In this document: in pieces, positions 1 to 64,000 of the stretch
Position numbering within the stretch: the stretch's first letter is position 1
How the letters are laid out: each line of letters opens with the position of its first letter
Sequence record: LR756504.1
Reading direction: 5' to 3' (one strand)
Length of the DNA stretch: 64,000 nucleotides
Translations under genes and position numbers: made by a program
Notes under the pieces: generated by a model
What the model saw: only the letters and a program-made list of their open reading frames with translations
Databases searched by the model: none
What the model was told of the DNA's origin: nothing

Positions 1-141
1 TTTACTATAGAATCCATAGTACTAAGTAGAATCTCAATTCATATTGCAATAAAAGATACAAATGGATATGGTTGGTCAATTAATGATGAAAATATAAAAT
101 TGTTTACACACATAAACAGAGTTAATAGAATAAAAATTTAA
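1..141 (+). CDS. Partial hypothetical protein (5' end outside window), paralog of 149..433
   Basis: Frame 1 reads FTIESIVLSRISIHIAIKDTNGYGWSINDENIKLFTHINRVNRIKI*; shares HI-I---NGYGWSI with the next ORF. Confidence 0.75.
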   Translation, partial: FTIESIVLSRISIHIAIKDTNGYGWSINDENIKLFTHINRVNRIKI

Positions 142-148
142 ACCTATA

Positions 149-433
149 ATGGAATACAACGATTTTAAAAAATTAAATGTAGGTGATAATATCACAATTA
201 AAGAAAATCCAATTTCTTGGACATCCCACAATTATGGTAGATGTGGAACTGATAGAGTAAAGTATCCGTATACATTTACCATCGTTAAATTTGCATATTT
301 GAAAGGATTTTTTAATCATATTTCTATTATATGTCAAAACGGTTATGGTTGGTCAATTGAAGTGTCTAATTATGAAAAATTTGAAATTAATAAAAAAAGC
401 AGAAGAAGTAGAATCGAAAATTTGAATATATGA
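149..433 (+). CDS. Hypothetical protein with C-terminal RRSRIENL tag
   Basis: 94-aa ORF, ATGA overlap with next gene, paralog of upstream partial ORF. Confidence 0.8.
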   Translation: MEYNDFKKLNVGDNITIKENPISWTSHNYGRCGTDRVKYPYTFTIVKFAYLKGFFNHISIICQNGYGWSIEVSNYEKFEINKKSRRSRIENLNI

Positions 434-672
434 AAATTGAAATTGGTGATGTAATGATTTGTTTACCAGGATTTACTAATAACATTAGTAACTCTAACTA
501 TGGTGGTGCTGGGTATACAGAAAATAAAATATTTACCGTAGGGAGCATTACAGGTAACGGTAGAGTTATATGGGCTAATGATGAAAGTGGTAAAGGTGTT
601 TACAGTTATACATTAAAACATTATACTAATAGAAAATCAAGAATTGAAAAATTACACAATGAAAATTTATAA
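430..672 (+). CDS. Hypothetical protein with C-terminal RKSRIEKL tag
   Basis: 80-aa ORF, translationally coupled by ATGA. Confidence 0.8.
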   Translation: MKIEIGDVMICLPGFTNNISNSNYGGAGYTENKIFTVGSITGNGRVIWANDESGKGVYSYTLKHYTNRKSRIEKLHNENL

Positions 673-692
673 TAATAAATAAAATACCATTT

Positions 693-1121
693 TTATATTA
701 TATGATATTCTAAATAATTATGTTTCTCTATATACTCTTGTGGTGATTTATATTTTTCGGGGAAACCTTTCGACCTATCCCAACTTGGTTTTAGCATATC
801 TATTGCATACATAGCCCTAGCAATTGTTGGCTCATATGTAGAACCTAAACCAAAACCAGTTCCCCATTTAGATGATGGTTTATGTACAGATGCGAATCTG
901 AACTCACCATAACGATCATAATCAACTTTACCAATTTTATTATCCTTAGTAAATAAAAACCATGTCGATGGTTCTTCTGGTACTATAATATCAAATCCAT
1001 TTGATTTTAGCAGTTTTGCATATTGATTTAATGCTTCGGATGTAGAGTAAATTTCATCTTCCTCTTCTTCTTCCTCATCCCAATCTTCCGAGAAATCTTC
1101 AAACAATTTTAAGTATTTCAT
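693..1121 (-). CDS. Putative virion-internal protein (CTS-like N-terminus, acidic tract)
   Basis: Starts MKYLKLFEDFSEDWDEEEEEEDE; TTATATATA 4 nt upstream of ATG. Confidence 0.6.
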   Translation of the reverse strand: MKYLKLFEDFSEDWDEEEEEEDEIYSTSEALNQYAKLLKSNGFDIIVPEEPSTWFLFTKDNKIGKVDYDRYGEFRFASVHKPSSKWGTGFGLGSTYEPTIARAMYAIDMLKPSWDRSKGFPEKYKSPQEYIEKHNYLEYHII

Positions 1122-1124
1122 GAA

Positions 1125-1140
1125 CTATATATAATATATA
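1125..1140. promoter_or_regulatory. Back-to-back late-type promoter motifs (WWATATATA) for divergent genes 693..1121 and 1145..1699
   Basis: ctatatataatatata; each motif lies 4 nt from its ATG. Confidence 0.6.
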
Positions 1141-1144
1141 CTTT

Positions 1145-1699
1145 ATGAATTTCTACTCAAATTTCGATGATTTTCTATTAGAGAAAAATGGATTTACACA
1201 CAATGTATTATTATATAAATTAAATATTCCTGGATGGGAAAATATTATAAACAGTATTGATAAAGAAGATATTTGGAAAATAGAGAATACAGAATTACCT
1301 GGTATACCAGGTGGTTATCAATTGTATCCACATGTTACTTTATTGTATAATTTAAGAAATACAAATATAAACAAAATTGGTTCATTAATAAGCACCTTAG
1401 AACCTATTAAATTTGAAATTAATGGTATAAATATATTTAGAACATCTAAGGGATACGATGTATTAAAAATGTCTGTTAAACCAACCGAAGAACTTCTTTA
1501 TATACATCAAATATTTAAGGATATTTTTCATACAAATTCTAATGATGATTATACACCACATATTACAATAGCATACTTAAAAGAAGGTACTGCTCTAAAA
1601 TATGTTGATTATGAATATAAAAATATTATTTATTCCGATACTATCATATACAGTCTAAAAAGTGGTTATCAACTCGAATTTAAAATTGATGCTAAATAA
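1145..1699 (+). CDS. 2H phosphoesterase (2'-5' RNA ligase / Acb1-like fold) with CTS-like N-terminus
   Basis: Two HxT motifs: YPHVTLLY and TPHITIAYLKEG; N-terminus MNFYSNFDDFLLEK. Confidence 0.85.
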   Translation: MNFYSNFDDFLLEKNGFTHNVLLYKLNIPGWENIINSIDKEDIWKIENTELPGIPGGYQLYPHVTLLYNLRNTNINKIGSLISTLEPIKFEINGINIFRTSKGYDVLKMSVKPTEELLYIHQIFKDIFHTNSNDDYTPHITIAYLKEGTALKYVDYEYKNIIYSDTIIYSLKSGYQLEFKIDAK

Positions 1700-1704
1700 G
1701 TAGC

Positions 1705-2160
1705 TTAATTATAAAGATTATCAATTCTCGATTTTCTATCAAGTTTTACACATCTTTCATCAAATTCTATACGCTCTAATCCTTCCAATAAATAAACAAT
1801 ACTAAAATTTTTAACTTTAATTTTAACTATTTTACCTTTTATATTATGATTGTATAATATGGCTATTACTCTATCATCAATTTTAAATTTGACGTTTCTC
1901 AGTAATCGTTTCTTGTGCTTTATGTTTATTATTGATGTAATTAAAATATCTATTGAAATTAATGGACCACTCAACATAAGTAATATATTATATTTACTAA
2001 ATAAATCATTTGTATCAAAATATTTAGATACTAAATACGTATTACTACAGTCATATAACATGTTAGTTAAAATAACACCTATCACAAACCAAAGCACACC
2101 TATTATAATAAAAATTATTGCTGTCGTTACTATTGTTTCCATTAAATTAAAAATTATCAA
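1705..2160 (-). CDS. Membrane protein with C-terminal RKSRIDNL tag
   Basis: Hydrophobic N-terminal segments, then a small basic domain. Confidence 0.75.
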   Translation of the reverse strand: MIIFNLMETIVTTAIIFIIIGVLWFVIGVILTNMLYDCSNTYLVSKYFDTNDLFSKYNILLMLSGPLISIDILITSIINIKHKKRLLRNVKFKIDDRVIAILYNHNIKGKIVKIKVKNFSIVYLLEGLERIEFDERCVKLDRKSRIDNLYN

Positions 2161-2464
2161 CTAATGTTATTTCTATTTTTAGTGCATCTTCTACTATACT
2201 TTTAATCCAATGATAACCAAATAGCGATTCTTTTGTTCCACATTTTTCTATAGCTTCTTTATGTGTTATAATATTAGAATTAACTGATTTATTTAGAATC
2301 ATATTTCTAAACATATAAAAATCAACAATATCTAACATATATTGTTTACTTTTTAAATAATCTTTAATTTCTTCATCTTGTTTAATGAAATTTAACATTT
2401 CATAATTTACTCTACCCCCTGATAAGAAGTATTTCCATTTAGAACTTTTTGTTAATGATTGCAT
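2147..2464 (-). CDS. Hypothetical protein
   Basis: 105-aa ORF overlapping the downstream gene start. Confidence 0.7.
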   Translation of the reverse strand: MQSLTKSSKWKYFLSGGRVNYEMLNFIKQDEEIKDYLKSKQYMLDIVDFYMFRNMILNKSVNSNIITHKEAIEKCGTKESLFGYHWIKSIVEDALKIEITLVDNF

Positions 2465-2514
2465 AATATAAACTATGTGGGAATATTATAAAATTTAATA
2501 TGAATGATATGATA

Positions 2515-2922
2515 TTAATCATTATTAGCTTTTTTAGCGTTTTTTACTTTATTAACAAAGAAATTTTTCATTCTTGACGATATGTGACCATCAAATCCAA
2601 TATCATCAACTTTTTTTGAATATTCTTGTAAAATTAATTTGTAAATATAAATTTTATTTTTAATATCGCTTTCAAAAATATCTTTAAATATAACATTAAA
2701 TGTTGCTAATAATTTTGATACCCTTTTATCAACAATAGCTTCTTTATTTAAAATATATAAGACTTTAAATTCTTTTTCGCTACCAAACGTACCAACCATC
2801 AATTTTTCCATTTTATCTTGTGGAATTTGAGGAGCAGGTTCAATATCAGGTTTTGTCGTATTGCTTACAGGCTTAACATTAGTTCTAATATTACCTTCTG
2901 TTAAATTTGATTTCTTACTCAT
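2515..2922 (-). CDS. Hypothetical protein (start revised to MSKKSNL)
   Basis: ATG at 2922 follows a class-2 promoter at 2945-2973; the longer ORF-track start overlaps the opposite-strand gene. Confidence 0.7.
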   Translation of the reverse strand: MSKKSNLTEGNIRTNVKPVSNTTKPDIEPAPQIPQDKMEKLMVGTFGSEKEFKVLYILNKEAIVDKRVSKLLATFNVIFKDIFESDIKNKIYIYKLILQEYSKKVDDIGFDGHISSRMKNFFVNKVKNAKKANND

Positions 2923-2944
2923 ATTAAGTGTTTTTATTATGTGT

Positions 2945-2973
2945 ATTATAGTTAAAATAAATCTAAATGTTTC
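2945..2973 (-). promoter_or_regulatory. Class-2 promoter AAAC(A/T)TTT-N14-TATAAT
   Basis: Minus strand GAAACATTT-14 nt-TATAAT. Confidence 0.55.
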
Positions 2974-3031
2974 AGATTTCATACTTTTTTTCAAAAAACA
3001 ATTTAATATATAACAAAAACCCATAAATAAC

Positions 3032-3340
3032 ATGATAAAAATTACAAGTACTGCTAATAAAACAATTACAGTTAGCGATAATGGAACAAATGGTACGAGT
3101 GGTACACCCATATCTTCTTTTATATGTTTAGGGATTGATTGTGAAGTTAAGGTTTTTGATGATAATGTTGATCAATTCAATTATAAATATAGAGTTTTAA
3201 GAACTGTCAATATTACAAACAAATTCACAAAACTTTTAATAGCTACTGTAAATGTAGAAACATTAGATACATCATCATCAAGCTATAGTTCAAATATGGA
3301 TACGTATGCCAATAATTTAATAAGTATTTTATACGCTTAA
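3032..3340 (+). CDS. Hypothetical late protein
   Basis: 102-aa ORF preceded by TAATATATA. Confidence 0.6.
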   Translation: MIKITSTANKTITVSDNGTNGTSGTPISSFICLGIDCEVKVFDDNVDQFNYKYRVLRTVNITNKFTKLLIATVNVETLDTSSSSYSSNMDTYANNLISILYA

Positions 3341-3357
3341 AATAAATTTTGTCAAAA

Positions 3358-3516
3358 ATGAAGAAATTTACTGACTACCAATTAGTTATAGAAAAAAAGG
3401 AAATAGAAAGAAAGAAATATTTAGAAGTAATTCACTTACCCGAATTATCAATAACAAAAGAATCACTTAATGAATACCTTAAACTATACAATCTAAAATT
3501 AGAAGAATTAAAATGA
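3358..3516 (+). CDS. Small protein with CTS-like N-terminus (not in ORF track)
   Basis: MKKFTDYQLVIEKKEIERKKYLEVIHLPELSITKESLNEYLKLYNLKLEELK*, ATGA overlap with 3513. Confidence 0.65.
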   Translation: MKKFTDYQLVIEKKEIERKKYLEVIHLPELSITKESLNEYLKLYNLKLEELK

Positions 3517-3731
3517 AATATTTAAAAACATTTGAGAATTACTATCACGATGTTCTGAATTATTATATCAAGAAGTCTGAAGTAGAAAAAGAGAAAGATG
3601 GTGGAGATGATAATGATGAAAATCTACCCGATGACTTACTCGATGATGATGAAATAGAAGTTAATGATGTAACTAAACCTTTAAAATATGATGTTAATAA
3701 TTCTATAAACATCTTTAACAATTTAATGTAA
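3513..3731 (+). CDS. Small acidic protein with CTS-like N-terminus
   Basis: MKYLKTFENY...; Asp-rich middle. Confidence 0.7.
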   Translation: MKYLKTFENYYHDVLNYYIKKSEVEKEKDGGDDNDENLPDDLLDDDEIEVNDVTKPLKYDVNNSINIFNNLM

Positions 3732-3732
3732 T

Positions 3733-3762
3733 AAAAAAGGGATTCAAACGAATCCCTTTTTT
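3733..3762. terminator. Bidirectional intrinsic terminator
   Basis: aaaaaagggattc-aaac-gaatccctttttt between convergent genes. Confidence 0.9.
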
Positions 3763-3764
3763 AT

Positions 3765-5891
3765 TTATTTAACTATTGTCATAGATATACTATCAGGAAC
3801 AAAATCATACTTAGAAAACGTCATATTAGGGACTGCTCTTCCAGATGTTAGAGTTCTTAATGATGTAATATAACCAAACAACATTGATAGTGGAACTGAT
3901 GCAGTAATAAGCTGAGTATTTCCTTTATTGTCAATATTCGTAATAGAACCTCTTCTCTTATTCAAATCACCAGATACAGACCCAATAAAATCATCAGGTG
4001 TAGTTACAACTACTTCCATGATAGGTTCTAATAATTTTGGTTTAGCTTGTTTAGAAGCTACTTTAAATCCTTCTTTTGCTGCTAATTCAAATGACAATGC
4101 ATCAGAATCCACATCATGATAAGAACCATGTATAAGTCTAATTTTCATAGATTCTACAGGATAGCCACCTAAAGGACCATTTTTCATAGCTTCTTCAAAT
4201 CCTTTTTGAATAGGTGTGATAAATTCTTTTGGAATTACTCCACCAACTATTTCATTAACGAATTCCAAACCTAATTTTCCATCTTCACGTGGACCAATTT
4301 CAAACACAATATCAGCAAATTTACCTCTACCACCAGTTTGTTTACTGAATACTTCTCTATGTTGAAACTTATTAGTTAAGGTTTCTTTGTACGCAACTAA
4401 AGGCGCACCTTGTTTTACCTCAACACCATGATCACGTTTCAATGTTTCAAGTCTAACTTCTAAGTGAAGCTCACCCATACCCCTTATTATAGTTTGACCA
4501 GTTTCTTTATCAGTATTTACTCTAAGAGATGGATCCTCTTCAACTAATTTAGAAAGAGCAATTCCCAATTTATCAGAATCCGCTTGACTTTTTGCTTCAA
4601 TCGCATAACCTATCACAGGCTCAGGAAAAGACATAGACTCTAAAACAACTTTGTTATCAATAACAAGTGTATCACCAGTTCTAATATTCTTTATACCGAT
4701 AAACGCAACTATATCACCTGCTTCTGCACTTTCAATTTGAATTTGCTTATTCGAGTGCATTTGTACAATTCTTGATACTCTTTCTTTAGTACCTGTTCTC
4801 ATATTAATAATATAAGAACCTGCATTAATATGACCAGAATAACATCTAACATAACACAACTTACCATATTGGTCAGTTGTTATCTTAAAAGCAAGTCCAG
4901 TAAATGGTCTACCAATCGCTGGAGTAATCTCAACTTCTTCATCAGTATCAGTATTTATACCCTTTGTGATCCTATCTTTAGGTGAAGGAAGATATGCACA
5001 TACAGCATCTATTACAGACTGAACACCTTTATTTTTAAAGGCAGAACCGCAAAGAACTGGAAATATTTTCATTTCAACAGTAGCCTTTCTGATAACAGAT
5101 TTCACTTCTTCTTCACTAATTTCTTGATTATCCAAATATTTTAGCATAAGTTCATCATCATATTCAGATAGAGTTTCTAATAAAGATTTTCTGTATTCAT
5201 TTACAGTTTCTACTATATCTGTCGGAATTTCAATTTCTCTATAAGTTTTACCTTCATCTTCAGTATTCCATAGAATACCTTTCATTGCAATTAAATCAAC
5301 TACCCCGATAAAACCATCTTCTGAACCAATTGGTATTTGTAATGGTATTGCATTCGCACCGAGTTTTTCTCTTATAGTTTTAACAGCCTTAAAGAAGTTA
5401 GCACCCGCTCTATCCATTTTATTAACAAAACATACTCTTGGAACACCATAACGATCAGCTTGTCTCCAAACAGTCTCAGACTGTGGTTCTACACCCGATA
5501 CAGCGCAAAATAGAGCAACTGCACCATCCAATACTCTAAGTGAACGTTCTACCTCAACTGTAAAGTCAACATGTCCTGGTGTGTCTATAATGTTAATATT
5601 ATAGGATTCACTATTTGGTATAAGTTCACCTTGTGTTGTTGGATAGTTCCAAAATACTGTAGTTGCAGCAGAAGTAATCGTAATACCTCTTTCTTTTTCT
5701 AAATCCATATGGTCCATTGTAGCACCCGCACCATCTCTATCATGTACTTCACCAATTTTGTGTGTTTTACCCGTATAATATAAAATACGCTCTGTTGTTG
5801 TAGTTTTACCAGCATCGATATGGGCCATAATTCCAACATTTCTAAGTAGTCCGAGTTCCTTACCTTTCCTACCTGTATCCGAATCTTTCAT
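3765..5891 (-). CDS. fusA: Translation elongation factor G
   Basis: G1 [11 protein letters not shown]2 RGITI, G3 DTPGH, G4 NKMD, domain [11 protein letters not shown]; 708 aa; not in an rpsL-rpsG operon. Confidence 0.98.
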
Positions 5892-5928
5892 TTTCTTTTT
5901 TTTTATTTTTTGGTTAATTTTTACAAAT

Positions 5929-5960
5929 AAAAAACCCTGAATTTTTTATGTTCAGGGTTT
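5929..5960 (-). terminator. Attenuator terminator upstream of fusA
   Basis: Minus strand AAACCCTGAA-9 nt-TTCAGGGTTT followed by a U-rich tract, 38 nt before the fusA ATG. Confidence 0.85.
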
Positions 5961-5986
5961 ATATGATTGATTAAAAGTATTAGAAT

Positions 5987-6058
5987 TTAGTCAATATATA
6001 CCCTGTCGTATCTTGATACGATAATTGTTTTGATAATAAATTTTAATACTGTTTTCAT
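5987..6058 (-). CDS. fusA leader peptide (23 aa)
   Basis: MKTVLKFIIKTIIVSRYDRVYID*; its 3' part contains CAGGGT, complementary to the 5' arm of the terminator. Confidence 0.75.
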   Translation of the reverse strand: MKTVLKFIIKTIIVSRYDRVYID

Positions 6059-6152
6059 AATATTCTATATATCTTTGTGTATTATACCTCTATAACGCAA
6101 AAATATCAAAAATGTTATATCTTTAAAGAAAACATTTTAAATATATATCATT

Positions 6153-6479
6153 ATGATATTCAATTTCACCAAATTTAATGAATCAAATACTGAAAATAAT
6201 AAAATATATCCATGTTATTGTTTTGCTGTTTATGATGATGAAGCACCTAAAAACTTAGAAAATATTAAAAAATTATTAAAATCAATAGATGGTATTCGAA
6301 TAATATATAATCATTATAATGATGGTGAAATATACTTACACGTAATAATACAAGATAAAGATGATGAATATTTAAAAACATACGTAAAAGATACATTATA
6401 CAAATTAGATAAACTTGCAGTTAATTTTTATATGTATAGCGAAAATGATATAAAATTTTTAATTGGTCATGGAAAATAA
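6153..6479 (+). CDS. Hypothetical late protein, weak paralog of 6463..6750
   Basis: TAAATATATA 5 nt upstream; N-terminus MIFNFTKFNES. Confidence 0.75.
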   Translation: MIFNFTKFNESNTENNKIYPCYCFAVYDDEAPKNLENIKKLLKSIDGIRIIYNHYNDGEIYLHVIIQDKDDEYLKTYVKDTLYKLDKLAVNFYMYSENDIKFLIGHGK

Positions 6480-6750
6480 TTATACTTGTTATAGACTAAC
6501 TTTACCAGAATCTAAAGATATAGTATCTAAATTTAGAGGACTTAAAAATAAGCTTAATGAAATTGAAGGATTAGAAGTATATCACTATAAATTAACTGCT
6601 GTTTTACATACTATAATCATTATAATAAAAGATGAAAAAAATCTTTATTTAGTCGATTATATAACTAATTGTTTAAAGAAACTTGGAAGGAATTTTAATA
6701 TGCTTTCTCTCACTGAAACCGATTTATTAAAATTGAGAAAATTAAAATAA
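6463..6750 (+). CDS. Hypothetical protein, weak paralog of 6153..6479
   Basis: LKNKLNEIEGLEV vs IKKLLKSIDGIRI pattern. Confidence 0.7.
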   Translation: MVMENNYTCYRLTLPESKDIVSKFRGLKNKLNEIEGLEVYHYKLTAVLHTIIIIIKDEKNLYLVDYITNCLKKLGRNFNMLSLTETDLLKLRKLK

Positions 6751-6751
6751 A

Positions 6752-7273
6752 TTATTCAACCCCATATTTACCGTAGCAATATACTTTATATTTAGAAATA
6801 TTTGACTTAAGGCTATTTAAAATACTTTCAAAATTATCAAAAGTTATTCTATTATCAAAGAAACCAATTGTCTCTAAAAACTTATCATTTTCTTCCATAT
6901 CATCATCTGAATTTTCATCTGAATAAACATCTTCATTAATGTAGAATACTAAATTAACTTTAAGCTTTTTTAAAGCATGAAAAATATTAACTTCTAAAAC
7001 AGTATCAAATGCTCTACCGTCAAATTCTTTTGTAATTATGAAATATATCATAGTAGAATTATTACTATCTTTTACATAAACATGCTCATTGTTAAATTCT
7101 GGAATAGCTTTAAAAACCATAGATTTTATATACTTAGTATAATTTGCTACTTCTGGTTCAGGTTTTCCAAACATAAATCTGCTAAATTTCTTTGTTTTAG
7201 CCATATCCTTTATTTCCGAATCGGGCAACTTTGCCATATCAGAATAATCATAATATTCTTTTATATACTTCAT
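6752..7273 (-). CDS. Putative virion-internal protein (CTS-like N-terminus)
   Basis: MKYIKEYYDY; TAAATATATA 4 nt upstream. Confidence 0.6.
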   Translation of the reverse strand: MKYIKEYYDYSDMAKLPDSEIKDMAKTKKFSRFMFGKPEPEVANYTKYIKSMVFKAIPEFNNEHVYVKDSNNSTMIYFIITKEFDGRAFDTVLEVNIFHALKKLKVNLVFYINEDVYSDENSDDDMEENDKFLETIGFFDNRITFDNFESILNSLKSNISKYKVYCYGKYGVE

Positions 7274-7357
7274 ATTGTATATATTTAAAACATTTCTCTT
7301 TTTTAATACATCTCAACATGTTGATTATAAACAGTTTATTTAAAATTATTAGATTTT

Positions 7358-7386
7358 AAAACTTTTCAATTTCTAATCAATATAAT
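7358..7386 (+). promoter_or_regulatory. Class-2 promoter
   Basis: AAAACTTTT-14 nt-TATAAT, ATG 4 nt later. Confidence 0.6.
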
Positions 7387-7390
7387 GTCT

Positions 7391-7597
7391 ATGGAAAAGG
7401 TATTAATTATTTCTTCAATCATATTGACAGTTCTATCAATTGGTTGATTTGGTGTATACACAATCAAAACATCCGTCGGAAAATTATTGATGTGTCAAGA
7501 CAACAGAGAATTTTCCGATATAATGGGAAATGAGCTTATATCAGAAATACAAAAAGATTCTGTGAAAGTATTTAAAATAGATAAAAAACAAGAATAA
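7391..7597 (+). pseudogene. Small membrane-anchored protein interrupted by one in-frame TGA (7445-7447)
   Basis: MEKVLIISSIILTVLSIG*FGVYTIKTSVGKLLMCQDNREFSDIMGNELISEIQKDSVKVFKIDKKQE*. Confidence 0.6.
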
Positions 7598-7618
7598 AAA
7601 CTTTAAAATTAAATTAAT

Positions 7619-7834
7619 ATGTCAATAGTAAGAAGTAGGGAAGATGAATTAGATAGATTGGAGAAAGCACATAGCGCATTATCCGATATAGCTTTTAGTA
7701 GCGCATATAGCTCTCACCACGATACTTTAGTCAATGATATTATAAATTTTGACGAATTTACAGAAGTTTATGATAAAATTGCTAAATGGAGTATTGAATT
7801 TAGAAAGAGAGTAGATGATATTGAATATCAATAA
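7619..7834 (+). CDS. Hypothetical protein
   Basis: 71-aa ORF with A-rich leader. Confidence 0.7.
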   Translation: MSIVRSREDELDRLEKAHSALSDIAFSSAYSSHHDTLVNDIINFDEFTEVYDKIAKWSIEFRKRVDDIEYQ

Positions 7835-7865
7835 CATTTTTTTTCAATTTAACGTTATATAAATT

Positions 7866-8327
7866 ATGTTAATATTCACCATATTACTTTCAATAATAGC
7901 AAATATTGGTATTGGCGCAATATCATGTGGGTTAGCTTCTATAACTATGAATATGTTTAATGAAGATTATGAAAACTATTTAGCCAGATTAAATTTTTTA
8001 CAGACTATAATACTTTTCTCATTTGGCGTATTAGCCATTTTCACAATACCTTATGCTATAATAAAAAGTGATAAAAATATTATCAAGAGAACAAGATTTA
8101 AACTTGGTGAAAATGTAAAAATAAAAAAGAATGAGATAGAAAAACATTATTCTAAAGAAAGTGCAATTCATAGAGAAAATTGGGTTTATAAAGTAAATTC
8201 AATGTCTGTACGTAATGGTAGATTAGTATATACTATTGCACATGATGGTGGTATGATAATTCGCTTGTATTCATCGGATGTCGAAAAAGTTTTAAGTAGA
8301 AAAGAAAGAATAAAAAATTTATGTTAA
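7866..8327 (+). CDS. Membrane protein with C-terminal RKERIKNL tag
   Basis: Two hydrophobic helices plus a basic C-terminal domain; architecture like 1705..2160. Confidence 0.75.
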   Translation: MLIFTILLSIIANIGIGAISCGLASITMNMFNEDYENYLARLNFLQTIILFSFGVLAIFTIPYAIIKSDKNIIKRTRFKLGENVKIKKNEIEKHYSKESAIHRENWVYKVNSMSVRNGRLVYTIAHDGGMIIRLYSSDVEKVLSRKERIKNLC

Positions 8328-8752
8328 TTTTAATCATAGCAATTTTTTTAATATTTGGACTGGGTACATGGTATGCAGTTCATACAGATGAAACTTATGA
8401 TAAAATTAATGGAGTAATTAAATATAAATACACCAATGTTATTACGGATTTAAAACCAGGTGATGATTTTTCTTGTCGCATAGATGGTGATAGATGTGTA
8501 GGCAAAATACAGATTATATCAAATCGTGTTTATTTATGTCAAGATGTTAGCTATGGTGTAGCACCTGCGTGGCATTCACATCGTGATAAAATGGGATATG
8601 CTTATAGTTGGTTTGCTGGATATATTTATTTAACTAAAGGAATTAATACAAGAGTATTACAAGAATTTTTACAGTCCATTGAAAAGTACAGTATTACCGA
8701 CTTTAAGTTGAGGGATAATAGTAGGAAAGAAAGAATAAAAAGGTTGTATTAA
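8321..8752 (+). CDS. Membrane-anchored protein with C-terminal RKERIKRL tag
   Basis: N-terminal hydrophobic helix. Confidence 0.75.
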   Translation: MLILIIAIFLIFGLGTWYAVHTDETYDKINGVIKYKYTNVITDLKPGDDFSCRIDGDRCVGKIQIISNRVYLCQDVSYGVAPAWHSHRDKMGYAYSWFAGYIYLTKGINTRVLQEFLQSIEKYSITDFKLRDNSRKERIKRLY

Positions 8753-9009
8753 TTCTCTTTTTTATCATTAAGCTTTCTAAGTTCTTCTAATATTTCCAAA
8801 GAATTATTAAGTATTTTTCCAAATTTAGTTTCTTCAAAGCAATTCAATTCGGTGAGAGTATTTCTATCAGTTTTACTACCGTTCTCTCTCCACCAATTTT
8901 CAAATACTTCATTATTTCCCAATTCGCATGCACGTGGTTCATCGGGAGTATAAACTTTTATTTTACCTATTTTATAAAATTTACAATTTGGACAATTTTT
9001 ATTTTTCAT
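8749..9009 (-). CDS. Cys-containing hypothetical protein (CPNC...C...C)
   Basis: 86-aa ORF, ATGA-coupled to upstream gene. Confidence 0.7.
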   Translation of the reverse strand: MKNKNCPNCKFYKIGKIKVYTPDEPRACELGNNEVFENWWRENGSKTDRNTLTELNCFEETKFGKILNNSLEILEELRKLNDKKEN

Positions 9010-9368
9010 AAGAATAGGTTTTTAATATGTTCTGCTATAATTTCTTTTTCTTCTTCGGTGTAAGTACCTTTAACAATTTTTGAGAAATCTTTTAATGATT
9101 TGTAGTATTCATTCATTGTATTTGCAACTGCGCCTTGAGCTTTATGTTTCTCTGTAATTTCTGGAATTATTCTATCTACATTAATTGGGCAGATAAAATA
9201 TTTCTTATCATCGTAGAATCCTTGAATAGAAACTATTTTACCATCTTTAGCTGTATTAATTTTAGTGATAGTAAATTTCATTTTGGTTTGAAATTTTGTA
9301 TCGTATGTTTTACCTTCTTCTAAAGGTAGAGATACTTTAAAACTGAAGTTGTCTGTGAAGTTTTCCAA
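9006..9368 (-). CDS. Hypothetical protein
   Basis: 120-aa ORF in a minus-strand operon. Confidence 0.7.
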   Translation of the reverse strand: MENFTDNFSFKVSLPLEEGKTYDTKFQTKMKFTITKINTAKDGKIVSIQGFYDDKKYFICPINVDRIIPEITEKHKAQGAVANTMNEYYKSLKDFSKIVKGTYTEEEKEIIAEHIKNLFL

Positions 9369-9369
9369 G

Positions 9370-9750
9370 TTATTGTAATTTTATAATTAGTTCAACATCT
9401 TTATTTAGATAAGCTAATAGCATATTTTTAATTTTAGTATCATTTGTTATGGAATCATAAATGTTAACACCTGAACCACTTTCCATTGCTTCAATATCAT
9501 TTACTTCCCAACCATCTACGGAGAATTCTATTGATTTCAATTCTATTGATTCTTCTACACCACCATAAATTACAGATAATGTTTTTTTATTTTTGAAGTA
9601 TAGATAACGCTTATCTGGGTCAGAAATTTTATAAATAATTTTTAGAAAGTAATCCATAATTGGTGATACTACACCATCATCCGTTAAAATAGATAACATT
9701 TCATGTTCAAATCCAATTTTAACTAATACAATCTTACCATTTATATTCAT
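9370..9750 (-). CDS. Hypothetical early protein
   Basis: Host-type promoter 4 nt upstream of ATG. Confidence 0.75.
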   Translation of the reverse strand: MNINGKIVLVKIGFEHEMLSILTDDGVVSPIMDYFLKIIYKISDPDKRYLYFKNKKTLSVIYGGVEESIELKSIEFSVDGWEVNDIEAMESGSGVNIYDSITNDTKIKNMLLAYLNKDVELIIKLQ

Positions 9751-9754
9751 AATA

Positions 9755-9786
9755 CAAAAATAACATAATTTATCTAAATTTCCAAA
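9755..9786 (-). promoter_or_regulatory. Bacteroidota-type sigma70 promoter (-33/-7)
   Basis: TTTG-20 nt-TATTTTTG-tatt-ATG. Confidence 0.75.
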
Positions 9787-9810
9787 TAATGAAGCATTTT
9801 ATTTAAATTA

Positions 9811-9842
9811 TTTGTATTTGTCTACAAAAAATATTACCTTTG
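9811..9842 (+). promoter_or_regulatory. Bacteroidota-type sigma70 promoter (-33/-7)
   Basis: TTTG-20 nt-TACCTTTG-tatc-ATG. Confidence 0.75.
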
Positions 9843-9846
9843 TATC

Positions 9847-10419
9847 ATGTCAAATATTATAGAAGATAAAGATTATATATTGGTAAACATTGAAAACGCA
9901 AAATTCAATGTTGAAGGCATTTTAGAAAAAATGCTTGATAAATCTTATTTGAAATATAAAATTTTTAATAATAGATTTACTATCTTTTTTAAAGATGGTG
10001 GATTTTTTGGGCATGGTTTGAGTGAATTGATTAAGTATGCTGAAAATGATGGTACTTGGTATTCTAATACATGGAACTGTATTCTTGGTACAGAGCCATA
10101 TACAGGAAGATTGCGTTCTTTATATTATGATGAATTTGTATTTTTGCTTTCCGAAGATTTAATTCAATTTGATGATTTTGAGTTGTTGACTTCTGATGAT
10201 ATTTGGAAAAATTTTGATAATTATATTGAAGCTAAAGAAACTCCTTTCTTAAAATCTCTTATGGATTGTAAAAATAAAGCCGATTTAAGAAAGGAGTATA
10301 GAAAGCTTGTTATGGAATATCATCCTGATAAAACAGGTAGCGATAACGAGCAAATTAGACAAATTACAGCAACTTATTTGAGACTTGTAAAACAAGTTAA
10401 TAGTCTTAAAACATTTTAA
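9847..10419 (+). CDS. Protein with C-terminal J (DnaJ) domain
   Basis: DLRKEYRKLVMEYHPDKTG...IRQITATY; HPD motif. Confidence 0.85.
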   Translation: MSNIIEDKDYILVNIENAKFNVEGILEKMLDKSYLKYKIFNNRFTIFFKDGGFFGHGLSELIKYAENDGTWYSNTWNCILGTEPYTGRLRSLYYDEFVFLLSEDLIQFDDFELLTSDDIWKNFDNYIEAKETPFLKSLMDCKNKADLRKEYRKLVMEYHPDKTGSDNEQIRQITATYLRLVKQVNSLKTF

Positions 10420-10493
10420 TAAATATTACGAAATATATTGAAAAATTATGACATATACACCATTTATATAAAAAATATTTTATATATAGAAAT

Positions 10494-11081
10494 ATGAAGT
10501 TAAGTGAATATGCAAAGGAATTAGGAGTTAGTTATAGAACAGTTTTTAGATGGTTTCAAGAGAATAGACTACCAGATGATGTTATATCTAAACAAACACC
10601 ATCAGGAACAATAATAATTGAGAAGATTGTTGATAATTCTCATTTCGAACAAAAGAATATTTTTATTTATTGTAGGGTGTCATCTTACGAAAAAAAAGAT
10701 GATTTAAATAGACAAATAAAACGCTGTGAAGATTATTGTATATCTAGTGGTTATAAAATAACTAAAGTATTTAAAGAAATTGGTTCAGGTATGAATGATA
10801 ATAGAACACAATTAACAAAAATGTTAAATTCGAATCCAAATATAATAGTAATTGAAAATAAAGATAGAATTACAAGATTCGGATTTAATTATCTTAATTT
10901 ACTATTATCTAAAATGAATTGTAAAATAGACATTATAAATGTTGAAAATAATAATGAAAAGGATTTAAATAAAGATTTGATTTCAATTATATCATCTTTC
11001 TGTTGTAGATTGTATGGTATGAGGAAAGGTTATAATAAAGCAAAAAGTATTAAAGATAAAATTGAAAACAATAATATTTAA
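10494..11081 (+). CDS. tnpA: IS607 TnpA serine recombinase with N-terminal HTH
   Basis: MKLSEYAKELGVSYRTVFRWF HTH; IYCRVSS catalytic motif; ENKDRITRFGF; CCRLYGMR. Confidence 0.95.
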   Translation: MKLSEYAKELGVSYRTVFRWFQENRLPDDVISKQTPSGTIIIEKIVDNSHFEQKNIFIYCRVSSYEKKDDLNRQIKRCEDYCISSGYKITKVFKEIGSGMNDNRTQLTKMLNSNPNIIVIENKDRITRFGFNYLNLLLSKMNCKIDIINVENNNEKDLNKDLISIISSFCCRLYGMRKGYNKAKSIKDKIENNNI

Positions 11082-12489
11082 ACACAGATGTTCAGACGAT
11101 GATTTAAAAACATTAAAAATACTACAGCACCAGGGATCAATTGATTTCAGAAAATGTTATAATAATTTAGAATTATTAGATGATAAATTGTTCAAAGATA
11201 GTTTAAATATTAAATCATCAAAATTTAAAGAATATTTAAAGAAAGAAGTTATTTCTTTTTATGAAAGATATGTATCATCAAAAGAAAGAATTTTAGGAAA
11301 AATAAATGCACTAAGTAATAAAAAACTCAATGAACAAGAGTTTAAAAAATTAATTTTTCTTAAAAAGAGTTATAAATCTAAAATAGTTTTTGGTGGTAAA
11401 GTAAATATTTTAAGAAGAAATAAAAATTTAATAACCAACGAAGAATTTAAAAAATGTAGATTATACCCACTTACAATCTATGGTGAAACTAGTAGAAAGG
11501 GTAATAGATTCTTTAATTTTAAAGATATTTCAAATGGTAAAATATTGTTTAATTTAGAATCTACAAAAACAAAAATAGAATTATCTATTTCAAACAAAAA
11601 ACATTTGAAAGAATTAAAACTTCTACAACAATTGTCTGTTGATAAAAAAATTCCAATATCAGTTAAATTGACATATGATAAAATTTATTTATCGTATGAT
11701 GAATCGATTCTATACAATTCAAATTTTGATATAAGATTATTGACTAAATCTGCACCTATAGATAAGTTAGAAAGAAAAATATATTGGAAAAATGCATATA
11801 GAAACCATGACGAATTATTAAAAGAAGGTAAGTTGGAAAGATATTTATCAATTGATTTAAATCCTAATCAAATTGGTTTTGTGATAACCGATAAAAATTT
11901 AAACATTTTAGATAAAGGTTGTTTTGAAATAGAAAATAAGGTATCATCTAATAAAAGAAAATATGAATACTCAATTATCATAAAACAATTATTTTTAAAA
12001 ATTAATCATTTTAAATGTTCATATTTAGTTATGGAAGAACTTGAAAATATAGTTAAAGAAAATTATGGAAATGTAATTTCAAATCGAAAAATAAAAAATG
12101 AATGGAAATTAAACTATTTAAAGGATTTAATAAGGAGAAAATGTAATGAAACTAAAACAATTTTAATTAATGCAGCAGCTTATTATTCTTCATTTATAGG
12201 TAATTTAAGCTATAATCTATATGATCCTATAGCATCAGCTATGGAGTTGTGTAGACGTGGTATAAATAAATATATTAAAGGATTTAAAATAATTCCAGAA
12301 TTTAATTTAAACAATATTACAACTGACAAACTTTTACAGTTTAAGATAGATTATAATATAGATTTAAATTATATAAAAAATTATGTCGAATTATTTAAAT
12401 CTATCCGAAACAAGAGTTATCGGAGAAAGGATAAAACCTTTTCAAGCTTTTTACTTAGTAAAAACAGTCATGTTTGTCTATTTATTTAG
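11062..12489 (+). CDS. tnpB: TnpB-like RuvC RNA-guided nuclease lacking the CxxC zinc finger
   Basis: RuvC I SIDLNP, RuvC II VMEELE, RuvC III YDPIASAMEL; directly after tnpA. Confidence 0.8.
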   Translation: MKTIIFKHRCSDDDLKTLKILQHQGSIDFRKCYNNLELLDDKLFKDSLNIKSSKFKEYLKKEVISFYERYVSSKERILGKINALSNKKLNEQEFKKLIFLKKSYKSKIVFGGKVNILRRNKNLITNEEFKKCRLYPLTIYGETSRKGNRFFNFKDISNGKILFNLESTKTKIELSISNKKHLKELKLLQQLSVDKKIPISVKLTYDKIYLSYDESILYNSNFDIRLLTKSAPIDKLERKIYWKNAYRNHDELLKEGKLERYLSIDLNPNQIGFVITDKNLNILDKGCFEIENKVSSNKRKYEYSIIIKQLFLKINHFKCSYLVMEELENIVKENYGNVISNRKIKNEWKLNYLKDLIRRKCNETKTILINAAAYYSSFIGNLSYNLYDPIASAMELCRRGINKYIKGFKIIPEFNLNNITTDKLLQFKIDYNIDLNYIKNYVELFKSIRNKSYRRKDKTFSSFLLSKNSHVCLFI

Positions 12490-12500
12490 TAACTCTTTAA
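12350..12500 (+). ncRNA. Putative omegaRNA scaffold overlapping the tnpB 3' end
   Basis: Hairpins atagatttaaat/atttaaatctat (12358-12404), tccga/tcgga (12404-12424), tttttact/agtaaaaa (12448-12464); position typical of TnpB omegaRNA. Confidence 0.5.
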
Positions 12501-12745
12501 ATACTATAGCTTGTAGTTATTATAAATTGCTTTCTTGAATATACAGTAATTAATATAATTTTGTGAAAATTATATTTTTCTTTAAATGATTTTATTAGAA
12601 CTTTTCCGTTAAAATTATTTTTTATAAACTTTTCAAAGTCTGAAAAAGTAAAATAATAAGCATTATCCTCATACCATGGTGGTATAGCAGTTTTCATTTT
12701 TTGTTCCAATCTTGTGTGTAAAGCCTTTTTTATCTCTCTATCCAT
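12497..12745 (-). CDS. Hypothetical protein
   Basis: Class-2 promoter TAAACTTC-14 nt-TATAAT, 5 nt before ATG. Confidence 0.7.
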   Translation of the reverse strand: MDREIKKALHTRLEQKMKTAIPPWYEDNAYYFTFSDFEKFIKNNFNGKVLIKSFKEKYNFHKIILITVYSRKQFIITTSYSI

Positions 12746-12825
12746 ATCTAATTATACTCAAAATATTATAGAAGTTTAAAAACAGATATATAAATTGTGG
12801 AATGACTAAAAAATAATAATAAATT

Positions 12826-13272
12826 ATGCAAGAATATGAAATAAAAATACCTTTAAGTAATGATCAAAATGCTATTGGGTTAACTAGATTAGCTGATGTT
12901 ACCCATTTTATATGGTTACTTAAGTCAAACCAGGTTAAGTTATTAATCAAAAGACAATATCTTGATGTTGCTAAAAATCTTATAAAAGAAACTGATAAAG
13001 ACTTAGTAGCTGAAAATATCAATGTCGTAAATTCTTTAAGTCCATCTCTTGATATGTTAATAAGTAATGGTGTAGTAGTTAATGATTTATATGGTGAAGA
13101 TACATCTCTATTTCCTGGTGCAGTTGGTGAATATACATTATTTGTAAATATTAAAATAAAAGACATTGTACCTTCAGCTACAGGAGAAGTAGGCGATATG
13201 AAAGTTTCCGATTTAATTTCAATGGCTATACAACAACAAATAGCTGTTTCTGATAGTAGAGGAAATATGTAA
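12826..13272 (+). CDS. Hypothetical late protein
   Basis: 148-aa ORF; GATATATA upstream. Confidence 0.75.
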   Translation: MQEYEIKIPLSNDQNAIGLTRLADVTHFIWLLKSNQVKLLIKRQYLDVAKNLIKETDKDLVAENINVVNSLSPSLDMLISNGVVVNDLYGEDTSLFPGAVGEYTLFVNIKIKDIVPSATGEVGDMKVSDLISMAIQQQIAVSDSRGNM

Positions 13273-13277
13273 TAATA

Positions 13278-13688
13278 TTATTTAGCTATACTTTCATATA
13301 AAGAAGAATCAATATCCTCTTTCAAAGATTTTATTATTGAAAGAGGTATTTTAAATTCCATAGATTGAACAAATTTTATTAAGTATGCTTTAAATTTACT
13401 ATCAGTAAATTTACCACCACCTAAAATATATTGAGCATAAGCTTCTTTAATATGAAGATTTTCGAATTCCGATGTTCTGATATAATTTTCAATAACATGA
13501 AATTTATTAGATGGAATTATATCAAAGTGGATAACTAAAGAAGCTGTTAGTATCTCTTCTTGTTCTTTTTCGATTGAAGATAATTTAGAATTTTTATATG
13601 CTTTTTCTATTAAAGGAGTCATACCCAATTTGTTGGGCTTATCAAATAATTGGTCATATAGTATATCTAAAGGCTCTGTAAATTTCAT
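13278..13688 (-). CDS. Hypothetical protein
   Basis: ATGA-coupled to upstream gene. Confidence 0.75.
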   Translation of the reverse strand: MKFTEPLDILYDQLFDKPNKLGMTPLIEKAYKNSKLSSIEKEQEEILTASLVIHFDIIPSNKFHVIENYIRTSEFENLHIKEAYAQYILGGGKFTDSKFKAYLIKFVQSMEFKIPLSIIKSLKEDIDSSLYESIAK

Positions 13689-14317
13689 GAGTTGTGTTGC
13701 TTTATTTCATCTTCAGTAGATTGTAGAAATTCAATAATTTGTTTTCCTTTTGTTATAGTTGATATAACAGTAATGTATACGCCTTTTTCTATAGGTGCTA
13801 CATCTATAAGTAATTCATTTGGATAAATATTTATAATATTATCATTTGAAAATATACAGAGTGTAAATGATTTATCATCACAATCTTGAATTTGACCAAT
13901 AGATTTAACAACTATAGGTTCAGGTTTATAAAAGCCAAATATTCTAATCTGTCTTTCACTCAATTTATCAAAAGATGTATTAGGAAACCCTTTACCCATC
14001 TTTTTATTGTGTATTTCTTCCCAACCTTCTATGTATATTTTACCATAACTACTAACTTTTTTAACTTTAGCTGGTTTTGTTATATCAACTGTTTTTGGAT
14101 TAAATTTATCAACATAATATTTATGATATTTTGATTTTAATAAAATCATATCACCTTTACCAATTAAAGTATTAATCACAACTTTTTTATGTACTCTTTC
14201 GACTCTACTACTATCAGATAGATGTTGAGAATCAAAATTACTTCTTTGTACTCTTTCCACTTTATTATTAGCATAAAAAGATTCACCTTTTAATGCATCA
14301 CTCCAAGCATCACTCAT
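13685..14317 (-). CDS. Hypothetical late protein
   Basis: TAAATATATA 3 nt upstream of ATG. Confidence 0.75.
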   Translation of the reverse strand: MSDAWSDALKGESFYANNKVERVQRSNFDSQHLSDSSRVERVHKKVVINTLIGKGDMILLKSKYHKYYVDKFNPKTVDITKPAKVKKVSSYGKIYIEGWEEIHNKKMGKGFPNTSFDKLSERQIRIFGFYKPEPIVVKSIGQIQDCDDKSFTLCIFSNDNIINIYPNELLIDVAPIEKGVYITVISTITKGKQIIEFLQSTEDEIKQHNS

Positions 14318-14319
14318 TT

Positions 14320-14655
14320 TTATATATTTATCAAATAACTAAATGTAATATAACCTACTTCCATTTTCAATTGTTTGGAAATTTCTTCGCAAATATTAAA
14401 ACTTGGTTGAAGAATAATTCCAAAATAGTGTGATTCTGAGTTCTTCTTCAAATAATATTCTTTTTTATCAGTAAATTCTTCTATTGAAATTCTTGTTTCA
14501 AGAATTCTAAAATGATTAGATGATATTCGTTGACCATCAGCTTGAATTACTAATGGTGTCAACATGCCTTTAACATCAATTTCTTTTCCTCGCATCATTG
14601 CTACAACAATCTCTTTAGCAAATTCTGTTGAAGTTTGTATAGAAACATTTTTCAT
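14320..14655 (-). CDS. Hypothetical early protein (start revised to MKNVSIQ)
   Basis: TTTG-20 nt-TATATTTG at 14684-14715; the ORF-track start is TTG. Confidence 0.7.
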   Translation of the reverse strand: MKNVSIQTSTEFAKEIVVAMMRGKEIDVKGMLTPLVIQADGQRISSNHFRILETRISIEEFTDKKEYYLKKNSESHYFGIILQPSFNICEEISKQLKMEVGYITFSYLINI

Positions 14656-14777
14656 TTTTTTATGATTAAATATCAATTTAACCCAAATATAATTAAAAAT
14701 ATGATAATATGCAAAATTTTATATAAAAATATTATTTAATCAAAAAAATAATACATTTTCAGAATTATATATAACTT

Positions 14778-15518
14778 ATGAAATATTTAAAGCTTTTTGA
14801 AGATTATTCTAACCCCATGTTAGAACAACGTAAAGATATGTTATCATTACGTAATAATTTAGATACTTATTTTAAAGAACATCATCCAGAATTAAAAATT
14901 ACGTTTGATATAAGAGGTGAATATCCAGAAGAATATTTAGGTGATTATATAGAAATTACTAGTGCAGATATTAAAATGACATTATCAACGACACATGAAG
15001 GTAAAATATTTGCTGATTATGGTGATGAAGATGATAGAGAAATATTTGATAAAACTGATGTTGATAATATAATATTTATGATAGAAGAACAATTTCGTGT
15101 TAATGAAAATGTTTCAGATTGGGACGATGAAGAGGAAGAGGAAGATGATTTAAGCATTATGTTTGAAACCATAGAATTAGATGATGATGCTATAGAATAT
15201 GGCTTTGAAAATGGTTATATATTTCACATTGGTAAAATCATAGATTATTTATCTAAACACGGTATAAATGGTGTACAAGTGAAAGATTTTAAAGGTAAAT
15301 CTATTGATACCGCTATGGGTGGGACTGACATTATTATTACAATTAAAATTCCAACTACAGATAAAGAAACTTTAATTAAAATAAAAAATGACTTGGAAAG
15401 ATTTGAATATTTTGAATCAGTAAAAATTACTAAAAATAGTATTAAAATATCGTATTCTGCGGATTCTATTTTGGTATATTTTCAACCTGAGATTTTTCTA
15501 AATGAACACGATTTATAA
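14778..15518 (+). CDS. Putative virion-internal protein, two modules
   Basis: MKYLKLFEDY; internal VNENVSDWDDEEEEEDDL; TTATATATA 4 nt upstream. Confidence 0.6.
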   Translation: MKYLKLFEDYSNPMLEQRKDMLSLRNNLDTYFKEHHPELKITFDIRGEYPEEYLGDYIEITSADIKMTLSTTHEGKIFADYGDEDDREIFDKTDVDNIIFMIEEQFRVNENVSDWDDEEEEEDDLSIMFETIELDDDAIEYGFENGYIFHIGKIIDYLSKHGINGVQVKDFKGKSIDTAMGGTDIIITIKIPTTDKETLIKIKNDLERFEYFESVKITKNSIKISYSADSILVYFQPEIFLNEHDL

Positions 15519-15746
15519 TCCATTTTTAAGTATTCTAAGCTTTCTATTTAGAATACTAATTCTATCTTTGTTTCCAATCATTCTCCCACGAATATTTTCT
15601 CTATATCCATAAGAAGCTCCTTTAGCTATATTTAAATGAAAACTATCTGATATAAATTTTTCAGTTAATAGTTTAATCTCTTTATTAATACACTTAATTT
15701 CAGATATATTAATAATATGGTAATATAAATTAAGAATTTTTTTCAT
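15513..15746 (-). CDS. Hypothetical protein
   Basis: 77-aa ORF overlapping upstream gene. Confidence 0.65.
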   Translation of the reverse strand: MKKILNLYYHIINISEIKCINKEIKLLTEKFISDSFHLNIAKGASYGYRENIRGRMIGNKDRISILNRKLRILKNGL

Positions 15747-16032
15747 TTATTTTACTTATCCAATTTAATCTAACTTGTTCAACAAATACTCTAAATTTAG
15801 TATAATTTTCATTATATGCAAAATCAGAACCTTTTTTAACACCTTGAAATTCAAAATATTCAAAGAAGAATGAATCACACAATTTATCCAATCTTAGAAA
15901 AATTCCATGATTTGCATATGAACCATTATCAGGATTTATAAACCAATTATTAAAATTTGTCACATTAAATATCTCTTCTATACTTTTTATAGAAGTTTTA
16001 TTTTGTGATTTTTTAAACAGATTTTTAAACAT
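15730..16032 (-). CDS. Hypothetical early protein
   Basis: Host-type promoter 4 nt upstream. Confidence 0.75.
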   Translation of the reverse strand: MFKNLFKKSQNKTSIKSIEEIFNVTNFNNWFINPDNGSYANHGIFLRLDKLCDSFFFEYFEFQGVKKGSDFAYNENYTKFRVFVEQVRLNWISKINEKNS

Positions 16033-16036
16033 ATTA

Positions 16037-16068
16037 CAAATTTAACAAAAATAATAGATAAATCCAAA
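16037..16068 (-). promoter_or_regulatory. Bacteroidota-type sigma70 promoter
   Basis: TTTG-20 nt-TAAATTTG-taat-ATG. Confidence 0.75.
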
Positions 16069-16085
16069 AATATTTCAATTAAAGT

Positions 16086-16114
16086 TAAACTTTGAAATCA
16101 TTTTTCTATACAAT
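16086..16114 (+). promoter_or_regulatory. Class-2 promoter
   Basis: TAAACTTTG-14 nt-TACAAT. Confidence 0.5.
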
Positions 16115-16137
16115 AACAAATAAACTAACCTCCTTTT

Positions 16138-16584
16138 ATGAGTAAGAAAACAGAAAAATATTATCAGTGGAAAAAATTATATTACGAAAAACGTAGAGAA
16201 AATACCAATAATGGTAGAAAGAAATGGTTAGAACAAGATATAACTTTATTATTTGAATTTAAAGGTACTGATAGTGAATTGAGCAAAGTTCTTAATAGAA
16301 GTGTTCAATCTATACAAGTTAAACGTTCTAAAATAATTAAAGCAGAAGATTCGAATAAAGATATTAAAAAGAGTGAATATATTAATACATCATGCACACC
16401 AAGAAATTTATTTGATATTGATATAACCATACCACCTGTTGTCGCATATAGAATGGCAACAGAGACAGAAGATAATACCGCAGATGTACTAACAACAGAT
16501 GATGGTGAAATCGATTGGGTCCAAACTGAAGTAATTAATGAAAATGTAGATATAACAGAAGCTATAGAAGATAATAACGAATAA
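16138..16584 (+). CDS. Putative HTH (Myb-like) DNA-binding protein
   Basis: KWLEQDITLL...ELSKVLNRSVQSIQVKRSKI; acidic C-terminus. Confidence 0.55.
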   Translation: MSKKTEKYYQWKKLYYEKRRENTNNGRKKWLEQDITLLFEFKGTDSELSKVLNRSVQSIQVKRSKIIKAEDSNKDIKKSEYINTSCTPRNLFDIDITIPPVVAYRMATETEDNTADVLTTDDGEIDWVQTEVINENVDITEAIEDNNE

Positions 16585-16605
16585 TGTATTTAAAAAAATA
16601 ATACA

Positions 16606-16917
16606 ATGAAATTATATTGTAAAAGAGATAATACATTTAGAATTATGGAAGTAGAAAAACATGACAACGCACTTCATTTGTATGATTATTTAATTAGTGC
16701 TGATATTGTTTTTCAAAGATTGACATCTAAATTTTCTAAAGTTAATTATATAAGAATACTTAAATCGAGAGAATTTAATAGAAATGCACACATTTATGAA
16801 TATGAATTTTTAGAATACCTTAAAAGTATTTTATCAAACGAACATCATCAGGAAATATTAATAGTTTTCAATAAACCAAATAGAAAAGAAAGAATTCATA
16901 ATTTAAATTTATTATAA
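16606..16917 (+). CDS. Hypothetical protein with C-terminal RKERIHNL tag
   Basis: 103-aa ORF. Confidence 0.75.
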   Translation: MKLYCKRDNTFRIMEVEKHDNALHLYDYLISADIVFQRLTSKFSKVNYIRILKSREFNRNAHIYEYEFLEYLKSILSNEHHQEILIVFNKPNRKERIHNLNLL

Positions 16918-16919
16918 TA

Positions 16920-17249
16920 ATGGAAATATCAATAAAGAATAATTATGGTTATACATTAATTTTCAAAGCCGAAAATGTAAATGTGGAGGAAGATATTGAA
17001 GAACGAATATATTCTAAAAAAGAAGATGGTAAAACTGATTTTTCTAAAGTATCTATACGAGATATTAATACGGGTGTTTTAGAGCAGGTTACTAGAGTTT
17101 TATATGATATGATTTATTATAGAAAACGTGAGTTCGATAGTAGTTCATTGATTGAAAATCTTTTTGAAAAATTACCACAAGATGTAGCAAATAATTTAGC
17201 TATAAAATTAAAGCGTTCATATGAAATTGATTATTCAGAGGAGGAATAA
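16920..17249 (+). CDS. Hypothetical protein
   Basis: 109-aa ORF followed by a terminator. Confidence 0.75.
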   Translation: MEISIKNNYGYTLIFKAENVNVEEDIEERIYSKKEDGKTDFSKVSIRDINTGVLEQVTRVLYDMIYYRKREFDSSSLIENLFEKLPQDVANNLAIKLKRSYEIDYSEEE

Positions 17250-17258
17250 TTTAAGACT

Positions 17259-17286
17259 AAGCCTGATTAATCAAATCAGGCTTTTT
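17259..17286 (+). terminator. Intrinsic terminator
   Basis: aagcctgatt-aatca-aatcaggctt-ttt. Confidence 0.85.
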
Positions 17287-17340
17287 ATGAATGTATAATT
17301 TGTATCATTATACAAATAGATATGCAAAAAAGAATGGTTT

Positions 17341-17886
17341 TTAAACCATTCTTTTTTTAAAATTCCACTTTTCGTAGTGTGCTATGAAAATTTTAGCAAT
17401 GTTCTTAGCATCATCTATTCCTCTGTGGTGAGTGCCTTCAAATCTCAAACCCTCCATTCTAAGTGCTTTTTGAACACCTACGCCTTTTCCAAGTTTAAAC
17501 ATACTACCATGTTGATGTTTTAAGCTGATATGCTCTTCACACCAATCATAAGACATGCCATGAAGTATACAATCTTTAGTTAGTTGTGATTTATCATAAA
17601 ATCCCCAACTACATAGAGTGTAGCCTTCACCAATGAATTTAATAAATTCGGCACACACTACACCAAAATTCTCAGCATTGTCTACATCAATTTGTTTAAT
17701 TTTTGTTAAGTCTTTACAAAATTCTGTTAATAAAGGGTTCTCTACAGGTTTAACAAATCTTTGAAATTCTTCAATGATGTTGAGATTTTTGTCTATTTTC
17801 ACAGCACCAATCTCAATAATTTCGTTCCGAATTTTTTCTTTACCATCGGTACACGTAGCCTCTAAATCTATTACAATATAATTCAT
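17341..17886 (-). CDS. DEDDh 3'-5' exonuclease (ERI-1/KapD-like)
   Basis: ExoI IVIDLEATC, ExoII WGFYD, ExoIII HHRGIDDAKN; start revised to MNYIVIDLE. Confidence 0.9.
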   Translation of the reverse strand: MNYIVIDLEATCTDGKEKIRNEIIEIGAVKIDKNLNIIEEFQRFVKPVENPLLTEFCKDLTKIKQIDVDNAENFGVVCAEFIKFIGEGYTLCSWGFYDKSQLTKDCILHGMSYDWCEEHISLKHQHGSMFKLGKGVGVQKALRMEGLRFEGTHHRGIDDAKNIAKIFIAHYEKWNFKKRMV

Positions 17887-17911
17887 TTTGTTTAATTTAA
17901 GCAAATAATAA

Positions 17912-18145
17912 TTAATACCACTCAGGGAATTCTTTTTTAATGTGTTTAAATGCAACATGATTAGAAGGTACTATTTTAACTTTACCTTTAAATCCCATAT
18001 CATTTAGGTTTTGCCTAATATAAACTGGATATGCACCTGCTCTCATTAGAGTCCATATTTTCAACTCAGTGATATTAAGTCTTTTGGTATCAGTTCTTCT
18101 ACTGAGTGTTCTACCATTTAATATAACTTTAGTTGTTGGTCTCAT
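17912..18145 (-). CDS. Hypothetical early protein
   Basis: TTTG-20 nt-TAAATTTG at 18162-18193. Confidence 0.7.
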   Translation of the reverse strand: MRPTTKVILNGRTLSRRTDTKRLNITELKIWTLMRAGAYPVYIRQNLNDMGFKGKVKIVPSNHVAFKHIKKEFPEWY

Positions 18146-18200
18146 TTTTTATTTTTAAACACAAATTTAACAATAATTGTAGACAAATACAAATATTTTT

Positions 18201-18229
18201 AAAACTTTTTATTTCATTTTTACTATAAT
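18201..18229 (+). promoter_or_regulatory. Class-2 promoter
   Basis: AAAACTTTT-14 nt-TATAAT, ATG 5 nt later. Confidence 0.6.
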
Positions 18230-18234
18230 AAAAT

Positions 18235-18390
18235 ATGAAAGTTGTTATATTATCTGTAATATTGGGATTGTGTTTAAATGGATGTATAATATCTAGTAAT
18301 TCGCAGCTGCCTAATTCGGCATATAAAGTTAAAATAAAAAGACATAAGTCAGAAGAATATAAGAGATATTATTATGGAAAAGGAGTATAA
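18235..18390 (+). CDS. Small lipoprotein (not in ORF track)
   Basis: MKVVILSVILGLCLNGC signal peptide with LNG-C lipobox; 51 aa. Confidence 0.7.
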   Translation: MKVVILSVILGLCLNGCIISSNSQLPNSAYKVKIKRHKSEEYKRYYYGKGV

Positions 18391-18742
18391 ATGGTTGTGG
18401 TATAATAGAACATATGTACTTTGTCATTATGATAATTTATATAGAGAAGTTTATGTAGAAGTAACACCATGTTACTCAAATCCAAATGCTGAGTATAGCA
18501 CATTATATTTCATGGGTAAAAAATATGAATTTGAATGTTATAATGATGCTATAGCTAAAGGTGAAGAGTTATTTATAATAAAGACAAAAAGAAATAGTAG
18601 AATAAAAAAAATAAATTCTATTAATAAAGAAGAAACTTCTTTGGATATAATTAAAAATAGCCTACCATTAAGTAAAAATATGATATTAATAATTTCTGGA
18701 CTTTTAATAGGGTATTTTGTAGGATATATCATATTAAATTAA
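18374..18742 (+). CDS. Hypothetical protein with RNSRIKKI motif and C-terminal TM helix
   Basis: 122-aa ORF. Confidence 0.7.
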   Translation: MEKEYKWLWYNRTYVLCHYDNLYREVYVEVTPCYSNPNAEYSTLYFMGKKYEFECYNDAIAKGEELFIIKTKRNSRIKKINSINKEETSLDIIKNSLPLSKNMILIISGLLIGYFVGYIILN

Positions 18743-18745
18743 TTT

Positions 18746-19003
18746 ATGAATAGAAAACTTATATCTAATAATATAATTAATTCGGAACTATTCGATGATA
18801 TGACTTGGGATGGAATTGATTGTGATGAATTCTGTAGTTGTAATTGTTGTGTTTACTGTATCAATGATAGAATATCATATGAAGCATTTATATATGATGA
18901 TTGGTTGGATTCAAATTTAAGAAAAAGAAAAATATCTTGGTTTATTGGCGAACCAAACACATTAGAAAATATTTCTAAAATGAAAAATGATGAAAGAGAA
19001 TGA
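18746..19003 (+). CDS. Cys-rich hypothetical protein
   Basis: CDEFCSCNCCVYC cluster; RKRKISWF near C-terminus. Confidence 0.7.
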   Translation: MNRKLISNNIINSELFDDMTWDGIDCDEFCSCNCCVYCINDRISYEAFIYDDWLDSNLRKRKISWFIGEPNTLENISKMKNDERE

Positions 19004-19241
19004 AATTATTTTTTACAAAAGCGGTGATAAAACGTATCTATCGGTTGAAGTTAAATACCAAATATATAGATTAAGGCAGAGTATTGAATATTGGGTGATT
19101 GGTTTGCCTAAAAATAATAAAAAATTAATTAAAACTGATAAAGGAAATCTTTTAGCATATAAAAGCTTAATTGATATAGAAAAAGATTTTGAAACTATAC
19201 ATCAAAGACGTAAAAGAATATCTGATGATTTAATACAATAA
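18987..19241 (+). CDS. Hypothetical protein with C-terminal RRKRISD motif
   Basis: 84-aa ORF ending at a terminator. Confidence 0.7.
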   Translation: MMKENEIIFYKSGDKTYLSVEVKYQIYRLRQSIEYWVIGLPKNNKKLIKTDKGNLLAYKSLIDIEKDFETIHQRRKRISDDLIQ

Positions 19242-19264
19242 AGGGACTCAATTGAGTCCCTTTA
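19239..19264. terminator. Bidirectional terminator (perfect palindrome)
   Basis: taaagggactcaa|ttgagtcccttta. Confidence 0.9.
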
Positions 19265-19265
19265 T

Positions 19266-19538
19266 TTATTTTAAAATATCAACTGATATACAATGTGTAC
19301 TGTCCGATAAATTAGTTTTTAACATAAATGTAAATTTATAAACATCATAATCCGTTTCAAACTTTACTACATTCACATCATACCTTTCAAATAGAATTTT
19401 ATTTAAGTTTGAAATTCTAGACGGAACAATGAAAGTACTTTTTAAAAATTCTTTTACAGATTTAATAAGTTCAATTTCTTGATATTTTTTATCATGCATT
19501 CTTTGAACGGTTTCGCAAGTAGTTTTTTTACTGTCCAT
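19266..19538 (-). CDS. Hypothetical protein
   Basis: 90-aa ORF in a minus-strand operon. Confidence 0.7.
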   Translation of the reverse strand: MDSKKTTCETVQRMHDKKYQEIELIKSVKEFLKSTFIVPSRISNLNKILFERYDVNVVKFETDYDVYKFTFMLKTNLSDSTHCISVDILK

Positions 19539-19540
19539 AA

Positions 19541-20083
19541 TTATTCGATTATTTTTGATACTTTAATAAATTTTCTTTTTTCATTATCGAAAGAATATCC
19601 TCTTAATAAATCTTTCATACCTCTGTATTCATCATCGTAACCAGAGTTGTATGAAATTCTATTATCCCACCAATAATATCTAAATCCTTCTATTTCTACA
19701 AACTCTCGCCATCCCAATTTATCAAACTCTACTAGACGAGAGTTAAAACTTCTTGATGATGTTGAAATTGATACTCTAATAGGTCTAATATCAATTCTAA
19801 CAACTTTAACCCAAGGTGCTGATAGATTAGGACCTGGTTTATCATCTAACCACAATTCACCTGTTATTTCATTTCTAATAATTCCTATTTGGTGAGAATC
19901 TGTATAATGAAAGCATGTTGCCCAAAAAAGTAATAAAAAACTAATTGAGCCAATTGTAATTTTTATTTTCTTTGTTAGTCGTATTCTAAACTTTAAATAG
20001 AATTCTTTAATATCCTTTATTGTATATTTTTTTACAATAAATAAATAATAAAGTAAACCGATTATAATAAGTATGTAAATCAT
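19541..20083 (-). CDS. Membrane protein with SPFH/band-7-like N-terminal domain, paralog of 20080..20607
   Basis: TM helix then HYTDSHQIGI...WVKVVRIDIRPIRV. Confidence 0.55.
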   Translation of the reverse strand: MIYILIIIGLLYYLFIVKKYTIKDIKEFYLKFRIRLTKKIKITIGSISFLLLFWATCFHYTDSHQIGIIRNEITGELWLDDKPGPNLSAPWVKVVRIDIRPIRVSISTSSRSFNSRLVEFDKLGWREFVEIEGFRYYWWDNRISYNSGYDDEYRGMKDLLRGYSFDNEKRKFIKVSKIIE

Positions 20084-20607
20084 TTTACTAAGATTTCTGT
20101 TTTAATGGTATCTGCTTTGAAAACTTTATCCGAATTGTTTTCCATAGTACCTTTTTCATCAGGTTTCAATTCTTTCGTAATAGATAAGAATGGATACTGA
20201 CTTAAATCTGAACCATCGTAAGCATATGATAATAAAATATCTTTTAAATTAGTTACAGTGTTGTAATCACCTCTACCATGCCAATCAATAAATGTTTTAA
20301 AGCCAGTTGGATTAAATCGAACTAATTTACAGTTAAGAATTCTTGAGTTAGCATTAATACAAACTTGTACAGGACGTAAATCAATCGTATGAACCGATAC
20401 AACAATAGGTGGTGTAATCACATAACCTGTTTTGATTTTGCCTTTTTCGGTAAGAATAGGTGTGATTTCACCTGAGCGTTTATCATATTTATATCCGAAT
20501 TCGTGGCTATCAATAAATGTTACCCAACCAATTCTAAAAATTATTAAGCCGACTATAGAAACTGCAACTAGTATCATTGAAATAATTGCCAAAGGTTTTA
20601 AATTCAT
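20080..20607 (-). CDS. Membrane protein with SPFH/band-7-like N-terminal domain
   Basis: TM helix then TFIDSHEFGY...VVSVHTIDLRPVQV; CTTG-20 nt-TATATTTG promoter at 20637-20668. Confidence 0.55.
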   Translation of the reverse strand: MNLKPLAIISMILVAVSIVGLIIFRIGWVTFIDSHEFGYKYDKRSGEITPILTEKGKIKTGYVITPPIVVSVHTIDLRPVQVCINANSRILNCKLVRFNPTGFKTFIDWHGRGDYNTVTNLKDILLSYAYDGSDLSQYPFLSITKELKPDEKGTMENNSDKVFKADTIKTEILVK

Positions 20608-20671
20608 ATTTTATGTGTGTTAATTTAAATTATAAACAAATATATAAAAAATATTTAGTAAAAACAAGAAT

Positions 20672-20974
20672 TTAGAGTAATTTATCTATTTTTTCTTTTC
20701 TAATTTGAGATTTAGTTTTAAATTGAGTTTCTTTATATGGTGTTCCACCCCAGAAAATTGTTACAAATAAAAATTGTATATCATGATGGTAACCATCGTA
20801 ATAAGCACTATATCTTTCAAATTTATGCAATTTGAACTCAAATACAATAGATAAATAATCTATGCAATACCATTTATTGTTAAAAATATATGATTGTGCT
20901 AACCAATGTGTATGCCCACCATATTTTTTATATCTTCTATTAAATACATCTATACCATGTTTAAAAAATTTCAT
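20672..20974 (-). CDS. Hypothetical protein with C-terminal RKEKIDKL tag
   Basis: ATGA-coupled. Confidence 0.75.
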   Translation of the reverse strand: MKFFKHGIDVFNRRYKKYGGHTHWLAQSYIFNNKWYCIDYLSIVFEFKLHKFERYSAYYDGYHHDIQFLFVTIFWGGTPYKETQFKTKSQIRKEKIDKLL

Positions 20975-21654
20975 ACTTTACATTCATTTAAGAAATAATC
21001 AATCAATGCTCTTTTTTCCCATTTTTTATAAGTATTAATATTTAGATGCTCCGCAACCAAAGAAAGAAATAAAATTTTCTTTCTTTCTGATACATCTAAA
21101 ATAGTTTCTTCTATAAATAAGTAATAAATACAACCAAAAAGATAATATTCCATATCACTTATTACATCTATACCAGCCGTATAGTAATTAACGTATGATG
21201 GCTTCTTCTTACTTTCACATACATAATTTAATATGTATTTAGCATAATTATAACTACTCGATTCTCTTACTTTTTTCCATTTAGCTAAATTTTCTTTATT
21301 ATCTTCAATAAATCCTGTTTTTGTATTCATTGTTGATTTACCCTTTAATCTATGCAAAATATCCCATCTATCATTATTAAAATATGTATTAGATAAATCA
21401 GTTTCTATAAAAATATCAAGTAATTTTTTAATTCTTTTTGTCGAATTTTTAATTATAATTTCTACACCACCATAGATATTTTGTTGAGAAGAACAAATAT
21501 CAATCATTCTAACAGAAATAATATAATTTTCAAACAAGCTCATTTTTAAAAACATCTCACTATCAAAATAAAGTAGTCCTATACCTTTAAATGAATTATT
21601 TGAGATTATATCATACAACTTTACAAACTCTTTGCTACGAGGAATACTTTTCAT
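20971..21654 (-). CDS. Hypothetical protein
   Basis: 227-aa ORF, ATGA-coupled on both sides. Confidence 0.8.
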   Translation of the reverse strand: MKSIPRSKEFVKLYDIISNNSFKGIGLLYFDSEMFLKMSLFENYIISVRMIDICSSQQNIYGGVEIIIKNSTKRIKKLLDIFIETDLSNTYFNNDRWDILHRLKGKSTMNTKTGFIEDNKENLAKWKKVRESSSYNYAKYILNYVCESKKKPSYVNYYTAGIDVISDMEYYLFGCIYYLFIEETILDVSERKKILFLSLVAEHLNINTYKKWEKRALIDYFLNECKV

Positions 21655-21938
21655 GACATACTAGCAATTTTTTCAAGCAACAATCTAAAATTAAGAAGAA
21701 AGTTTTTTACACTTTTATAAGAAGAGCAACAATCTATTTTATCAATTAAATGTGTTAAAAATATAATCTGTTCTTCTTCAGGCTTAGATTTAACTTCATT
21801 TAACAGCATTGATAATTGACTATTATTTAAATCTAATATTAACTTAGCATTATCTAAAATTTTAGGCATATATTCCACACGTATATCTCTCCTCTTATTT
21901 ATGACTATAGTTAAGTCATTATCAAAACAGTCATTCAT
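21651..21938 (-). CDS. Hypothetical protein
   Basis: 95-aa ORF. Confidence 0.7.
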   Translation of the reverse strand: MNDCFDNDLTIVINKRRDIRVEYMPKILDNAKLILDLNNSQLSMLLNEVKSKPEEEQIIFLTHLIDKIDCCSSYKSVKNFLLNFRLLLEKIASMS

Positions 21939-22058
21939 AGTTTATTATTTTTATATTCTATAAATGTAGATAAAACTTCACACATCTCCAAATAAAATAA
22001 ATCATTTTTTAAATATAATCGTTAATAGTAATGTTAGATTGTGTAGTTCGATGTATAT

Positions 22059-22472
22059 ATGAATAGAATTATGGATTTATTGATTAATATAATAAGAGGT
22101 TTTAACAGTTTTATTTCTCCACAAAAGAAATCAAATCGTTATAATACCCCATTAAATGCTAATAATATTGTATGGTCTGTTGTACCACAATTTATTTTTA
22201 ATATTAAAGAAAATAGGATAATTACAAGTTTTAATGATCCGCTATGGCTTGATAAAGATAATAATATCAAAAATGAAGTCATTACTTATAGAGTTGATGA
22301 TTCTAATAGAGAAGAATTAATAAAAAAAATAAATCGTTCAAAATTTACAATTGTATATAAATTTGAGGAAACTGAATGGAAAATGCTTTTATTAGAAGAT
22401 TTTACGAACCATCCTAAATACAATTCTGAAAAAAGAAGATTTTTAATTGCAAATTTTATTGAGTTGACATAA
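22059..22472 (+). CDS. Hypothetical protein
   Basis: 137-aa ORF. Confidence 0.7.
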   Translation: MNRIMDLLINIIRGFNSFISPQKKSNRYNTPLNANNIVWSVVPQFIFNIKENRIITSFNDPLWLDKDNNIKNEVITYRVDDSNREELIKKINRSKFTIVYKFEETEWKMLLLEDFTNHPKYNSEKRRFLIANFIELT

Positions 22473-22521
22473 CATTTTTCATTTTTATACGTTTAAAAGA
22501 TATAACTTAAATAATAATATT

Positions 22522-22737
22522 ATGAATGTGTTAGATGTATTAGGTATCAATAAGTATAAAGGATTACTTAACAAATTAAAAGAAGCTCGTATTTATAAAG
22601 AGGATGGTGTATTGAAAGCTCATGTAAAAATGAATGATGATACTGAGTTCACATCACCTTTAACAAATTATAAAGCAATTGTAGATGCAATTGCTAGAAG
22701 TAAAGATGTTGATACTGAAGTTAAAGCTAAAAAATAA
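22522..22737 (+). CDS. Hypothetical protein (possibly frameshifted at A6 22729-22734)
   Basis: 71-aa ORF; the +1 frame continues open. Confidence 0.65.
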   Translation: MNVLDVLGINKYKGLLNKLKEARIYKEDGVLKAHVKMNDDTEFTSPLTNYKAIVDAIARSKDVDTEVKAKK

Positions 22738-22861
22738 CATAAAGCACGTGTTAAACTTAAAAGAACTTGAATCTAAATTAGATACAGCATTATCTAAAGA
22801 GACTTCCGAAAGTTTAATATCTTGGTTAAGAATAAAACGACAAAACAAAACTAAAAAATAT

Positions 22862-23011
22862 ATGAAACTAACATTAACTAACATATTTATGGTACTCGCA
22901 CTTGTATTAGTGCTCGTACTTGTTTTTAAATTAGCATTATCATTCTTACCTTATCTATTAATTGGTGGTGTGATTTATTTTGTATATAAAGGTTTTAAAA
23001 ATAGGTTTTAA
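22862..23011 (+). CDS. Small membrane protein
   Basis: MKLTLTNIFMVLALVLVLVLVFKLALSFLPYLLIGGVIYFVYKGFKNRF. Confidence 0.65.
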   Translation: MKLTLTNIFMVLALVLVLVLVFKLALSFLPYLLIGGVIYFVYKGFKNRF

Positions 23012-23030
23012 AAATCATAAACAATCTTAT

Positions 23031-23128
23031 AAATGTTCGTATGCTAATGAGACACCTTACGCCTCCACTGCATACATTGACAGTTTCCTCACTCTATCCG
23101 AAAGCCCTCGAAGCAAACGGAATGTTTT
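23031..23128 (-). ncRNA. GC-enriched structured non-coding segment 3' of the tRNA
   Basis: Stems TCCG/CGGA, GTATGC/GCATAC, GAGGCG/TGTCTC; GAAA, GTAA and TTCG loop-like motifs. Confidence 0.35.
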
Positions 23129-23133
23129 AAAAG

Positions 23134-23207
23134 TGCTGTGGAGCAGATTTGAACCGCTCTATTCTACCATATCAGAGTAGTGTGTTAACCGAATACAACC
23201 ACACAGC
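23134..23207 (-). tRNA. Atypical tRNA-Ile(GAU), no encoded CCA
   Basis: Acceptor GCTGTG/CACAGC+A73, D-loop A14-G18G19, anticodon stem CTACT/GGTAG with loop CTGATAT, T-arm AGCGG-TTCAAAT-CTGCT; mismatches at 7:66 and 10:25, G at 8. Confidence 0.75.
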
Positions 23208-23232
23208 TTTAGGCGTCCAACCTAATTTCATT

Positions 23233-23258
23233 AAAAACCCTGTCAAGCAGGGTTTTTT
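23233..23258. terminator. Intrinsic terminator-like hairpin
   Basis: aaaaaccctg-tcaag-cagggtttttt. Confidence 0.8.
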
Positions 23259-23280
23259 CGTTTATAATATAAAATGTGAA

Positions 23281-23625
23281 TTAAATTTCGCCAATTATTT
23301 TATTTCTATATTCGGCTTTACTAATAACTGTGTTAGTTTTTTCTATGGCATTTTCCATTCTTTCAATACCAAATATTTGATATGCTCTTATATTAGTTAT
23401 TTTTTTAACTAATATTTTTTTTGTCTCTGTATAAAAATTATGATAGCTACTAAGACAAACAAAATTAGGACCAATATACATATAAAAATAATGTGGCGCA
23501 TCATCGAAAAAATCCTCTAATGATTTATGTGAATTTTCTTGAACATACTTCTTACCAAATATGCTATAAAATAGCCATTTTGGATGTCCATATAATTCAG
23601 TTTGTGGTTGCATTTTTCCCATCAA
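23281..23625 (-). CDS. Hypothetical protein
   Basis: 114-aa ORF, last gene of a minus-strand operon. Confidence 0.7.
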   Translation of the reverse strand: MMGKMQPQTELYGHPKWLFYSIFGKKYVQENSHKSLEDFFDDAPHYFYMYIGPNFVCLSSYHNFYTETKKILVKKITNIRAYQIFGIERMENAIEKTNTVISKAEYRNKIIGEI

Positions 23626-23932
23626 TTTTTTTCTTAATTAAATTTCTTATTTTTAACTCTTTTGATAAGTCTTTATTTTCTATTGCTCTCATTAAGAATC
23701 TAAACATAGAATAAAATGTATCAACACTTTCAATTTTAGCCATAGCATCCTCATATGCTTGTGCTGCAATTTTTCTACATTTATTTTCTTCTAAAACCAA
23801 ATGTTCTATATCTAAATCACCACCACCATTTAAGTACTTAGTAACATAAGATAGCAAAGAATTAGACTTTTCTGAATAATGCTCATTTATTTTAATTAAT
23901 TCTAATATTTCATTAATCTCTGACTGTTCCAT
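23597..23932 (-). CDS. Hypothetical helical protein
   Basis: 111-aa ORF. Confidence 0.7.
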   Translation of the reverse strand: MEQSEINEILELIKINEHYSEKSNSLLSYVTKYLNGGGDLDIEHLVLEENKCRKIAAQAYEDAMAKIESVDTFYSMFRFLMRAIENKDLSKELKIRNLIKKKIDGKNATTN

Positions 23933-24203
23933 AATCTAATATTCTATTTTTTAATTGCTCCGATCTTTCATAATCACCTCTTTCAATTGAATTGTATAAT
24001 TGATGAAATAGAAAATATGTTTCAATTAATATTATACTTTTAATTTCTATAATAAGCATAGATTGCTTTTTTTCTATATTCATTAAATGTTTTTCGTTAT
24101 TTTTATTTGATTCAATTTTCAAATCTGTAGCAATTTGTTTATATAAATTGAACACTTTTATTTTTTCTAAAACTTCGATAATTTCTTCGTTTGTTATTTT
24201 CAT
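23913..24203 (-). CDS. Hypothetical helical protein (UVR-like C-terminus)
   Basis: SIERGDYERSEQLKNRI; ATGA-coupled. Confidence 0.65.
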   Translation of the reverse strand: MKITNEEIIEVLEKIKVFNLYKQIATDLKIESNKNNEKHLMNIEKKQSMLIIEIKSIILIETYFLFHQLYNSIERGDYERSEQLKNRILDYGTVRD

Positions 24204-24622
24204 TGAATCTTATAGTTAAATTTACCATCAACATATTTAACTCTATACTCATCTTCACCAAATAAAACCGCAAATATTCCTTCATCACCTAATATTTCTT
24301 CACATTCTATTAATAAATCAGAACCATTTTCAATTTCTTCATTTTTAATTTTATCTAATAAATCTTTTGGAAAATTATTGGGTAATGAAATCACTTTTAA
24401 ATTGTATAATCCATTGACTATATAATCTTGTAAAGCGGGGATCAACATGTTAGCATTTAAAGAATTCCATTCCACTTGCTCATTTATTATATTTGGAAAT
24501 AATGTCAAATCTCCAATTTTTGATTGCTCTAATTCGGATACTAAAAATGGCATAGGTACTAAGACTAATTTGACTTTAAGCCAGAATTTATTATCAAAAC
24601 TATTGACTTTTTTAATTTTCAT
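24200..24622 (-). CDS. Hypothetical early protein
   Basis: CTTG-20 nt-TATATTTG promoter at 24645-24676. Confidence 0.75.
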   Translation of the reverse strand: MKIKKVNSFDNKFWLKVKLVLVPMPFLVSELEQSKIGDLTLFPNIINEQVEWNSLNANMLIPALQDYIVNGLYNLKVISLPNNFPKDLLDKIKNEEIENGSDLLIECEEILGDEGIFAVLFGEDEYRVKYVDGKFNYKIQ

Positions 24623-24698
24623 ATTAAACTTTTAATGAATCTATCAAATATACCAATAAATGTGCGAAATTACAAGAAAAATTAATAATATATAATCT

Positions 24699-25127
24699 AT
24701 GAAATATTTTAGAACATTTGAACTATTTGATTCTGATGAATTGAAAGCTCAACACGAGATAGAATTTATTAAAGGAGAAATTGATAAAAATGAAATAACT
24801 AAAGGTGGTATACAACTATCTGATGCTATAGCATTAAATAATGCCATTATAGCTGAAGTTCCAGTATTTGCTTATGGAAGTCCCAATGTTCAGAGTGATT
24901 TCATATCATATGAATTTAAACACGATGATATTAAATTTTTAATTGGTATTTCAACAGAAGCTAAGAACGTTGATAAATTTCCTACAGTTGTTAAAATTAT
25001 GGTTAATGATGTAGAAGATAAAGTGAAATCAAATGTATTCGATTTTACTGGTTTAATTGGACAATTATTAATTTTTCAAAGAGAATTTGAAGGAAATATT
25101 ACAAAAATTATTCCCCAAAATAATTAA
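24699..25127 (+). CDS. Putative virion-internal protein (CTS-like N-terminus)
   Basis: MKYFRTFELF; TAATATATA (24686-24694) 4 nt upstream. Confidence 0.6.
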   Translation: MKYFRTFELFDSDELKAQHEIEFIKGEIDKNEITKGGIQLSDAIALNNAIIAEVPVFAYGSPNVQSDFISYEFKHDDIKFLIGISTEAKNVDKFPTVVKIMVNDVEDKVKSNVFDFTGLIGQLLIFQREFEGNITKIIPQNN

Positions 25128-25145
25128 TAAAAAAGGGCTTTTTTA

Positions 25146-25394
25146 TTAATTTATTTTTTCAAATCTATCTTCAATTAAATTAATTGCTTGATTATCAGAT
25201 AAGTATAAAAGTTCTTCTATACTGATTCTTAAATCACTATTTTTTAAATCCATTTCTAATTGTTCTGATGCTATTTCATATGCATCTTCAAATGGATAAC
25301 CTTTTGGAAATAATGCTATATTTACTGTATCATGCTGTTTTTTTATTTGTTCTGCACGAATTTTAAGGTAAATTTGCTTATGTTTATCTTCCAT
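25146..25394 (-). CDS. Hypothetical early protein
   Basis: TTTG-20 nt-TAACTTTG-taat-ATG (25399-25430). Confidence 0.75.
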   Translation of the reverse strand: MEDKHKQIYLKIRAEQIKKQHDTVNIALFPKGYPFEDAYEIASEQLEMDLKNSDLRISIEELLYLSDNQAINLIEDRFEKIN

Positions 25395-25544
25395 ATTACA
25401 AAGTTAATGAAAATATTTATTTTTTCCAAATTGAAAGGAATATTTTTAGATATATAATTTTAACTATATGTTCTGAGCTTAAAAAGCTTTGGAGTTATTA
25501 CGGTAACTAAAGAATATGTAGCCTAAAAAATAAGTTTAAGGACT

Positions 25545-26510
25545 ATGAACAAAACACACAACCAAAGTGTGCAGACTAATCCAACTGCATACATCACAGT
25601 AAGAAAAGGTAGAGTTAAAATCTACGACAAAGAAAAACAACCATCAAAAATATACCTTCAAGGTGGTCAAGAATTTGAGGTAGAATTATTTAATCCCACA
25701 ACATCACATCAACTCGCAATTATTGAAATTAATGGTAAATTAATTTCTGATACTGGTATTGCATTAAAACCAGGTCAGCGTGTATATCTTGAAAGGTATT
25801 TAGATGTTGCTAAAAAATTTAAATTTGATACGTATGATGTTGAGTCAGGTAACGCTTCTGTCGAAAAAGCTATTGTACTTAATGGTAATATAAAAATTAA
25901 ATTTTATGCAGAAACGTTAAAAACAAATTTAAATGTGAGTAATGGTTCATTTGGGCGTTTTAATAAGAAAAGAGTTGATGAAAAATGGTCACCAGTAATT
26001 GACACGACAACTATAGCACCATTGAATCTAACAGGAACTATTACTATTCCAACAAATACAAATACAATTAGTTGGGATAGCATTAATTTTAATAGTGCTA
26101 CAACTAATATTAACTCTACATCTACTAACTATGATTGGACAAATAATTGTACATTCACAACAAACAGTACAATAAATGTAGATTCTAATTTATCAGATTT
26201 TAATTTAAATAGTACGATTGATTATTCGCCTGATAAAAAAAGTTTAGATATTGAATCTGAAAGTCCAACTAAAGAAGATGTAAAAATGAAAGAAACAGGA
26301 AGAGTTGAACAAGGTTCATCATCAAGCCAATCATTTGAATATATTGATATGGATTTCTCAACATTAGCTAATACTACAATAGAGTATCAAATACTACCTT
26401 TATCAGAAAAAATAGTAGAGGCTAAGGATTTAAAAAACTATTGTACAGAATGTGGTAGAGGATTAAAACCAGAGTTTAAATTTTGCCCATCATGTGGTAC
26501 AAAAAATTAA
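25545..26510 (+). CDS. Protein with Thr/Asn-rich linker and C-terminal zinc ribbon
   Basis: YCTECG...FCPSCG double CxxC. Confidence 0.8.
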   Translation: MNKTHNQSVQTNPTAYITVRKGRVKIYDKEKQPSKIYLQGGQEFEVELFNPTTSHQLAIIEINGKLISDTGIALKPGQRVYLERYLDVAKKFKFDTYDVESGNASVEKAIVLNGNIKIKFYAETLKTNLNVSNGSFGRFNKKRVDEKWSPVIDTTTIAPLNLTGTITIPTNTNTISWDSINFNSATTNINSTSTNYDWTNNCTFTTNSTINVDSNLSDFNLNSTIDYSPDKKSLDIESESPTKEDVKMKETGRVEQGSSSSQSFEYIDMDFSTLANTTIEYQILPLSEKIVEAKDLKNYCTECGRGLKPEFKFCPSCGTKN

Positions 26511-26513
26511 AGT

Positions 26514-26543
26514 AAAAGGCTTCTTAATAGAAGCCTTTTTTTT
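26514..26543. terminator. Bidirectional terminator
   Basis: aaaaggcttct-taat-agaagccttttttt. Confidence 0.9.
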
Positions 26544-26544
26544 A

Positions 26545-26889
26545 TTATCCAAATATAATTAATTTTCTTTCTTTAGACTTCAATTCTTTGTAGTTAAGCA
26601 TTAGATTTGCAACTTTAACAGTTTCATCAGCTAAACCATGTTCATCATTCTCATTGTATTTGATGGTTTTTAAATCATTCTTAAATTTAGAAAATAATGT
26701 ATGGTTTTTCTCAGTCATACCCATCCACAAAGATGCTTCATCCAAAGCAATTTTCATGTGTTCTTCGGTTCTTCCAAAATCTTTCTTTAAATACCACATA
26801 ACTACTGTTCTAGCACACTCGGCCAACACATTATTATTAACAAATAGTTTATCTAACCCATTCTTTGTAGGTTCGTAGAAAGTCTTCAT
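26545..26889 (-). CDS. Hypothetical protein (start revised to MKTFYEP)
   Basis: ATG at 26889 with A-rich context. Confidence 0.7.
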   Translation of the reverse strand: MKTFYEPTKNGLDKLFVNNNVLAECARTVVMWYLKKDFGRTEEHMKIALDEASLWMGMTEKNHTLFSKFKNDLKTIKYNENDEHGLADETVKVANLMLNYKELKSKERKLIIFG

Positions 26890-26965
26890 AAAGTTCTTAT
26901 TTAATATATCAATTATATATATTGAAAATTGAAATGTTTTAAAAATACACATTAATATTTTTTAT

Positions 26966-27385
26966 CTACATAATAGTGAATATTATTTCATATTTCTTTT
27001 TACTAATTCTTATAATTCCAAATTTTAAATTCCCCCATTCAGTTTTAAATCCTGTTTCAAAGAATGGTATTGTATTTAATTCAATTTTTTCAGACTTTAT
27101 TTGAACATTATTTATAAAGAGAGAACCACATTTTATCAATTCTCACATTTCTCTTTTTGATGACACTATTTCAACGCTTTCAAGAATTTCGAATAATTCT
27201 GGATAAATTGTAAATATACCATCATCGGTATAAATGTCTTCATCTATAATCCTTTTAGTGAATTCTAAAGAATTTAAATGTAAGTGTGATGCTATACACA
27301 AAAATTCATATTTTTCAATATCTCGTGGCTTATTGAAAAATATGAATAGTTCATTTATTGGTAATTTACAATCAAAATGATTCAT
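26966..27385 (-). pseudogene. Hypothetical protein interrupted by one in-frame TGA (27143-27145)
   Basis: MNHFDCK...SKREM*ELIKCGSLFINNVQIK...YEIIFTIM*; 58 further open codons fill the intergenic gap. Confidence 0.5.
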
Positions 27386-27477
27386 GTGGATAAATATAGA
27401 TAAATAAAATAAGAAAACCAAAAATTATAGAAAAGATTCATTTTTATATATAAACTACTTAAAAATTGTATAATTTA

Positions 27478-30400
27478 ATGATTGGTAGCAAATTTACTGG
27501 CCCTATATTACCCTTTAATTTAAATGATCCCACACATATTTCGGGATATGGTAAAGGTGGTATTTATACATCAATAGATACTCTAACTGATAGAGATGCT
27601 ATACCTATTGGTAAAAGAGAGCATGGTATGGTTGTAGCCGTTGGTAATGCAAGCACTGCTGGTGGTGTGTTTGATAATTATCAATTAATTATACCAAATT
27701 GGTATCTTTTAAATAGTGTAGATAGACTTACATCATTAGCTGACAATAATAATTGGAGAAAATTAGTAAATATTACAATAAATGGTTCTAGTGGTACTAA
27801 TTTCACTTTAACAACATCTAATATTAATGAAGGAACTAACTTTTATTATACCGATGTAAGAGTAAATGCAAATTCAAATGTTATTAATGGTGCTACAGCA
27901 TATAGCTGGGGTAATCATTCAACTGCTGGTTATCAACTAGCATTAGGTTATACACCAGTAAATAAAGCTGGTGATACTGGTATTGGTGCTTTGAGTATTA
28001 GCAATACAACTGCTTCTACTTCTAGTTCTTCTGGTGCGCTAATTGTTGCTGGTGGTGTGGGGATTGGGGGTGCTTTATATGGTACATCTTCAAATTTTAC
28101 TATTTATAATTTATTAGACACCACTTATAAAACAGCATTAGATCTATCAGCAGCTAATACATTAAGATTAGGAAATGGTTTCACAACACTAACATCACCA
28201 GTAACATTAATTCAACTTACAGGTGGAAATACTTTTATATCTAATAGAACAGTTGGATCCACCCTTAGTTTGGGTGTTTTAGGTGGTAATAACAATTCAC
28301 AAGGAGTTATAATAACTACTGATGGTAATTTAACAAGTGCTACAGCTATTAGAAACATATTAACTGTGAACCCTTCTTATGTGATAGGTACATCTGGTGT
28401 GGGAACTTTAAAGGCTGTAAGTGTATCACCAGTTTTAACTCTTAGCAGTACCGCAAACCAAGTAATGACTATGGTAGAAATTAATCCTGGTATTACAAAT
28501 AGTCTTACAAATGGTTCTACATTATATGGGTTAAGAAGTAGAATTAATACCGATACGAGTGGCGCAATCACCTATAATATTTATGTTGATGGTACAGCAC
28601 CAAATTATTTTGCTGGTAATACAGTTATCGGTGGTAGTTCAAGTGGTGCTACTTTAGATGCACCTATACATAGAGTTTTAGATTTTGATGGAGTTACTTA
28701 TAGAACAGCATTAGATTCATCAGCACTAAATACATTAAGATTAGGTAACGGATTTACTACTTTAACAACACCTACTTCTACTTTAAATTTTACTGGTGGT
28801 AATAATGTTATTGCAAATACTGGTGGTCAATTAACCATACAATCTTCTGGTAATTTTAACGTTCTATTACAAACATTCGCTAATGCAAATCCAAGCAATG
28901 GTATTTATCTTGTAAAAAATGGAAACATTACTGCCACTACAAATAGTCATCAAATAGCACAAATAAGTGGAACTTTCACACAATCTGGAACTGGTGTTGG
29001 TATACAAGCATCTTTATATATCAATCATACTATTAGTCAAACATCAACTGGTATTAATCAACCAGTATATGGTATATACATTAACCCAACTATATCATCA
29101 CCACTTTCAACTCAAGTAATTGGTTTAAGATCTAGTGTTAATAATAGTACTAGTGGTAATACAGGTTATAATTTATACATTGATGGTACTGCACCAAATT
29201 ACTTGGCTGGTAATACAGTTATTGGTGGTAGTTCAAGTGGTGCTACTTTAGATGCTCCAATACATAGAGTTTTAGATTTTGATGGTGTTACATATAAAAC
29301 TGCTCTATCTTCTACAACAACTAATAGATTAAACATTGGTATTGGGTATTCTACGACATACATAGCAGGTAATTTGTTGATGGCTGATACAGGTGGTACT
29401 GTACGTACTCTTTTTGATTCACCAAGTGTAAATGCTATTAATTTTGGATCTTCATTTGCCACAATTTTAGTTCCATCCAGTTTAATAGATATTTCTAAAA
29501 ATTTCGCGGCGGCTGGTTCAACAAACTCTTATGGTATAAGAACCAGTGCAACACTTACTGGTACGAGTGGTGCAACAGGAACATCAGCATCGTTTTCAGC
29601 CATAAATACTATCAATCAACCATCAGGTGCTTTAGGTGATATTTATAGTTTTAATGCTTCACCTTCTTTCACAAGGATAGAAGCAGCTTTAAAATATGTA
29701 GGTTATTATTCAAATGTCGCTTCGTTTAGTACAGGTGGTGGTACAACTTATTCTGGATATCATAATGGTGCAGCATCTACTTTCTTTAATCACAAAATAC
29801 AATTAGGTTCTGGTACAGGTATAGCAGATTCTAACGGTGTTTTTGTGGCTAGAATACCCACTACAGTAGGTAGTGCAACTAATTACTTTGGAATTAATAA
29901 TAGTTCTGCTACTAATGATATATCAATAGGCGCACATTCCGCATCTGGTGATACTAATGTAAGTATAAGCTATTTTACAAAAGGTACAGGTACACATAAA
30001 TTTACAGGGAATATAACAGTAGCAGGTACTACTGGGATTATTCAATCACCAACAATACAAATTTTAGATTTTGATGGTATTACATATAAAAATGCTTTAA
30101 CAAATTCTGGTACAACAAATCAATTATTTGTAGGTAGTGGGTTTGGTACTACTTCTATACCAGTTGGTTCAAATAGATTTAACTTTTCTAATGCCAGTTT
30201 TAGTTATACAAATGGCGTATCTATTCAAGCGTTTAGTTTAGTGGCTGCTCAAATTACTATTCCAAATGGTGCAATTGCTTCTACTTATGCATTTCAAAAT
30301 GCGTCAGGATTCAGTTATGCATTTCTATCTAGTGGAACAATAACAGTAGGCTCATCGACTGCTGATGCTGCATCATTTGTTGCAAACAATACTATAAATC

Positions 30401-31020
30401 AAACTTCTGGAAGTACTCAAATATCAATGTTTTCGGCAATACCTGCTGCTTTAACTAATGTTTCTGGTAGGTTTGTTGGTTATTACTCTAATATTTCAGG
30501 TGCAGCTCCAACTGGTGGTGGTACTGCATATGCTCAATATCATGCGGGTACAGCACCGAGCTTATTCTCTGGTACGATTACATCGAAAGGATTTGCTGAT
30601 GCTTCTAGTGCATCGGCTGGTAATGTTGGTGAAGTGATAGAAAGTACAATAAGTACATTTACTAATTATACCACAACTGCAACGTATCAAAATATCACAT
30701 CAATATCTTTAACTGCTGGTGATTGGGATATCTATGGTTTTGGTACATTTAATTCAAATACAGCGACAATAACAGCGGGTGCTAATGCTATATTTAATAT
30801 AGCAACAGCAACAGCAAGCGCAACAGGTGCTATAGAAGGTAAAACTATTTCTTATATACCACAAGCAGCATTACTAGGAACATCCATTGAAACTTGTGGT
30901 TCAATGCGTATACGTGTTAGTATCTCATCAACTACTTCATATTATTTGAATACACAATCAACATTCACATTACTTAATCCTCAATTCTCTGGTACTATAA
31001 GTGCTAGACGTATAAGATAA
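27478..31020 (+). CDS. Long tail fibre-like protein
   Basis: About 1180 aa, Gly/Thr/Ser/Asn-rich, internal repeats; TTTATATATA upstream. Confidence 0.75.
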   Translation: MIGSKFTGPILPFNLNDPTHISGYGKGGIYTSIDTLTDRDAIPIGKREHGMVVAVGNASTAGGVFDNYQLIIPNWYLLNSVDRLTSLADNNNWRKLVNITINGSSGTNFTLTTSNINEGTNFYYTDVRVNANSNVINGATAYSWGNHSTAGYQLALGYTPVNKAGDTGIGALSISNTTASTSSSSGALIVAGGVGIGGALYGTSSNFTIYNLLDTTYKTALDLSAANTLRLGNGFTTLTSPVTLIQLTGGNTFISNRTVGSTLSLGVLGGNNNSQGVIITTDGNLTSATAIRNILTVNPSYVIGTSGVGTLKAVSVSPVLTLSSTANQVMTMVEINPGITNSLTNGSTLYGLRSRINTDTSGAITYNIYVDGTAPNYFAGNTVIGGSSSGATLDAPIHRVLDFDGVTYRTALDSSALNTLRLGNGFTTLTTPTSTLNFTGGNNVIANTGGQLTIQSSGNFNVLLQTFANANPSNGIYLVKNGNITATTNSHQIAQISGTFTQSGTGVGIQASLYINHTISQTSTGINQPVYGIYINPTISSPLSTQVIGLRSSVNNSTSGNTGYNLYIDGTAPNYLAGNTVIGGSSSGATLDAPIHRVLDFDGVTYKTALSSTTTNRLNIGIGYSTTYIAGNLLMADTGGTVRTLFDSPSVNAINFGSSFATILVPSSLIDISKNFAAAGSTNSYGIRTSATLTGTSGATGTSASFSAINTINQPSGALGDIYSFNASPSFTRIEAALKYVGYYSNVASFSTGGGTTYSGYHNGAASTFFNHKIQLGSGTGIADSNGVFVARIPTTVGSATNYFGINNSSATNDISIGAHSASGDTNVSISYFTKGTGTHKFTGNITVAGTTGIIQSPTIQILDFDGITYKNALTNSGTTNQLFVGSGFGTTSIPVGSNRFNFSNASFSYTNGVSIQAFSLVAAQITIPNGAIASTYAFQNASGFSYAFLSSGTITVGSSTADAASFVANNTINQTSGSTQISMFSAIPAALTNVSGRFVGYYSNISGAAPTGGGTAYAQYHAGTAPSLFSGTITSKGFADASSASAGNVGEVIESTISTFTNYTTTATYQNITSISLTAGDWDIYGFGTFNSNTATITAGANAIFNIATATASATGAIEGKTISYIPQAALLGTSIETCGSMRIRVSISSTTSYYLNTQSTFTLLNPQFSGTISARRIR
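28588..29303 (+). repeat. 122-nt coding direct repeat (28588-28709 and 29182-29303)
   Basis: Both encode DGTAPNY(F/L)AGNTVIGGSSSGATLDAPIHRVLDFDGVTY(R/K)TA; mostly third-position differences. Confidence 0.9.
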
Positions 31021-31120
31021 TGTAATCTTCAAAGAAGATAGCAATTTTAAACTCATTTTTTTTATAAATATAATTCAACTTTTTTAATATTATTCATATA
31101 AATAAAAAAGTATATTTAAT

Positions 31121-31519
31121 ATGGTAATAGAATTGGAATTAAGCAAAATAATAGGAGCTTATGAAATTTTAGAAGGTGGTACAGAAATACCAAATTCAAT
31201 AAAAAATTTAAATCTTAAATTTAAAGGAAAAACTGCTTTAAAAATTTCTCTTTTGAAATTAAAATTAAAAGATTTCGCATCTATAGCAGAAGAAACAAGA
31301 AAAAATCTTATAAAAGATAAATATGGTGTTGTCGATGTCGATGGTAACTATTTTGTATCCAATGAAAATATACAAGATTTCGTATCCGAATTTAACGAAA
31401 TATTAAATACTAAGCATAGCATTTCATTTACACCTTTAATTTGGGAGGATTTAGATGATGTTGAAATCCCTCTAGAATTTTCAGATAAATTACTTCATTT
31501 CTTTGAATTTGATGTATAA
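31121..31519 (+). CDS. Tail-fibre-associated small protein (possible chaperone)
   Basis: Directly after the fibre gene; TATAAATA at 31097-31104. Confidence 0.5.
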   Translation: MVIELELSKIIGAYEILEGGTEIPNSIKNLNLKFKGKTALKISLLKLKLKDFASIAEETRKNLIKDKYGVVDVDGNYFVSNENIQDFVSEFNEILNTKHSISFTPLIWEDLDDVEIPLEFSDKLLHFFEFDV

Positions 31520-31525
31520 CTAACT

Positions 31526-31918
31526 ATGGAATATGCTAAAAGAGTTTTAAAAGAGTTAAAGCAAGAATTTTTTATTGTATTGACTTTTAGTGGTGGCATT
31601 AGTGCTTTAATACCACCACTAACTATCTTCATGACTAAATTTGAAATAGTTATTTCTTTTAGAGACATTTTTTTGTTATTCATATGCTGTGTTTTTATTT
31701 TTATTGGTAATTATAAAAAAGATAATCTTATAACTAATTCTGTTAGAAATTTGTTATCTATAATAGCATTTACACTTTTGATGTTACCAACAATGGGACT
31801 ATTAAATGAAATGGCTGGTATGGATATGAAAGTACCTATTATGAGCTATGCTTTATCCTATCTAATTGCAATTTTACTTTATACTATAAAAAATACCGTA
31901 TTTCATATTATAAAATAG
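31526..31918 (+). CDS. Multi-pass membrane protein (holin candidate)
   Basis: 3-4 hydrophobic helices, basic N-terminus, in the late structural block. Confidence 0.45.
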   Translation: MEYAKRVLKELKQEFFIVLTFSGGISALIPPLTIFMTKFEIVISFRDIFLLFICCVFIFIGNYKKDNLITNSVRNLLSIIAFTLLMLPTMGLLNEMAGMDMKVPIMSYALSYLIAILLYTIKNTVFHIIK

Positions 31919-31945
31919 AATATATAAGTAAAATATATTCATTTA

Positions 31946-33598
31946 ATGATAAAGTATTTCCCATTTACTTCTACTGGTACTTATTCAGGGAGCTATGAAG
32001 CTTCTACTTCTTTTGGGGTACTTCTCGGAACTGAATTATTTAGTAATAATGATTTAAGCAATCCTTCATTATTTTGGTATTCACAATTTAATACTCTTAT
32101 TACTGGTTTAAATGGTCAATATGACTTATTAGGTATACATAATGGTAAATTTATTAGTGGATTTATTACAGTTAATGGTGCTAAAACATATAGACTTTCA
32201 TTTGATATTTTAAATGTTAATACAGCATCTTTTATAATTGAAAAAGGAGATTTTTTTTCAACACAACAATTATTAACAACTGTTAGTACACCATCAATTG
32301 GAACATTTACATATGACTTTTCTTTTGGTGCTTCTGGTAATAATAGAATTGGAATTATAGCAAGTGGGACTGAAATGATTATTACCAATGTTTCTCTTAG
32401 AGATATTACAACTACAACTTTACCTAGTATTCCAACAGGTTCTATTTGTGGACCTGGTGATATTGCTAAAATAGGTTTAAATTGGTATACATCAGAAAGT
32501 GTTGACTTTTTAAGTGGTGATTTAACAATTGAAAGTTTATTATCATCCGATTGGTCATCACAATTAAAACAAGATTGGCTTAAAGCTTATTTAAAATATA
32601 TAGGGCTTGGTACTCTTTCAAATACTAATTTTAACTTGGTATTACAAAAAGCAGAAGATATTAATTTATTTAATCAATTAAGTAATCCAAGTGTTGCATA
32701 TGTAAATAAAGATTTAATAACTAATGAAATAAGCATTGCTTTAAATGTTTATGATTTAAGATTCGTAATAGAATTAGGTAATACATTTGCTAATAATGAT
32801 CCATTCAAAATTTTAATTTATTTAAATCACACAAAAGATAAAGCATTAGTATCAAATTTATGTAAAGTTAAATATAAAGGATATGAACAAATTGTTTGGT
32901 GTTTTGATGGAATAGAATATAAAGATTACGAACTTTCTAATACACCATCTTTGTTTGATGGTGGTGGTAATATTTTTGGGCAGGTTAAATTGGCAGGAGA
33001 TGGTATAATAACAAAATATATTGTTAAAAGAAATATTGATCCCAATGATCCAACGGTTGGTATTTGTTCTGGTGATGGTGGACCATTCTGTATGGGTGAT
33101 GAAATTCATCTAATTGATACATCCGTTTGGACAACAAACGAATTTGGTACTAATGGTAGCACATGGACTTGGATTGGAGATTATTCACAACTTAAATATC
33201 ATTGGTATATTGCCGATATAACAAATCCTTGTTATGATTATAGAAATTATGGTGTGGAAATGATGAAATTTCCTATTCGTGTGATTCAATTTTGTGAATT
33301 GAATGATTTCAACTATACTATAGAATATTTCTATTATCCTACAGATATAAATACCGATATTATAGTTAGAATAAATGAAAATGTATTTTGGTATCCTGGT
33401 GATAGTGTAACTATTTCTGATTTTGCTATAATAAATGGTTATTATGCAACTGATTGGATAATTATCAGCAAAGGCACTGACATTAATGCTACAAATAATG
33501 AAAACGATTCAACACATTTCAGATTAAGAAAAACTGGATTTGATAATACAATTTTTCAATTTCCGACAAGTAACTACAAAATATACCGCTCTTTCTAA
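31946..33598 (+). CDS. Putative virion structural protein
   Basis: 550 aa, beta-rich, in the structural block. Confidence 0.55.
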   Translation: MIKYFPFTSTGTYSGSYEASTSFGVLLGTELFSNNDLSNPSLFWYSQFNTLITGLNGQYDLLGIHNGKFISGFITVNGAKTYRLSFDILNVNTASFIIEKGDFFSTQQLLTTVSTPSIGTFTYDFSFGASGNNRIGIIASGTEMIITNVSLRDITTTTLPSIPTGSICGPGDIAKIGLNWYTSESVDFLSGDLTIESLLSSDWSSQLKQDWLKAYLKYIGLGTLSNTNFNLVLQKAEDINLFNQLSNPSVAYVNKDLITNEISIALNVYDLRFVIELGNTFANNDPFKILIYLNHTKDKALVSNLCKVKYKGYEQIVWCFDGIEYKDYELSNTPSLFDGGGNIFGQVKLAGDGIITKYIVKRNIDPNDPTVGICSGDGGPFCMGDEIHLIDTSVWTTNEFGTNGSTWTWIGDYSQLKYHWYIADITNPCYDYRNYGVEMMKFPIRVIQFCELNDFNYTIEYFYYPTDINTDIIVRINENVFWYPGDSVTISDFAIINGYYATDWIIISKGTDINATNNENDSTHFRLRKTGFDNTIFQFPTSNYKIYRSF

Positions 33599-33646
33599 AA
33601 ATCACTTACTGTTTTTTAATATATAAATAAAATAGGTATAGATTTA

Positions 33647-35617
33647 ATGAACCCTTTAGATTATTTAAAAATGATTGGTAGTAATCTTGGTATTACGGCT
33701 TTTCGTGATAAATATAATTTATTAGTTGATAGAACTATTTATGATGTTAGCGCAGAGCTAAATGGCACATCGGGTACAGTTTTGACATTTTATACTAATT
33801 TAGATACCATACAAGTAGTAGTACCAATTTCTCTTGCATCATTAACAGATATTCATTTAACAAACTCACAAGTAGGTCAGACAATAATTTACAATGGTAC
33901 AAATTGGGTCAATTCATATCCACTACTTGCAACATTAGGTGATGTTGAATTAACTAATCTACAAACAAAAGATGTATTATTATATAATGGTACTAACTGG
34001 GTTAATGGTATTTCAGAAAATAATGATTATACATCAAATATTTTCATTAATGATGGTGATACATATACAACCACAATTTCTACTTTAGATGAAATTTTAG
34101 GTTTATTAGCACCTTCAAAACCAGGTAATTTAAGTACTAAGTCTCTAACTGTATCACCAATATATACCACAAGTCCTATATCTATAATTCAAAGTAAAAC
34201 AGGTACAGCGAGAACTTATATTACAGATGATACAACACCTATAATAGAAATTACACCTTATACAAATACACCAGCATCAACAAATAATGGTGTATATAAT
34301 GCTGATGCAGGAGTTTTAAATTCAGTTTTAATTGTTGATCAAGGTGGTAGCAATACAACTTTCACAACACCTGGTATTACATTTACAACAGCGAGCGAAG
34401 CTGGTCAATCTAGTATAGACATAGACACAACTCATAGTTTAACTGTAACTGATGATTTTGATTATCATTTTGGTGTAGTAGGTAAACAAGGATTTTGGAA
34501 AGCTTTCTTATCAAGAGTTCAAATTTTAAATCCTTTAACATATTATCCAACTGAGCAACATAATGTTTCAATGACACATTCTATTACAGGAACTTCAAGT
34601 TTAACATTCTTTATTGATGATCCATCAACACCAAGTATTACAAATTTATTAATTAGCACTACTGCTACATCACCTCAACCAAGACATATTAGTGGTGTAC
34701 CATCATTAAGTACTGGTGATATTATCAATTCACAGTTTGTATTACACAATGCAATTAAAACATTTTATAATTCTAAAATTGTTAATGTCAATTCAACGTG
34801 GACAACATCTGTAGATGCTTTAGAAACAGGAATTAAAACATATAGTAGTAATTATAATGCTAACATAAATGTTGCAACTTTAATTAATAAATATACAGAA
34901 GATATTGTACTTACTAATAATGGATATAATTCTAAATATCAAACTATAACAACAGGAAACTTTGTACAAACAACAGGAGCTATTGCTACAACTCAATCTG
35001 GTAAAAAAATGAGAATCGATACAGTGAGTAATGAAACAATTAGAAAAACATCCGATACTAGTTTATATCCAACATCAGGATATGGTAATACATTTGATTC
35101 AACAAAGAATATTAAAACAGATATTGGATACACAGAAGAATTATTATTAATAAATGGGCTATTTAGATTTCCATCAAATACAGATAATTTTACAACAAAC
35201 TGGCCAGAAGTTGGTCCAGATTACTCATCAGGGATGAATTCTAGTTCAGGATACAGGTGGGTAACATTTGATTTAGGATCACATAGTAATGTACCAGCTA
35301 TAAGATTTGGATTTAATACACCAACTGGATTTACATTTGATGCACTTACAACTAAAATTTTAGATAATATGAAAGTGTATGTTAAATGTGGTACAGCAAC
35401 AGCTTGGTTAGATGGTAATTTGGCATATAACTCAGGTTCATTTAATGTTAATACAAATGGTTCTGGTGCATTAGATATAGGAGGTTCATTAAATGGTACA
35501 ACTAATAGAAGAGTAACATTTGGTGGTACAGTATCAGGAAATATATACGTGAGAATTGGTATTGCAAATGGTATTACTGGTATAAGCTTTGCTTCAATAA
35601 CCGAATTACCATTATAA
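33647..35617 (+). CDS. Putative tail/baseplate structural protein
   Basis: Two L-D(I/V)-LT...YNGTNWVN repeats, Thr-rich; TAATATATAAATA upstream. Confidence 0.65.
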   Translation: MNPLDYLKMIGSNLGITAFRDKYNLLVDRTIYDVSAELNGTSGTVLTFYTNLDTIQVVVPISLASLTDIHLTNSQVGQTIIYNGTNWVNSYPLLATLGDVELTNLQTKDVLLYNGTNWVNGISENNDYTSNIFINDGDTYTTTISTLDEILGLLAPSKPGNLSTKSLTVSPIYTTSPISIIQSKTGTARTYITDDTTPIIEITPYTNTPASTNNGVYNADAGVLNSVLIVDQGGSNTTFTTPGITFTTASEAGQSSIDIDTTHSLTVTDDFDYHFGVVGKQGFWKAFLSRVQILNPLTYYPTEQHNVSMTHSITGTSSLTFFIDDPSTPSITNLLISTTATSPQPRHISGVPSLSTGDIINSQFVLHNAIKTFYNSKIVNVNSTWTTSVDALETGIKTYSSNYNANINVATLINKYTEDIVLTNNGYNSKYQTITTGNFVQTTGAIATTQSGKKMRIDTVSNETIRKTSDTSLYPTSGYGNTFDSTKNIKTDIGYTEELLLINGLFRFPSNTDNFTTNWPEVGPDYSSGMNSSSGYRWVTFDLGSHSNVPAIRFGFNTPTGFTFDALTTKILDNMKVYVKCGTATAWLDGNLAYNSGSFNVNTNGSGALDIGGSLNGTTNRRVTFGGTVSGNIYVRIGIANGITGISFASITELPL

Positions 35618-35639
35618 AAATAAAAAAGTAAAATAGTAA

Positions 35640-37970
35640 ATGGCATTAACATCACAACAAATTGCAGACATTCTATTTAAAAAGGTTGCTACAGGTAAAA
35701 CTGATAGTGGTTCATTACCATTTGCTTTTTTTGAAGAAAGTATAAATGCTAATAAAAGTATTATAAGTAAAGATTATTGGGTTGATTCAGCTTTAATACC
35801 AGATATTAATCCATTAGCATCAGGTACTCATGGTCAATCACAAGGAGTATTAAGAGTAATAAAAACATTATTATTAGATTGGGTTCCTGGTACGTTCGCA
35901 TTTACACATGCTGAATTAAAAGATATTATCCCATTTAATTATGGTACTAATGGTTCATATAATTATCAATTATTTTTAAATAACGGAACTACTGTTATAC
36001 CAATGGGTACTAATGATTGGTATTTAGATTCAGAAGGTGGTGTTTTAACATTCTTTAATGGTGGTTCTCCCGCATTTCCTACAGGTGTAAATAGTACATC
36101 TTTAAGACCTAGAATAACATGTTGGAGTTATATTGGTGCTAAAAATAATCCAGTATTAACATTAAATGAAAGTTCTGCGGGAGCAGTAGCAGATGATTAT
36201 ATTCTATCTTCCGATTTAAGATTTTATTCTCCTAATATAGTTTATGTAATTAAAGTTGCAAACACAAATACAGGTATATCAACAATTAATATAAATTCTT
36301 TAGGTACTAAAACTATAAAGAAAAATGATGATGGTAATTTAATAGACTTAGAAGCAGATGATATTAAAGCTGGTGTTAATTACATTTTTATTTATGATAT
36401 AAACAACGATGTTTTTCAAATTGCATCTGGTGCTAGTGGTACAGGAAATGCATCACTAAAAATTGTTGATATTAATACATCCGATTGGGTATTAAATTCG
36501 GGTGTTTATGAATTTGATATTATTAATTATACCGTATTAGGATTTAAAGAAATTGGTTCTGTTCAATTATGGACACAAATTTCAGGTAATGATTTTGAAT
36601 TAGTATCTGCCGATTTCGAAGTAAATAGATCCACTAAAGAATTAAGAGTTAAATCATTAACTAATCCATTATCACAATTGAGAATAATGGGTGGTGGGAA
36701 GGTTAGTTCTATAGCAAGTTCAAGTGGTTATCTTTATTTATATGAATTAGCAGATGTTGAAATAACTACATTAAATATTGGCGATACCATAATATTTGAT
36801 GGTACTAACTGGGTTAATGGTGTAATAGATTTAACATCTTACGCACTTAAACCATCATCATATACAACTAATAATCTAACTATAATGGATACTGCTGGTG
36901 AACAATTAGTAGATTCGGGTATTAATATATCACTGTTTGGTAATAAATATAATAAAGTAGCATTCGTAGATTCAGTAAACGGTAATGATAGCAATGGTCA
37001 AAAAGGCTCTATTTTAAAACCATATAAAAGCCTTAATACAGCATTCAATGCATCATCATCAGGTGATTTAATATTTTTAATGCCTGGAACACATAATGGT
37101 GGCAGCGCATTTGGATTACCTTTAGGAAATAATATAGATTATTATTTCTTGAATGCTGAAGTAACTTATACAGGTTATGCAGCTTTAATGGGTACTATTA
37201 GTGCAGTTGATAACATAACATGTAAAATATTTGGTAAAGGTTCATTTAGGAGAAGTAATAATAGTACACCAGATAGTAATCCTTGGGCTATGATTACACC
37301 TTATACAGCAGGATTAAATTTAAATATTGATGGTATTGATTTCTATGCAGGTAATTTTCCTTTTATTGGTACTGTTGGAGAATTAAATAATGCATCCACT
37401 AATGGTAATGGTTCGTATATTTACACTAAAAAAATAAATATTAAAAATAGTAGAATTGAATCGTATGATAATAATGTTTCCACTACTGTTAATGCTGGTA
37501 ATATGTCAGGCAATATACAATTAACATTAGATAATTGTTATTTTAAAGGTTTAATAATGTCAACTACTGATAATTCTAAAAATTATCCTTATATAATAAA
37601 AGCTACAAATACTATCTTTGAAGCAGGAACAAATTCTAATAGTTTGAATTACAATATAGCATTTTTAGATTATTACGACTCTTCTGCCGAATATAAAGCA
37701 ATATTTGAAAGATGTACTTTTAAATCAGCATATGGTAGTTTATGGATAGGTAATGGATTTGGTGGTAGTGGTGGAACTAATAAACATCTTTACATATATG
37801 ATAATAAATTCACAAATGATTCACGTGGTTGGGTTGTTAATGAAACAGCTGGTGTGGATTATAAATTAATAAATAATTGGAGTGAAAATTCCAACACAGG
37901 TACATACACAGTAACTAATTTGATTTCAGGAAGTGGTTTTATTATAGACAACGGATTAGAATTATTTTAA
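35640..37970 (+). CDS. Tailspike/fibre with probable C-terminal beta-helix
   Basis: FDGTNWVNG repeat; AFVDSVNGNDSNG...PYKSLNTAF beta-helix entry motif. Confidence 0.65.
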   Translation: MALTSQQIADILFKKVATGKTDSGSLPFAFFEESINANKSIISKDYWVDSALIPDINPLASGTHGQSQGVLRVIKTLLLDWVPGTFAFTHAELKDIIPFNYGTNGSYNYQLFLNNGTTVIPMGTNDWYLDSEGGVLTFFNGGSPAFPTGVNSTSLRPRITCWSYIGAKNNPVLTLNESSAGAVADDYILSSDLRFYSPNIVYVIKVANTNTGISTININSLGTKTIKKNDDGNLIDLEADDIKAGVNYIFIYDINNDVFQIASGASGTGNASLKIVDINTSDWVLNSGVYEFDIINYTVLGFKEIGSVQLWTQISGNDFELVSADFEVNRSTKELRVKSLTNPLSQLRIMGGGKVSSIASSSGYLYLYELADVEITTLNIGDTIIFDGTNWVNGVIDLTSYALKPSSYTTNNLTIMDTAGEQLVDSGINISLFGNKYNKVAFVDSVNGNDSNGQKGSILKPYKSLNTAFNASSSGDLIFLMPGTHNGGSAFGLPLGNNIDYYFLNAEVTYTGYAALMGTISAVDNITCKIFGKGSFRRSNNSTPDSNPWAMITPYTAGLNLNIDGIDFYAGNFPFIGTVGELNNASTNGNGSYIYTKKINIKNSRIESYDNNVSTTVNAGNMSGNIQLTLDNCYFKGLIMSTTDNSKNYPYIIKATNTIFEAGTNSNSLNYNIAFLDYYDSSAEYKAIFERCTFKSAYGSLWIGNGFGGSGGTNKHLYIYDNKFTNDSRGWVVNETAGVDYKLINNWSENSNTGTYTVTNLISGSGFIIDNGLELF

Positions 37971-37986
37971 AAAATAAAAATAATAT

Positions 37987-38247
37987 ATGAAAACAATTTC
38001 AGTGGAAATAACAAATATATTAAATGATGTGTATAATAAAATTATCGTATTTAATATTGCTGCTATAGTTAAACAAAATAATATTATACTAAATATTTAT
38101 ACTATCAAACACAATATATTTGATGGTGATAATTATATTAATTCAATTTCATCATTAGCACAAAATGAAGAGTTGTATTTAGCATCACTGTGTGTTTTAA
38201 CAGAAGAAGAACAAAATAAAATAGCTTTTTTACAAAGCCTATTATAA
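37987..38247 (+). CDS. Small structural-block protein
   Basis: 86-aa ORF between fibre genes. Confidence 0.65.
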   Translation: MKTISVEITNILNDVYNKIIVFNIAAIVKQNNIILNIYTIKHNIFDGDNYINSISSLAQNEELYLASLCVLTEEEQNKIAFLQSLL

Positions 38248-38264
38248 AAAATAAAATATAATAA

Positions 38265-41200
38265 ATGACATTTAAATCATCAACAGGTTCTCATAAAGTA
38301 AAAGAAGAAGCAGTAATAAAATCGGAAGATATTATTGTTAATAATATTTCAGTTTTTGGCTCTGATGGTAAAATGATAGATTCTAAAATACCATTAGATT
38401 TAGTTACACCACCAATTACGGATTATACAATTTCTACACAATACGAAGGAACTCCCTTAACAACATCAGATAAGCAAATTGTAACATTGGCATCTGGATA
38501 TGAATACTTACATGGTTCTTGTATAGCAGGTAAATATTTATTTGCTGGGTGCAGAAAAGCATCAGGTCAACCTGGTAGAGTTATTAGATTTAATTTAAAT
38601 GATATAACAATACAATCAACAGTTATTTTTCCCGATGCAACTTATAATGGTTGTGAACAGCTTACATATGTACCAAGTAAAAAGAAAATTTATATTGCAC
38701 ATCATAGCACAGGTAATGATTTAAATGTAACTGAACTTGATCCAGAAACTATGTCATATACAAGAGTTATATCTGACTTAGCTATTGGTTATAAAATGTA
38801 TTATCCAACTAACACATCTGATGGAACTTATTTGTATGTTATTTCTGGTGTACAAACAGTAGGGGTTACACTTAAAATTAGAAAGTATGACTTGTCAAAT
38901 TATGCATTTGTATCTGAACTTGATACAGGTATTGTTGCTGGTGGACATGCTGTTAAGTATGATGGACATGGTTCATTATTTGTTACTACTTCTTATAGAA
39001 CTGTAGCAGTACAACAATACGTTTTAAGAATTGATATATTAACTTTTACTTTGGTTGATCAAGGAGCTTTAATTGGTGAGTCATATACTGATGATTTAAC
39101 CATAGTTGGTGATTATGTATATTTAGGTATGGAATATATTTTTAATGCAGTTGATACATTAACTATAGCAAGAGCAAGTAAAACATCACTTAGTACTGTC
39201 GATTATCTTACTATTCCAACAATTAAAGGTAGTTGTTATGGTATGGTTTATGACGGTGAATATTTATGGTGTTTAGCAGCAACTACACCTGGTAATATAA
39301 TAAGAATTGATACCGAAACATTTATAGCAAATATTTATACTACACCTACAGGAGAAGATATACCTAATGAATATTTATTTGATAATAAAAATCATTATTT
39401 TACTTATTGGCAAAGTCCAGCTAAAGTTGCAAGATATAATAAATTACAATATCAACAATCAATTATGCTTAAACCAAGCGAAGGGATTGTCTCTGATTTT
39501 AGATTAGCACCAGAGAATATTACAAAAACTTCACTAGCTACTTTAATTACTACTAATGCTTTAATACCCAATAAGAAATATGCTATTACAGATAGTACTA
39601 ATGGCGGTAAAATCTTAGTTGTAGCAGACGCTATAAATAAATTAGAAAATAATGCTATTTGGTTAAGAAATACAAATCTTAAATCATTTGGTTGGATAAG
39701 ATTGACAGGTGGTGCATCTGGATCAGTAGATACAATTACTGTTGCAGGTGTAAATCAAATGACAGCATCAGTTAACTATACAACTAGTCTTATAAATACA
39801 GTAACATTAGTTGCAACAAATATAAATTCTAATGGTTCGGCAGGTTATACTGCGGTAGCAATGTTAGATACTATTGTTTTACTATCAAAAACAGCAGCAT
39901 CGGCAAATAATGCACAAACAATATCTGGTACAGCAACAACAATAACACTTGGTAATATACAAAATACTGTAAGAGGTTCTGATCCTGTTTTATATCCACT
40001 TGAAATTAAATATGATTTAACTGGTGATGTAATTATGTCATGTTATGATCCTATTCTTAATAATAAAATTGAATCTTCTAAGTCTTATATTGCTTATGCT
40101 AATAGTACATTAGGTGCTTCTCCTATTTTAGATTTTAGATGGGGTGATGGAGCATTTATTGACACAAGAGTTAAGAAAGGATATATTAAAGACGTTTATA
40201 TTGCTGGTGATGGTTTATTTGAAGCCAATTCATTGGATGATTTTTCTTTTATTAGAAACGTAGTTGGAACAAGTTCATCATATTTTGGTATTAATTCATG
40301 TTCAGGTTCAGAAGCAGTTATGCGAAATAACTTGATGTTAGGAACATTTACACAAATAATCAGAAATGAAATAAGAGGTCCAATTACAAATAATATTTTA
40401 TCTGGTTCACAATCAAAAATTTCAACAAATAGTTTATATGTTAAATCGGATGCAACATATATTATAAGTGGTATTACAGGTAATACATTAAGTGGTTCAT
40501 TAGCTTTAATTGCTTATAATATTTTAAATTCTGGTAATGTTAGTACAGCACATACAAAAATATCTAATAATATTTTAAGTGCTAGTAATGCAATTATTTG
40601 GGGTAATGTTTTATCAGGCGAAGGTAGTAGTATTGATAGTAATACTATTTCTGTATCAAGTGGTAGAATTAGAAATAATAGATTGTTTGGTGGACAAACA
40701 TCAATACTTAGTAATATTATATCTGGTGGTACAAGCCCAGGTATATATGATTGTGTACTTAATGGTAAAGGCTCATTTATCAGCTTAAATACTATAAACA
40801 GCCCATCAGGAACAGCACAAGGTATAATTGATTGTACATTAAATGGTCCAAGTACATCAATTACTAATTGTACAATATCAAATAGCGGGTTTATAGGTAG
40901 AATAATATTAGATGCATTAAATGCATCACTTAATGGTATAACAACTGTAACCACTCTTCTTAGGGTTGAAAATATTCATTGGTTAGCAGATAATAGTATA
41001 AAAATGAGATTATTGAAAAATGGCTTAAATGGTACAATAAATAATGGTCAAGTTGGTTCTAATATAGAAATGGGTTATATACCTCTTGCTGGTGTTTATC
41101 CAGTTAGAGCTATGATAGAATTTAATAATTTAACATATGGTGTAGGCGCACGATTACAAATTGGTACAGAAACGGATGATAATCAAAATGTAATGATTGA

Positions 41201-41360
41201 CACAGCTACATCAGCTTTAAATAATATAATAACACCAGGTATTATCACATATAGTAAATCAACTATAGCAAATAGAAAAATTATAGTTGTACCTACTATC
41301 GCTGATATAACAGCAGGTAATGTTGAAATTGTTGTAGAATATCAAAAAAGTAGCTTTTAA
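38265..41360 (+). CDS. Receptor-binding/tail protein (propeller-like N-terminal region, beta-helix-like C-terminal region)
   Basis: 1031 aa; periodic YDGxxL(W/F)V-type blades; repeated N-LSG---I--N rungs. Confidence 0.65.
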   Translation: MTFKSSTGSHKVKEEAVIKSEDIIVNNISVFGSDGKMIDSKIPLDLVTPPITDYTISTQYEGTPLTTSDKQIVTLASGYEYLHGSCIAGKYLFAGCRKASGQPGRVIRFNLNDITIQSTVIFPDATYNGCEQLTYVPSKKKIYIAHHSTGNDLNVTELDPETMSYTRVISDLAIGYKMYYPTNTSDGTYLYVISGVQTVGVTLKIRKYDLSNYAFVSELDTGIVAGGHAVKYDGHGSLFVTTSYRTVAVQQYVLRIDILTFTLVDQGALIGESYTDDLTIVGDYVYLGMEYIFNAVDTLTIARASKTSLSTVDYLTIPTIKGSCYGMVYDGEYLWCLAATTPGNIIRIDTETFIANIYTTPTGEDIPNEYLFDNKNHYFTYWQSPAKVARYNKLQYQQSIMLKPSEGIVSDFRLAPENITKTSLATLITTNALIPNKKYAITDSTNGGKILVVADAINKLENNAIWLRNTNLKSFGWIRLTGGASGSVDTITVAGVNQMTASVNYTTSLINTVTLVATNINSNGSAGYTAVAMLDTIVLLSKTAASANNAQTISGTATTITLGNIQNTVRGSDPVLYPLEIKYDLTGDVIMSCYDPILNNKIESSKSYIAYANSTLGASPILDFRWGDGAFIDTRVKKGYIKDVYIAGDGLFEANSLDDFSFIRNVVGTSSSYFGINSCSGSEAVMRNNLMLGTFTQIIRNEIRGPITNNILSGSQSKISTNSLYVKSDATYIISGITGNTLSGSLALIAYNILNSGNVSTAHTKISNNILSASNAIIWGNVLSGEGSSIDSNTISVSSGRIRNNRLFGGQTSILSNIISGGTSPGIYDCVLNGKGSFISLNTINSPSGTAQGIIDCTLNGPSTSITNCTISNSGFIGRIILDALNASLNGITTVTTLLRVENIHWLADNSIKMRLLKNGLNGTINNGQVGSNIEMGYIPLAGVYPVRAMIEFNNLTYGVGARLQIGTETDDNQNVMIDTATSALNNIITPGIITYSKSTIANRKIIVVPTIADITAGNVEIVVEYQKSSF

Positions 41361-41362
41361 TA

Positions 41363-41410
41363 ATGTCATTTAAATCAACATTAGGTTCACGAATTCTATT
41401 AGAATATTAA
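41363..41410 (+). pseudogene. Remnant 5' end of a paralog of 38265..41360
   Basis: MSFKSTLGSRILLEY* vs MTFKSSTGSHKVKEE. Confidence 0.5.
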
Positions 41411-41421
41411 AATGATAAAAT

Positions 41422-41451
41422 AAAAAAGAGAAGATTAATCTTCTCTTTTTT
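41422..41451. terminator. Bidirectional terminator (perfect 30-bp palindrome)
   Basis: aaaaaagagaagatt|aatcttctctttttt. Confidence 0.9.
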
Positions 41452-41455
41452 ATTA

Positions 41456-41764
41456 TTAACTTATTTGTCCTAAAAGAGTAGTTTCTTTTTTAACTTCTCT
41501 CAGAAATTCATTCCATAGAGTATGTAAATCTTTATCATCCGAATAGTCAATAACAATTGTTATAATACACATTCTTTCGGTAATATTATTGAGATTCTTA
41601 ACTCTATCAATAAGCTTTTTAATTTCTTCTGGGTTTTCCCTTGCGATAGCTTTCATATTTTCAGTTACATCTTTCGGTATAGTAACTTTATTTTTGATAA
41701 CATCACCGTATTGTACGTAATGTTTATTGATATGTTTTTTTAGAATAGTGTATATTTTACTCAT
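41456..41764 (-). CDS. Hypothetical early protein
   Basis: TTTG-20 nt-TATTTTTG at 41784-41815. Confidence 0.75.
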   Translation of the reverse strand: MSKIYTILKKHINKHYVQYGDVIKNKVTIPKDVTENMKAIARENPEEIKKLIDRVKNLNNITERMCIITIVIDYSDDKDLHTLWNEFLREVKKETTLLGQIS

Positions 41765-41816
41765 GATTTTAACTTAATTTATACAAAAATAATTAAAATA
41801 TTTTAAATAAACAAAT

Positions 41817-41942
41817 TTATTGGGTATTTGTTTGTAGATTTTCAATAATCTTTTTCAAATTTATACCATCTTCTTCCAAAAACAATATTCTTGCCTCTAA
41901 AATTTTAATTTTTCTAAGAATATTTAAAAGCTGTTGATTCAT
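41817..41942 (-). CDS. Small coiled-coil-like protein (not in ORF track)
   Basis: MNQQLLNILRKIKILEARILFLEEDGINLKKIIENLQTNTQ*. Confidence 0.5.
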   Translation of the reverse strand: MNQQLLNILRKIKILEARILFLEEDGINLKKIIENLQTNTQ

Positions 41943-41995
41943 TTCTAACTGAGAACTTTTCTTTCTTTTCATTCCATATATATTCGATTTATTAT

Positions 41996-42709
41996 CTAAT
42001 CTTTAGCTCTCATAAAATATGGTAGTGACATATTAGTTTGAATTTTTCTACTATCTTTCTTTACAAATTCTATTAAATGTCTTTTAACTGTGATGATAGC
42101 AAAATAATCACAATTACTCAACTCATACAATAAATTTTTAGAATATCCATAACTATAACCAATACCGCTCTTTTTAGAAAAGAAATATTCTTTTTTAGAT
42201 ATTACAAAATCTATCATATGATTATATGATTCCCTCTCATGTTTACCAAGTTTAGGTGTAATGTTAAATATCTCTTTAGGTGGCTCTAAATTATCTTTAA
42301 TTGGACGATTATATTTTTTTACAATTTCTACAATTTCTCCATTAGGTGTTATAATACCTGAATATTCATTATTTAAAATTGTATCAATAATAGTACCCCT
42401 AATATCATATGAATATTCAGATGTTTTAGTCTTCTTACTAATGAGACTATATCCGTTATTTATTGCCTCGGTGATAATATTATTAAATTGTTCTTTCTCA
42501 GAACTATTAGAAACGATACTTTTTATAGCAGACATTGCACTATCCAGTAGAGTCATATCACTTTTTGAAGCAGGTTTAACTACACCATCTTTTCTTAATG
42601 GTATAATATCAGTTTTTAAAAGTTTTCTTTCAACTTTTAAAATCCTACCCATCTTACCACTTTGATTCAACCTACTTAAAAACTTTCCATATTTTTGGGT
42701 ATCTGACAT
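41996..42709 (-). CDS. Repeat-domain family protein (2 repeats)
   Basis: Shared N-terminus YGKFLSRLNQSGKMGRILK; Y(S/F)(G/A)II...EI/EF...R-I repeats. Confidence 0.8.
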   Translation of the reverse strand: MSDTQKYGKFLSRLNQSGKMGRILKVERKLLKTDIIPLRKDGVVKPASKSDMTLLDSAMSAIKSIVSNSSEKEQFNNIITEAINNGYSLISKKTKTSEYSYDIRGTIIDTILNNEYSGIITPNGEIVEIVKKYNRPIKDNLEPPKEIFNITPKLGKHERESYNHMIDFVISKKEYFFSKKSGIGYSYGYSKNLLYELSNCDYFAIITVKRHLIEFVKKDSRKIQTNMSLPYFMRAKD

Positions 42710-42710
42710 A

Positions 42711-44384
42711 TTAAATAAATTTTGGTAGTTCCATATCGGGCGTAATTTCTCTTACACCTGTTTTTATATACTCATAAATTTTTTCTCTATCATTATCAAT
42801 TATACCAATATAATCAGCTTTTCCAAAATCACTAATATTCATATGACATCCACCAATATATGTTGTAGATTTAGTTCTTGTAAGAAATTTATGAGACGCA
42901 TTTTTTAATACATCTTGAAATGCAAATACATATTCAAATTCCATTTTATAATTCCTCAATTTTGAATTAGGAAATATTGAACTTGTTATACTTCTTACTT
43001 CTAATAAAGAATATTCAACAAGAGTATTACCAACTCTGAATGCAAAATATTTTGAACCTTTAATTCTATAATTCCACATTACATTAGTATCACCAGTTAA
43101 TATATCATTTTTATATTTTATAATTGATAAATTTCTTTTAATAATTTCTTTAAAATCAATTTCAAGCTGAGTAATTTCTTTATTAATATTTAAATTAGGT
43201 AATGGAATACCATCCATTTCAATTTCCCTTTCTCCTATTTTTACAAATTCTGTAATTCTACCACAATCACTAATGTGAGCAAAATAATCAACACCATTTA
43301 ATATTGTTTGCGCTTTAGTACCGTTTTCGTAATAATTAGAAGTGAATGAACCATTCTTCCATCTATATATAAACCACCCCTGTTTTTCTACGGCATCATT
43401 AATAGATTTTAAAAAACTAATTGTCTCTTCAGTAAATCCCATATTAATAAGAATTGGATTTTGAACTATATCATCTATCAAATCTTTTGTACCAAGATTG
43501 TAATATTCAACTAATTTATTTTTAGAACGAAATCCAACATAATTACCATCAAGTAGACTACTTAATAAATTTACACTATCAATATACCCAAACACATCTA
43601 TAAACTCACCATCTTTATATTTAATTAAATTAAAATCACTAGTTCTTCTAACACATTCATTAAATTTTGTATAAAGCCTACTTTCAACTGTCTCTTTTTT
43701 TGTAGGTGGTATAATAGGAATTGGTGGTGGTATAATAACTGTGTGTATAGTTAAAGATTCATCTGATACTACATCATTATTATACAAAATTGGCGTTGGA
43801 GTTTTTTCCGAAATTTTTCTAATACCTATCTTTCTAAATTCTGCAATATTTCCACTTTTAGTAAATATTCCTAAATAATCGGAATTGAGTGCGTATGTTA
43901 TCATACCATCATCAGTTCCTTTATATTCATTTTTATACTTACTGTCATTTCTTATGACTATTTGATATTTATGTGCTGCTTTAATAGCATCATTGTAATT
44001 TTTCTTATCAGTATCATAATTTTCAACATTATCAACAAAACAAGATAGCATATCAATATCTTTACCATAAGTATATTCTCTTGAACCTAAATTTTGATAT
44101 TCATGTATATTTCCTATGTTAGATAAAATACCGATATATTCATTATTTAAAAATGTAGATAGCAATGTTGTATCACCTATACCAATATTATAGTTATCGT
44201 TCTTATCTAATCGTGTGATTATACATGTTCCAATTTTTTTAGCAGTACATATTGCATGATTTAATTTAAAAATCTCAATATCAGTACCAGGTTCAAAATC
44301 AGGCATAGTCTTAATAATCTTTCCCATTCTTCCTGAATGATTAAGATTCCCAAGAAACTGCCCATATGTTCTTACGATTGTCAT
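42711..44384 (-). CDS. Repeat-domain family protein (about 6 repeats)
   Basis: N-terminus YGQFLGNLNHSGRMGKIIK; six Y-G/A-I...E(F/Y)..(G).R.I units. Confidence 0.8.
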   Translation of the reverse strand: MTIVRTYGQFLGNLNHSGRMGKIIKTMPDFEPGTDIEIFKLNHAICTAKKIGTCIITRLDKNDNYNIGIGDTTLLSTFLNNEYIGILSNIGNIHEYQNLGSREYTYGKDIDMLSCFVDNVENYDTDKKNYNDAIKAAHKYQIVIRNDSKYKNEYKGTDDGMITYALNSDYLGIFTKSGNIAEFRKIGIRKISEKTPTPILYNNDVVSDESLTIHTVIIPPPIPIIPPTKKETVESRLYTKFNECVRRTSDFNLIKYKDGEFIDVFGYIDSVNLLSSLLDGNYVGFRSKNKLVEYYNLGTKDLIDDIVQNPILINMGFTEETISFLKSINDAVEKQGWFIYRWKNGSFTSNYYENGTKAQTILNGVDYFAHISDCGRITEFVKIGEREIEMDGIPLPNLNINKEITQLEIDFKEIIKRNLSIIKYKNDILTGDTNVMWNYRIKGSKYFAFRVGNTLVEYSLLEVRSITSSIFPNSKLRNYKMEFEYVFAFQDVLKNASHKFLTRTKSTTYIGGCHMNISDFGKADYIGIIDNDREKIYEYIKTGVREITPDMELPKFI

Positions 44385-44393
44385 AAAATATCT

Positions 44394-45638
44394 TTATTTG
44401 CGGTAAATTACAGGTTCTTCTTCAGCAGTTTTTCTATCTCTTTTATCAACTAAGATAAATTCATATAGTTTATTAGTAGTACTTCTTACGGCAAAATACT
44501 CAAATTCCTCTTTAATTAATTTTTCTATAAATTCTGTTTGTCCTTGAGTTAGTTTATCACCTCTAAATCCATCCTTATCTCTAACAAAAATAATGGATTC
44601 GTCAAGAACTTTATTGAAATCTTCAGTTTCAAATTTCACACCTTCCCAAACACCTTGATGTTTTAATTTTTCGGTAAGAACATCATTAACTTCCATATTA
44701 TGTGCAATAGGACGAATATCAACTCTCCAATATTCGTATATAGTATCTTTCGTCACGATAGCATTATATTCACTACTCATGAAACTATCAATCATTTTAG
44801 TCGGAAATATCTTATTGGTAAATATTGTATTACTTCTAAAATTACATTCATAAGCTTTACTATCGCTCTTTCTTTTAATATAACCAAAACCATTATCATC
44901 AATACTCATTAAAGCTTTTGAAAATGTATTTTTTGATTTAATATTTTTCGGTTCTGAAATAATTTTTGTTTCTATTTTTAGAAATTCACCAATACTTGTT
45001 CCGCTATTTGAATAATCATTACCACCATAAATTAAAGGTGCTTCCGAATCATCAGAAAGTTTTCTATATCCAAATCTTACATATTCCAGTAAATTAGGCT
45101 TCTTTGAGAAAAATCCAAAGTATTTATATTTAATAATTTTCTTTAGAACATCAAAACCAGTTTTTCCTTCACTATTATATCCATTTTTATCTTTAATAAT
45201 GATTTGATAAGTTGCTGCTGCTGTTAATGCTCTATTAAAATCTTTATACTCTTTTTTAACATCATGCTCAATGGGTTCTATAGAAGATACTTTTTCAAGA
45301 GGTTGACACTCAACATCCTTAACATATGCTCTTGATGATATTTTATTAAATTCAGAAATGAATATATCACCACTTTTAGTTGTAAGAACACCAACATAAT
45401 CATTATTTAAGAATGGTTCTAAATCATTGTATGTATCTGATAAATAACCTGTATCTTTATTCTTCCTCGTAATTACACAATGTCCATATTTTTTAGCATT
45501 AACTAAAGCAATGTTAAATTTAACCATTTCTGGATCAGCATCAGGAGAAAAATCAGGAATGGTTTTAATAACCTTCCCCGTTTTTCCAGCGTGGTTTAAC
45601 CCACCAAGAAATATACCCCAACTCTTTACGTTTGACAT
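44394..45638 (-). CDS. Repeat-domain family protein (about 4 repeats)
   Basis: N-terminus WGIFLGGLNHAGKTGKVIK; TATCTTTG promoter at 45656-45663. Confidence 0.8.
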   Translation of the reverse strand: MSNVKSWGIFLGGLNHAGKTGKVIKTIPDFSPDADPEMVKFNIALVNAKKYGHCVITRKNKDTGYLSDTYNDLEPFLNNDYVGVLTTKSGDIFISEFNKISSRAYVKDVECQPLEKVSSIEPIEHDVKKEYKDFNRALTAAATYQIIIKDKNGYNSEGKTGFDVLKKIIKYKYFGFFSKKPNLLEYVRFGYRKLSDDSEAPLIYGGNDYSNSGTSIGEFLKIETKIISEPKNIKSKNTFSKALMSIDDNGFGYIKRKSDSKAYECNFRSNTIFTNKIFPTKMIDSFMSSEYNAIVTKDTIYEYWRVDIRPIAHNMEVNDVLTEKLKHQGVWEGVKFETEDFNKVLDESIIFVRDKDGFRGDKLTQGQTEFIEKLIKEEFEYFAVRSTTNKLYEFILVDKRDRKTAEEEPVIYRK

Positions 45639-45672
45639 TCTTAAATATTTTTCTACAAAGATATGTATATTT

Positions 45673-45703
45673 TTTGAAATAACGAAATAATTCTGTAAAT
45701 TTG
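45673..45703 (+). promoter_or_regulatory. Bacteroidota-type sigma70 promoter
   Basis: TTTG-19 nt-TAAATTTG-tat-ATG. Confidence 0.75.
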
Positions 45704-45706
45704 TAT

Positions 45707-46867
45707 ATGAATATTTTAAAAGACATAAATAACATTGATGGAATTAAAGCTTTAACAGCTAAAGGTGGTGAAATTTTTCTTGTTGGTGGTATAGTTAGAG
45801 ATTCATTTTTGAATAAAGAGTCTAAAGATATAGATTTAATAGTAAGATTATTAGAAATAGATGTTATTGAAAAAATACTATTGCCTCATGGTTTTGTTAA
45901 AAAAGATGTTGGTAAATCTTTTAGTGTAATCAAATTTATTCCCAAAGGATGGACTAAAGAACCAATTGACATTGCTTTACCTAGAACAGAAAAAAAGATT
46001 GATATTGGACATAAAGGCTTTAAAATTGACGCAAATCCATTTCTTGAAATCGAAGAGGATTTAATTCGCCGTGACATAACGATAAACTCTATTGCTATAT
46101 CATTAAAAGATGGAAGAGTGATTGATCCGTTTAATGGTATTTCTGATATTAAAAATAAACTCATTAAAGCCACATCTAATCAATCTTTTATAGAGGATCC
46201 ATTAAGAATTCTCAGAGTAATTCAATTTGCTTCTCGCTTTGATTTTGATATTGAAGATGAAACATTTGATCTTATTTTAAAAAATGTTCAATCTTTAGAT
46301 GAAATAAGCGGAGAAAGAATTACTACCGAACTTGATAAAATTTTCACAAAAGGAGACATTCAAAAAGGATTTAAACTTTTAAAAGACTCTAAAGTTCTTA
46401 AACAAATAACAGGCTCAGAACCTATTGACTTTCAATTAGATTCAAAAATAACACGCTCAGAATTCTTCTTCTTATTATTTCAAGGTTCTCATTCTCCCGA
46501 ATCAATATTTGAAAAAAGATTGAATGGTGATGTTGATACCATAAAAGGAATCAAAGCTTTGAATATTTTCAGAAATAAATTTACAACAGATTTATCAGAA
46601 ATTGAAAAAAGATTTCTGATGGTAGAACTTATTACTAAATCTAACGATGTTTTAAATTTTTCAATTTTAAAAGGATTGGAGACTGAAATAACACAATTTA
46701 GAAATAAAGAATTTCCATCTAAAATTACAGATTTAGCTATTAATGGTGATATTTTAATGAACAAAGGATTAAAAGGTAAAGAAATTGGTGATAAATTAAA
46801 ACTTTTATTATTCGAAGTTCTACAAGGAAAAAAGAAAAACATTATAGAAGATTTATTAAATGATTGA
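45707..46867 (+). CDS. cca: Class II tRNA nucleotidyltransferase (CCA-adding/poly(A) polymerase family)
   Basis: FLVGGIVRD...KDIDL, EEDLIRRDITINSIA, EDPLRILRVIQFASRF; no HD domain seen. Confidence 0.9.
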   Translation: MNILKDINNIDGIKALTAKGGEIFLVGGIVRDSFLNKESKDIDLIVRLLEIDVIEKILLPHGFVKKDVGKSFSVIKFIPKGWTKEPIDIALPRTEKKIDIGHKGFKIDANPFLEIEEDLIRRDITINSIAISLKDGRVIDPFNGISDIKNKLIKATSNQSFIEDPLRILRVIQFASRFDFDIEDETFDLILKNVQSLDEISGERITTELDKIFTKGDIQKGFKLLKDSKVLKQITGSEPIDFQLDSKITRSEFFFLLFQGSHSPESIFEKRLNGDVDTIKGIKALNIFRNKFTTDLSEIEKRFLMVELITKSNDVLNFSILKGLETEITQFRNKEFPSKITDLAINGDILMNKGLKGKEIGDKLKLLLFEVLQGKKKNIIEDLLND

Positions 46868-47072
46868 AGAAATTGTTTACACTATAATATTCTTCCTATC
46901 TTATGTTATACCTATTTCTATCTCTGTTATATTAGAGAAATTGGCAAACAAAAAAGATATGGATGTTTTGTGGTTTATATTGCTAATTTATAACTTTTTC
47001 GGAATTATAATAATATGGATCATAAATTGGAATATACTTAAATATATGGTAATAAGAATATTCGTATTTTAA
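46860..47072 (+). CDS. Small 2-TM membrane protein
   Basis: Two hydrophobic segments. Confidence 0.65.
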   Translation: MIEEIVYTIIFFLSYVIPISISVILEKLANKKDMDVLWFILLIYNFFGIIIIWIINWNILKYMVIRIFVF

Positions 47073-47183
47073 TACTTAAAACAAATATTAAATAATGCAT
47101 ATAATGTAAAATATACCATGTTCAAATAAATTGTTATGGTTTATTGGTGGTGATACCCACAATAAAAAACTATAGCGCATTAA

Positions 47184-47480
47184 ATGGCAGATCAAAATGA
47201 AATTATAAATAATATAAGACGTAAACGAAGATTTAATGCGAGAATAAGTCGAATAATTGCAGATGTTTTAAGTGTTAATGAAATTGATTTTAACGCTGAC
47301 ACTGTTATAAAAGGATTTCATAAAGCTGACGAAATAGATATTTTAGAAATTATAATTGGAATAGAAACTGAATTTGATATTCAAATACCCGATAATTTAT
47401 TTTCAGAATTTAAAACTGTTGGTGATTTCTATGATTATGTTAGAAATGCCACTGGTGGAAAAAATAGAAGTTTAAATTAG
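47184..47480 (+). CDS. Acyl-carrier-protein-fold protein, Ser-to-Glu at the phosphopantetheine site
   Basis: ADEIDILEIIIGIETEFDIQIPD...KTVGDFYDYV aligns with AcpP [23 protein letters not shown]...TTVQAAIDYI. Confidence 0.85.
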   Translation: MADQNEIINNIRRKRRFNARISRIIADVLSVNEIDFNADTVIKGFHKADEIDILEIIIGIETEFDIQIPDNLFSEFKTVGDFYDYVRNATGGKNRSLN

Positions 47481-47753
47481 ATGGATATAATATCTTTAAG
47501 AAATAAAAGAAGCTCTGAAAAGATAGTGAAAACTTCTATTTCGGAAGTATTAAGAATAAATATAGATAAATTAGATACATTAAATAAAAATTCAATACTA
47601 TATGAAGAATTAAATATAGACGAACTCGACTTAATAGAAATAATAATGTTAATTGAAAGAAGAATGAATGTTATTTTTAAAGATGATGAAGTCGAAAAAA
47701 TTTTAACAGTAGGTGATATTTATAACTATGTTCAACAAAAAATCAAACGTTAA
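47481..47753 (+). CDS. Second ACP-fold protein, Ser-to-Glu at the phosphopantetheine site
   Basis: ELNIDELDLIEIIMLIERRMNVIFKDDEVEKILTVGDIYNYV. Confidence 0.85.
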   Translation: MDIISLRNKRSSEKIVKTSISEVLRINIDKLDTLNKNSILYEELNIDELDLIEIIMLIERRMNVIFKDDEVEKILTVGDIYNYVQQKIKR

Positions 47754-48304
47754 TGAATCAAAATTTCAAAAAAGATTTCAGAAAAAAACAACAAGAAAAT
47801 AAACACAGAATTAATTCATATATTACTACACATGAAATAAGATTAGTTGGTGATAATATTGAACAAGGAGTTTATTCTAATAGAGAAGCTTTAAGATTAG
47901 CTCAAGAATTACATTTAGATTTAGTTGAAATATCACCTAATGCAAACCCTCCCGTTTGTAGAATAGTAGATTATCAGAAATTTTTATATGAACAGAAAAA
48001 AAGAGAAAAAGAAAATGTTCAAAAACAAAAGCTGATTAATAAAGAGCTTAAAGAAATTCGTTTTACTGCTAATACAGATGAAAATGATGTTGAAGTAAAA
48101 AAGAAGAAAATAATTGAATTCTTGGAAAAAGGACACAAAGTTAAAACTCTTGTTGTTTTTAAAGGTAGAGAAATACAACATAAAGAAAGGGGTGAATATC
48201 TTCTTTTAAGTTTAGCTAACGATATTCAAGAAGTTGGAAAAATTGATAGTTTGCCTAAATTAGAAGGTAAAAATATGCATATGATGATAAGTCCAAAAAA
48301 GTAA
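47753..48304 (+). CDS. infC: Translation initiation factor IF3
   Basis: HRIN...EIRLVG, LDLVEISPNANPPVCRIVDYQKFLYEQKK, KEIRF, FKGRE, PKLEGK; no thrS/rpmI/rplT neighbours. Confidence 0.97.
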   Translation: MNQNFKKDFRKKQQENKHRINSYITTHEIRLVGDNIEQGVYSNREALRLAQELHLDLVEISPNANPPVCRIVDYQKFLYEQKKREKENVQKQKLINKELKEIRFTANTDENDVEVKKKKIIEFLEKGHKVKTLVVFKGREIQHKERGEYLLLSLANDIQEVGKIDSLPKLEGKNMHMMISPKK

Positions 48305-48324
48305 TTTAAAAATATTATATAAAT

Positions 48325-48355
48325 TTTGTAAAGTAAATTAATTTTGTTATATTTG
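48325..48355 (+). promoter_or_regulatory. Bacteroidota-type sigma70 promoter
   Basis: TTTG-19 nt-TATATTTG-tcct-ATG. Confidence 0.75.
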
Positions 48356-48359
48356 TCCT

Positions 48360-48701
48360 ATGAGTAAATATTTATCATATTCCGAAAATTTTAAACAATT
48401 AGTTAAAGGTGATTTTATAGTACTTGAATGTATGGATGAAATTCCAGATAAAGCATTTCCCATACAAAAAAGTACTATTCAAAAATGGACAGTATCACAA
48501 TCCGATGCTAAAGGGTTTACCATGTCCCGTAAAATTAAAGGACTTCCAAAGCAAACAATCACGATGTATAATATATTCATTAAAGATAATATATTCATTT
48601 CTTTCCAATCAATGTTTATGCCTTATAATTGTAATTTTAAGGTGTCTATTCAAAAAAAGAGCGATAAAGTTAATACATTAAAAACATTATTCAATAGATA
48701 A
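48360..48701 (+). CDS. Hypothetical early protein
   Basis: 113-aa ORF behind a host-type promoter. Confidence 0.75.
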   Translation: MSKYLSYSENFKQLVKGDFIVLECMDEIPDKAFPIQKSTIQKWTVSQSDAKGFTMSRKIKGLPKQTITMYNIFIKDNIFISFQSMFMPYNCNFKVSIQKKSDKVNTLKTLFNR

Positions 48702-48756
48702 ACTGAAATATATTTGGTATATTGCTAAATATAAGTTTAAAAAATAATTTGGAATA

Positions 48757-48765
48757 TAATATATA
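48757..48765 (+). promoter_or_regulatory. Late-type promoter motif
   Basis: TAATATATA-gaac-ATG. Confidence 0.6.
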
Positions 48766-48769
48766 GAAC

Positions 48770-50137
48770 ATGTCAAATATAATGTCTTTTGATGAACATA
48801 ATTCAATCAATGAAAATAGAGGTGTAGTACCTGGTATGGACTTTTTCGTTGAATTAGTTAAAAAAGAATTATTTCGTGTAAAGAAGGAAATAATCACTAT
48901 CAGGGATCAATATGCAAATAAAAGATTCAAAAAACCAGAAGATAGATTCAATGCTTGTATAAAAGCATTAGAAGAAAAAGTTATTAACGTACCCATAGTT
49001 ATTGACATTGAAAATCCACCCGCAGAATTCCCTTTACATAAATTAACTATAGTTTTTGATGAAGTAAGAGGTAGTGCCAAGGCTACATACAAAAAAGAAA
49101 GAACACACTTTGATGATGATGGTAGAATTATACAAGCTACTATAGGTTTAAAACTTGAAATTAAATTAGACAGTTTTAAAAATCCAATCGAAGTTAGAGA
49201 TTTAGCTTACTCAAGAGTTCCACACGAATTAACACATGTGTACCAACACTATAAGTGGAAGGATAAAGTTGACTATGAAAAAAATAGACAAGTTGCCAAA
49301 AAAGAATTTGGTAGAGTTGCTATTTGGAATAAACAAGCCGCCGATAAAAAAGGAGTAACTAAATCAGAGAAGAATGATAGTGAAGCAAGACAATTTTTAA
49401 CTAACTATATTTCTAAAGCTATTTACTATTTCAGTGAAAAAGAAATTGGTGCTAAAGTTACCCAGACTTACTATGAACTGCTAAAAGAAAAAGCAATTAA
49501 ACCTTCGAAAGATCCAAAAACAGGCTCTATTAATCAAAAAGATTTAATGGACAAACTTAAAAAGACTACTCACTGGGAGTCTTTACAAGCATATATCTTT
49601 AATTTGGATACTCTGTATGATTTAATTAAACACGGACATACTGTTGTTATGATTGAAGATGGTAAACGAGTTAAAATGAAATTCACCGATGATGACTTAA
49701 AAGGAATTCTTCAAGATGTTGATAGAGCTATTGATGCACAAGAAGAGAAAGAAGAAAAAGCTATCAATAAGAGAAAAGTTGATGTTCCTAATCGTCCCAT
49801 AATTCCTAAAGTTGATAAGAGAGAAGAAATTTTCAGTAAATATAATTTAAATACCGAAAATCCAAGAAGTATATTCTTAAAACTTCTTAAATATTTCGAT
49901 GAACAGATTGAATCATTTAGAAGAAGGATACTACGACTATCAGTTGAACTACCAATAGAGTATACAGATACTAAGAAAGTTGTTAAAAAGGGTATTAAAA
50001 AAACAGATAAGCCTAATGAAGAAGACGAAGAACAAAAAGCAAAAGAAGAAGAAATAATCGAAGCTGAAATTGAACAACAAGAACCCGTTGAACCAATAGA
50101 AACAGAGGATGAAAATAAAGAAGATAAAGAAGAATAA
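48770..50137 (+). CDS. Putative zincin metalloprotease with CTS-like N-terminus
   Basis: VPHELTHVYQH (HExxH); N-terminus MSNIMSFDEHNSINE; acidic tail. Confidence 0.6.
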   Translation: MSNIMSFDEHNSINENRGVVPGMDFFVELVKKELFRVKKEIITIRDQYANKRFKKPEDRFNACIKALEEKVINVPIVIDIENPPAEFPLHKLTIVFDEVRGSAKATYKKERTHFDDDGRIIQATIGLKLEIKLDSFKNPIEVRDLAYSRVPHELTHVYQHYKWKDKVDYEKNRQVAKKEFGRVAIWNKQAADKKGVTKSEKNDSEARQFLTNYISKAIYYFSEKEIGAKVTQTYYELLKEKAIKPSKDPKTGSINQKDLMDKLKKTTHWESLQAYIFNLDTLYDLIKHGHTVVMIEDGKRVKMKFTDDDLKGILQDVDRAIDAQEEKEEKAINKRKVDVPNRPIIPKVDKREEIFSKYNLNTENPRSIFLKLLKYFDEQIESFRRRILRLSVELPIEYTDTKKVVKKGIKKTDKPNEEDEEQKAKEEEIIEAEIEQQEPVEPIETEDENKEDKEE

Positions 50138-50165
50138 AAAAGGAGCTAATTAGCTCCTTTTCTTT
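50136..50165. terminator. Bidirectional terminator (edges approximate)
   Basis: aaggagctaa|ttagctcctt between convergent genes. Confidence 0.85.
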
Positions 50166-50166
50166 T

Positions 50167-52068
50167 TTAATCATAATCATGATAATCTTCTTCTGGTATT
50201 TTAGCAGAATTCTCTATACCTATCGTTTTTAACTCTACTTCATAACCCCATAGATATTCTAAATATTTTAAAGTTTTATTTTTCATATCTTCATGTAATG
50301 GTAAATTATTATGGGATTCATAAACCAATTTAAGTTTTCTATCACCTAATAAATCTACCGAGTCAACTTGTATATCAGGAAAATGTTGACTCCAATTATA
50401 TGTAGATGCTAATTTTTCTCTAATTTCTCTATAACCTCTATCATTATGAATCCTCTTAACCATATAATTTTTTTCCTCAGAATCATCAAGCAAATAAAAC
50501 ATTTTGAAATCTCTTATTACTTTGGGTGATAAGAATTGTAATATAAATGTTTCATCTTTATAATTTTTTATTATATCATGGAATACATCTAACCAATCTT
50601 TACCAACTATATCAGGAAACCATTCTCTGTCTTCATCAGTAGGCTCTTGACATATTCTTTTAATATCCATTAACATAGCAAACCCAAGTGCATAAGGATT
50701 GAAACCTGAATAGTATGGTGAATTAAATTCTGGTTGGAATACTACAGAAGTATGTGATGCTAAGAATTCTAACATAAATCCATCATCTACTAATCCTTCA
50801 TCAAACATTTTATTTAAAATATGATAGTGTACAAATGTTGCACAATTATGATTTATAAATGGACCAGATTGATATTTATGTGAATTAGTTACACTAAAAT
50901 CATATGTAGTACCATAATCTTCTTCAATAGAAATTATTTCATCTTCACATTTCTCACCATCTATAATAACATCAACAATATTACTAATTACCAAATTTAA
51001 CAATTCAACCCAATTAGAATTTATTAAAATTTTATGATTTTCACCACCATGTAAAGTATATCCATTCTTGGTTTTTATTTTAATTCTTTTTTTATTTTCA
51101 TGTTTAAACCAATCATATATAACTTCCCATTTTTCACCATCCCATACTTTACCACTATATTTATTGTCTACAATGTATTTAATATCTATTAGTCCATCTT
51201 CAGTTGATATTAAAGAACCTTCTACTAAACAGCCTTCATTTAAAACTTTTGTAGAAATTTGGGGCATAAAATATTGAGACAACTTTCTTGTTATTCTTAT
51301 CAATTCTCTTTTCCATGTTTCTAATCTCGGTGCGTATTTTTCTACAAAGTATAGAATATTTTCTTCTCTTTGCACAGGGAATTTATATTCTTTAATGGTA
51401 TCTTTCTTTTTAATAGGCGCAGTCATTTCCATTAAGTAATCATAAAGCTTATCATTTTCTTCACTTACTTTATTATTAAATTCTGCTTTACTAGTTTTTG
51501 ATTTATATGTTCTTTTATATTTATCTACACCCCAATATTGTAAAGCATGACAAGCATCTAAAACTACTTCAACTTCTTTTTCTCCATATTTTTGTTCACA
51601 TTCTTTTATGTAATTCTTAGCAAAACTTAAATAATCTACAATAGAAGAAGCATCTGTCCACTCTTTAAACATATAATTATTTTTAAATAAATGGTTATGT
51701 CCCATAGCAGCGTGAGCAATTACTAATGTAGTCATACACGCAGTATTATCTTCCATATTAAAAGATATACATGGGTTTGTATTTAGAACTATTTCGTAAG
51801 CAAGTCCCATAGTACCTTTCTTATACTTATTCATATTAATAAGATAATCTTTGCCGAATTTCCAGTGATTATACATAATAGGTAATCCATGTGATGCGTA
51901 AGCATCAATCATTTGGTCAGCAGAAATAATCTCGATTTGATTCGGATAAATATCTAACTTCAAATAATCTTTACCAATTCTTTCGATTTCGTTATAGACA
52001 TCATCTATGAATTCGAATGTCCATACATTGTCTGTAGGAATGATATTACTTTTTTTCTTCTTGTTCAT
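50167..52068 (-). CDS. spoVR: SpoVR/YcgB-family protein containing an intein
   Basis: YPNQIEIIS, GLAYEIVLN, LVIAHAAMGHNHLFKNN, TKVLNEG|CATFVH, NPYALGF, YKDETFILQFLSP. Confidence 0.93.
   Translation of the reverse strand: MNKKKKSNIIPTDNVWTFEFIDDVYNEIERIGKDYLKLDIYPNQIEIISADQMIDAYASHGLPIMYNHWKFGKDYLINMNKYKKGTMGLAYEIVLNTNPCISFNMEDNTACMTTLVIAHAAMGHNHLFKNNYMFKEWTDASSIVDYLSFAKNYIKECEQKYGEKEVEVVLDACHALQYWGVDKYKRTYKSKTSKAEFNNKVSEENDKLYDYLMEMTAPIKKKDTIKEYKFPVQREENILYFVEKYAPRLETWKRELIRITRKLSQYFMPQISTKVLNEGCLVEGSLISTEDGLIDIKYIVDNKYSGKVWDGEKWEVIYDWFKHENKKRIKIKTKNGYTLHGGENHKILINSNWVELLNLVISNIVDVIIDGEKCEDEIISIEEDYGTTYDFSVTNSHKYQSGPFINHNCATFVHYHILNKMFDEGLVDDGFMLEFLASHTSVVFQPEFNSPYYSGFNPYALGFAMLMDIKRICQEPTDEDREWFPDIVGKDWLDVFHDIIKNYKDETFILQFLSPKVIRDFKMFYLLDDSEEKNYMVKRIHNDRGYREIREKLASTYNWSQHFPDIQVDSVDLLGDRKLKLVYESHNNLPLHEDMKNKTLKYLEYLWGYEVELKTIGIENSAKIPEEDYHDYD
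50845..51231 (-). mobile_element. 129-aa mini-intein (no homing endonuclease)
   Basis: Block A CLVEGSLI, block B GENH, block F TYDFSV, block G INHN/C. Confidence 0.92.
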
Positions 52069-52345
52069 ATACAATTTCTTTTATTTTCTTTTTAGTTACT
52101 TTATGTGGATTGCTTTTATTTCTATCAGATATAATAAGATTAGATAAATATATGAAGTCTATTATTGAGACTCCCCAACATAAATAAATGAACCAAATAG
52201 GAATTCCATGTTCAACTTTCGCAAATGTCATTATTGATATGAAAGGTGCTAATGACATAAATATGTATATACATATAGTTATAATACCATATAACAATTG
52301 AAATGGTTTTACTATAAGCATATTGTATAATTTTTTAAACATCAT
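52046..52345 (-). CDS. Small 2-TM membrane protein
   Basis: Hydrophobic segments; ATGA-coupled to the methyltransferase. Confidence 0.7.
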   Translation of the reverse strand: MMFKKLYNMLIVKPFQLLYGIITICIYIFMSLAPFISIMTFAKVEHGIPIWFIYLCWGVSIIDFIYLSNLIISDRNKSNPHKVTKKKIKEIVYEQEEKK

Positions 52346-53136
52346 ACCTTTCCATATTTTTTTAATCTTTCTGTAATTATTTCACAATACTCTACAGATA
52401 ACTCAGATCCTATATAATTTCTATTATTAAGTAATGCTACTTTAGCTGTAGTACCACTACCACTAAAAGGATCATAAACAACATCACCATCGTTTGACCA
52501 TGATAATATATGATCTTTTGCAAGTTCTTCTGGGAAAATAGCAGGATGTCCAAATGCTATATCATCCTTTGTTGAATACCCTTTACCAGTATTATACTTC
52601 CAAATATTATTTCTTGGAGAAAAATCAGGAATTGGTTTCATATCTCTTTCAATCAATTCACCATTTTTATTTCTAACTTTTGCTTTTCCAAAACTTGTCC
52701 ACCCAGCCCATCTATTGGGTTTATCACAAATAAGTTTTGCTTTATTTGGTTTACCTTTGCTAAATACAAACATATATTCGAATATTTGAGAATATCTATT
52801 ACCATCTCTTCTAGCAGGAAATGATGTACCATTTTTTTCATATATCATAGTATCGTGTAAATTAAACCCACATTCCATAAAATATAATGCTTGTTTAAAT
52901 GATGTACCAGTTTCACTTCCTTTTACTACAGCATCACCAACTACCCATACTACGCAACCACCTGGTTTAGTAACTCTATATAATTCTTTTGCTATAGGTT
53001 CGAAATCAAATGAGTATCCTAAATATGATCTTAAATCATCGTAAGGAGGAGAAGTAACTGTTAAATCAATAAAGTTATCTTCCATCTTAGTCATAGTATC
53101 TAAACAATTCTCATTGTAAATCTTATTTAAATCCAT
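52342..53136 (-). CDS. DNA amino-methyltransferase (beta class, N4-mC/N6-mA)
   Basis: Motif IV VTSPPY, HPAIFP, motif I YDPFSGSGTT. Confidence 0.93.
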   Translation of the reverse strand: MDLNKIYNENCLDTMTKMEDNFIDLTVTSPPYDDLRSYLGYSFDFEPIAKELYRVTKPGGCVVWVVGDAVVKGSETGTSFKQALYFMECGFNLHDTMIYEKNGTSFPARRDGNRYSQIFEYMFVFSKGKPNKAKLICDKPNRWAGWTSFGKAKVRNKNGELIERDMKPIPDFSPRNNIWKYNTGKGYSTKDDIAFGHPAIFPEELAKDHILSWSNDGDVVYDPFSGSGTTAKVALLNNRNYIGSELSVEYCEIITERLKKYGKV

Positions 53137-53141
53137 TTTAA

Positions 53142-53966
53142 TTATTCACTTTTAGTTTTTATTAAATTTTCTCTAAAAGTTTTAATTTTAACATTAGATA
53201 AATAGCAATATTCTGGATTAATTTCAAAACCAATATATTTTCTATTCAACTCTATACAAGCAATTGCTGTAGTACCACTTCCCATGAATGGGTCCAATAT
53301 AACATCATCAACTTTAGATGTAGTTTCAATTAAAGGCTTTATTAAAGATAATGGAAATGATGCTTGATGCTCACCAAATGCATGTACACTTGTTCGTATT
53401 ACATCTCTATGATTTCCCAACTTTTTAGCAAGTGGTAAATCAAAATAATATTTTCTTGATTTAACAAAATGAAATATATGTTCGTAAACAGGATACCTTC
53501 TATCGGCTGAGTGTACTGGTATAGGATTTGATTTTTCCCAAATTAATTTGTTTCTTAAAATCCAACCTTGTTCTTGCATACCTATAGCAACACGTTCAGG
53601 TATCATTAAAAGCTGTTTATGTTGAAGCCATTTACCATCTTGTTTCGCTATCTTATGTTCTTTATAATGTTCATCAGTTTTTCTTTTATACTTTCCAGTA
53701 TTTCTTGAAAATCCTTTTGTTCCAAAATATACATCACCTATATTTAAATAAAAACTACCATCTTTAGCTAACACTCTTTTTAATTTTTCTGTATATGTTA
53801 GAAAATTTTCAACATATTCTTTTGGGTGAATTTCTCTACCAACAGTTTCATTACCATATACTCTACAATTAAAATATGGCGGTGATGTAATAATTAGATT
53901 AATACTATTATCTTCTAATTTATCCATTAGTTCAAAACAATCCCCACAAGTAATAGTATTTATCAT
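53142..53966 (-). CDS. Second DNA amino-methyltransferase (start revised to MINTITCGD)
   Basis: ITSPPY, HQASFP, LDPFMGSGTT. Confidence 0.93.
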   Translation of the reverse strand: MINTITCGDCFELMDKLEDNSINLIITSPPYFNCRVYGNETVGREIHPKEYVENFLTYTEKLKRVLAKDGSFYLNIGDVYFGTKGFSRNTGKYKRKTDEHYKEHKIAKQDGKWLQHKQLLMIPERVAIGMQEQGWILRNKLIWEKSNPIPVHSADRRYPVYEHIFHFVKSRKYYFDLPLAKKLGNHRDVIRTSVHAFGEHQASFPLSLIKPLIETTSKVDDVILDPFMGSGTTAIACIELNRKYIGFEINPEYCYLSNVKIKTFRENLIKTKSE

Positions 53967-53967
53967 A

Positions 53968-55284
53968 TTAGTTTGTAATTGGTACTTTTTTCTCAAATAA
54001 TTTTTTAAACACTGTCCATATTTCATTTATTTCTTTTATGGATTTCATTGCTAAATTTGGATTCTCTGTGGCGACTGGTCTATATGCTTTCCATAAATCT
54101 GATTTAATTTTAGTAAAACCATTATTAGGAATTTCTATATATGCCATATATTGTAATAAAGGCATCATAGTATTTAATAATTCCGCTGATGCTTTAGCAT
54201 CAGATTTATCCCACACATCACCATCAGATGCTTGACAAACATAAACGTTCCATTCAGATGAGAATCTTTCTTGCATTATTTTTATAGCTAATTCTAATGC
54301 TGGTTTAATTTTAGTACCGCCATTTTCTTTAGAATTAAAGAATGCTTCTTCATTTACTTCTTTAGCTTCTGTATGATGTTGAATGAATACTATTTCAACA
54401 TTAGGATATTGTTTTGATAAAAATAAATACAATAATGTAAAAAATCTTCTAGCAATATCTTTTTCTTTTTTACCCATTGAACCAGAAATATCCATAATAC
54501 AAAACATTACTGCTTGTGTGTTAGGTACAGGCTTAGGTTCAAAATTCTTATATGATAAATCTTTATCATCTAAATATGGAATTGATTTTAACTGCTTTTC
54601 AGTATTTTCAATCTCTAACATTAAATAATTTATTCTATCTGAATCAGTATTACTTTTTAATAATTCTGATTCCAATTCCTGTTTTAATTTTTTTAATTTC
54701 TCTTCAATAGAAACTTGCATCCCTATTCTTCTAGCTAAAGAATTCTTATAAGATTTAACCATATCCATAGAAGAGAATGGTCCATCAGTTTTAAAACCGT
54801 GTCTCTTATATTTTTTAGCATCTTCACTCATTAAATACTTTTTTGCTAAATCTGGAAGTTCTAAATCATCAAAAAAGTAATTTAAAAATTCATCCTTCGA
54901 AATAGAAATTATAAATTCATCTTCACCCACACTTGGGTCATTAGAACCCTTTCCTTTACCACTTCCTTTTCCTCCTGATGAGGGTGGTTTAGGTATTTGA
55001 TCACCTTCTACGAATTTTGATGTTTTAACTTCAGCTGGATTACCTGGAAGAATTCTATGCTTAGTTCCTTTAGAATTATCATAAACAAATGTAGGTTCTT
55101 CTATACCTTTAATTGGTACTTTAATAGAACCATTATTATTAATATCTTTAATTGATTGATTATTTAATACATTAGGAATGTTATTCTTAATTTGTTCTTC
55201 AACACGTTTTAAGAATTTATTTCTATTTGTTATTGATTTCCCCTTGCTATTAAGCCTTCTGTCGATTATAAAACTTCTAGACAT
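53968..55284 (-). CDS. yeaH: YeaH/YhbH (DUF444) vWA-domain protein
   Basis: IDRRLNSKGKS, ISKDEFLNYFFDDLELPDL, MFCIMDISGSM, QHHTEAKEV, QASDGD. Confidence 0.93.
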   Translation of the reverse strand: MSRSFIIDRRLNSKGKSITNRNKFLKRVEEQIKNNIPNVLNNQSIKDINNNGSIKVPIKGIEEPTFVYDNSKGTKHRILPGNPAEVKTSKFVEGDQIPKPPSSGGKGSGKGKGSNDPSVGEDEFIISISKDEFLNYFFDDLELPDLAKKYLMSEDAKKYKRHGFKTDGPFSSMDMVKSYKNSLARRIGMQVSIEEKLKKLKQELESELLKSNTDSDRINYLMLEIENTEKQLKSIPYLDDKDLSYKNFEPKPVPNTQAVMFCIMDISGSMGKKEKDIARRFFTLLYLFLSKQYPNVEIVFIQHHTEAKEVNEEAFFNSKENGGTKIKPALELAIKIMQERFSSEWNVYVCQASDGDVWDKSDAKASAELLNTMMPLLQYMAYIEIPNNGFTKIKSDLWKAYRPVATENPNLAMKSIKEINEIWTVFKKLFEKKVPITN

Positions 55285-55510
55285 GTTTATCTACTTTTAT
55301 CGTTTATTATTTTAACAAAAAATAGATTAAAGTTTTAAAATTTTTTGAAGAATTTAATAATGGATTTATAATACACTTTAAAAAATGCAAGTACTCTGAT
55401 TAAAGTATATAGTTTGAAGCGTTTAACTAAAATACCTAACGTAACCAATATAAGAAATATACCAAACATAATGATAGTTTCATAAAGATTTACTATATAT
55501 ATTTAAAAAA

Positions 55511-55536
55511 ATAAAGGAAGTTTTAACTTCCTTTAT
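55511..55536. terminator. Intrinsic terminator
   Basis: ataaaggaagtt-tt-aacttcctttat. Confidence 0.8.
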
Positions 55537-55538
55537 AA

Positions 55539-56144
55539 TTATTTTATTTTTTTAAATAAAAAATTCAATCTTTCTAATAATTCTCTCACTGGCTCAGTTT
55601 CTATAGTTACAGTAGGTTCAGATGTCGCAAGTATGGTATCTAATTGCTTTAATTTTTGGTTAATTTCCGACTTTACCTGATTAACTCTGTTTCTGTCAGA
55701 ATTTGTATTATTTTCAACTTTAGAATTTGATGGAATTCTCAATGTTATTTTTTCTTGTAATTTCAACATTTCACTAAAAGACATTACATGCTTTCTTTCG
55801 GACATTTCCATTTCTTCGTCAATATCATAATCATCTATATCAGATGGTTGTTCAATTATAGAAAGAATTTCTTCTTCGACATCTTTTCTCATATTCATGA
55901 TTCTATCATAATCAGGACTACTTTTTGATGGAGTAGTTTCAGAAGAAGCATATTTTTCCCATTCACCAATAAGTTCTTCTAATTTTAACTCTTGTGATGG
56001 TTCTATTTCAGTTAATAACGATGGTTTTGATACAACAAAATTATGAAGAGCATTATTTACTCTTCTCAGTAAATCGGCAGATTCTTTAACTAAACCTGTT
56101 TTTTTGACATTCTTTTTCATCTCTAATATAGAATTATATTTCAC
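55539..56144 (-). CDS. Hypothetical late protein (true start may be ATG 56120)
   Basis: TAATATATA abuts the GTG; internal KHVMSFSEMLKLQEK resembles the CTS-like motif. Confidence 0.7.
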   Translation of the reverse strand: MKYNSILEMKKNVKKTGLVKESADLLRRVNNALHNFVVSKPSLLTEIEPSQELKLEELIGEWEKYASSETTPSKSSPDYDRIMNMRKDVEEEILSIIEQPSDIDDYDIDEEMEMSERKHVMSFSEMLKLQEKITLRIPSNSKVENNTNSDRNRVNQVKSEINQKLKQLDTILATSEPTVTIETEPVRELLERLNFLFKKIK

Positions 56145-56165
56145 TATATATTAAAATAAAAAAAA

Positions 56166-56555
56166 TCACTTATTTCGCTTCTGTCTATTTGTGTCCATAT
56201 CTTCCTTTAACTGTCTATTTTTATCCACCGCCTTAGAAAAAAGTTCTGCTCCTACAAAATCTTTCCATAAAACATCAGAATTTGACATAAATGGATTAAT
56301 AATACTACCACCTGAAAATGATACTACATCAACCTCAACTTTATCATAACCCAATTCTGGTAATTTACCTGCTACAAATTCTATCCACCCAGGCATTCCA
56401 ACCCAATGACATTCACCATCAATGTATTCTTCACCATAATGTTTAATTAAATAGTTAACATCATTTTCAAAATCTTCTTTCGATTTTGTGTCATGTTGAA
56501 ATTGATAATATTGGTAATCATCCCAATATTCGTATTCTAATGTAAATATTCTCAT
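56166..56555 (-). CDS. Hypothetical protein
   Basis: 129-aa ORF; TATAAT 5 nt upstream. Confidence 0.75.
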   Translation of the reverse strand: MRIFTLEYEYWDDYQYYQFQHDTKSKEDFENDVNYLIKHYGEEYIDGECHWVGMPGWIEFVAGKLPELGYDKVEVDVVSFSGGSIINPFMSNSDVLWKDFVGAELFSKAVDKNRQLKEDMDTNRQKRNK

Positions 56556-56593
56556 AATTTATTATAGAAAAATTAAAAGTTTTAAAATAAAAT

Positions 56594-56626
56594 AAAAAAG
56601 GTGAACCTTTTAAAGTCCACCTTTTT
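56594..56626 (-). terminator. Terminator after prkA
   Basis: Minus strand AAAAAGGTGGAC...GTTCACCTTTTTT. Confidence 0.75.
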
Positions 56627-56651
56627 ACCTGTCAAACAAAAAATAAATAAA

Positions 56652-58589
56652 TTAACTCAAATCATGTTTATAAACTCTTACATACCATTCAACTATTAAT
56701 TGAATCTGTCTCTTAGTATATCCCAAGTTTTCCATTCTTGATATGAAGCTTTCGTGTTTCTTCTTATCATCAGTGCTATTTTTAGGTGAGAAAGAAATAA
56801 CAGGTAGCAAATCTTCTGTATTAGTGAAAATTCTCTTTTCTATAACAGTTCTTATTTTTTCAAAAGCATTCCATTTTGGAGATTTACCACTATTATTTGC
56901 TCTATATCTGTATGTAAAATTAACAGTTTCATGTCTGAAATCTTTAGGATTTACAATACCTGCTGGTTTCTCCATTTTCTCTAATTCCGAATTAAGAGTT
57001 TCTCTATTCATCATAGCATTAGTTTCAGGATCTCTAAAATCATTATCTTGAATCCAATTATCAGCATAAGCAACATATCTTTCAAATAGATTTTGACCAT
57101 AATCAGAATAAGATTCAACATAAGCTCTTTGAATTTCATTACCAATATATTGAACGTAATCAGAAACAATATGTGTTTTTAGATAATCTAAATATTTACC
57201 TTCTACTTCTTTTGCTAATTGTAATTTTTGCACTTCTTTTTCCAACACATAAAATAAATGAATTGGGTTAGCAGAAATTTCATGTTGATCATAATTAAAT
57301 ACTTTAGATAGAACTTTATAAGCAAAACGTGTTGATAAACCATTCATACCTTCATTCAAACCTGCATAATCTTTATATTCTTGTAATGATTTTGCTTTTG
57401 GATCTTTATCTTTTAAATTCTCACCATTATATACTCTAAGCTTAGAAAAAATATTCGAATTCTCAGGCTCAACCAAACGAGTCATGATAATAAACTTAGC
57501 AAGTAAATCAAGTGTCTTTGGTGCGCAAGACGCTTTTGATAATGATGAGTGTGCCAAAATCTTTTCGTAAATTTTTACTTCTTCATCAACACGTGAACAA
57601 TATGGTACTCTTACTACGTTAATACGATCTAAGAAAGCTTCATTCTTCTTATCTCTTACAAAGAGCTCCCATTCTGACTCATTCGAATGGGCCATGATAA
57701 TACCCTGGTATGGAATTGCGGGTAGCCCTTCAGTTCCTTTAAAATTTCCTTCTTGTGTTGCAGTTAATAATGGATGTAACGTTTTAATTGGAGCTTTAAA
57801 CATCTCAACAAACTCTAAGATTCCTTGGTTTGCTCTACACAAGCCGCCAGAATATGAATAGCAATCAGGATCATCTTGACTGAAATGTGCAAGTTTTCTA
57901 ATATCTACTTTACCAACAAGAGATGATATATCAGAATTGTTTTCATCACCTGGTTCTACTTTTGCTATTCCAACTTGATGTTGAATACTTGGATACATTT
58001 CAATTACTTTTATTTTAGATAAATCATAATCAATTTCATCTAATCTTTTAGTAAGCCACGGAGACATACAAGATGGAATATATCTTTTATTAATTCCGTA
58101 TTCATCCAATAACATTTTAGAATCTTCATCTGATGAGAAAATACCAAATGGTGATTCAAATACAGGTGATGTTTCTTCACCAACTTTAACCACATAAATA
58201 GGACATTTTTCCATCAAGCTTTTTATTTTCTCAGCTAAAGAAGATTTACCACCACCAACTGGACCCAAAAGATATAGAACTTGTTTCTTTTCTTCCAGGC
58301 CTTGTGAAGCATGTCTAAAGAAACCAACAATTTGTTCTATAGTATCTTCCATACCATAAAATTCTCTAAAAGCTGGATATCTTTTGATAATTTTATTGAA
58401 GAATAATCTAGATAATCTAGGATCATCTTTGGTATCTATAGTTTCTTCACTACCTATTGCTTCCAATAACCTCTCAGCAGGAAGCGAATACCATTTGTCT
58501 GATTTCTTACACAAGTCCAAATATTCTAGCAATGAAAATTCTTTTGGTACATGTAAGTGACGATTTTTGTAGTCTTTTAGTATTGACAT
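56652..58589 (-). CDS. prkA: PrkA/YeaG-family AAA+ ATPase
   Basis: Walker A GPVGGGKS, YSYSGGLCRANQGILEFVEMFKAP, C-terminal DLLPVISF...RMENLGYT. Confidence 0.96.
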   Translation of the reverse strand: MSILKDYKNRHLHVPKEFSLLEYLDLCKKSDKWYSLPAERLLEAIGSEETIDTKDDPRLSRLFFNKIIKRYPAFREFYGMEDTIEQIVGFFRHASQGLEEKKQVLYLLGPVGGGKSSLAEKIKSLMEKCPIYVVKVGEETSPVFESPFGIFSSDEDSKMLLDEYGINKRYIPSCMSPWLTKRLDEIDYDLSKIKVIEMYPSIQHQVGIAKVEPGDENNSDISSLVGKVDIRKLAHFSQDDPDCYSYSGGLCRANQGILEFVEMFKAPIKTLHPLLTATQEGNFKGTEGLPAIPYQGIIMAHSNESEWELFVRDKKNEAFLDRINVVRVPYCSRVDEEVKIYEKILAHSSLSKASCAPKTLDLLAKFIIMTRLVEPENSNIFSKLRVYNGENLKDKDPKAKSLQEYKDYAGLNEGMNGLSTRFAYKVLSKVFNYDQHEISANPIHLFYVLEKEVQKLQLAKEVEGKYLDYLKTHIVSDYVQYIGNEIQRAYVESYSDYGQNLFERYVAYADNWIQDNDFRDPETNAMMNRETLNSELEKMEKPAGIVNPKDFRHETVNFTYRYRANNSGKSPKWNAFEKIRTVIEKRIFTNTEDLLPVISFSPKNSTDDKKKHESFISRMENLGYTKRQIQLIVEWYVRVYKHDLS

Positions 58590-58696
58590 AATTAAATCTT
58601 TAAATATTTTTTGTTTGCACTTTTACTTTTATTAAAAAAAGTGAAAATGTTTGAAAAATATGTATTAAAAAATTAAGTTTTCCTAATATATACTAT

Positions 58697-59095
58697 ATGA
58701 AAAATATACAAAGTTTTAAAGAATTCTTAAACGAAAGTATTCAATTCGATGATATTGAATCTATTTTACGTAAAACTGCGAATGGAACTAAGATTATAAT
58801 AACAAAACATAATGAAGATAAAGACAGGGTTGTATATTATCGTGGATTTAGAAATGGTAAACATTGGGCTAATTATTCACCACAATTTAAACCATATCAA
58901 AATGATATTGTGATATTTCCTAGTAAACAAGTAAATATCATAGAAATAAATAAAAATTATGTGGAGACGAAAGGAGAGTTCAAAGATAGAATTGAAATTA
59001 TGAAAGAACTCGATATTGAAAAAAAGAATAAAGAAAAAGAACAAATATATAGAGATGCTTATCTACATTCTAAAAAGTATCCAAATGTTGACTAA
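58697..59095 (+). CDS. Putative virion-internal protein (CTS-like N-terminus)
   Basis: MKNIQSFKEFLNES; TAATATATA (58684-58692) 4 nt upstream. Confidence 0.65.
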   Translation: MKNIQSFKEFLNESIQFDDIESILRKTANGTKIIITKHNEDKDRVVYYRGFRNGKHWANYSPQFKPYQNDIVIFPSKQVNIIEINKNYVETKGEFKDRIEIMKELDIEKKNKEKEQIYRDAYLHSKKYPNVD

Positions 59096-59141
59096 AAATA
59101 TTACTACACGTTTAATATATACAAAAAACATTAACTAAATA

Positions 59142-59426
59142 ATGAAATATTTAAAGAAATATAACACTTTTTTAAATGAAAATAAAAGTGAGTCTAAAAT
59201 CGAAGATGTACTAAGTCTTCAGAAAAGTATACATACTAATAAATATCATACTTACTCTAAAGATGAATTGTGTAATATGGGCGAAAAAGAGTTGGATGAT
59301 ATAATATTAGATTTAAAGGCTGTTGTAGCATCAATAGGAGAAGAAGATAGTAATTTCATACAAAGTCCATACAATCCAAATTTACCATCAGAAATAGCAT
59401 CAGGTAAAATAGAAAATGGACTGTAG
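59142..59426 (+). CDS. Putative virion-internal protein (CTS-like N-terminus)
   Basis: MKYLKKYNTFLNEN; TAATATATA at 59113-59121. Confidence 0.65.
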   Translation: MKYLKKYNTFLNENKSESKIEDVLSLQKSIHTNKYHTYSKDELCNMGEKELDDIILDLKAVVASIGEEDSNFIQSPYNPNLPSEIASGKIENGL

Positions 59427-59448
59427 TCTATAAAAAATAACTCTTTTT

Positions 59449-61992
59449 GTGAAAAGAATAAAATCGTTTAGAGATTACAATTTGCTTTTAGAAAAATTGA
59501 AATTAAGTGAAGTTAGAAACTTAGTTAAAAATTGGAAAGAGGCTGGTGGTGATAAAAGATATGATGAAATATTTAAAGGTAAGCATAGAATACTTATCCC
59601 ATTCCAACCTATGGTATCACCTATTCAAATACAAGTACTTAAATTTTTAAAGGAACATGGATATGTGGATATTGATTATATTGAAGGTAATTGTAAAGAT
59701 TCTAAAAACCCAAATCAACAACCAAAAATTAGCAAGATTTTAGCAAGATTTAATCCAGAATTAAAATCTAAATATGATAATGATAGAGAAAAAGCTAAAC
59801 GCGCACAAGGAGATTTAACTATAGTTGTATCTAGACATGCTTATGATATTGCATCAATGACCACTGATAGAAAGTGGCATAATACATCATGTATGGAGTT
59901 TAGAACAGGTTCTAATAGAACTTACGTCACTAATGATGTTATGGAAGGCTCTTTAGTAACATATTTAATTAATAAGTCAGATAAAAATATTGAACATCCT
60001 TTAGCTAGACTTCTAATAAAACCATTCGTTAGTACTGATGATGGTAAAGTTATTTTATGGACAGAAGATAGAATATATGGTGATAATGTTAATGGATATA
60101 AAGAAAGTGTTGAAAAATGGCTAAGAAATATTCAACCAAATATTGTCGGTAATTTTAGACTTCATCATAAACTTTATTCTGATAGTAGTACTGATAGAAC
60201 TTTCTATCAATGGTTTAATGATTATGATGATGTGTATAAAAATACCTATAATGATATATTTTTTGTATATAAAGATGGTAAATGTGGCATGGTTAATAAA
60301 TATAATGATATTATAATACCATTAATATATGATAATATCATTGAAACCATATACGGTGGTACTATAATGATATGTATAAAAGACGGTAAGTATGGATTAA
60401 TTAATAATAGAGGTGAAATAATTTTAGAATGTGATTATGATAGTATTGATATTCCTAACGATAGTTATGATTATCTTATTCTTTTAAAGAAAAATAGAAA
60501 ATATGGATTTATTAAATTAAATGGTAATGGTAATGGTAATATATTACTTAAAACAGAACCAATGTATGAATTCTTAGAATACATAACAGGTACTAAGTAT
60601 TTAATATTCAGAGATAATGGTAAATATGGTATAATCAATATGAATAACACTATATTACTACCACCTACTTATGATAAAATTTCAAAAAATTATTCATTTA
60701 AAATTGGTGATAAAATTGGTTTATTAGATAGAGATACATTTAAGAGTGAAGTAATTATAGATTCTTCTATAGCCGATGAAATTAAATATAAATGGGGTGA
60801 TGATTTCGCAATTCAAAAAAATGAAAAAATTGGATTAATATCCGCTGATGGTAAAATTCTTATTCCTTGTGAGTATAATAAATTCGCAAATTATAGAGAT
60901 ATTAATAATGGTATTGTTATAGTTTTAAAAGATGATATGTATGGAATTTATTCTTGTAACGATATGAAAGAATTATTACCGTGTGAGTATATAAACATAA
61001 CTGATAGTAAAAATAATACATTCCTTATTCAAAATAGTTCCGAGAAATGGGGAGTATTCACTAACTATAAAATAATTGTACCATGTAAATATACATCATT
61101 GGATATGAGAAATTATCCTATGGCACAAGCATATCTAAGTACTACGGATAATGAACAGACTATAAATGTATTAACTGGTAAAATTGCTAATATTAAAATT
61201 CAAAATATAATAAACAATGATGCTGTTATATTTACTAATTCTAATAATACTGAAAATAAATATGGCGTTTGTAATAAAAACTTAGATATTATAATTCCTG
61301 ATAAATGGTATTACATTCAATATTTTCAATCATTCGCATCAATTTATGATAAACCATGTTTCAAAGTTTATAAAACTGATGATACATTCGGTATAATGAC
61401 TATCGATAATGAATTCATATTACCATGTGAATACAGTCAAATACTAAAAATAACAAATGGTGTTTTTTCACTTAAAAATTCTACTAGTAAGAAATGTAAA
61501 TTAATTAAATTACCAAGTTGTGAAACTATTTTAGATTATAAATTTGATTCTATCAGAGGTAATGGTAATGATAGCGAAAAGATATTTATAGTTGGTGAAA
61601 ATAATAAATATTCATTATTTAATACTGAAACAAAAGAAATAACAAATAAATATGATGATATATCATTATTTTTAAATGATAAAGCATCTTTTTATAAAGG
61701 AATAACGTATAGCAATATAGAATATGTGAAATTATTAATGTTTAAAAATAATAAATTTATAGAATCTATAAACACTTATCAACATATACAACCTTTATCA
61801 GTTAGAAACAATAGAATTGTATTTGTATTTTGTTTTACAACTGATAAAATTGCATTGAGAGATATTTACGATAATGAAGGTAATCTATTATTTAAAAATT
61901 GTTTTGATATTCAAGTTAATGATAATTTTATAACAATTAAACAAAACGAAGGAGATGAACCAATTCAATATAAAATTGATGATTTATTATAA
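59449..61992 (+). CDS. WG-repeat protein with CTS-like N-terminus and an unassigned N-terminal domain
   Basis: GTG start MKRIKSFRDYNLLLEK; more than 8 K(Y/W/C/I)G(L/I/V)...G.II.P..Y..I repeats. Confidence 0.8.
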   Translation: MKRIKSFRDYNLLLEKLKLSEVRNLVKNWKEAGGDKRYDEIFKGKHRILIPFQPMVSPIQIQVLKFLKEHGYVDIDYIEGNCKDSKNPNQQPKISKILARFNPELKSKYDNDREKAKRAQGDLTIVVSRHAYDIASMTTDRKWHNTSCMEFRTGSNRTYVTNDVMEGSLVTYLINKSDKNIEHPLARLLIKPFVSTDDGKVILWTEDRIYGDNVNGYKESVEKWLRNIQPNIVGNFRLHHKLYSDSSTDRTFYQWFNDYDDVYKNTYNDIFFVYKDGKCGMVNKYNDIIIPLIYDNIIETIYGGTIMICIKDGKYGLINNRGEIILECDYDSIDIPNDSYDYLILLKKNRKYGFIKLNGNGNGNILLKTEPMYEFLEYITGTKYLIFRDNGKYGIINMNNTILLPPTYDKISKNYSFKIGDKIGLLDRDTFKSEVIIDSSIADEIKYKWGDDFAIQKNEKIGLISADGKILIPCEYNKFANYRDINNGIVIVLKDDMYGIYSCNDMKELLPCEYINITDSKNNTFLIQNSSEKWGVFTNYKIIVPCKYTSLDMRNYPMAQAYLSTTDNEQTINVLTGKIANIKIQNIINNDAVIFTNSNNTENKYGVCNKNLDIIIPDKWYYIQYFQSFASIYDKPCFKVYKTDDTFGIMTIDNEFILPCEYSQILKITNGVFSLKNSTSKKCKLIKLPSCETILDYKFDSIRGNGNDSEKIFIVGENNKYSLFNTETKEITNKYDDISLFLNDKASFYKGITYSNIEYVKLLMFKNNKFIESINTYQHIQPLSVRNNRIVFVFCFTTDKIALRDIYDNEGNLLFKNCFDIQVNDNFITIKQNEGDEPIQYKIDDLL

Positions 61993-62520
61993 ATTAAATT
62001 TAATATTAGAACCATCCACTCTTGAGTAAACCATTTTAAAAACATCTATAGATAAAGAACTGATTATAGACTCATATTTTTTAGCTGTTCCCTTTTTTAA
62101 ATAAGCTATTGTAATGTGTGGATTATACGGAAATTGTAATGTATGTTCAAATGTATCTCTACAATCTTTGTTCAATCCTGTTAATGAATCAGAACTAACT
62201 TCAAATTTTAATACATCAAATTCTTCATTTTCAAAACAAGAAAGTTTATTAATATTTATTACAAAAGTTTTATAATTACTTATCAATTCTTTTAATATAT
62301 CTATATCTACTTTATCATCATGGAAACCATATAAAACACTTACATGTGGTTTAATAACTACACCATACCCATCTTCCTTATAAATATCCTCTGGCAAAAT
62401 ATTATCTTGTACATATTTTAATGTAGGTACTATGCTATCTACAATAGCCATTAGACAAGAATATTTATATACCTTCTCTATACCATCACCACATTTACAA
62501 TAACCTTTAAACTCTCCCAT
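61987..62520 (-). CDS. Second 2H phosphoesterase (start revised to MGEFKGY)
   Basis: KPHVSVLYG and NPHITIAYLKKG; paralog of 1145..1699. Confidence 0.85.
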   Translation of the reverse strand: MGEFKGYCKCGDGIEKVYKYSCLMAIVDSIVPTLKYVQDNILPEDIYKEDGYGVVIKPHVSVLYGFHDDKVDIDILKELISNYKTFVININKLSCFENEEFDVLKFEVSSDSLTGLNKDCRDTFEHTLQFPYNPHITIAYLKKGTAKKYESIISSLSIDVFKMVYSRVDGSNIKFNL

Positions 62521-62521
62521 A

Positions 62522-62944
62522 TTACAAAAGATAATTTTTAACCGCTTGCCAATTAGTAAATTTTTCTTTACCAAAATGTATATGTTCTCCTTCAAAACCA
62601 ACATGTATATTATCATCTATAAGATAATTACCTTTTACCATAGATTTATCATAACATAAGATTAAATTCTTACAGAAATCTAAATCAAAATGTTTCTCTA
62701 CCCATACTCTTTTTTCTGTATAACATAATGGATTTTTATAAGAAGGTCTTGTTAAAATATAAACTTTATACTTTGTTCTTAACATATTAATCACATCAAT
62801 GGCATCTGGTAATGGTTCTAAACCAAGGAAAAATCCCCATTGAGATTGTGGATAAACAATTTCTGGATGTTTTTTTAAACGTAATTTAAAACTACTTGTG
62901 AAATCACAAATTGTATCATCTAAATCTATTAATACTGTTTCCAT
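62522..62944 (-). CDS. HAD-family 5'(3')-deoxyribonucleotidase (NT5C-like)
   Basis: IDLDDTICDF, ILTRP...EKRVWVEKHF, YLIDD. Confidence 0.9.
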   Translation of the reverse strand: METVLIDLDDTICDFTSSFKLRLKKHPEIVYPQSQWGFFLGLEPLPDAIDVINMLRTKYKVYILTRPSYKNPLCYTEKRVWVEKHFDLDFCKNLILCYDKSMVKGNYLIDDNIHVGFEGEHIHFGKEKFTNWQAVKNYLL

Positions 62945-62967
62945 TATTATTTATATATTTTCTTTAG

Positions 62968-62996
62968 ATTATAGAAAAATAATTTCTCAAAGTTTT
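62968..62996 (-). promoter_or_regulatory. Class-2 promoter
   Basis: AAAACTTTG-14 nt-TATAAT. Confidence 0.6.
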
Positions 62997-63051
62997 AAAA
63001 ATATGAAACAATTTTAATTTTATTTATATAATGTATAAATATTATCAAAAA

Positions 63052-63726
63052 ATGAGAGAACATACCGAAATTATTTGTCTGATTGACCGCTCAGGATCAA
63101 TGACACAGATTAAATCTGATGCTATAGGAGGATTTAATAGCTTTTTAACAGAACAAAAAACATTACCAGGTAGCGCAAGCTTAACATTAGCTCTATTTAG
63201 CAATAGATATGATATTGTGTATAATAATGCACCATTAGATACAATTGAACCTCTTACAGACAAAATATATAAAACGACAGGTACAACAGCTTTATTCTAT
63301 GCTATAGGAAAAACTATAGATAATGTAGGAATTAGACTTGCTAATACTAACGAAGATGAAAGGCCTAATAAAATTCTTTTCATTATTCTTACCGATGGTG
63401 AAGAAAATGCAAGCCATCATCAAGTTAATGAAAAAAATGAGCCTTTTTATACACAAGAAAAAATCAATTATATGATTACTCACCAAAGAGAAAATTATAA
63501 TTGGGAATTTGTCTTTTTAGCAGCTAACCAAGATGCTATGAAGGCTGCTGAAAATATTTCTATTTCAAGAGGTAATACAATGAACTTCTCTTCTACTAGT
63601 GATAGTATTAATACTGCCTATTCGAATGTTAGTAAAATGTCTATGAGATATAGAGCAGCTAGAGTTCAAAGCGTATCAAACGGTAATTTATTCGATGATG
63701 ATGAACAAGATGCTACTACAAAATGA
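63052..63726 (+). CDS. vWA-domain protein
   Basis: MIDAS DRSGS, T, TDGEEN; TATAAATA at 63034-63041 favours the start at 63052 over 63031. Confidence 0.9.
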   Translation: MREHTEIICLIDRSGSMTQIKSDAIGGFNSFLTEQKTLPGSASLTLALFSNRYDIVYNNAPLDTIEPLTDKIYKTTGTTALFYAIGKTIDNVGIRLANTNEDERPNKILFIILTDGEENASHHQVNEKNEPFYTQEKINYMITHQRENYNWEFVFLAANQDAMKAAENISISRGNTMNFSSTSDSINTAYSNVSKMSMRYRAARVQSVSNGNLFDDDEQDATTK

Positions 63727-63729
63727 TAT

Positions 63730-63759
63730 AAAAAAAGGGAGTTAAAACTCCCTTTTTTT
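63730..63759. terminator. Bidirectional terminator
   Basis: aaaaaaagggagtt-aa-aactccctttttt. Confidence 0.9.
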
Positions 63760-63775
63760 ATGATTTTTAATAAAT

Positions 63776-64000
63776 TTAATTCAATCTCACTATAAAAAAT
63801 TTAGTATTCGGATATAGTGTTTTATTTTTAACTTGCATTACACCAAATCCTTTACTATCCTGATGTGAAGAGTATAATAAATAACCTGTTTTATCCTCAC
63901 CACATATTACACCACAATGACCATTAATAAACCCCATATCAGTTGACCAGTATTGTACAATATCTCCTATTTTTACATCGGAAGGTGAAACCCATCGAGC
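63776..64000 (-). CDS. Partial papain-fold (NlpC/P60/CHAP-like) protein, 5' end outside window
   Basis: ...KIGDIVQYW...NGHCGVI...SSH...; catalytic Cys not visible in the window. Confidence 0.45.
   Translation of the reverse strand, partial: ARWVSPSDVKIGDIVQYWSTDMGFINGHCGVICGEDKTGYLLYSSHQDSKGFGVMQVKNKTLYPNTKFFIVRLN

What the first reader, a model, noticed from the sequence alone, without database searches (positions are those of the whole stretch)
693..61992. T4-CTS-like N-terminal tag marks about 12 late genes as a probable injected cargo set
Seen: MKYLKLFEDF (693), MNFYSNFDDFLLEK (1145), MKKFTDYQLVIEK (3358), MKYLKTFENY (3513), MIFNFTKFNES (6153), MKYIKEYYDY (6752), MKYLKLFEDY (14778), MKYFRTFELF (24699), MSNIMSFDEHNSINE (48770), MKNIQSFKEFLNES (58697), MKYLKKYNTFLNEN (59142), MKRIKSFRDYNLLLEK (59449). 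Most are preceded by WWATATATA. Established: T4 internal proteins carry a capsid-targeting sequence (MKTYQEFIAE type) removed by gp21 after (L/I)-X-E. Inference: the tag plus late promoter predicts head packaging and day-zero delivery, including a 2H phosphoesterase, an HExxH protease and a WG-repeat protein.
Basis: partly seen in the sequence, partly recalled or inferred. Interest (0 to 1): 0.78.

Follow-up and report, generated by a model that had tools for sequence, protein, structure and literature searches.

The report
Capsid-targeting-like N-terminal tag on late genes
A 636-kb uncultured phage puts the same short peptide (MKYLKxFE…F-L-N-E) at the start of about 50 unrelated late proteins; it closely resembles the phage T4 tag that loads proteins into the head, so it probably lists what this phage carries in its capsid.

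Summary
All 12 N-termini exist. Two genes are on the minus strand and one starts with GTG. The window is part of LR756504.1, a 636-kb Mahaphage.

**How specific the tag is**
- Genome-wide, a tag profile scores at least 12 bits at 53 of 845 N-termini and at 0 of 2,276 internal-Met windows.
- In the window, 8 tags are strong, 2 weak ones (1145, 48770) are backed by orthologues, and 2 (3358, 6153) are unresolved.
- Synonymous sites vary freely, so selection acts on the peptide.
- The tag is a modular extension of about 13-22 residues. 58 tagged proteins (profile at least 10 bits) form 54 families, and untagged paralogues and orthologues start where the tag ends.

**Link to late genes and the head**
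- 51 of 53 tagged genes sit behind a TAATATATA motif, which also precedes the capsid, portal, protease and sheath genes.
- The phage has a T4-type head: Gp23 capsid protein, Gp20 portal, and a gp21-like protease with the His and Ser motifs, fused to a scaffold.
- The scaffold repeats (YSEYIAE) and LNES sites match the tag's end and T4's YQEFIAE.
- The cultured relative PAU has an analogous tag on its scaffold and on proteins its record notes as internal capsid proteins.

**Verdict:** a T4-type capsid-targeting propeptide, greatly expanded. Packaging, cleavage and injection remain untested.

The parts
693..1121 (-). Tagged gene, 142 aa. MKYLKLFE|DF followed by an acidic run (SEDWDEEEEEEDE). The tag is encoded at about 1083-1121.
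   Evidence: Tag profile 27.0 bits. TATATA ends 5 nt before the ATG. One of 7 tagged proteins with an acidic run right after the tag, against 2 of 792 untagged. No homologue outside this phage.
1122..1144 (.). 23-bp intergenic spacer GAACTATATATAATATATACTTT that holds two divergent late-type TATATA elements for genes 693-1121(-) and 1145-1699(+).
   Evidence: Read directly from the sequence. Each motif ends 4-5 nt from its ATG, the leaderless-type spacing.
1145..1699 (+). 2H phosphoesterase (Acb1-like), 184 aa, with a 14-residue extension MNFYSNFDDFLLE|K.
   Evidence: Pfam 2_5_RNA_ligase2 1.4e-10 and Acb1 6.5e-7, both above the curated cut-off. Tag profile is weak (5.8 bits), but the core F-x-x-F-L-x-E sits at residues 7-13. 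Orthologues carry MKLKKYKQFIKES, MIKKYLEFMKES, MKRVVTYSDFMKILE and MRFKNFDDFVFENE; one, from a 484-kb phage, has no extension. AlphaFold: pTM 0.73, residues 1-18 below pLDDT 50, fold begins at residue 20. Foldseek finds 2H phosphodiesterases, including a poxvirus cGAMP phosphodiesterase and phage Acb1.
3358..3516 (+). Doubtful member, 52 aa, MKKFTDYQLVIE|K.
   Evidence: 4.5 bits, which is chance level. No TATATA of its own; the operon has one. My gene-call score is marginal (8.4).
3513..3731 (+). Tagged gene, 72 aa, MKYLKTFENY…, acidic.
   Evidence: 23.0 bits. Lies in an operon behind a TATATA motif.
6153..6479 (+). Doubtful member, 108 aa, MIFNFTKFNE|S.
   Evidence: 4.2 bits. It does have the leaderless-type TATATA. 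F-x-x-F-N-E-S lacks the hydrophobic residue before N.
6752..7273 (-). Tagged gene, 173 aa, MKYIKEYYDY….
   Evidence: 19.6 bits. TATATA ends 4 nt before the ATG.
14778..15518 (+). Tagged gene, 246 aa, MKYLKLFE|DYSNPMLE|Q.
   Evidence: 25.5 bits. Leaderless-type TATATA. No significant Pfam or PHROG family.
24699..25127 (+). Tagged gene, 142 aa, MKYFRTFELF….
   Evidence: 20.1 bits. Leaderless-type TATATA.
48770..50137 (+). 455-aa protein with an invariant HELTH (HExxH) motif and the N-terminal extension MSNIMSFDEHNSINE|N.
   Evidence: Profile is weak (4.9 bits). It has the leaderless-type TATATA. Orthologues: MSNIMSFDQHNSINE|S, MLNNLKTFDQYGKINE|K and MLNNLNSYEYHTSE|S carry the extension, while two begin just before the conserved VPGMDF. 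HELTH is invariant. No Pfam or PHROG family.
58697..59095 (+). Tagged gene, 132 aa, MKNIQSFKEFLNE|S (full-length tag).
   Evidence: 17.6 bits. Core FKEFLNE at residues 7-13. Leaderless-type TATATA.
59142..59426 (+). Tagged gene, 94 aa, MKYLKKYNTFLNE|N.
   Evidence: 24.0 bits. TATATA 14-28 nt upstream. Has a tagged paralogue at record position 310092.
59449..61992 (+). Tagged WG-repeat protein, 847 aa, GTG start, (M)KRIKSFRDYNLLLE|K.
   Evidence: 18.1 bits. Pfam WG_beta_rep 2.7e-18. Its untagged paralogue at record position 434526 aligns residue 9 to tagged residue 21. Lies in an operon behind the TATATA of 59142.

Best explanation
The peptide is a T4-type capsid-targeting propeptide. The proteins are made late, about half of them from leaderless-looking transcripts.

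The proposed mechanism has four steps:
1. An N-terminal amphipathic segment of 8-13 residues (M-K-[YH]-[LI]-K-x-[FY]-E-[DN]-[FY]-[LI]-N-E) docks the protein onto the scaffolding core of the prohead. It does so by resembling the scaffold's own repeat unit (Y-S-E-Y-I-A-E).
2. The gp21-like prohead protease, which is fused to that scaffold, cuts after the Glu of (L/I/F)-x-E, at residue 8, 11 or 13.
3. The folded cargo stays trapped in the head with the DNA.
4. [quoted passage not shown]

**Shown here**
- The tag is strictly N-terminal, under peptide-level selection and modular.
- It is coupled to the late-type promoter motif.
- The phage has a T4-type head with a gp21-like protease.
- The tag and the scaffold share the cleavage-type motif.

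**Inferred**
- Binding to the core, cleavage, retention in the virion and injection.
For: 1. **Position and specificity.** 53 of 845 N-termini score 12 bits or more, against 0 of 2,276 internal-Met windows.
2. **Peptide-level selection.** Synonymous codons vary as much as or more than the genome average: K2 is AAA 31 / AAG 13, K5 is 32/12, F7 is TTT 27 / TTC 7, and I4 uses ATT, ATA and ATC. Positions 4 and 7 swap L/I/F and F/Y.
3. **Modularity.** 58 tagged proteins (profile at least 10 bits) form 54 BLAST clusters. In three paralogue families, residue 1-9 of the untagged members aligns to residue 21-23 of the tagged ones. In two orthologue sets the extension is present or absent. AlphaFold leaves residues 1-18 of the 2H enzyme outside the fold.
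4. **Cleavage-type ending.** Glu is at position 8 in 42% and at position 13 in 29% of tags, against 6-7% in untagged proteins. [LIFVM][NFLQ]E lies in residues 6-22 in 60% against 11% (p = 3e-15).
5. **Head machinery.** Pfam Gp23 8e-26, Portal_T4 2e-65, Peptidase_S80 2.8e-5 and S77 8.8e-5. GEFDHP and VSSRAAG align with T4 gp21's GELNHP and VSSRGLG.
6. **Tag and scaffold share the motif.** The protease-scaffold protein holds 11 of the proteome's 17 Y[LIV]AE and the most [LIV]NE[SAGN] of any protein. The core [FY]xx[FY][LIVM]xE occurs 84 times against 35 expected. The excess is 21 copies starting at residues 5-10 plus 11 scaffold repeats.
7. **Register with T4.** MKTYQEFIAE aligns to tag positions 4-13, so T4's Y4, F7, I8 and E10 fall on the tag's F7, F10, L11 and E13. 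In T4, residues 4 and 7 direct targeting and residues 8 and 10 direct processing (PMC9026906).
8. **Late coupling.** Odds ratio 41, p = 4e-18. Structural genes carry the motif.
9. **Beyond this genome.**
   - The tag pattern hit at least 120 stretches of IMG/VR DNA, and 118 of 129 unique matches are the first ATG of their ORF.
   - 18% have the leaderless TATATA, against 1% of random ATGs.
   - E13 is enriched to 39% although the pattern did not constrain it.
   - 18 of the 120 stretches have a Maha/T4-type capsid, portal, terminase or sheath gene within about 5 kb.
10. **Cultured relative PAU.** 16 of 88 ORFs near the head genes start MKT[LI][ST]xL[YF]E. These include the scaffold gp152, and gp142 and gp154, which the record notes as 'internal capsid protein'.
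11. **Plausible cargo.** An SLT transglycosylase and a peptidoglycan-binding protein are tagged. None of the 53 tagged proteins has a membrane-helix-like segment, against 56 of 792 untagged.
Against: - There are no virion, N-terminal or expression data for this phage or any relative that I could read. The basis of PAU's 'internal capsid protein' notes is unknown to me.
- Similarity of the tag to the T4 sequence is not significant on its own (5-7.7 bits).
- Tagged proteins are on average slightly acidic (median pI 5.8 against 6.3), unlike the basic T4 internal proteins.
- Cargo bodies show no clear depletion of cleavage-type motifs. [LIV]xE is at 0.86 of expectation (p = 0.03), and the more specific motifs are not depleted.
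- The sampled parts of relatives PTm1 (95 kb), Lak-A1 (50 kb) and the 735-kb phage (50 kb) have no or few such tags, so the tag is not universal in the clade.
- Twelve of the 52 tags scoring at least 8 bits on the ungapped matrix have no [LIFVM]xE in the region scanned.
- At least one hit scoring 10 bits or more is a false positive: a Rad50-like ATPase whose N-terminus is part of its domain.
Confidence: 0.7

Rival explanations
1. The tag does target proteins to the prohead and is cut there, but the proteins are core or scaffold accessories, or head-internal structural material such as counter-ions or an inner body. In this reading they are not effectors delivered to the host.
For: - In PAU the scaffold protein itself carries the tag.
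- Seven tagged proteins begin with long acidic runs, which recalls the acidic internal peptides derived from T4 core proteins (the T4 comparison is from my own knowledge).
- Most tagged proteins are ORFans with no enzyme domain.
Against: - Several tagged proteins are enzymes or wall-binding proteins whose activity makes sense only in or on a host cell: a 2H phosphodiesterase like Acb1, an SLT transglycosylase and a PG_binding_1 protein.
- Cargo bodies lack the multiple repeated cleavage sites that mark the scaffold.
Confidence: 0.15
2. The conserved N-terminus is a translation or transcription feature of leaderless late mRNAs. It would be an initial transcribed or translated sequence that helps expression, not a protein address.
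For: - The tag is strongly enriched among genes whose TATATA ends 3-8 nt before the ATG: 20 of 75 against 26 of 770 (odds ratio 10, p = 7e-11).
- There is no Shine-Dalgarno sequence.
Against: - Third-codon positions vary freely, while amino-acid classes are kept.
- 55 leaderless-type genes have unrelated N-termini.
- 29 of the 53 tagged genes are not leaderless-type.
- The conserved part extends to residue 13 and ends in a protease-type motif shared with the scaffold.
Confidence: 0.05
3. The shared 5' ends are leftovers of duplication or recombinational cassette shuffling, as proposed for the T-even internal-protein locus. In this reading the peptide has no present function.
For: - Tagged genes cluster: 8 adjacent pairs against 3.3 expected (p = 0.01).
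- The promoter and the tag travel together.
Against: - There is no nucleotide-level conservation beyond what the amino acids require.
- The tag class is kept across genomes whose portals are only about 50% identical, and across contigs of 22-41% GC.
- Orthologues keep the design while changing the sequence.
Confidence: 0.05
4. The pattern is chance or a composition effect. In a 25% GC genome K, Y, L, F, N, I and E are common, and Lys after the start Met is usual.
For: - Lys is enriched 2-3 fold at positions 2-6 of all N-termini.
- The four weak members score at the chance level.
Against: - 53 N-termini against 0 of 2,276 internal-Met controls.
- 46 against 11 of 167,995 internal positions.
- Co-occurrence with the promoter at p = 4e-18.
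Confidence: 0.01

Closest known systems
Capsid targeting sequence (CTS) of phage T4 internal proteins IPI, IPII and IPIII (MKTYQEFIAE), removed by the gp21 prohead protease after L/I-x-E
   Same: - A short peptide at the extreme N-terminus of otherwise unrelated proteins.
- Two aromatic residues at i and i+3, then a hydrophobic residue and a Glu at i+6 (T4 Y4, F7, I8, E10 against the tag's F7, F10, L11, E13).
- A T4-type portal, capsid protein and gp21-like protease in the same genome.
- Genes clustered and variable.
   Different: - The tag is longer (13 against 10 residues), with an MK[YH][LI]K prefix and often two Glu sites, E8 and E13.
- About 50 or more tagged genes per genome, against a handful in T4.
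- The cargo is mostly acidic or neutral, not basic.
- The genes are driven by a TAATATATA motif, often 4-5 nt from the ATG.
- The protease is fused to the scaffold.
- Sequence similarity to the T4 tag is not significant.
N-terminal MKT[LI][ST]xL[YF]E tag of Sphingomonas phage PAU proteins, including gp142 and gp154 (noted as 'internal capsid protein' in NC_019521) and the scaffold gp152
   Same: - Same clade by portal similarity.
- Same design: MK-x-[LI]-x-x-Φ-Φ-E, then KLNE|[AS].
- Many tagged genes: 16 of 88 ORFs in the 50 kb around the head genes.
   Different: - The consensus differs (T/S at position 5, L at 7, Glu at 9), so the profile built here does not detect it.
- Protease and scaffold are separate genes in PAU.
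- I found no paper describing PAU's tag.
Propeptides of head and ejection proteins in phiKZ, 201phi2-1 and SPN3US, cut by gp175/gp245-type proteases
   Same: - Dozens of head-internal proteins.
- Cleavage after Glu by a gp21-related protease (Peptidase_S80 is the best Pfam hit here).
- A proposed targeting role for the propeptides (PMC5694885).
   Different: - Those propeptides are mostly longer than 100 residues, have no common N-terminal consensus, and use S/A/G-x-E.
- Here the tag is short, shared and L/I/F-x-E.

Membership tests
T4-type capsid targeting sequence / gp21-processed internal head proteins | A short conserved peptide at the extreme N-terminus of otherwise unrelated proteins | tested here: met
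   53 of 845 N-termini against 0 of 2,276 internal-Met windows. 58 tagged proteins (profile at least 10 bits) form 54 clusters, and untagged paralogues start where the tag ends.
T4-type capsid targeting sequence / gp21-processed internal head proteins | Targeting residues (T4 IPIII positions 4 and 7) followed by processing residues (positions 8 and 10), ending in L/I-x-E | tested here: met
   The core [FY]xx[FY][LIVM]xE starts at residues 5-10 in 21 proteins. T4's CTS aligns in this register. E8 is at 42% and E13 at 29%, against 6-7%. The short tags use L-F-E8 instead.
T4-type capsid targeting sequence / gp21-processed internal head proteins | Detectable sequence homology of the tag to MKTYQEFIAE | tested here: inconclusive
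   5.1-7.7 bits, E = 0.2-1.4 for 845 sequences. A 10-residue peptide cannot carry significance. A tblastn search with an artificial double tag hit only T-even internal-protein genes, but at E = 2-6 and partly through non-coding sequence.
T4-type capsid targeting sequence / gp21-processed internal head proteins | The genome encodes a gp21-family prohead serine protease with catalytic His and Ser | tested here: met
   Record 185342-187480(-). Peptidase_S80 scores 23.9 bits, above its cut-off of 23.4. S77 scores 22.5 bits, below its cut-off of 27. The alignment to T4 gp21 keeps the (N/D)HP and VSSR motifs.
T4-type capsid targeting sequence / gp21-processed internal head proteins | T4-type head: Gp20 portal, Gp23 capsid protein, and a scaffold core cut at many L/I-x-E sites | tested here: met
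   Portal_T4 2e-65 and Gp23 8e-26. The C-terminal two thirds of the protease protein has 14-residue repeats with 11 Y[LIV]AE and 35 [LIV]xE sites, 2.7 times the proteome density. PTm1's homologue is annotated 'prohead core scaffolding protein and protease'.
T4-type capsid targeting sequence / gp21-processed internal head proteins | Expressed when proheads assemble (late) | tested here: met
   This rests on sequence only. 51 of 53 tagged genes lie behind the TAATATATA motif shared with the capsid, protease, portal and sheath genes. No transcript data exist.
T4-type capsid targeting sequence / gp21-processed internal head proteins | The tag is necessary and sufficient for packaging, is removed in the head, and the protein is ejected with the DNA | not testable with these tools
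   Needs virion proteomics, N-terminomics and reporter fusions.
2H phosphoesterase / Acb1-like (gene 1145-1699) | Two H-x-T/S motifs in a 2H fold | tested here: met
   HVTLLY and HITIAY are present. Pfam 2_5_RNA_ligase2 scores 41.8 bits and Acb1 29.6 bits, both above the cut-off of 27. AlphaFold pTM 0.73. Foldseek hits to 2H phosphodiesterases at E = 1e-5 to 4e-4 include cGAMP phosphodiesterases and Acb1.
2H phosphoesterase / Acb1-like (gene 1145-1699) | Degrades cyclic-oligonucleotide immune signals | not testable with these tools
   Substrate unknown. The fold hits also include RNA-end-processing enzymes such as Usb1 and LigT.
Zincin (HExxH) metalloprotease (gene 48770-50137) | An HExxH motif plus a third zinc ligand in a recognisable zincin fold or family | tested here: inconclusive
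   HELTH is invariant in 7 sequences, but there is no Pfam or PHROG family and the fold was not modelled.
T4 late promoter (TATAAATA, gp55/gp33/gp45-dependent) | The TATAAATA consensus at -10 and a gp55-like sigma factor | tested here: not met
   The motif here is TAATATATA. TATAAATA shows no positional peak before genes. A gp55 homologue was not searched for. It works like a late promoter but is not the T4 sequence.

The most novel reading that the evidence does not exclude
The tag is a portable address label, copied from the scaffold's own repeat, that lets one read the whole packaged and injected protein set of uncultured huge phages straight from their genomes. There are more than 50 cargo proteins per genome, including ready-made counter-defence enzymes such as an Acb1-like cyclic-nucleotide phosphodiesterase and cell-wall enzymes. 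The same label is used across a large, mostly uncultured clade of T4-type phages that probably infect Bacteroidota.
Probability: 0.45. Interest if true: 0.75.

Novelty: new variant of a known kind. Interest (0 to 1): 0.62.

Why it matters
Most genes of huge phages have no known function. If the tag marks head cargo, about 6% of this genome's genes gain a location and a time of action: inside the virion, and acting at the moment of injection.

It would also be a sequence-only rule for finding pre-packaged counter-defence proteins in metagenomes. The rule already picks out an Acb1-like enzyme, a lytic transglycosylase and many fast-evolving ORFans.

It suggests how such tags arise, namely by imitating a scaffold repeat that the head protease already cuts. 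And it offers a short tag for loading foreign proteins into capsids of phages outside the T4 and E. coli system.

Tried and rejected
- **Nucleotide-level conservation** (promoter-proximal or leaderless-mRNA element): rejected from codon counts and from 55 leaderless-type genes with unrelated N-termini.
- **Alternative genetic code:** not needed. Code 11 already gives 74% of the genome in ORFs of at least 150 aa.
- **Literal tag strings in the literature:** none found. No paper links capsid targeting to megaphages. A 2026 jumbo-phage review does not mention it.
- **tblastn with an artificial double tag:** only non-significant hits to T-even internal-protein genes, partly through non-coding frame. 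I use this only as a pointer.
- **phmmer of the protease against PDB sequences:** no hit to T4 gp21. Pfam and the direct alignment were needed instead.
- **PHROG and Pfam on the window's large genes 27478-45638:** nothing found.
- **Homologue search for the archetype 693-1121:** only itself.
- **Depletion of cleavage motifs in cargo bodies:** inconclusive.
- **Tags in PTm1, Lak-A1 and the 735-kb phage:** none or few in the parts sampled.
- **Not done:**
  - A search for a phage-nucleus shell protein or a gp55-like sigma factor.
  - Fetching the middle 130 kb of PTm1 or the rest of PAU.

Full report
**What the window is.** The 64-kb window is bases 62,001-126,000 of LR756504.1, an unannotated 636,363-bp 'uncultured phage'. 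It is one of the four largest genomes of Al-Shayeb et al. 2020. It belongs to the Mahaphage clade, which that study predicts to infect Bacteroidetes (PMC7162821). GC content is about 25%. The standard genetic code fits.

**The observation.**
- All 12 peptides are encoded at the stated places. The genes at 693 and 6752 are on the minus strand, and 59449 starts with GTG.
- A simple pattern, M-[KRN]-x-[LIFVM]-[KRQ]-x-[FY], matches 46 of 845 N-termini.
- A leave-one-out matrix at 10 bits or more finds 46 N-termini, 0 of 2,809 internal Mets and 11 of 167,995 internal positions.
- A gapped profile at 12 bits or more finds 53 N-termini and 0 of 2,276 internal-Met windows.
- In the window, eight genes score 17.6-27 bits and four score 4-6 bits, which is chance level.
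- Two of the weak four are rescued by comparison with relatives.
  - The 2H enzyme (1145) has the core F-x-x-F-L-x-E at residues 7-13. Four orthologues have comparable 13-17-residue extensions, and one from a 484-kb, 39% GC phage has none.
  - The HExxH protein (48770) shares its extension ending in INE with orthologues P0007 and P0010 (P0011 has a related one ending TSE). Two others begin just before the conserved body.
- 3358 and 6153 remain unresolved.

**Peptide or nucleotides?** Many tagged genes have TATATA ending only 4-5 nt before the ATG and no Shine-Dalgarno sequence. I therefore first suspected a nucleotide-level element of leaderless mRNAs. The codon counts reject this.
- Lys2 is AAA 31 / AAG 13, Lys5 is 32/12, and Phe7 is TTT 27 / TTC 7. 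Ile4 uses three codons. The genome averages are 85/15 for Lys and 78/22 for Phe.
- Positions 4 and 7 alternate between L/I/F and F/Y.
- 55 genes with the same leaderless-type promoter spacing have unrelated N-termini.

**Modularity.**
- With the first 20 residues removed, 58 tagged proteins (profile at least 10 bits) fall into 54 BLAST clusters.
- In three paralogue families the tag is an add-on.
  - The tagged member at record 600190 (MKYYHKYENFFKESIENQENRG-FDFKKTF…) aligns from residue 23 to residue 1 of five untagged paralogues (MDFKKTF…).
  - The members at 299414 and 480998 align from residue 21 to residue 6 of a dozen untagged paralogues.
  - The window's WG-repeat protein aligns from residue 21 to residue 9 of its paralogue.
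- AlphaFold models the 2H enzyme well (pTM 0.73) but leaves residues 1-18 below pLDDT 50. The first strand starts at residue 20.

**How the tag ends.**
- Glu is found at position 8 in 42% and at position 13 in 29% of tags, against 6-7% elsewhere.
- [LIFVM][NFLQ]E occurs in residues 6-22 of 60% of tagged and 11% of untagged proteins (p = 3e-15).
- Typical endings are LFE|D, LFE|K, LNE|S and INE|A.

**The head machinery.** It lies outside the window, at record 183-191 kb.
- T4 proteins find a terminase (4.5e-44), a portal (1.4e-31), a sheath, a capsid protein (3.6e-5) and a protease (0.003).
- Pfam confirms Gp23 (8e-26), Portal_T4 (2e-65), and Peptidase_S80 and S77 on residues 28-141 of a 712-residue protein.
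- That protein's alignment to T4 gp21 keeps GE(F/L)(D/N)HP and VSSR, the His and Ser motifs.
- The rest of the protein is scaffold-like. It has eleven 14-residue repeats, Y-S-E-Y-[ILV]-A-E-x-L-D-K-x-I-x, and several LNES/LNEN sites.
- It holds 11 of the proteome's 17 Y[LIV]AE and more [LIV]NE[SAGN] than any other protein.
- The seven-residue core [FY]xx[FY][LIVM]xE occurs 84 times against 35 expected. The excess is 21 copies starting at residues 5-10 of proteins plus the 11 scaffold repeats.
- So the tag's second half looks like one scaffold repeat, and both end in the L/I-x-E that gp21-type proteases cut (PMC9026906).

**Comparison with T4.** IPII and IPIII begin MKTYQEFIAE, and relatives have MKTYQEFITE|S.
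- The tag profile aligns this to its positions 4-13. T4's Tyr4, Phe7, Ile8 and Glu10 fall on the tag's Phe7, Phe10, Leu11 and Glu13.
- In T4, positions 4 and 7 carry targeting, and positions 8 and 10 carry processing (PMC9026906).
- The score is only 5-7.7 bits. This is a shared design, not demonstrated homology.

**Late expression.**
- TATATA (extended form TAATATATA) lies at two preferred distances from starts. It ends 3-8 nt before the ATG in 75 genes and 14-28 nt before, with an A-rich leader, in 129 genes.
- The capsid, protease-scaffold, portal and sheath genes have the second type. The terminase lies in an operon with the first type.
- The clamp loader, flap exonuclease, Rad50-like, PrkA/DUF444/SpoVR and CCA-enzyme genes have none.
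- Counting the motif of the gene itself or of its operon, 51 of 53 tagged genes have it, against 305 of 792 untagged (odds ratio 41, p = 4e-18).
- For the leaderless type alone the odds ratio is 10 (p = 7e-11).

**Beyond this genome.**
- Of 129 unique matches, 118 are the first ATG of their ORF.
- 18% have the leaderless TATATA, against 1.06% of random ATGs.
- Residues 11-13, which the pattern does not constrain, show Asn12 at 29% and Glu13 at 39%.
- 18 of the 120 stretches have a Maha/T4-type capsid, portal, terminase or sheath gene within the flank of about 5 kb.
- Neighbouring Mahaphages show dense runs of tags around the 2H orthologue.

**A cultured relative.** Sphingomonas phage PAU is third-closest by portal after the Lak and Tenacibaculum phages.
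- 16 of 88 ORFs around its head genes begin MKT[LI][ST]xL[YF]E, often followed by KLNE|[AS].
- These include the scaffold gp152, and gp142 and gp154, which the record notes as 'internal capsid protein'.
- I could not find the basis of those notes.
- PTm1 has the same protease-scaffold fusion, and its scaffold is also full of [LIV]xE[SGNA]. I found no tags in 95 kb of it. I also found none in 50 kb of Lak-A1.

**The cargo.**
- Most tagged proteins are ORFans.
- Recognisable ones are:
  - a 2H phosphoesterase that passes Pfam's Acb1 threshold and folds like viral cGAMP phosphodiesterases;
  - an SLT lytic transglycosylase;
  - a PG_binding_1 protein;
  - an AAA ATPase;
  - the WG-repeat protein.
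- None of the 53 tagged proteins has a membrane-helix-like segment, against 56 of 792 untagged.
- Seven have an acidic run right after the tag, against 2 of 792 untagged.
- Median pI is 5.8 against 6.3.
- One profile hit, a Rad50-like ATPase, is a false positive.

**Verdict.** This is a T4-type capsid-targeting propeptide system in a distant T4-type lineage.
- It differs from T4 in five ways.
  - The tag is longer and often has two cleavage sites.
  - It resembles the scaffold's own repeat.
  - It is coupled to a late, often leaderless, promoter.
  - The protease is fused to the scaffold.
  - About 6% of all genes carry the tag.
- What is shown is anatomy and statistics. Binding to the core, cleavage, retention in the virion and injection are inferred.
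- I put 0.7 on 'prohead-targeting propeptide cut by the head protease', and roughly 0.45 on the full 'injected effector set' reading.

Noticed in passing
window 50167-58589 (- strand): A complete PrkA / DUF444 (YeaH) / SpoVR gene trio, with Pfam E-values of 1e-142 to 5e-161. It is a bacterial stress or sporulation-type operon carried by the phage, has no late motif, and has two small genes (52046-53136) lying between the SpoVR and DUF444 genes.
   Followed up: partly
whole genome; e.g. window 1122-1144, 6135-6152, 14760-14777: The late-type TAATATATA motif comes at two spacings. In 75 genes the ATG lies 4-5 nt downstream, which implies leaderless mRNAs. In 129 genes it lies 14-28 nt downstream behind an A-rich leader. 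At 1122-1144 two such motifs face outward within 23 bp.
   Followed up: partly
record 185342-187480 (outside the window; L004:35342-37480, - strand): The prohead protease is fused to a scaffold-like region with eleven 14-residue repeats (YSEYIAExLDKNIx). PTm1's homologue is annotated the same way, whereas PAU has separate protease and scaffold genes.
   Followed up: yes
record 154616, 257772, 482901, 419499, 158014 and paralogues (outside the window): A family of at least 14 large paralogues (450-770 aa). Some members carry the MKYLK tag, some carry none, and some carry a different extension of about 18 residues ending LLQEKE, LVEEKE or MISEKE. This may be a second tag class.
   Followed up: no
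window 27478-41360 (+ strand): Five large ORFan genes (550-1,180 aa) with no Pfam or PHROG family, apart from one weak PHROG hit of unknown function. The first three carry the late motif, so they are probably virion (tail or fibre) proteins.
   Followed up: partly
record 163745-165586, 187572-189248, 192855-194807 (outside the window): Three DUF7487 genes, one also with a restriction-endonuclease-like domain, are inserted among the head and tail genes. One sits on the opposite strand between the protease and the portal. They look like mobile homing-type genes.
   Followed up: no
window 45707-46867 (+ strand): A tRNA nucleotidyltransferase (CCA-adding enzyme), PHROG 5e-63, with no late motif.
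   Followed up: no
window 693-1121, 3513-3731; record 47163, 312206, 330120, 603575, 614951: A subgroup of tagged proteins has MKYLKL[FY]E[DN]F followed at once by a run of 10-20 Asp/Glu, often as …SEDWDDEEE…. Its function is unknown. It could be DNA mimicry or charge balancing inside the head.
   Followed up: partly

What the first reader, a model, noticed from the sequence alone, without database searches (positions are those of the whole stretch)
1145..62520. Two 2H phosphoesterases apparently deployed at different times (packaged vs early)
Seen: paralogs 1145..1699 (HVT/HIT) and 61987..62520 (HVS/HIT) share PHITIAYLK(E/K)GTA-KY. The first has a late motif and CTS-like tag; the second has a near-consensus host-type TATCTTTTG-taat-ATG and no tag. 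Established: T4 gp57B/Acb1 is a 2H phosphoesterase that degrades CBASS cyclic nucleotides; other 2H enzymes act in RNA end repair. Inference: one copy is injected and the other made early, giving two-stage anti-signalling or RNA-repair coverage.
Basis: partly seen in the sequence, partly recalled or inferred. Interest (0 to 1): 0.65.

Follow-up and report, generated by a model that had tools for sequence, protein, structure and literature searches.

The report
Two 2H phosphoesterases, one capsid-tagged
A 636-kb soil phage carries two distant copies of a 2H phosphoesterase; one has a late promoter and a T4-like capsid-targeting tag, so it may be loaded into the virion, but the claim that the other copy is made early from a host-type promoter does not hold up.

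Summary
Window 1145-1699(+) (A) and 61987-62520(-) (B) are the only two 2H phosphoesterase genes in the 636,363-bp phage record LR756504.1. They share 31% identity, both keep the two catalytic motifs, and both give confident 2H folds.

A's N-terminus, F7-D-D-F10-L-L-E13, fits a tag that starts at residues 5-8 in 20 proteins against 1.4 expected. The same pattern picks out only IPII, IPIII and gp61.1 in T4.

The "early, host-type" reading of B fails:
- Its TATCTTTTG lies inside the upstream gene.
- It is off register and has no -33 element.
- It scores below every true member of the class.
- It is lost in the two closest relatives.

B is instead the second cistron of a conserved NT5C-like phosphatase-2H pair (TAAtATG), behind a late-type motif.

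The two copies therefore probably differ in destination, partner and substrate, not in timing. The substrate (cyclic-oligonucleotide signals or RNA 2',3'-cyclic-phosphate ends) is unresolved. Packaging is an inference, not shown.

The parts
1145..1699 (+). Gene A: 2H phosphoesterase, 184 aa (HVT63-65, HIT139-141). The 2H core is residues ~18-184.
   Evidence: AlphaFold2 pLDDT 85.7. Best structural match Z 13.9, and most chains align from model residue 18.
1145..1183 (+). N-terminal tag of A, MNFYSNFDDFLLE|K. It has an aromatic pair F7/F10, then L11 and E13. It resembles a T4 capsid-targeting propeptide with a putative cleavage site after E13.
   Evidence: The pattern [FY]..[FY][LIVMF].E starts at residues 5-8 in 20 proteins against ~1.4 expected. 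The T4 control finds IPII, IPIII and gp61.1 only. Residues 1-17 are low-confidence and lie outside the fold.
1133..1140 (+). Late-class promoter core AATATATA, 4 nt upstream of A's ATG. This spacing implies a leaderless or near-leaderless mRNA.
   Evidence: Spacers of 4-5 nt are a sharp peak, 48 genes. A's upstream scores 16.1 with the class matrix (A itself is in the training set); only one ATG in the genome reaches that score. The same core precedes the head, portal and sheath genes.
1126..1133 (-). Mirror late-class core TATATATA, 4 nt upstream of the divergent gene 693-1121(-). It overlaps A's core by one base within the 23-nt intergenic region.
   Evidence: score 15.1.
693..1121 (-). Divergent neighbour, 142 aa, starting MKYLKLFEDFSEDWDEEEEE. 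It is a tagged acidic protein with no Pfam match.
61987..62520 (-). Gene B: 2H phosphoesterase, 177 aa (HVS, HIT). The N-terminus MGEFKGYCKCGDGIEK is disordered in the model and conserved in the orthologues.
   Evidence: AlphaFold2 pLDDT 89.2, with residues 1-15 below 50. Best structural match Z 15.1.
62522..62944 (-). NT5C-like HAD phosphatase, 140 aa, with a DLDDT motif. It is the first cistron of the conserved pair. Its stop codon lies 1 nt before B's ATG (TAAtATG).
   Evidence: PF06941 at 50.5 bits. The same 1-nt junction occurs in L042 and L044. No terminator was found between the two genes.
62952..62959 (-). Late-type core AATATATA, 7 nt upstream of the NT5C-like ATG. It is the only promoter-like element for the NT5C-like/B pair.
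   Evidence: The 88% relative has the canonical 4-nt spacer.
62525..62533 (-). It is coding sequence of the NT5C-like gene (Y L L) and is judged a chance resemblance.
   Evidence: Matrix score -3.1 against a member minimum of 5.4, and no -33 element. The TTTG becomes TTTA and AATG in the two relatives.

Best explanation
A and B are two old, non-sister members of a 2H (HxT/S x2) phosphoesterase clade found in phages of Bacteroidota and in related huge phages. The clade sits between LigT-type 2',3'-cyclic phosphodiesterases and Acb1-type cyclic-oligonucleotide nucleases.

Gene A:
- It is a stand-alone gene behind a late-class promoter, WATATATA 4 nt from the ATG, so the mRNA is probably leaderless.
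- Its product starts with a ~13-residue propeptide, F7xxF10-L-x-E13. At least 20 other unrelated late proteins carry the same propeptide, and it matches the targeting (aromatic i, i+3) and processing (aliphatic i+4, Glu i+6) determinants of the T4 capsid-targeting sequence.
- The inferred mechanism is that A is recruited into the prohead core, trimmed after E13 by the phage head-maturation protease, and delivered with the DNA.

Gene B:
- It is the translationally coupled second cistron of a conserved NT5C-like HAD phosphatase-2H pair, probably transcribed from a late-type motif upstream of the phosphatase gene.
- It most likely acts in the cytoplasm together with the phosphatase. The 2H enzyme would leave a 2',3'-cyclic or terminal phosphate, and the phosphatase would remove it.

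The two copies therefore differ in destination, partner and probably substrate, not in early versus late timing.

Status of each step:
- Shown: homology, catalytic motifs, fold, both promoter classes, tag statistics, operon conservation.
- Inferred: late timing, leaderless starts, packaging, cleavage, substrate.

Promoter classes:
- WATATATA peaks at a 4-5 nt spacer (48 genes) and at 16-26 nt (92 genes). TAnnTTTG peaks at 4 nt (19 genes) and at 16-20 nt.
- WATATATA precedes the tail sheath (phrog_34521), the major head protein (phrog_138), the portal (phrog_213) and the largest ORFs.
- The TAnnTTTG class precedes a CCA-adding enzyme, a ClpX-like ATPase, a DNA ligase and RNA ligases.
- WATATATA is depleted genome-wide (361 found, ~853 expected naively). 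Of those, 44% lie within 30 nt upstream of a called start.
- The leaderless and leadered forms share the same core, T-A-ATATATA.

Tag:
- 20 proteins carry it at residues 5-8 against ~1.4 expected.
- It is associated with the late class (Fisher p 3e-6 and 4e-9) and occurs in 0 of 71 host-type genes.
- The 67 tagged proteins fall into 65 similarity clusters once residues 1-20 are removed.
- In the T4 control the pattern hits 3 of 249 ORFs, two of them the known capsid-targeted proteins IPII and IPIII.
- In T4, residues 4 and 7 target the protein and residues 8 and 10 govern processing (PMC9026906).
- A head-maturation protease is present (phrog_207, 114 bits).
- The single-copy orthologues in two other ~640-kb phages also start with the tag (MKLKKYKQFIKE, MIKKYLEFMKE); the LR745206 copy has its own WATATATA motif 4 nt from the ATG, while the LR756502 copy follows two tagged genes behind one.

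Gene B:
- The TAAtATG junction is kept in the 88% and 67% relatives, while the TTTG is not.
- A late-type motif lies upstream of the NT5C-like gene.
Against: - There are no transcript, proteome or enzymatic data. The only public run holding the locus is the soil DNA library it probably came from.
- 'Late' is inferred from which genes share the motif.
- The NT5C-like motif has an off-peak 7-nt spacer in this genome, and an internal promoter for B cannot be excluded.
- The tag's aromatic pair is at residues 7/10, not 4/7 as in T4.
- The T4-type protease Pfam model (PF03420) scores only 24.7 bits, below its cut-off.
- N-terminal extensions of viral 2H enzymes can be substrate lids: PDE-9 residues 1-15 and the penguinpox phosphodiesterase.
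- Structure comparison does not separate Acb1-like from LigT-like.
- T4 Acb1 scores 202 bits on the Acb1 model, against 29.6 for A and 20 for B.
Confidence: 0.5

Rival explanations
1. B is transcribed early by host RNA polymerase from a leaderless host-type promoter (TATCTTTTG-taat-ATG), while A is late and injected. Together they would give two-stage coverage.
For: - TTTG-N4-ATG is a real architecture in this genome. 20 called starts have it, and the spacers taat or tatt are typical.
- B's proximal 16 nt are in the top 2.1% of all ATG contexts.
Against: - 19 of the 20 true members have exact TAnnTTTG. B has one extra base.
- B has no -33 TTTG at the ~20-nt spacing.
- The matrix scores are -3.1 (16 nt) and -25.2 (45 nt), against member minima of 5.4 and 6.3.
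- The string encodes Y-L-L of the upstream gene and changes to TTTA and AATG in the 88% and 67% relatives. The 1-nt stop/start junction is invariant.
Confidence: 0.1
2. The N-terminal extensions are substrate lids of the enzymes, not packaging signals. Both copies are cytoplasmic, and two copies exist because they cleave different nucleotide messengers (substrate partition).
For: - N-terminal lids are shown for phage PDE-9 (residues 1-15) and for the penguinpox cGAMP phosphodiesterase. Substrate range differs widely among viral 2H enzymes (bioRxiv 10.1101/2025.08.21.671373).
- A residues 6-17 and B residues 3-18 lie within the aligned range against closed-lid PDE-9, 9q2g.
- At the positions aligned to the Acb1 stacking residues Y12/W74/F107/W147, B keeps aromatics while A has H and N at two of them.
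Against: - The same N-terminal motif sits on at least 20-60 proteins that share nothing else. It tracks the late promoter class. A lid specific to 2H enzymes does not explain either fact.
- The two readings are not exclusive.
Confidence: 0.2
3. Rival on function. The enzymes heal RNA ends. They would open the 2',3'-cyclic phosphates left by host anticodon nucleases, the NT5C-like HAD phosphatase would remove the phosphate, and the phage's RNA ligases would seal the break.
For: - B's best structural matches are LigT-type cyclic phosphodiesterases: 1iuh Z 15.1, 5h7e Z 14.9, E. coli LigT Z 14.2.
- B passes the LigT_PEase cut-off, 24.8 bits against 23.3.
- The genome encodes Rnl1-like and Rnl2-like RNA ligases, an AAA_33 kinase and a CCA-adding enzyme.
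- The 2H-HAD pairing recalls the HAD phosphatase domain of T4 Pnkp (my own knowledge).
- Maribacter phage Colly_1 has a 'Swiss Army Knife RNA repair' HAD gene 4 kb from its 2H gene.
Against: - Neither 2H gene is near a ligase or the kinase.
- No RtcB and no Tpt1 were found.
- The motif-2 context DDYTPHIT in A is identical to T4 Acb1. The family profile aligns to T4 Acb1 at 86% probability and hits FBB1 Acb1 at E 8e-5.
- The sister phage fuses the 2H domain to an RNase_T-type exonuclease, which suits the degradation of small oligonucleotides.
Confidence: 0.35
4. The 'tag' is not an address. It would be a nucleotide-level or translational feature of the first codons of late, leaderless mRNAs, or a remnant of common ancestry.
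For: - Many tagged genes are leaderless late genes.
- The genome is 26% G+C, so synonymous variation is uninformative.
Against: - The tag is equally frequent on leadered late genes (22 of 92) and absent from leaderless host-type genes (0 of 24).
- Substitutions are conservative at the protein level: F/Y, L/I/V/M, D/E/N/Q.
- There is no similarity beyond residue 20.
- The tag occurs on orthologues in other phages.
Confidence: 0.08

Closest known systems
T4 Acb1 (gp57B) and the Acb1 family (PF23474; PDB 7T26/7T27, and 9Q2G/9Q2Y, deposited as Acb1)
   Same: - 2H fold with an HxT/HxT tetrad.
- A's motif-2 context DDYTPHIT(I/L)(A/S)Y is nearly identical to T4's.
- An aromatic residue sits at the W74 position in both copies.
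- An aromatic residue lies near the C-terminus where the Acb1 lid has W147.
- A passes the Pfam cut-off (29.6 bits against 27).
- The highest identity in structural alignments is to Acb1, at 18-20%.
   Different: - These are very distant: T4 Acb1 scores 202 bits on the same model, and B scores only 20.
- The core is ~160 aa, against 137-152 for Acb1.
- The family has its own motifs, FDVLK and AYLKKGTAKKY.
- A lacks the Y12 and F107 equivalents.
- There is an N-terminal extension.
- Acb1 is not known to be delivered in the virion.
LigT/ThpR-type 2',3'-cyclic phosphodiesterases (E. coli LigT 5LDM, T. thermophilus 1IUH, D. radiodurans 5H7E)
   Same: - Similar size and topology.
- They are the best structural matches for B (Z 14-15) and tied best for A (Z 13).
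- PF02834 is marginally passed by B.
   Different: - Identity is 10-18%.
- PF02834 is failed by A (20 bits against 23.3).
- The genes are phage-borne, and the genomic context holds no ligase.
T4 capsid-targeting sequence of internal proteins IPI/IPII/IPIII (MKTYQEFIAE, MKTFKEF...)
   Same: - An N-terminal position.
- An aromatic pair three residues apart, followed by an aliphatic residue and a Glu two positions later.
- It sits on unrelated cargo proteins.
- The genes are late.
- A head-maturation protease is present.
   Different: - The register is shifted by about 3 residues (7/10 instead of 4/7).
- The consensus is MK.(L/I)K.F.(D/E/N)F(L/I)NE.
- The number of carriers is far larger (20-60).
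- The host phylum and phage lineage are different.
- Neither packaging nor cleavage has been shown.
Viral 2H phosphodiesterases with N-terminal lids (phage BCSR5 PDE-9; penguinpox cGAMP phosphodiesterase 9BKQ)
   Same: - A disordered N-terminal segment of ~15 residues precedes the 2H core.
- Structural matches are Z 11-13.
   Different: Here the segment carries a motif shared with dozens of proteins that are not 2H enzymes.

Membership tests
2H phosphoesterase superfamily | Two H-x-T/S motifs | tested here: met
   A has HVT63-65 and HIT139-141. B has HVS and HIT. H63, H139 and T141 are invariant in the 17-sequence alignment A3, which includes T4 Acb1; in the 22-sequence alignment A1, H139 and T141 are invariant and H63 nearly so.
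2H phosphoesterase superfamily | Profile match above the curated cut-off, and the 2H fold | tested here: met
   PF13563 scores 41.8 and 40.8 bits against a cut-off of 27. AlphaFold2 pLDDT is 85.7 and 89.2, and structural Z is 13-15 to several 2H structures.
Acb1 (PF23474) | Profile score at or above the gathering cut-off of 27 bits | tested here: inconclusive
   A scores 29.6 (passes, but below its PF13563 score). B scores 20 (fails). The T4 control scores 202 bits.
Acb1 (PF23474) | Nucleobase-stacking aromatics (Y12, W74, F107, W147) and a C-terminal lid | tested here: inconclusive
   By MAFFT alignment, B has Y, F, F, F and A has H, F, N, F. The alignment is of low identity and was not checked in three dimensions.
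Acb1 (PF23474) | [quoted passage not shown] | not testable with these tools
   Needs enzymology.
LigT/ThpR cyclic phosphodiesterase (PF02834) | Profile score at or above 23.3 bits | tested here: inconclusive
   A scores 20.0 (fails). B scores 24.8 (passes marginally).
T4-type capsid-targeting propeptide | An N-terminal aromatic pair (i, i+3), an aliphatic residue at i+4 and Glu at i+6 | tested here: met
   A has F7, F10, L11 and E13. The pattern is enriched about 14-fold at residues 5-8. In T4 it finds only IPII, IPIII and gp61.1. B has only the aromatic pair F4/Y7.
T4-type capsid-targeting propeptide | A prohead protease that cleaves after Glu | tested here: inconclusive
   A head-maturation protease is present (phrog_207, 114 bits). 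The T4 gp21 Pfam model scores 24.7 bits, below its cut-off of 27. Its specificity is unknown.
T4-type capsid-targeting propeptide | The protein is found, processed, inside the capsid | not testable with these tools
   The phage is uncultured, and no proteome or RNA run is available.
Bacteroidota sigma-A-type promoter (claimed for B) | Exact TAnnTTTG with a -33 TTTG about 20 nt upstream, conserved in relatives | tested here: not met
   B has TAnnnTTTG and no -33 element. It scores -3.1 and -25.2, against member minima of 5.4 and 6.3. The TTTG is lost in L042 and L044.
Late promoter class of this phage (claimed for A) | WATATATA 4-5 nt (or 16-26 nt) upstream of the ATG, shared with virion genes | tested here: met
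   A has AATATATA-cttt-ATG, scoring 16.1 with the class matrix (A is in the training set); only one ATG in the genome reaches that score. The head, portal and sheath genes carry the same core.

The most novel reading that the evidence does not exclude
Huge phages of the Mahaphage type may use a T4-like N-terminal address, MK.(L/I)K.F.(D/E/N)F(L/I).E, to load dozens of unrelated late proteins into the capsid. One of them would be an Acb1-related 2H phosphodiesterase. A ready-made enzyme that destroys nucleotide signals would then enter the cell with the DNA, while a second, untagged copy works in the cytoplasm with a phosphatase partner.
Probability: 0.3. Interest if true: 0.8.

Novelty: new variant of a known kind. 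Interest (0 to 1): 0.55.

Why it matters
- If the tag really directs encapsidation, it gives a sequence rule for predicting the injected proteome of uncultured huge phages.
- Gene A would then be the first case of an Acb1-like enzyme delivered pre-made. That would change how early a phage can blunt CBASS, type III CRISPR or similar signalling.
- The two promoter classes, each with a leaderless and a leadered form, give a way to sort about 200 genes of a 636-kb genome into temporal classes from sequence alone.
- The conserved 2H/HAD-phosphatase pair, and the 2H/RNase T fusion in a sister phage, suggest a multi-step route for destroying nucleotides or oligonucleotides. This can be tested in vitro.

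Tried and rejected
- The sigma-70 consensus scan and the terminator scan around both genes gave counts equal to the shuffles, so they were uninformative. No terminator lies between the NT5C-like gene and B.
- A single-sequence search of PDB sequences found nothing for either protein. Only the family profile reached 2FYH, Acb1 (7T26) and 1VDX.
- PADLOC gave no hits for A, B or the NT5C-like protein.
- Structure searches in PDB and BFVD confirm the 2H fold but cannot rank Acb1, LigT and Usb1 against each other. All scores are tied within Z 10-15.
- The maximum-likelihood tree of 26 family members is a near-polytomy. A is a long branch that is not sister to B, so a recent in-genome duplication is not supported and the order of events is unresolved.
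- The Pfam T4 prohead protease model was sub-threshold. PHROGs was needed to find the protease.
- A Pfam scan of ten tagged proteins gave little. One is FMN-reductase-like, one is methyltransferase-like, and one DegT aminotransferase is a false positive of the pattern.
- Literature searches for the tag strings and for BCSR5 returned nothing.
- The window's own assembly is not held. I rebuilt the phage genome in the script box from 34 loci of LR756504.1 for the statistics. Gene calls there are crude (first ATG of the longest ORFs, 904 ORFs), so counts are approximate.
- I did not run the big representative search, the complex prediction or the protein atlas, because no claim here rests on them.

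Full report
**Source and setting**

The window is bases 62,001-126,000 of LR756504.1, an unannotated 636,363-bp "uncultured phage" record. It has about 26% G+C, densely packed genes on both strands, and no tRNA genes in the window. The only public run that holds the locus is a soil metagenome DNA library, which may be its source. No RNA run was found. Stop-codon usage (TAA 691, TGA 123, TAG 90) and 90% coding density fit the standard code.

**Observation**

Both ORFs exist as described.
- Gene A is 1145-1699(+), 184 aa, with HVT63-65 and HIT139-141.
- Gene B is 61987-62520(-), 177 aa, with HVS and HIT.
- They are 31% identical (E 1e-15) and share PHITIAYLK(E/K)GTA.KY.
- Both pass Pfam PF13563 (41.8 and 40.8 bits; cut-off 27).
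- On the Acb1 model A scores 29.6 bits (cut-off 27) and B scores 20. On LigT_PEase A scores 20 and B scores 24.8 (cut-off 23.3).
- They are the only two copies in the 636-kb record.
- B's true start is the MGEF codon. The gene calls for the 88%- and 67%-identical orthologues start there, and the upstream extension is not conserved.

**Fold**

- The AlphaFold2 models are confident: A has pLDDT 85.7 and B has 89.2. Each has a disordered N-terminal 15-18 residues ahead of the 2H core.
- Structural comparison gives Z 13-15 to Usb1, YjcG, LigT, plant and Deinococcus cyclic phosphodiesterases. It gives Z 10-13 to Acb1, phage PDE-9 and the penguinpox cGAMP phosphodiesterase.
- These scores are effectively tied once chain length is considered, so the fold does not name the substrate.
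- The family profile reaches 2FYH (E 3e-5), FBB1 Acb1 (E 8e-5) and PH0099 (E 2.6e-4) in PDB sequences. It aligns to T4 Acb1 at 86% probability over the second motif.
- A's DDYTPHIT is identical to T4's.
- T4 Acb1 itself scores 202 bits on the Acb1 model, so A and B are at best remote relatives of it.

**Relatives**

- Homologues come from other huge phage records, at one copy each (LR745206, LR756502, LR756508, LR756511), from Maribacter phages, and from metagenomic contigs with T4-like neighbours such as sheath, gp19, baseplate and topoisomerase II genes.
- The tree is a near-polytomy. B groups with its two orthologues (100/100). A is a long branch that is not sister to B. They are paralogues in the loose sense, not a recent duplication.

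**Promoter classes**

I rebuilt the genome from 34 loci and called 904 ORFs crudely. Two upstream motifs are sharply placed.
- TAnnTTTG lies 4 nt from the ATG in 19 genes, with a second peak at 16-20 nt.
- WATATATA lies 4-5 nt from the ATG in 48 genes, with a broad second peak at 16-26 nt (92 genes).

The first class also has a -33 TTTG about 20 nt upstream. That is the Bacteroidota sigma-A architecture (from my own knowledge of that promoter type). It precedes a CCA-adding enzyme, a ClpX-like ATPase, DNA ligase, and Rnl1-like and RLIG1-like genes.

The second class precedes the tail sheath, major head protein, portal and the largest ORFs.
- It is depleted genome-wide (361 found, ~853 expected naively), and 44% of copies sit within 30 nt upstream of a start.
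- The leaderless and leadered forms share the same core, T-A-ATATATA, with an A-rich start region about 5 nt downstream.

I therefore read WATATATA as the late, phage-specific class and TAnnTTTG as the host-polymerase class. This is an inference from gene content.

**Gene A**

- AATATATA (1133-1140), cttt, ATG is a canonical member of the late class.
- Its upstream scores 16.1 with the class matrix (A itself is in the training set); only one ATG in the genome reaches that score.
- The divergent neighbour 693-1121(-) has the mirror motif in the same 23-nt spacer.

**The tag**

A begins MNFYSNFDDFLLE|K.
- The pattern [FY]..[FY][LIVMF].E starts at residues 5-8 in 20 proteins, against about 1.4 expected from interior rates. 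An aromatic pair starts at residue 7 in 52 proteins, against 9 expected.
- Tagged genes are enriched in the late class (13/48 and 22/92; Fisher p 3e-6 and 4e-9). None occur among the 71 host-type genes.
- With residues 1-20 removed, 67 tagged proteins form 65 similarity clusters. The tag is therefore a module on unrelated proteins.
- In T4 the capsid-targeting sequence is MKTYQEFIAE. Residues 4 and 7 target the protein and residues 8 and 10 govern processing (PMC9026906).
- The same ORF caller and pattern applied to T4 return only IPII, IPIII and gp61.1 among 249 ORFs.
- A head-maturation protease is encoded next to the major head gene (phrog_207, 114 bits). The T4 gp21 Pfam model is sub-threshold at 24.7 bits.
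- The single-copy orthologues in LR745206 and LR756502 also begin with the tag (MKLKKYKQFIKE|S, MIKKYLEFMKE|S). The LR745206 copy has its own late motif 4 nt from the ATG; the LR756502 copy follows two tagged genes behind one. Several metagenomic homologues carry the tag too.
- Packaging and cleavage after E13 are thus a reasonable inference, not a result.
- A competing reading is that the segment is a substrate lid, as shown for PDE-9 residues 1-15 and the penguinpox enzyme. That would not explain the same motif on dozens of other proteins, though the two readings can coexist.

**Gene B**

- The TATCTTTTG string (62533-62525) lies within the last codons of the NT5C-like gene 62522-62944(-). 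That gene's TAA stop is 1 nt from B's ATG.
- Against matrices built from the 19 true members, B scores -3.1 over the proximal 16 nt (member minimum 5.4; 2.1% of all ATGs do as well). It scores -25.2 over 45 nt (member minimum 6.3; 23% of ATGs do as well). It has TAnnnTTTG and no -33 element.
- In the 88% relative the TTTG is TTTA, and in the 67% relative it is AATG. TAAtATG is invariant in all three.
- Upstream of the NT5C-like gene there is AATATATA with a 7-nt spacer here and the canonical 4-nt spacer in the 88% relative.
- No terminator separates the two genes.
- B is therefore best read as the second cistron of a conserved phosphatase-2H pair in the late-type class.
- B's N-terminus MGEFKGYCKC is conserved in its orthologues and has an aromatic pair at residues 4/7, like the T4 targeting sequence and like T4 Acb1's own MMEFKDF. 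It lacks the aliphatic-x-Glu site.

**Function**

For signal degradation:
- Sequence affinity to Acb1 around motif 2.
- Aromatics at the positions aligned to the Acb1 stacking residues in B.
- The LR745206 orthologue is fused to an RNase_T-type exonuclease.
- Published 2H-HAD fusions exist in phages.

For RNA end healing:
- LigT-type best structural matches.
- Rnl1-like and Rnl2-like ligases, an AAA_33 kinase and a CCA-adding enzyme elsewhere in the genome.
- The HAD partner.

Against RNA end healing:
- No gene linkage to the ligases.
- No RtcB or Tpt1.

I put signal degradation slightly ahead (about 0.45 against 0.35). The matter needs enzymology.

**Verdict**

The features claimed for A are real and statistically strong. 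The early, host-type reading of B is not supported. The most likely picture is one virion-addressed late copy and one operon-embedded late-type copy with a phosphatase partner. The enzymes themselves are new members of a known superfamily. The T4-like address tag on an Acb1-related enzyme in a huge phage is a new variant worth testing.

Noticed in passing
whole genome; window examples 9370-9750(-), 9847-10419(+), 15730-16032(-), 25146-25394(-), 48360-48701(+): Two promoter classes each occur in a form 4-5 nt from the ATG and a form ~16-26 nt away. This implies widespread leaderless mRNAs. In the host-type class, many members carry a TTTGTAT...ATACAAA palindrome between the -33 and -7 elements, which may be an operator.
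   Followed up: partly
window 1122-1144: A 23-nt divergent intergenic region holds two overlapping late-class cores, 1126-1133 on the minus strand and 1133-1140 on the plus strand. Each is 4 nt from its own ATG.
   Followed up: yes
window 693-1121(-), 14778-15518(+); genome-wide: There are many proteins beginning MKYLKLFE(D/N)(F/Y). Several continue into long Asp/Glu runs (SEDWDDEEEE). They have no Pfam match, and most sit behind late-class motifs.
   Followed up: partly
T4 NC_000866: 73952-74410 (57B), 73591-73878 (ipI), 18966-19130 (61.1): T4 Acb1 begins MMEFKDFSTG, with aromatics at residues 4 and 7 as in the capsid-targeting sequence, and it lies directly next to ipI. The 54-aa gp61.1 begins MKTFKEFIKE, a full match to the targeting pattern. 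I do not know whether either protein is packaged.
   Followed up: no
L045 (LR745206.1) 2959-4275: The single 2H gene of this 635-kb phage is a 438-aa fusion. It consists of the tag, the 2H domain and a C-terminal RNase_T/DEDD exonuclease (PF00929, 31.8 bits).
   Followed up: partly
BFVD hits: 2H-like domains occur inside 880-1100-aa actinophage proteins annotated 'capsid morphogenesis protein' or 'structural protein'. They may be precedents for virion-borne 2H enzymes. I judged this by annotation names only.
   Followed up: no
window 3765-5891(-), 45707-46867(+), 56652-58589(-), 59449-61992(+), 63031-63726(+): The window also encodes an elongation-factor-like protein (phrog_6880) and a CCA-adding or poly(A) polymerase enzyme behind a host-type promoter. 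The orthologue of the 645-aa protein carries PrkA domains. There is an 847-aa WG-repeat protein starting MKRIKSFRDYNLLLEK, and a vWA protein.
   Followed up: partly
genome 163745-165586(-), 192855-194807(+): Large HNH/homing-endonuclease genes (phrog_3339, phrog_559) lie within the virion gene region, one next to the tail sheath gene and one near the head genes.
   Followed up: no
G001 (IMG/VR record, 288,572 bp, inverted terminal repeats): A shorter viral record shares 56% of the window's sampled words and holds a single match to the 2H model, in a 209-aa open frame like gene B's. Its relation to the 636-kb record was not examined.
   Followed up: no

What the first reader, a model, noticed from the sequence alone, without database searches (positions are those of the whole stretch)
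5929..6058. Phage EF-G is gated by a leader-peptide transcription attenuator
Seen (minus strand): a 23-codon uORF (MKTVLKFIIKTIIVSRYDRVYID*, 6058-5987), then a strong terminator (AAACCCTGAA/TTCAGGGTTT + U tract) 38 nt before fusA. The uORF 3' part carries CAGGGT (identical to the terminator 3' arm, so an antiterminator) next to an internal hairpin TCGTAT-CAAG-ATACGA. Established: ribosome-position-dependent terminator/antiterminator switching is the classical attenuation mechanism. Inference: the phage senses ribosome stalling or elongation stress and conditionally makes its own EF-G, a translation-stress feedback circuit I do not know of in a phage.
Basis: partly seen in the sequence, partly recalled or inferred. 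Interest (0 to 1): 0.85.

Follow-up and report, generated by a model that had tools for sequence, protein, structure and literature searches.

The report
Leader-peptide attenuator before phage EF-G
A 636-kb uncultivated phage carries its own translation elongation factor G behind a short leader with a mini-gene and three competing RNA helices, built like a classical bacterial attenuator, so the phage probably makes EF-G only when ribosomes lag on the leader; this is a sequence-based prediction, not a measurement.

Summary
On the minus strand there is a 23-codon uORF (6058-5987), a 6-bp hairpin (6021-6006), a CAGGGT copy (6005-6000) and a canonical terminator (5960-5932 plus U tract), 40 nt before fusA (5891-3765).

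- The antiterminator is a 12-nt strand. Its stem-loop (-12.6 kcal/mol) matches the terminator (-11.3).
- uORF codons 3-8 pair with the stop codon and spacer, forming an anti-antiterminator.
- Both extra helices beat shuffled controls (p 0.002-0.02).
- Two related metagenomic phage-like contigs (EF-G 93% and 84% identical) keep all the elements. The first 14 uORF codons are better conserved than fusA itself.
- In a ribosome-occupancy model of all three leaders, the antiterminator forms with the ribosome at codons 1-14 and is lost from codon 15-16.

No promoter-like site lies between the uORF and fusA, and fusA has its own terminator.

Weak points: three close homologues, almost no covariation, no mapped transcription start, no transcript or ribosome data, and the sensed signal is unknown.

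Verdict: probably a ribosome-dependent transcription attenuator of the classical kind, new in gating a phage EF-G. Sister phages and Bacteroidota carry an unrelated 11-codon leader (..IRAV[S/V/L]-stop) before a shorter EF-G paralogue.

The parts
6081..6109 (-). Candidate promoter(s) of the leader-fusA unit. One is sigma-70-like: TTGATA (6109-6104), 17 nt, TATAAT (6086-6081). The other is an overlapping Bacteroidetes-type -7 box, TATTTTTG (6105-6098).
   Evidence: 11 of 12 consensus match. It is the only TAnnTTTG on this strand between 6152 and 5889. TAnnTTTG and TTTG-N17-23-TAnnTTTG are enriched 2.5x and 7x upstream of genes in this window. The transcription start is not mapped. The promoter region is not conserved in L182.
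5987..6058 (-). Leader ORF (uORF), 23 codons plus TAA: MKTVLKFIIKTIIVSRYDRVYID*.
   Evidence: Sequence. Relatives encode MKTVLKFIIKTIIVSTYDRVYID* (L180) and MKTVLKFIIKTIIVFPYEMGMY* (L182). Codons 1-14 are 40/42 nt identical to L182 against 79.6% in fusA (p 0.005), and both changes are synonymous.
6037..6050 (-). R1, the 5' strand of the anti-antiterminator (AGUAUUAAAAUUUA), inside uORF codons 3-8.
   Evidence: It pairs with 5989-5976. Duplex energies are -10.4, -13.6 and -9.7 kcal/mol in the three leaders, with shuffle p 0.009, 0.002 and 0.024. This helix is the minimum-energy structure of the naked nascent transcript for 3' ends 5977-5958. Every substitution among the three leaders keeps pairing or improves it, read.
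6006..6021 (-). h1 hairpin, UCGUAU-CAAG-AUACGA, -3.5 kcal/mol. Its role is unknown. It may be an RNA polymerase pause hairpin or a small translocation barrier.
   Evidence: The stem is invariant and the loop varies (CAAG, CAAC, UUCC) in the three leaders. It is compatible with both the antiterminator and the terminator.
5994..6005 (-). Antiterminator 5' strand, CAGGGUAUAUAU, inside uORF codons 18-22.
   Evidence: It pairs with 5964-5953. The stem-loop 6005-5953 is -12.6 kcal/mol. A ribosome with its P site at codon 15 or later covers it.
5976..5989 (-). R2, the 3' strand of the anti-antiterminator (UAAAUUCUAAUACU). It starts at the uORF stop codon and lies in the antiterminator loop.
5953..5964 (-). 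Antiterminator 3' strand, AUAUAAACCCUG. It overlaps 8 nt of the terminator 5' arm.
   Evidence: One compensatory pair, A-U to G-C, in L180.
5925..5960 (-). Intrinsic terminator: 10-bp stem AAACCCUGAA/UUCAGGGUUU, 9-nt loop, then UUUAUUU.
   Evidence: -11.3 kcal/mol. The stem is invariant and the loop varies in the relatives. Found by my own scan.
5892..5924 (-). A-rich, poorly conserved 5' untranslated stretch before fusA.
   Evidence: 13 of 34 aligned positions are identical to L182. It holds no promoter-like match.
3765..5891 (-). fusA, elongation factor G, 708 aa.
   Evidence: TIGR00484 EF-G, 963 bits against a cut-off of 659; the tetracycline ribosomal-protection models score below their cut-offs. 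Five EF-G Pfam domains. The switch-II DTPGH motif is present. About 67% identical to cellular Bacteroidota EF-G, for example Hymenobacter.
3736..3759 (-). Terminator of fusA (AAAGGGATTC-GTTT-GAATCCCTTT + T tract), also terminator-like on the other strand. It makes fusA a one-gene unit.

Best explanation
This is a ribosome-position-dependent transcription attenuator of the trp/thr/pheST design, and it gates a monocistronic phage fusA.

The transcript starts upstream of 6058. Its nascent RNA can form three mutually exclusive helices:
- R1:R2, the anti-antiterminator (6050-6037 with 5989-5976).
- The antiterminator (6005-5994 with 5964-5953).
- The terminator (5960-5932 plus U tract).

The model has three states:
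1. A ribosome that is slow or stalled within roughly the first 14 leader codons covers R1 but leaves the antiterminator strand free. The antiterminator then forms before the terminator 3' arm is made, and RNA polymerase reads on into fusA.
2. A ribosome that keeps pace and reaches codon 15 through the stop codon covers the antiterminator strand and R2. The terminator forms and transcription stops 34 to 40 nt before fusA.
3. With no ribosome, R1:R2 forms first and favours termination.

The net logic is that EF-G is made when leader translation lags behind transcription.

Shown here: the elements, their energies, their excess over chance and their conservation. Inferred: that the uORF is translated, that ribosome and polymerase are coupled, and the switching itself. 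More speculative (about 0.25): the physiological input is general elongation capacity, including EF-G activity itself, which would make this a homeostat.
For: Anatomy.

Competition between antiterminator and terminator:
- The stem-loops are -12.6 and -11.3 kcal/mol.
- The antiterminator potential exceeds shuffles in the full upstream context (p 0.007).
- It also exceeds shuffles in the ribosome-cleared local context in all three leaders: -10.0, -8.5 and -8.3 kcal/mol, p 0.0085, 0.01 and 0.019.
- It is the largest of 21 terminator-like hairpins in the window.

Anti-antiterminator: duplex p 0.009, 0.002 and 0.024.

Order of formation in the growing naked transcript: R1:R2, then the antiterminator, then R1:R2 plus the terminator.

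Occupancy model, in all three leaders: P(antiterminator) is 0.94-0.99 with the P site at codons 1-14 and 0 from codon 15-16.

Refolding barrier from the antiterminator state to the terminator state: 8.2 kcal/mol in the window.

Conservation:
- Relatives with EF-G 93% and 84% identical keep the uORF, h1, antiterminator and terminator.
- Stems are invariant while loops, the spacer and the post-terminator stretch diverge.
- uORF codons 1-14 are more conserved than fusA.
- In L182 a 1-nt insertion changes the C-terminal peptide, yet the ORF still ends 4 nt from the same place. That is as expected if the 3' part matters as RNA.

Gene layout:
- No sigma-70-like or TAnnTTTG site lies between the uORF and fusA.
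- The upstream neighbour is divergent.
- fusA has its own terminator.

Precedent:
- A translational GTPase gated by a leader-ORF attenuator: HflXr (PMC6310831).
- Elongation-factor activity read out through a leader terminator: EF-P with pyrL (PMC5021804).
Against: - There are only three homologous leaders, and they are closely related. The h1 and terminator stems never vary, so they give no covariation information.
- The antiterminator has one compensatory pair, which is not significant (161 of 500 shuffles).
- At equilibrium the terminator dominates at every ribosome position (P 0.54-0.95), so function depends on kinetics that I could not simulate properly.
- In naked full-length context the antiterminator gain is small in L180 and L182 (-0.2 and -0.3).
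- In the window, R1:R2 does not outcompete the antiterminator at equilibrium, so the 'no translation' state is ambiguous.
- The refolding barrier is low in L180 and L182 (about 4 kcal/mol).
- The transcription start is not mapped, and the promoter motifs are not conserved in L182.
- There is no Shine-Dalgarno sequence. This is expected for a Bacteroidetes host, but it leaves translation of the uORF unproven.
- There is no clear run of regulatory codons, only 4 Ile in 13 codons (p 0.03).
- Transcription-translation coupling in the predicted host phylum, and the polymerase that transcribes this gene, are unknown.
- The sequence-predicted tet(M) leader peptide was later found probably not to be translated (bioRxiv 10.1101/2021.03.24.436905).
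Confidence: 0.6

Rival explanations
1. There is no switch. The uORF and terminator form a small independent unit (a short peptide gene or short RNA), or an insulator that stops read-through from upstream minus-strand genes. fusA is then expressed by constitutive leakage or from a promoter type I cannot recognise.
For: The minus-strand gene 7273-6752 ends with no terminator-like hairpin nearby, so its transcripts could run on to 5960. The terminator wins at equilibrium. Promoters of huge phages are poorly known. A TTTG follows the U tract in all three leaders.
Against: This reading does not explain the two extra helices that beat chance and are kept in the relatives. It does not explain why uORF codons 1-14 are more conserved than fusA. 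No promoter-like match lies downstream, and the post-terminator stretch is the least conserved part. The C-terminal third of the peptide is frameshifted in L182, which is odd for a functional peptide.
Confidence: 0.2
2. The attenuator is the same, but the input is charging of a specific tRNA (isoleucine, perhaps with threonine), as in the ilv and thr leaders, rather than general elongation capacity.
For: Codons 8, 9, 12 and 13 are Ile (FIIKTII). This gives 4 Ile in 13 sensor codons against 9.8% background, p 0.03. They sit where a stalled ribosome masks R1 but not the antiterminator. They are invariant in the three leaders.
Against: The enrichment is modest in an AT-rich genome. No amino-acid logic links Ile to EF-G. 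The rare ATC codon (6% of Ile codons) would normally be read by the same tRNA as ATT (general knowledge), so its rarity need not slow decoding.
Confidence: 0.15
3. The attenuator is the same, but the conserved N-terminal peptide MKTVLKFIIKTIIV is an arrest peptide. It would stall the ribosome in response to a ribosome-targeting small molecule or a host anti-phage translation toxin, as in the erm, msrD and hflXr leaders.
For: All 14 residues are identical across the three leaders. There is precedent for translation factors induced this way (PMC6310831; PMC10314930). The hydrophobic I/F/V-rich core loosely resembles erm leader stalling motifs; that comparison is from my own recollection and was not tested.
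Against: There is no R-L-R or +x+ motif in the conserved part. Nucleotide-level conservation is equally explained by R1 pairing. This EF-G is a canonical equivalog and not a known protection factor.
Confidence: 0.1
4. It is an RNA-only or protein-binding riboregulator. A factor, for example EF-G itself or another phage protein, binds h1 or the antiterminator, and the ORF is incidental.
For: The h1 stem is strictly conserved without a role in the competition. Many translation genes are autoregulated by binding to their own leaders (general knowledge).
Against: There is no match to any Rfam family. The ORF frame and the end position are maintained in all three leaders despite an indel. The positions of the helices relative to the ORF fit ribosome control.
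Confidence: 0.07

Closest known systems
Classical leader-peptide transcription attenuators of amino-acid operons (trpL, thrL, ilvL, hisL, pheL), from general knowledge
   Same: A short leader ORF. Region 1 lies inside the ORF and pairs with region 2. An antiterminator and a terminator share a strand. A hairpin plus U tract sits just before the gene. The stop codon lies about 28 nt before the terminator, and the switch is kinetic.
   Different: There is no evident tandem run of one regulatory codon. The gene is a translation factor on a phage, not a biosynthetic operon. The Rfam Thr_leader model scores only 17.9 bits against a cut-off of 55, and only over the terminator, so there is no family membership.
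pheST attenuator (pheM leader), from general knowledge
   Same: A gene of the translation apparatus is controlled by leader-peptide attenuation, which gives feedback through the translation process itself.
   Different: pheM senses Phe-tRNA through Phe codons. Here the input is unknown and the product is an elongation GTPase.
hflXr (lmo0762) attenuator rli80 of Listeria monocytogenes (PMC6310831), and msrD/MsrDL (PMC10314930)
   Same: A translational GTPase or ATPase that acts on ribosomes is placed behind a small ORF with terminator, antiterminator and anti-antiterminator. It is induced when ribosomes stall on the leader.
   Different: Those leaders carry drug-dependent arrest motifs (RLR and others) and respond to antibiotics. 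No such motif is present here, the product is a canonical EF-G, and the carrier is a phage.
pyrBI (pyrL) attenuator, and EF-P dependence of coupling at it (PMC5021804)
   Same: The outcome depends on how closely the ribosome follows RNA polymerase, so it can report elongation-factor activity.
   Different: In pyrL a close ribosome disrupts the terminator itself, so close coupling turns the gene on. Here a close ribosome masks the antiterminator, so close coupling turns the gene off.
The ..IRAV[S/V/L]-stop leader found here before the short EF-G paralogue of Bacteroidota and of the sister huge phages LR745206 and LR756502
   Same: A short uORF plus a conserved hairpin lies between the promoter and a stand-alone EF-G-family gene in the same phage clade and host phylum.
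   Different: The sequence is unrelated. It has 11 codons, an invariant C-terminal peptide, and a hairpin that starts 1-3 nt after the stop with no adjacent U tract. It serves a different EF-G lineage, 50-56% identical to the window's.

Membership tests
Ribosome-mediated (leader-peptide) transcription attenuator | A short ORF with a start codon between the promoter and the regulated gene | tested here: met
   ATG 6058 to TAA 5987, downstream of promoter-like sites at 6109-6081. Present in both relatives.
Ribosome-mediated (leader-peptide) transcription attenuator | An intrinsic terminator (G+C-containing hairpin plus U tract) between the leader ORF and the gene | tested here: met
   5960-5932 plus UUUAUUU, -11.3 kcal/mol. 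The stem is invariant in the relatives.
Ribosome-mediated (leader-peptide) transcription attenuator | An antiterminator helix that shares a strand with the terminator and has comparable stability | tested here: met
   6005-5994 with 5964-5953, stem-loop -12.6 kcal/mol. Shuffle p 0.007 (full context) and 0.0085, 0.01 and 0.019 (local context, three leaders).
Ribosome-mediated (leader-peptide) transcription attenuator | An anti-antiterminator whose 5' strand lies in the leader ORF, so that a ribosome there frees the antiterminator | tested here: met
   R1 6050-6037 with R2 5989-5976. Shuffle p 0.009, 0.002 and 0.024. It forms first in the growing naked transcript. At equilibrium it is weak in the window.
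Ribosome-mediated (leader-peptide) transcription attenuator | Ribosome position decides which helix forms | tested here: inconclusive
   The occupancy model gives the expected pattern in all three leaders. It is a thermodynamic model with an assumed footprint, and no experiment backs it.
Ribosome-mediated (leader-peptide) transcription attenuator | The leader ORF is translated, and mutating it changes read-through | not testable with these tools
   This needs reporter fusions, toeprinting or ribosome profiling.
Ribosome-mediated (leader-peptide) transcription attenuator | A cluster of regulatory codons that names the signal | tested here: inconclusive
   4 Ile in codons 8-13, p 0.03. No tandem run of a single codon.
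Ribosome-mediated (leader-peptide) transcription attenuator | Structure supported by covariation in homologues | tested here: inconclusive
   Three sequences. The stems are invariant. There is one compensatory pair in the antiterminator (161 of 500 shuffles reach the score) and pair-preserving changes in R1:R2.
Drug- or stall-inducible attenuators with arrest peptides (erm, msrD, hflXr type) | A recognised arrest motif (RLR, +x+ and the like) in the leader peptide | tested here: not met
   No such motif lies in the conserved codons 1-14. The R16/R19 region is not conserved in L182. Motif definitions are from PMC6310831.
Drug- or stall-inducible attenuators with arrest peptides (erm, msrD, hflXr type) | The downstream gene is a resistance or ribosome-rescue factor | tested here: inconclusive
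   The product is an EF-G equivalog (TIGR00484, 963 bits). The tet ribosomal-protection models score below their cut-offs. A rescue role cannot be excluded.
Rfam Thr_leader (RF00506) and all other Rfam families | A score at or above the family's gathering threshold | tested here: not met
   17.9 bits against 55, E 0.48. Nothing else scores apart from Yfr10 at E 1.8.
..IRAV[S/V/L]-stop leader of the short EF-G paralogue | An 11-codon uORF ending I-R-A-V-[S/V/L]-stop, followed within 1-3 nt by the (C)CAATCAYC / GRTGATTG(G) hairpin | tested here: not met
   The window uORF has 23 codons and lacks both the motif and the hairpin. The window's EF-G belongs to another lineage.

The most novel reading that the evidence does not exclude
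The leader is an elongation-capacity homeostat. The speed at which ribosomes translocate through the first 14 leader codons, up to the h1 hairpin, depends on available EF-G activity. When host EF-G is depleted or disabled during infection, ribosomes lag, the antiterminator forms, and the phage switches on its own EF-G. In that case control of EF-G-family genes by short leader ORFs would have arisen at least twice, because sister huge phages and Bacteroidota use the unrelated ..IRAV[S/V/L]-stop leader before a different EF-G lineage.
Probability: 0.2. Interest if true: 0.8.

Novelty: new member of a known kind. Interest (0 to 1): 0.6.

Why it matters
Huge phages carry many translation genes, and the paper that described this genome proposed that their elongation factors sustain translation during infection (PMC7162821). 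When and why these genes are deployed is not known.

A leader that ties transcription of a phage EF-G to the pace of ribosomes gives a concrete and testable answer: the factor is made on demand, when translation falters. My full-text searches found no report of a leader-peptide attenuator in front of a phage-encoded translation factor.

The leader is about 170 nt and self-contained. It can be tested in reporter fusions or in a coupled in vitro system without culturing the phage. The unrelated IRAV-type leader on a second EF-G lineage suggests that uORF control of EF-G paralogues may be a wider theme in Bacteroidota that has been overlooked.

Tried and rejected
1. Homology of the window uORF to the IRAV-type uORFs of the sister phages. 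They share an ATGAAAAC start and the strings ATACGA and TTGACTAAATT. I rejected homology because the EF-G lineages differ (50-56% to each other, 67% to cellular EF-G), the motif and hairpin are absent, and MKT/MKN starts are commonplace at this base composition.

2. fusA as a Tet(M)/Tet(Q)-like ribosomal protection gene. Those genes have known leader control, but NCBIfam rejects the assignment.

3. A promoter between the terminator and fusA. None was found at 9 of 12 sigma-70 matches or as TAnnTTTG. The TTTG at the end of the U tract lacks the TA.

4. Rfam, at gathering and E-value thresholds, on the window leader and on relatives. Nothing was found.

5. The rare-codon idea. ATC is 6% of Ile codons and is used twice. 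I did not rely on it, because the same tRNA normally reads ATT and ATC.

6. Covariation. It is not informative with three sequences.

7. A search for more window-type leaders.

8. The 18- and 19-nt IRAV patterns gave mostly chance hits, for example L007 inside a coding region. I kept only hits with an in-frame start codon at -18, or with the hairpin.

9. Antiterminator gain in the full naked-RNA context is near zero in L180 and L182. Competition from R1:R2 explains this, so it is not absence of the helix.
Full report
**Where the window comes from.** Window 3500-8500 is 100% identical to LR756504.1 positions 65500-70500. LR756504.1 is a 636,363-bp 'uncultured phage'. The 636-kb genome is one of the four largest complete genomes of Al-Shayeb et al. 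2020. It belongs to the Mahaphage clade, and its predicted host phylum is Bacteroidetes. That paper notes phage EF-G genes and proposes that they sustain translation, but it describes no leader (PMC7162821). The window is 25-30% G+C.

**The observation.** Everything below is on the minus strand.
- The uORF runs from ATG 6058 to TAA 5989-5987 and reads MKTVLKFIIKTIIVSRYDRVYID*.
- The hairpin TCGTAT-CAAG-ATACGA is at 6021-6006.
- CAGGGT is at 6005-6000.
- The terminator is AAACCCTGAA (5960-5951), loop CATAAAAAA, TTCAGGGTTT (5941-5932), then TTTATTTG.
- fusA starts at 5891, 40 nt after the stem.
- The built-in terminator scan missed the hairpin because its loop limit is 8 nt. My own scan finds it.

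**The gene.**
- ORF 3765-5891 (708 aa) has all the EF-G domains.
- It scores 963 bits on TIGR00484 against a cut-off of 659. The tetracycline ribosomal-protection models stay below their cut-offs.
- The DTPGH switch-II motif is present.
- It is followed at once by a terminator that works on both strands (3759-3736).
- The upstream neighbours (6153-6479 and 6463-6750) are on the other strand. They have no Pfam or PHROG match.
- fusA is therefore a one-gene unit in a 261-nt divergent intergenic region.
- On the fusA strand the best promoter-like site of the region is TTGATA-17-TATAAT at 6109-6081 (11 of 12). It overlaps TATTTTTG (6105-6098), the only TAnnTTTG on this strand between 6152 and 5889.
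- TAnnTTTG is enriched 2.5-fold upstream of genes in this window, and TTTG-N17-23-TAnnTTTG is enriched 7-fold. This fits a Bacteroidetes-type transcription apparatus.
- No promoter-like site lies between the uORF and fusA.

- The antiterminator 5' strand is CAGGGUAUAUAU (6005-5994). It pairs with AUAUAAACCCUG (5964-5953), which overlaps 8 nt of the terminator 5' arm.
- The stem-loop 6005-5953 is -12.6 kcal/mol, against -11.3 for the terminator.
- Before the terminator 3' arm exists, letting the 5' arm pair upstream gains -7.4 kcal/mol. Shuffles give -1.5 +/- 1.7, and 0.7% reach the native value.
- That gain is the largest among 21 terminator-like hairpins in the window.
- CAGGGT occurs only 7 times in both strands of the window, and three of these lie in the leader.
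- A second competitor exists. AGUAUUAAAAUUUA (6050-6037, uORF codons 3-8) pairs with UAAAUUCUAAUACU (5989-5976), which begins at the stop codon and lies inside the antiterminator loop. The duplex is -10.4 kcal/mol, with shuffle p 0.009.
- In a stepwise fold of the naked transcript, this helix is the minimum-energy structure for 3' ends 5977-5958. The antiterminator takes over for 5953-5937. R1:R2 plus the terminator is the minimum-energy structure from 5932 on.
It is not the competing element.

**Ribosome model.** I blocked 27 nt around the P site and computed pair probabilities.
- In the transcript that lacks the terminator 3' arm, the antiterminator core has P 0.94-0.96 with the P site at codons 1-13 or 1-14. 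It drops to 0 from codon 15.
- A ribosome at the stop codon covers about 6004-5977. That span is the antiterminator strand and R2.
- At equilibrium in the complete transcript, the terminator wins at every ribosome position (0.70-0.94 in the window). The switch would therefore be kinetic, as in the trp leader.
- The direct-path barrier from the antiterminator state to the terminator state is 8.2 kcal/mol in the window.

**Relatives.** The window's EF-G is about 67% identical to cellular Bacteroidota EF-G, for example Hymenobacter and Cytophagales. It has two closer relatives in metagenomes:
- P0002, 93% identical, on L180 and L181.
- P0003, 84% identical, on L182 and L183.

Both sit among short ORFs, almost none of which has a Pfam match, and both carry the same type of leader.

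- The uORFs read MKTVLKFIIKTIIVSTYDRVYID* and MKTVLKFIIKTIIVFPYEMGMY*.
- Against L182, codons 1-14 are 40 of 42 nt identical, and both changes are synonymous. fusA is 79.6% identical, and 39% of its conserved codons carry synonymous changes. The probabilities are 0.005 for the nucleotides and 0.05 for so few synonymous changes.
- A 1-nt insertion in L182 changes the C-terminal peptide, yet the ORF ends 4 nt from the same spot.
- The h1 and terminator stems are invariant while their loops differ. The spacer is 19 of 28 identical, and the post-terminator stretch is 13 of 34.
- With the upstream part masked, the antiterminator gain is -10.0, -8.5 and -8.3 kcal/mol (p 0.0085, 0.01, 0.019).
- R1:R2 is -10.4, -13.6 and -9.7 kcal/mol (p 0.009, 0.002, 0.024).
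- All substitutions in R1 and R2 keep pairing or improve it: G-C to G.U, A-U to G.U, and A.C to A-U. A6050-U5976 becomes U-A in L180, where the synonymous ACA-to-ACT change is matched in the spacer (read).
- The occupancy model gives the same pattern in all three leaders.

**Weak points.**
- The three sequences are not independent.
- Formal covariation is nil for h1 and the terminator. For the antiterminator it is one non-significant pair.
- In naked full-length context the antiterminator gain in L180 and L182 is only -0.2 and -0.3, because R1:R2 competes.
- In the window, R1:R2 does not beat the antiterminator at equilibrium.
- The refolding barriers are about 4 kcal/mol in L180 and L182.
- The promoter motifs are not conserved in L182.
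- Nothing shows that the uORF is translated.

**What might be sensed.**
- The sensor codons are K T V L K F I I K T I I V. They hold 4 Ile in 13 codons against a 9.8% background (p 0.03).
- The rare ATC codon (6% of Ile codons) appears at codons 9 and 13. Because ATT and ATC normally share a tRNA, I do not lean on this.
- There is no recognised arrest motif.
- The simplest reading is that the leader measures how far the ribosome lags behind the polymerase. Precedents are EF-P dependence of termination at pyrL (PMC5021804) and the leader-ORF attenuator of the ribosome-splitting GTPase HflXr (PMC6310831).
- The tet(M) case is a warning. Its sequence-predicted leader peptide gave no toeprint, and mutating its start codon had no effect (bioRxiv 10.1101/2021.03.24.436905).

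**A second, unrelated EF-G leader.**
- The sister huge phages LR745206 (L001) and LR756502 (L003), and an IMG/VR contig (L011), carry a shorter EF-G of 651-658 aa. It is 50-56% identical to the window's and 72% identical between L001 and L003.
- It is preceded by an 11-codon uORF: MKNVIIIRAVL*, MKTLIYIRAVV* or MKTNRRIRAVV*. A 9-bp hairpin follows 1-3 nt after the stop.
- Pattern scans and look-ups of EF-G relatives gave 16 distinct versions.
- Some lie on bacterial Bacteroidota contigs of 1.09-1.54 Mb. Two of those have cellular gene neighbours, including a type IX secretion sorting domain. Named MAGs include Flavobacterium sp. and Sediminibacterium sp.
- The consensus is M-x-x-x-I-x-I-R-A-V-[S/V/L]-stop, always 11 codons.
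- Starts are ATG or GTG, and stops are TAA, TGA or TAG. Synonymous variation occurs at Arg (CGA, CGC, CGG), Ala (GCT, GCA) and Ser (TCC, TCT).
- Conservation is therefore at the peptide level, although most of these versions were retrieved with nucleotide patterns that fixed part of the motif.
- The hairpin covaries: 4 of 9 pairs show compensatory changes, and L189 has CCGTCCAC/GTGGACGG.
- No U tract adjoins the hairpin, so it is not a canonical terminator.
- A ribosome at the stop codon would hold its 5' arm open. This suggests sensing of termination, recycling or nascent-peptide arrest, which I did not resolve.
- The window phage has only one EF-G, and its leader is not of this type.

**Verdict.** The best explanation is a classical ribosome-dependent transcription attenuator gating a phage EF-G (confidence 0.6). 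The signal is undetermined. It is a new member of a known kind in a new setting. Interest is 0.6.

Noticed in passing
L001 5074-4913 (-), L003 4859-4702 (-), L011 1326-1485 (+); also L083, L126, L137, L160, L162, L186-L195: A conserved leader sits before a short (about 651-659 aa) EF-G paralogue. It has an 11-codon uORF, M-x-x-x-I-x-I-R-A-V-[S/V/L]-stop, with synonymous variation and all three stop codons. A covarying 9-bp hairpin starts 1-3 nt after the stop, and a GGCTT-containing motif lies about 60 nt further on. It occurs in sister huge phages and on bacterial Bacteroidota contigs and MAGs (two of 1.09 and 1.25 Mb with cellular neighbours; Flavobacterium sp., Sediminibacterium sp.). It has no Rfam match. 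The peptide end loosely recalls arrest peptides, which I did not test.
   Followed up: partly
window 3765-5891 compared with L001, L002, L003 and L004: Mahaphage-clade genomes each carry one EF-G, but from different lineages. The window's is about 67% identical to cellular Bacteroidota EF-G and only 49-56% identical to those of its sister phages, which implies separate acquisitions. In LR756501 (L002) the EF-G start overlaps the stop of an upstream ORF. In LR756508 (L004) a tRNA lies just upstream.
   Followed up: partly
L023 about 1390-1500 (+): Another huge-phage contig (211 kb) has a 19-codon uORF (MSFINIILNDIKFRKYNKN*) ending 2 nt before its EF-G ATG. The uORF start lies inside a perfect 10-bp hairpin (ATGTCGTTTA / TAAACGACAT). 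I read this by eye from the sequence.
   Followed up: no
window 23134-23207 (-): Rfam calls a tRNA here (33.2 bits, gathering score 29), but ARAGORN reports none in the whole window. A hairpin with the same stem as the leader terminator (AAACCCTG-TCAAG-CAGGGTTT + T tract) lies next to it at 23235-23255.
   Followed up: no
window 50167-58589 (-): A PrkA kinase (56652-58589), a DUF444/YeaH-like protein (53968-55284) and a SpoVR/YcgB-like protein (50167-52074) sit together. This looks like the bacterial yeaG-yeaH-ycgB stress module carried on a phage. Two DNA N6/N4 methylases (52342-53136 and 53142-54026) lie between them.
   Followed up: no
window 45701-46867 (+): A poly(A) polymerase / CCA-adding enzyme family protein (PolyA_pol head and RNA-binding domains). 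It is another gene of the translation and RNA apparatus.
   Followed up: no
window, gene starts throughout: Six genes have a TAnnTTTG box ending 3-4 nt before their ATG. Several IRAV-type uORFs start 5-9 nt after such a box. This suggests leaderless or nearly leaderless mRNAs are common in these phages.
   Followed up: no
window 27466-44384: A run of very large ORFs (414-1184 aa) has no Pfam match at E 1e-5.
   Followed up: no
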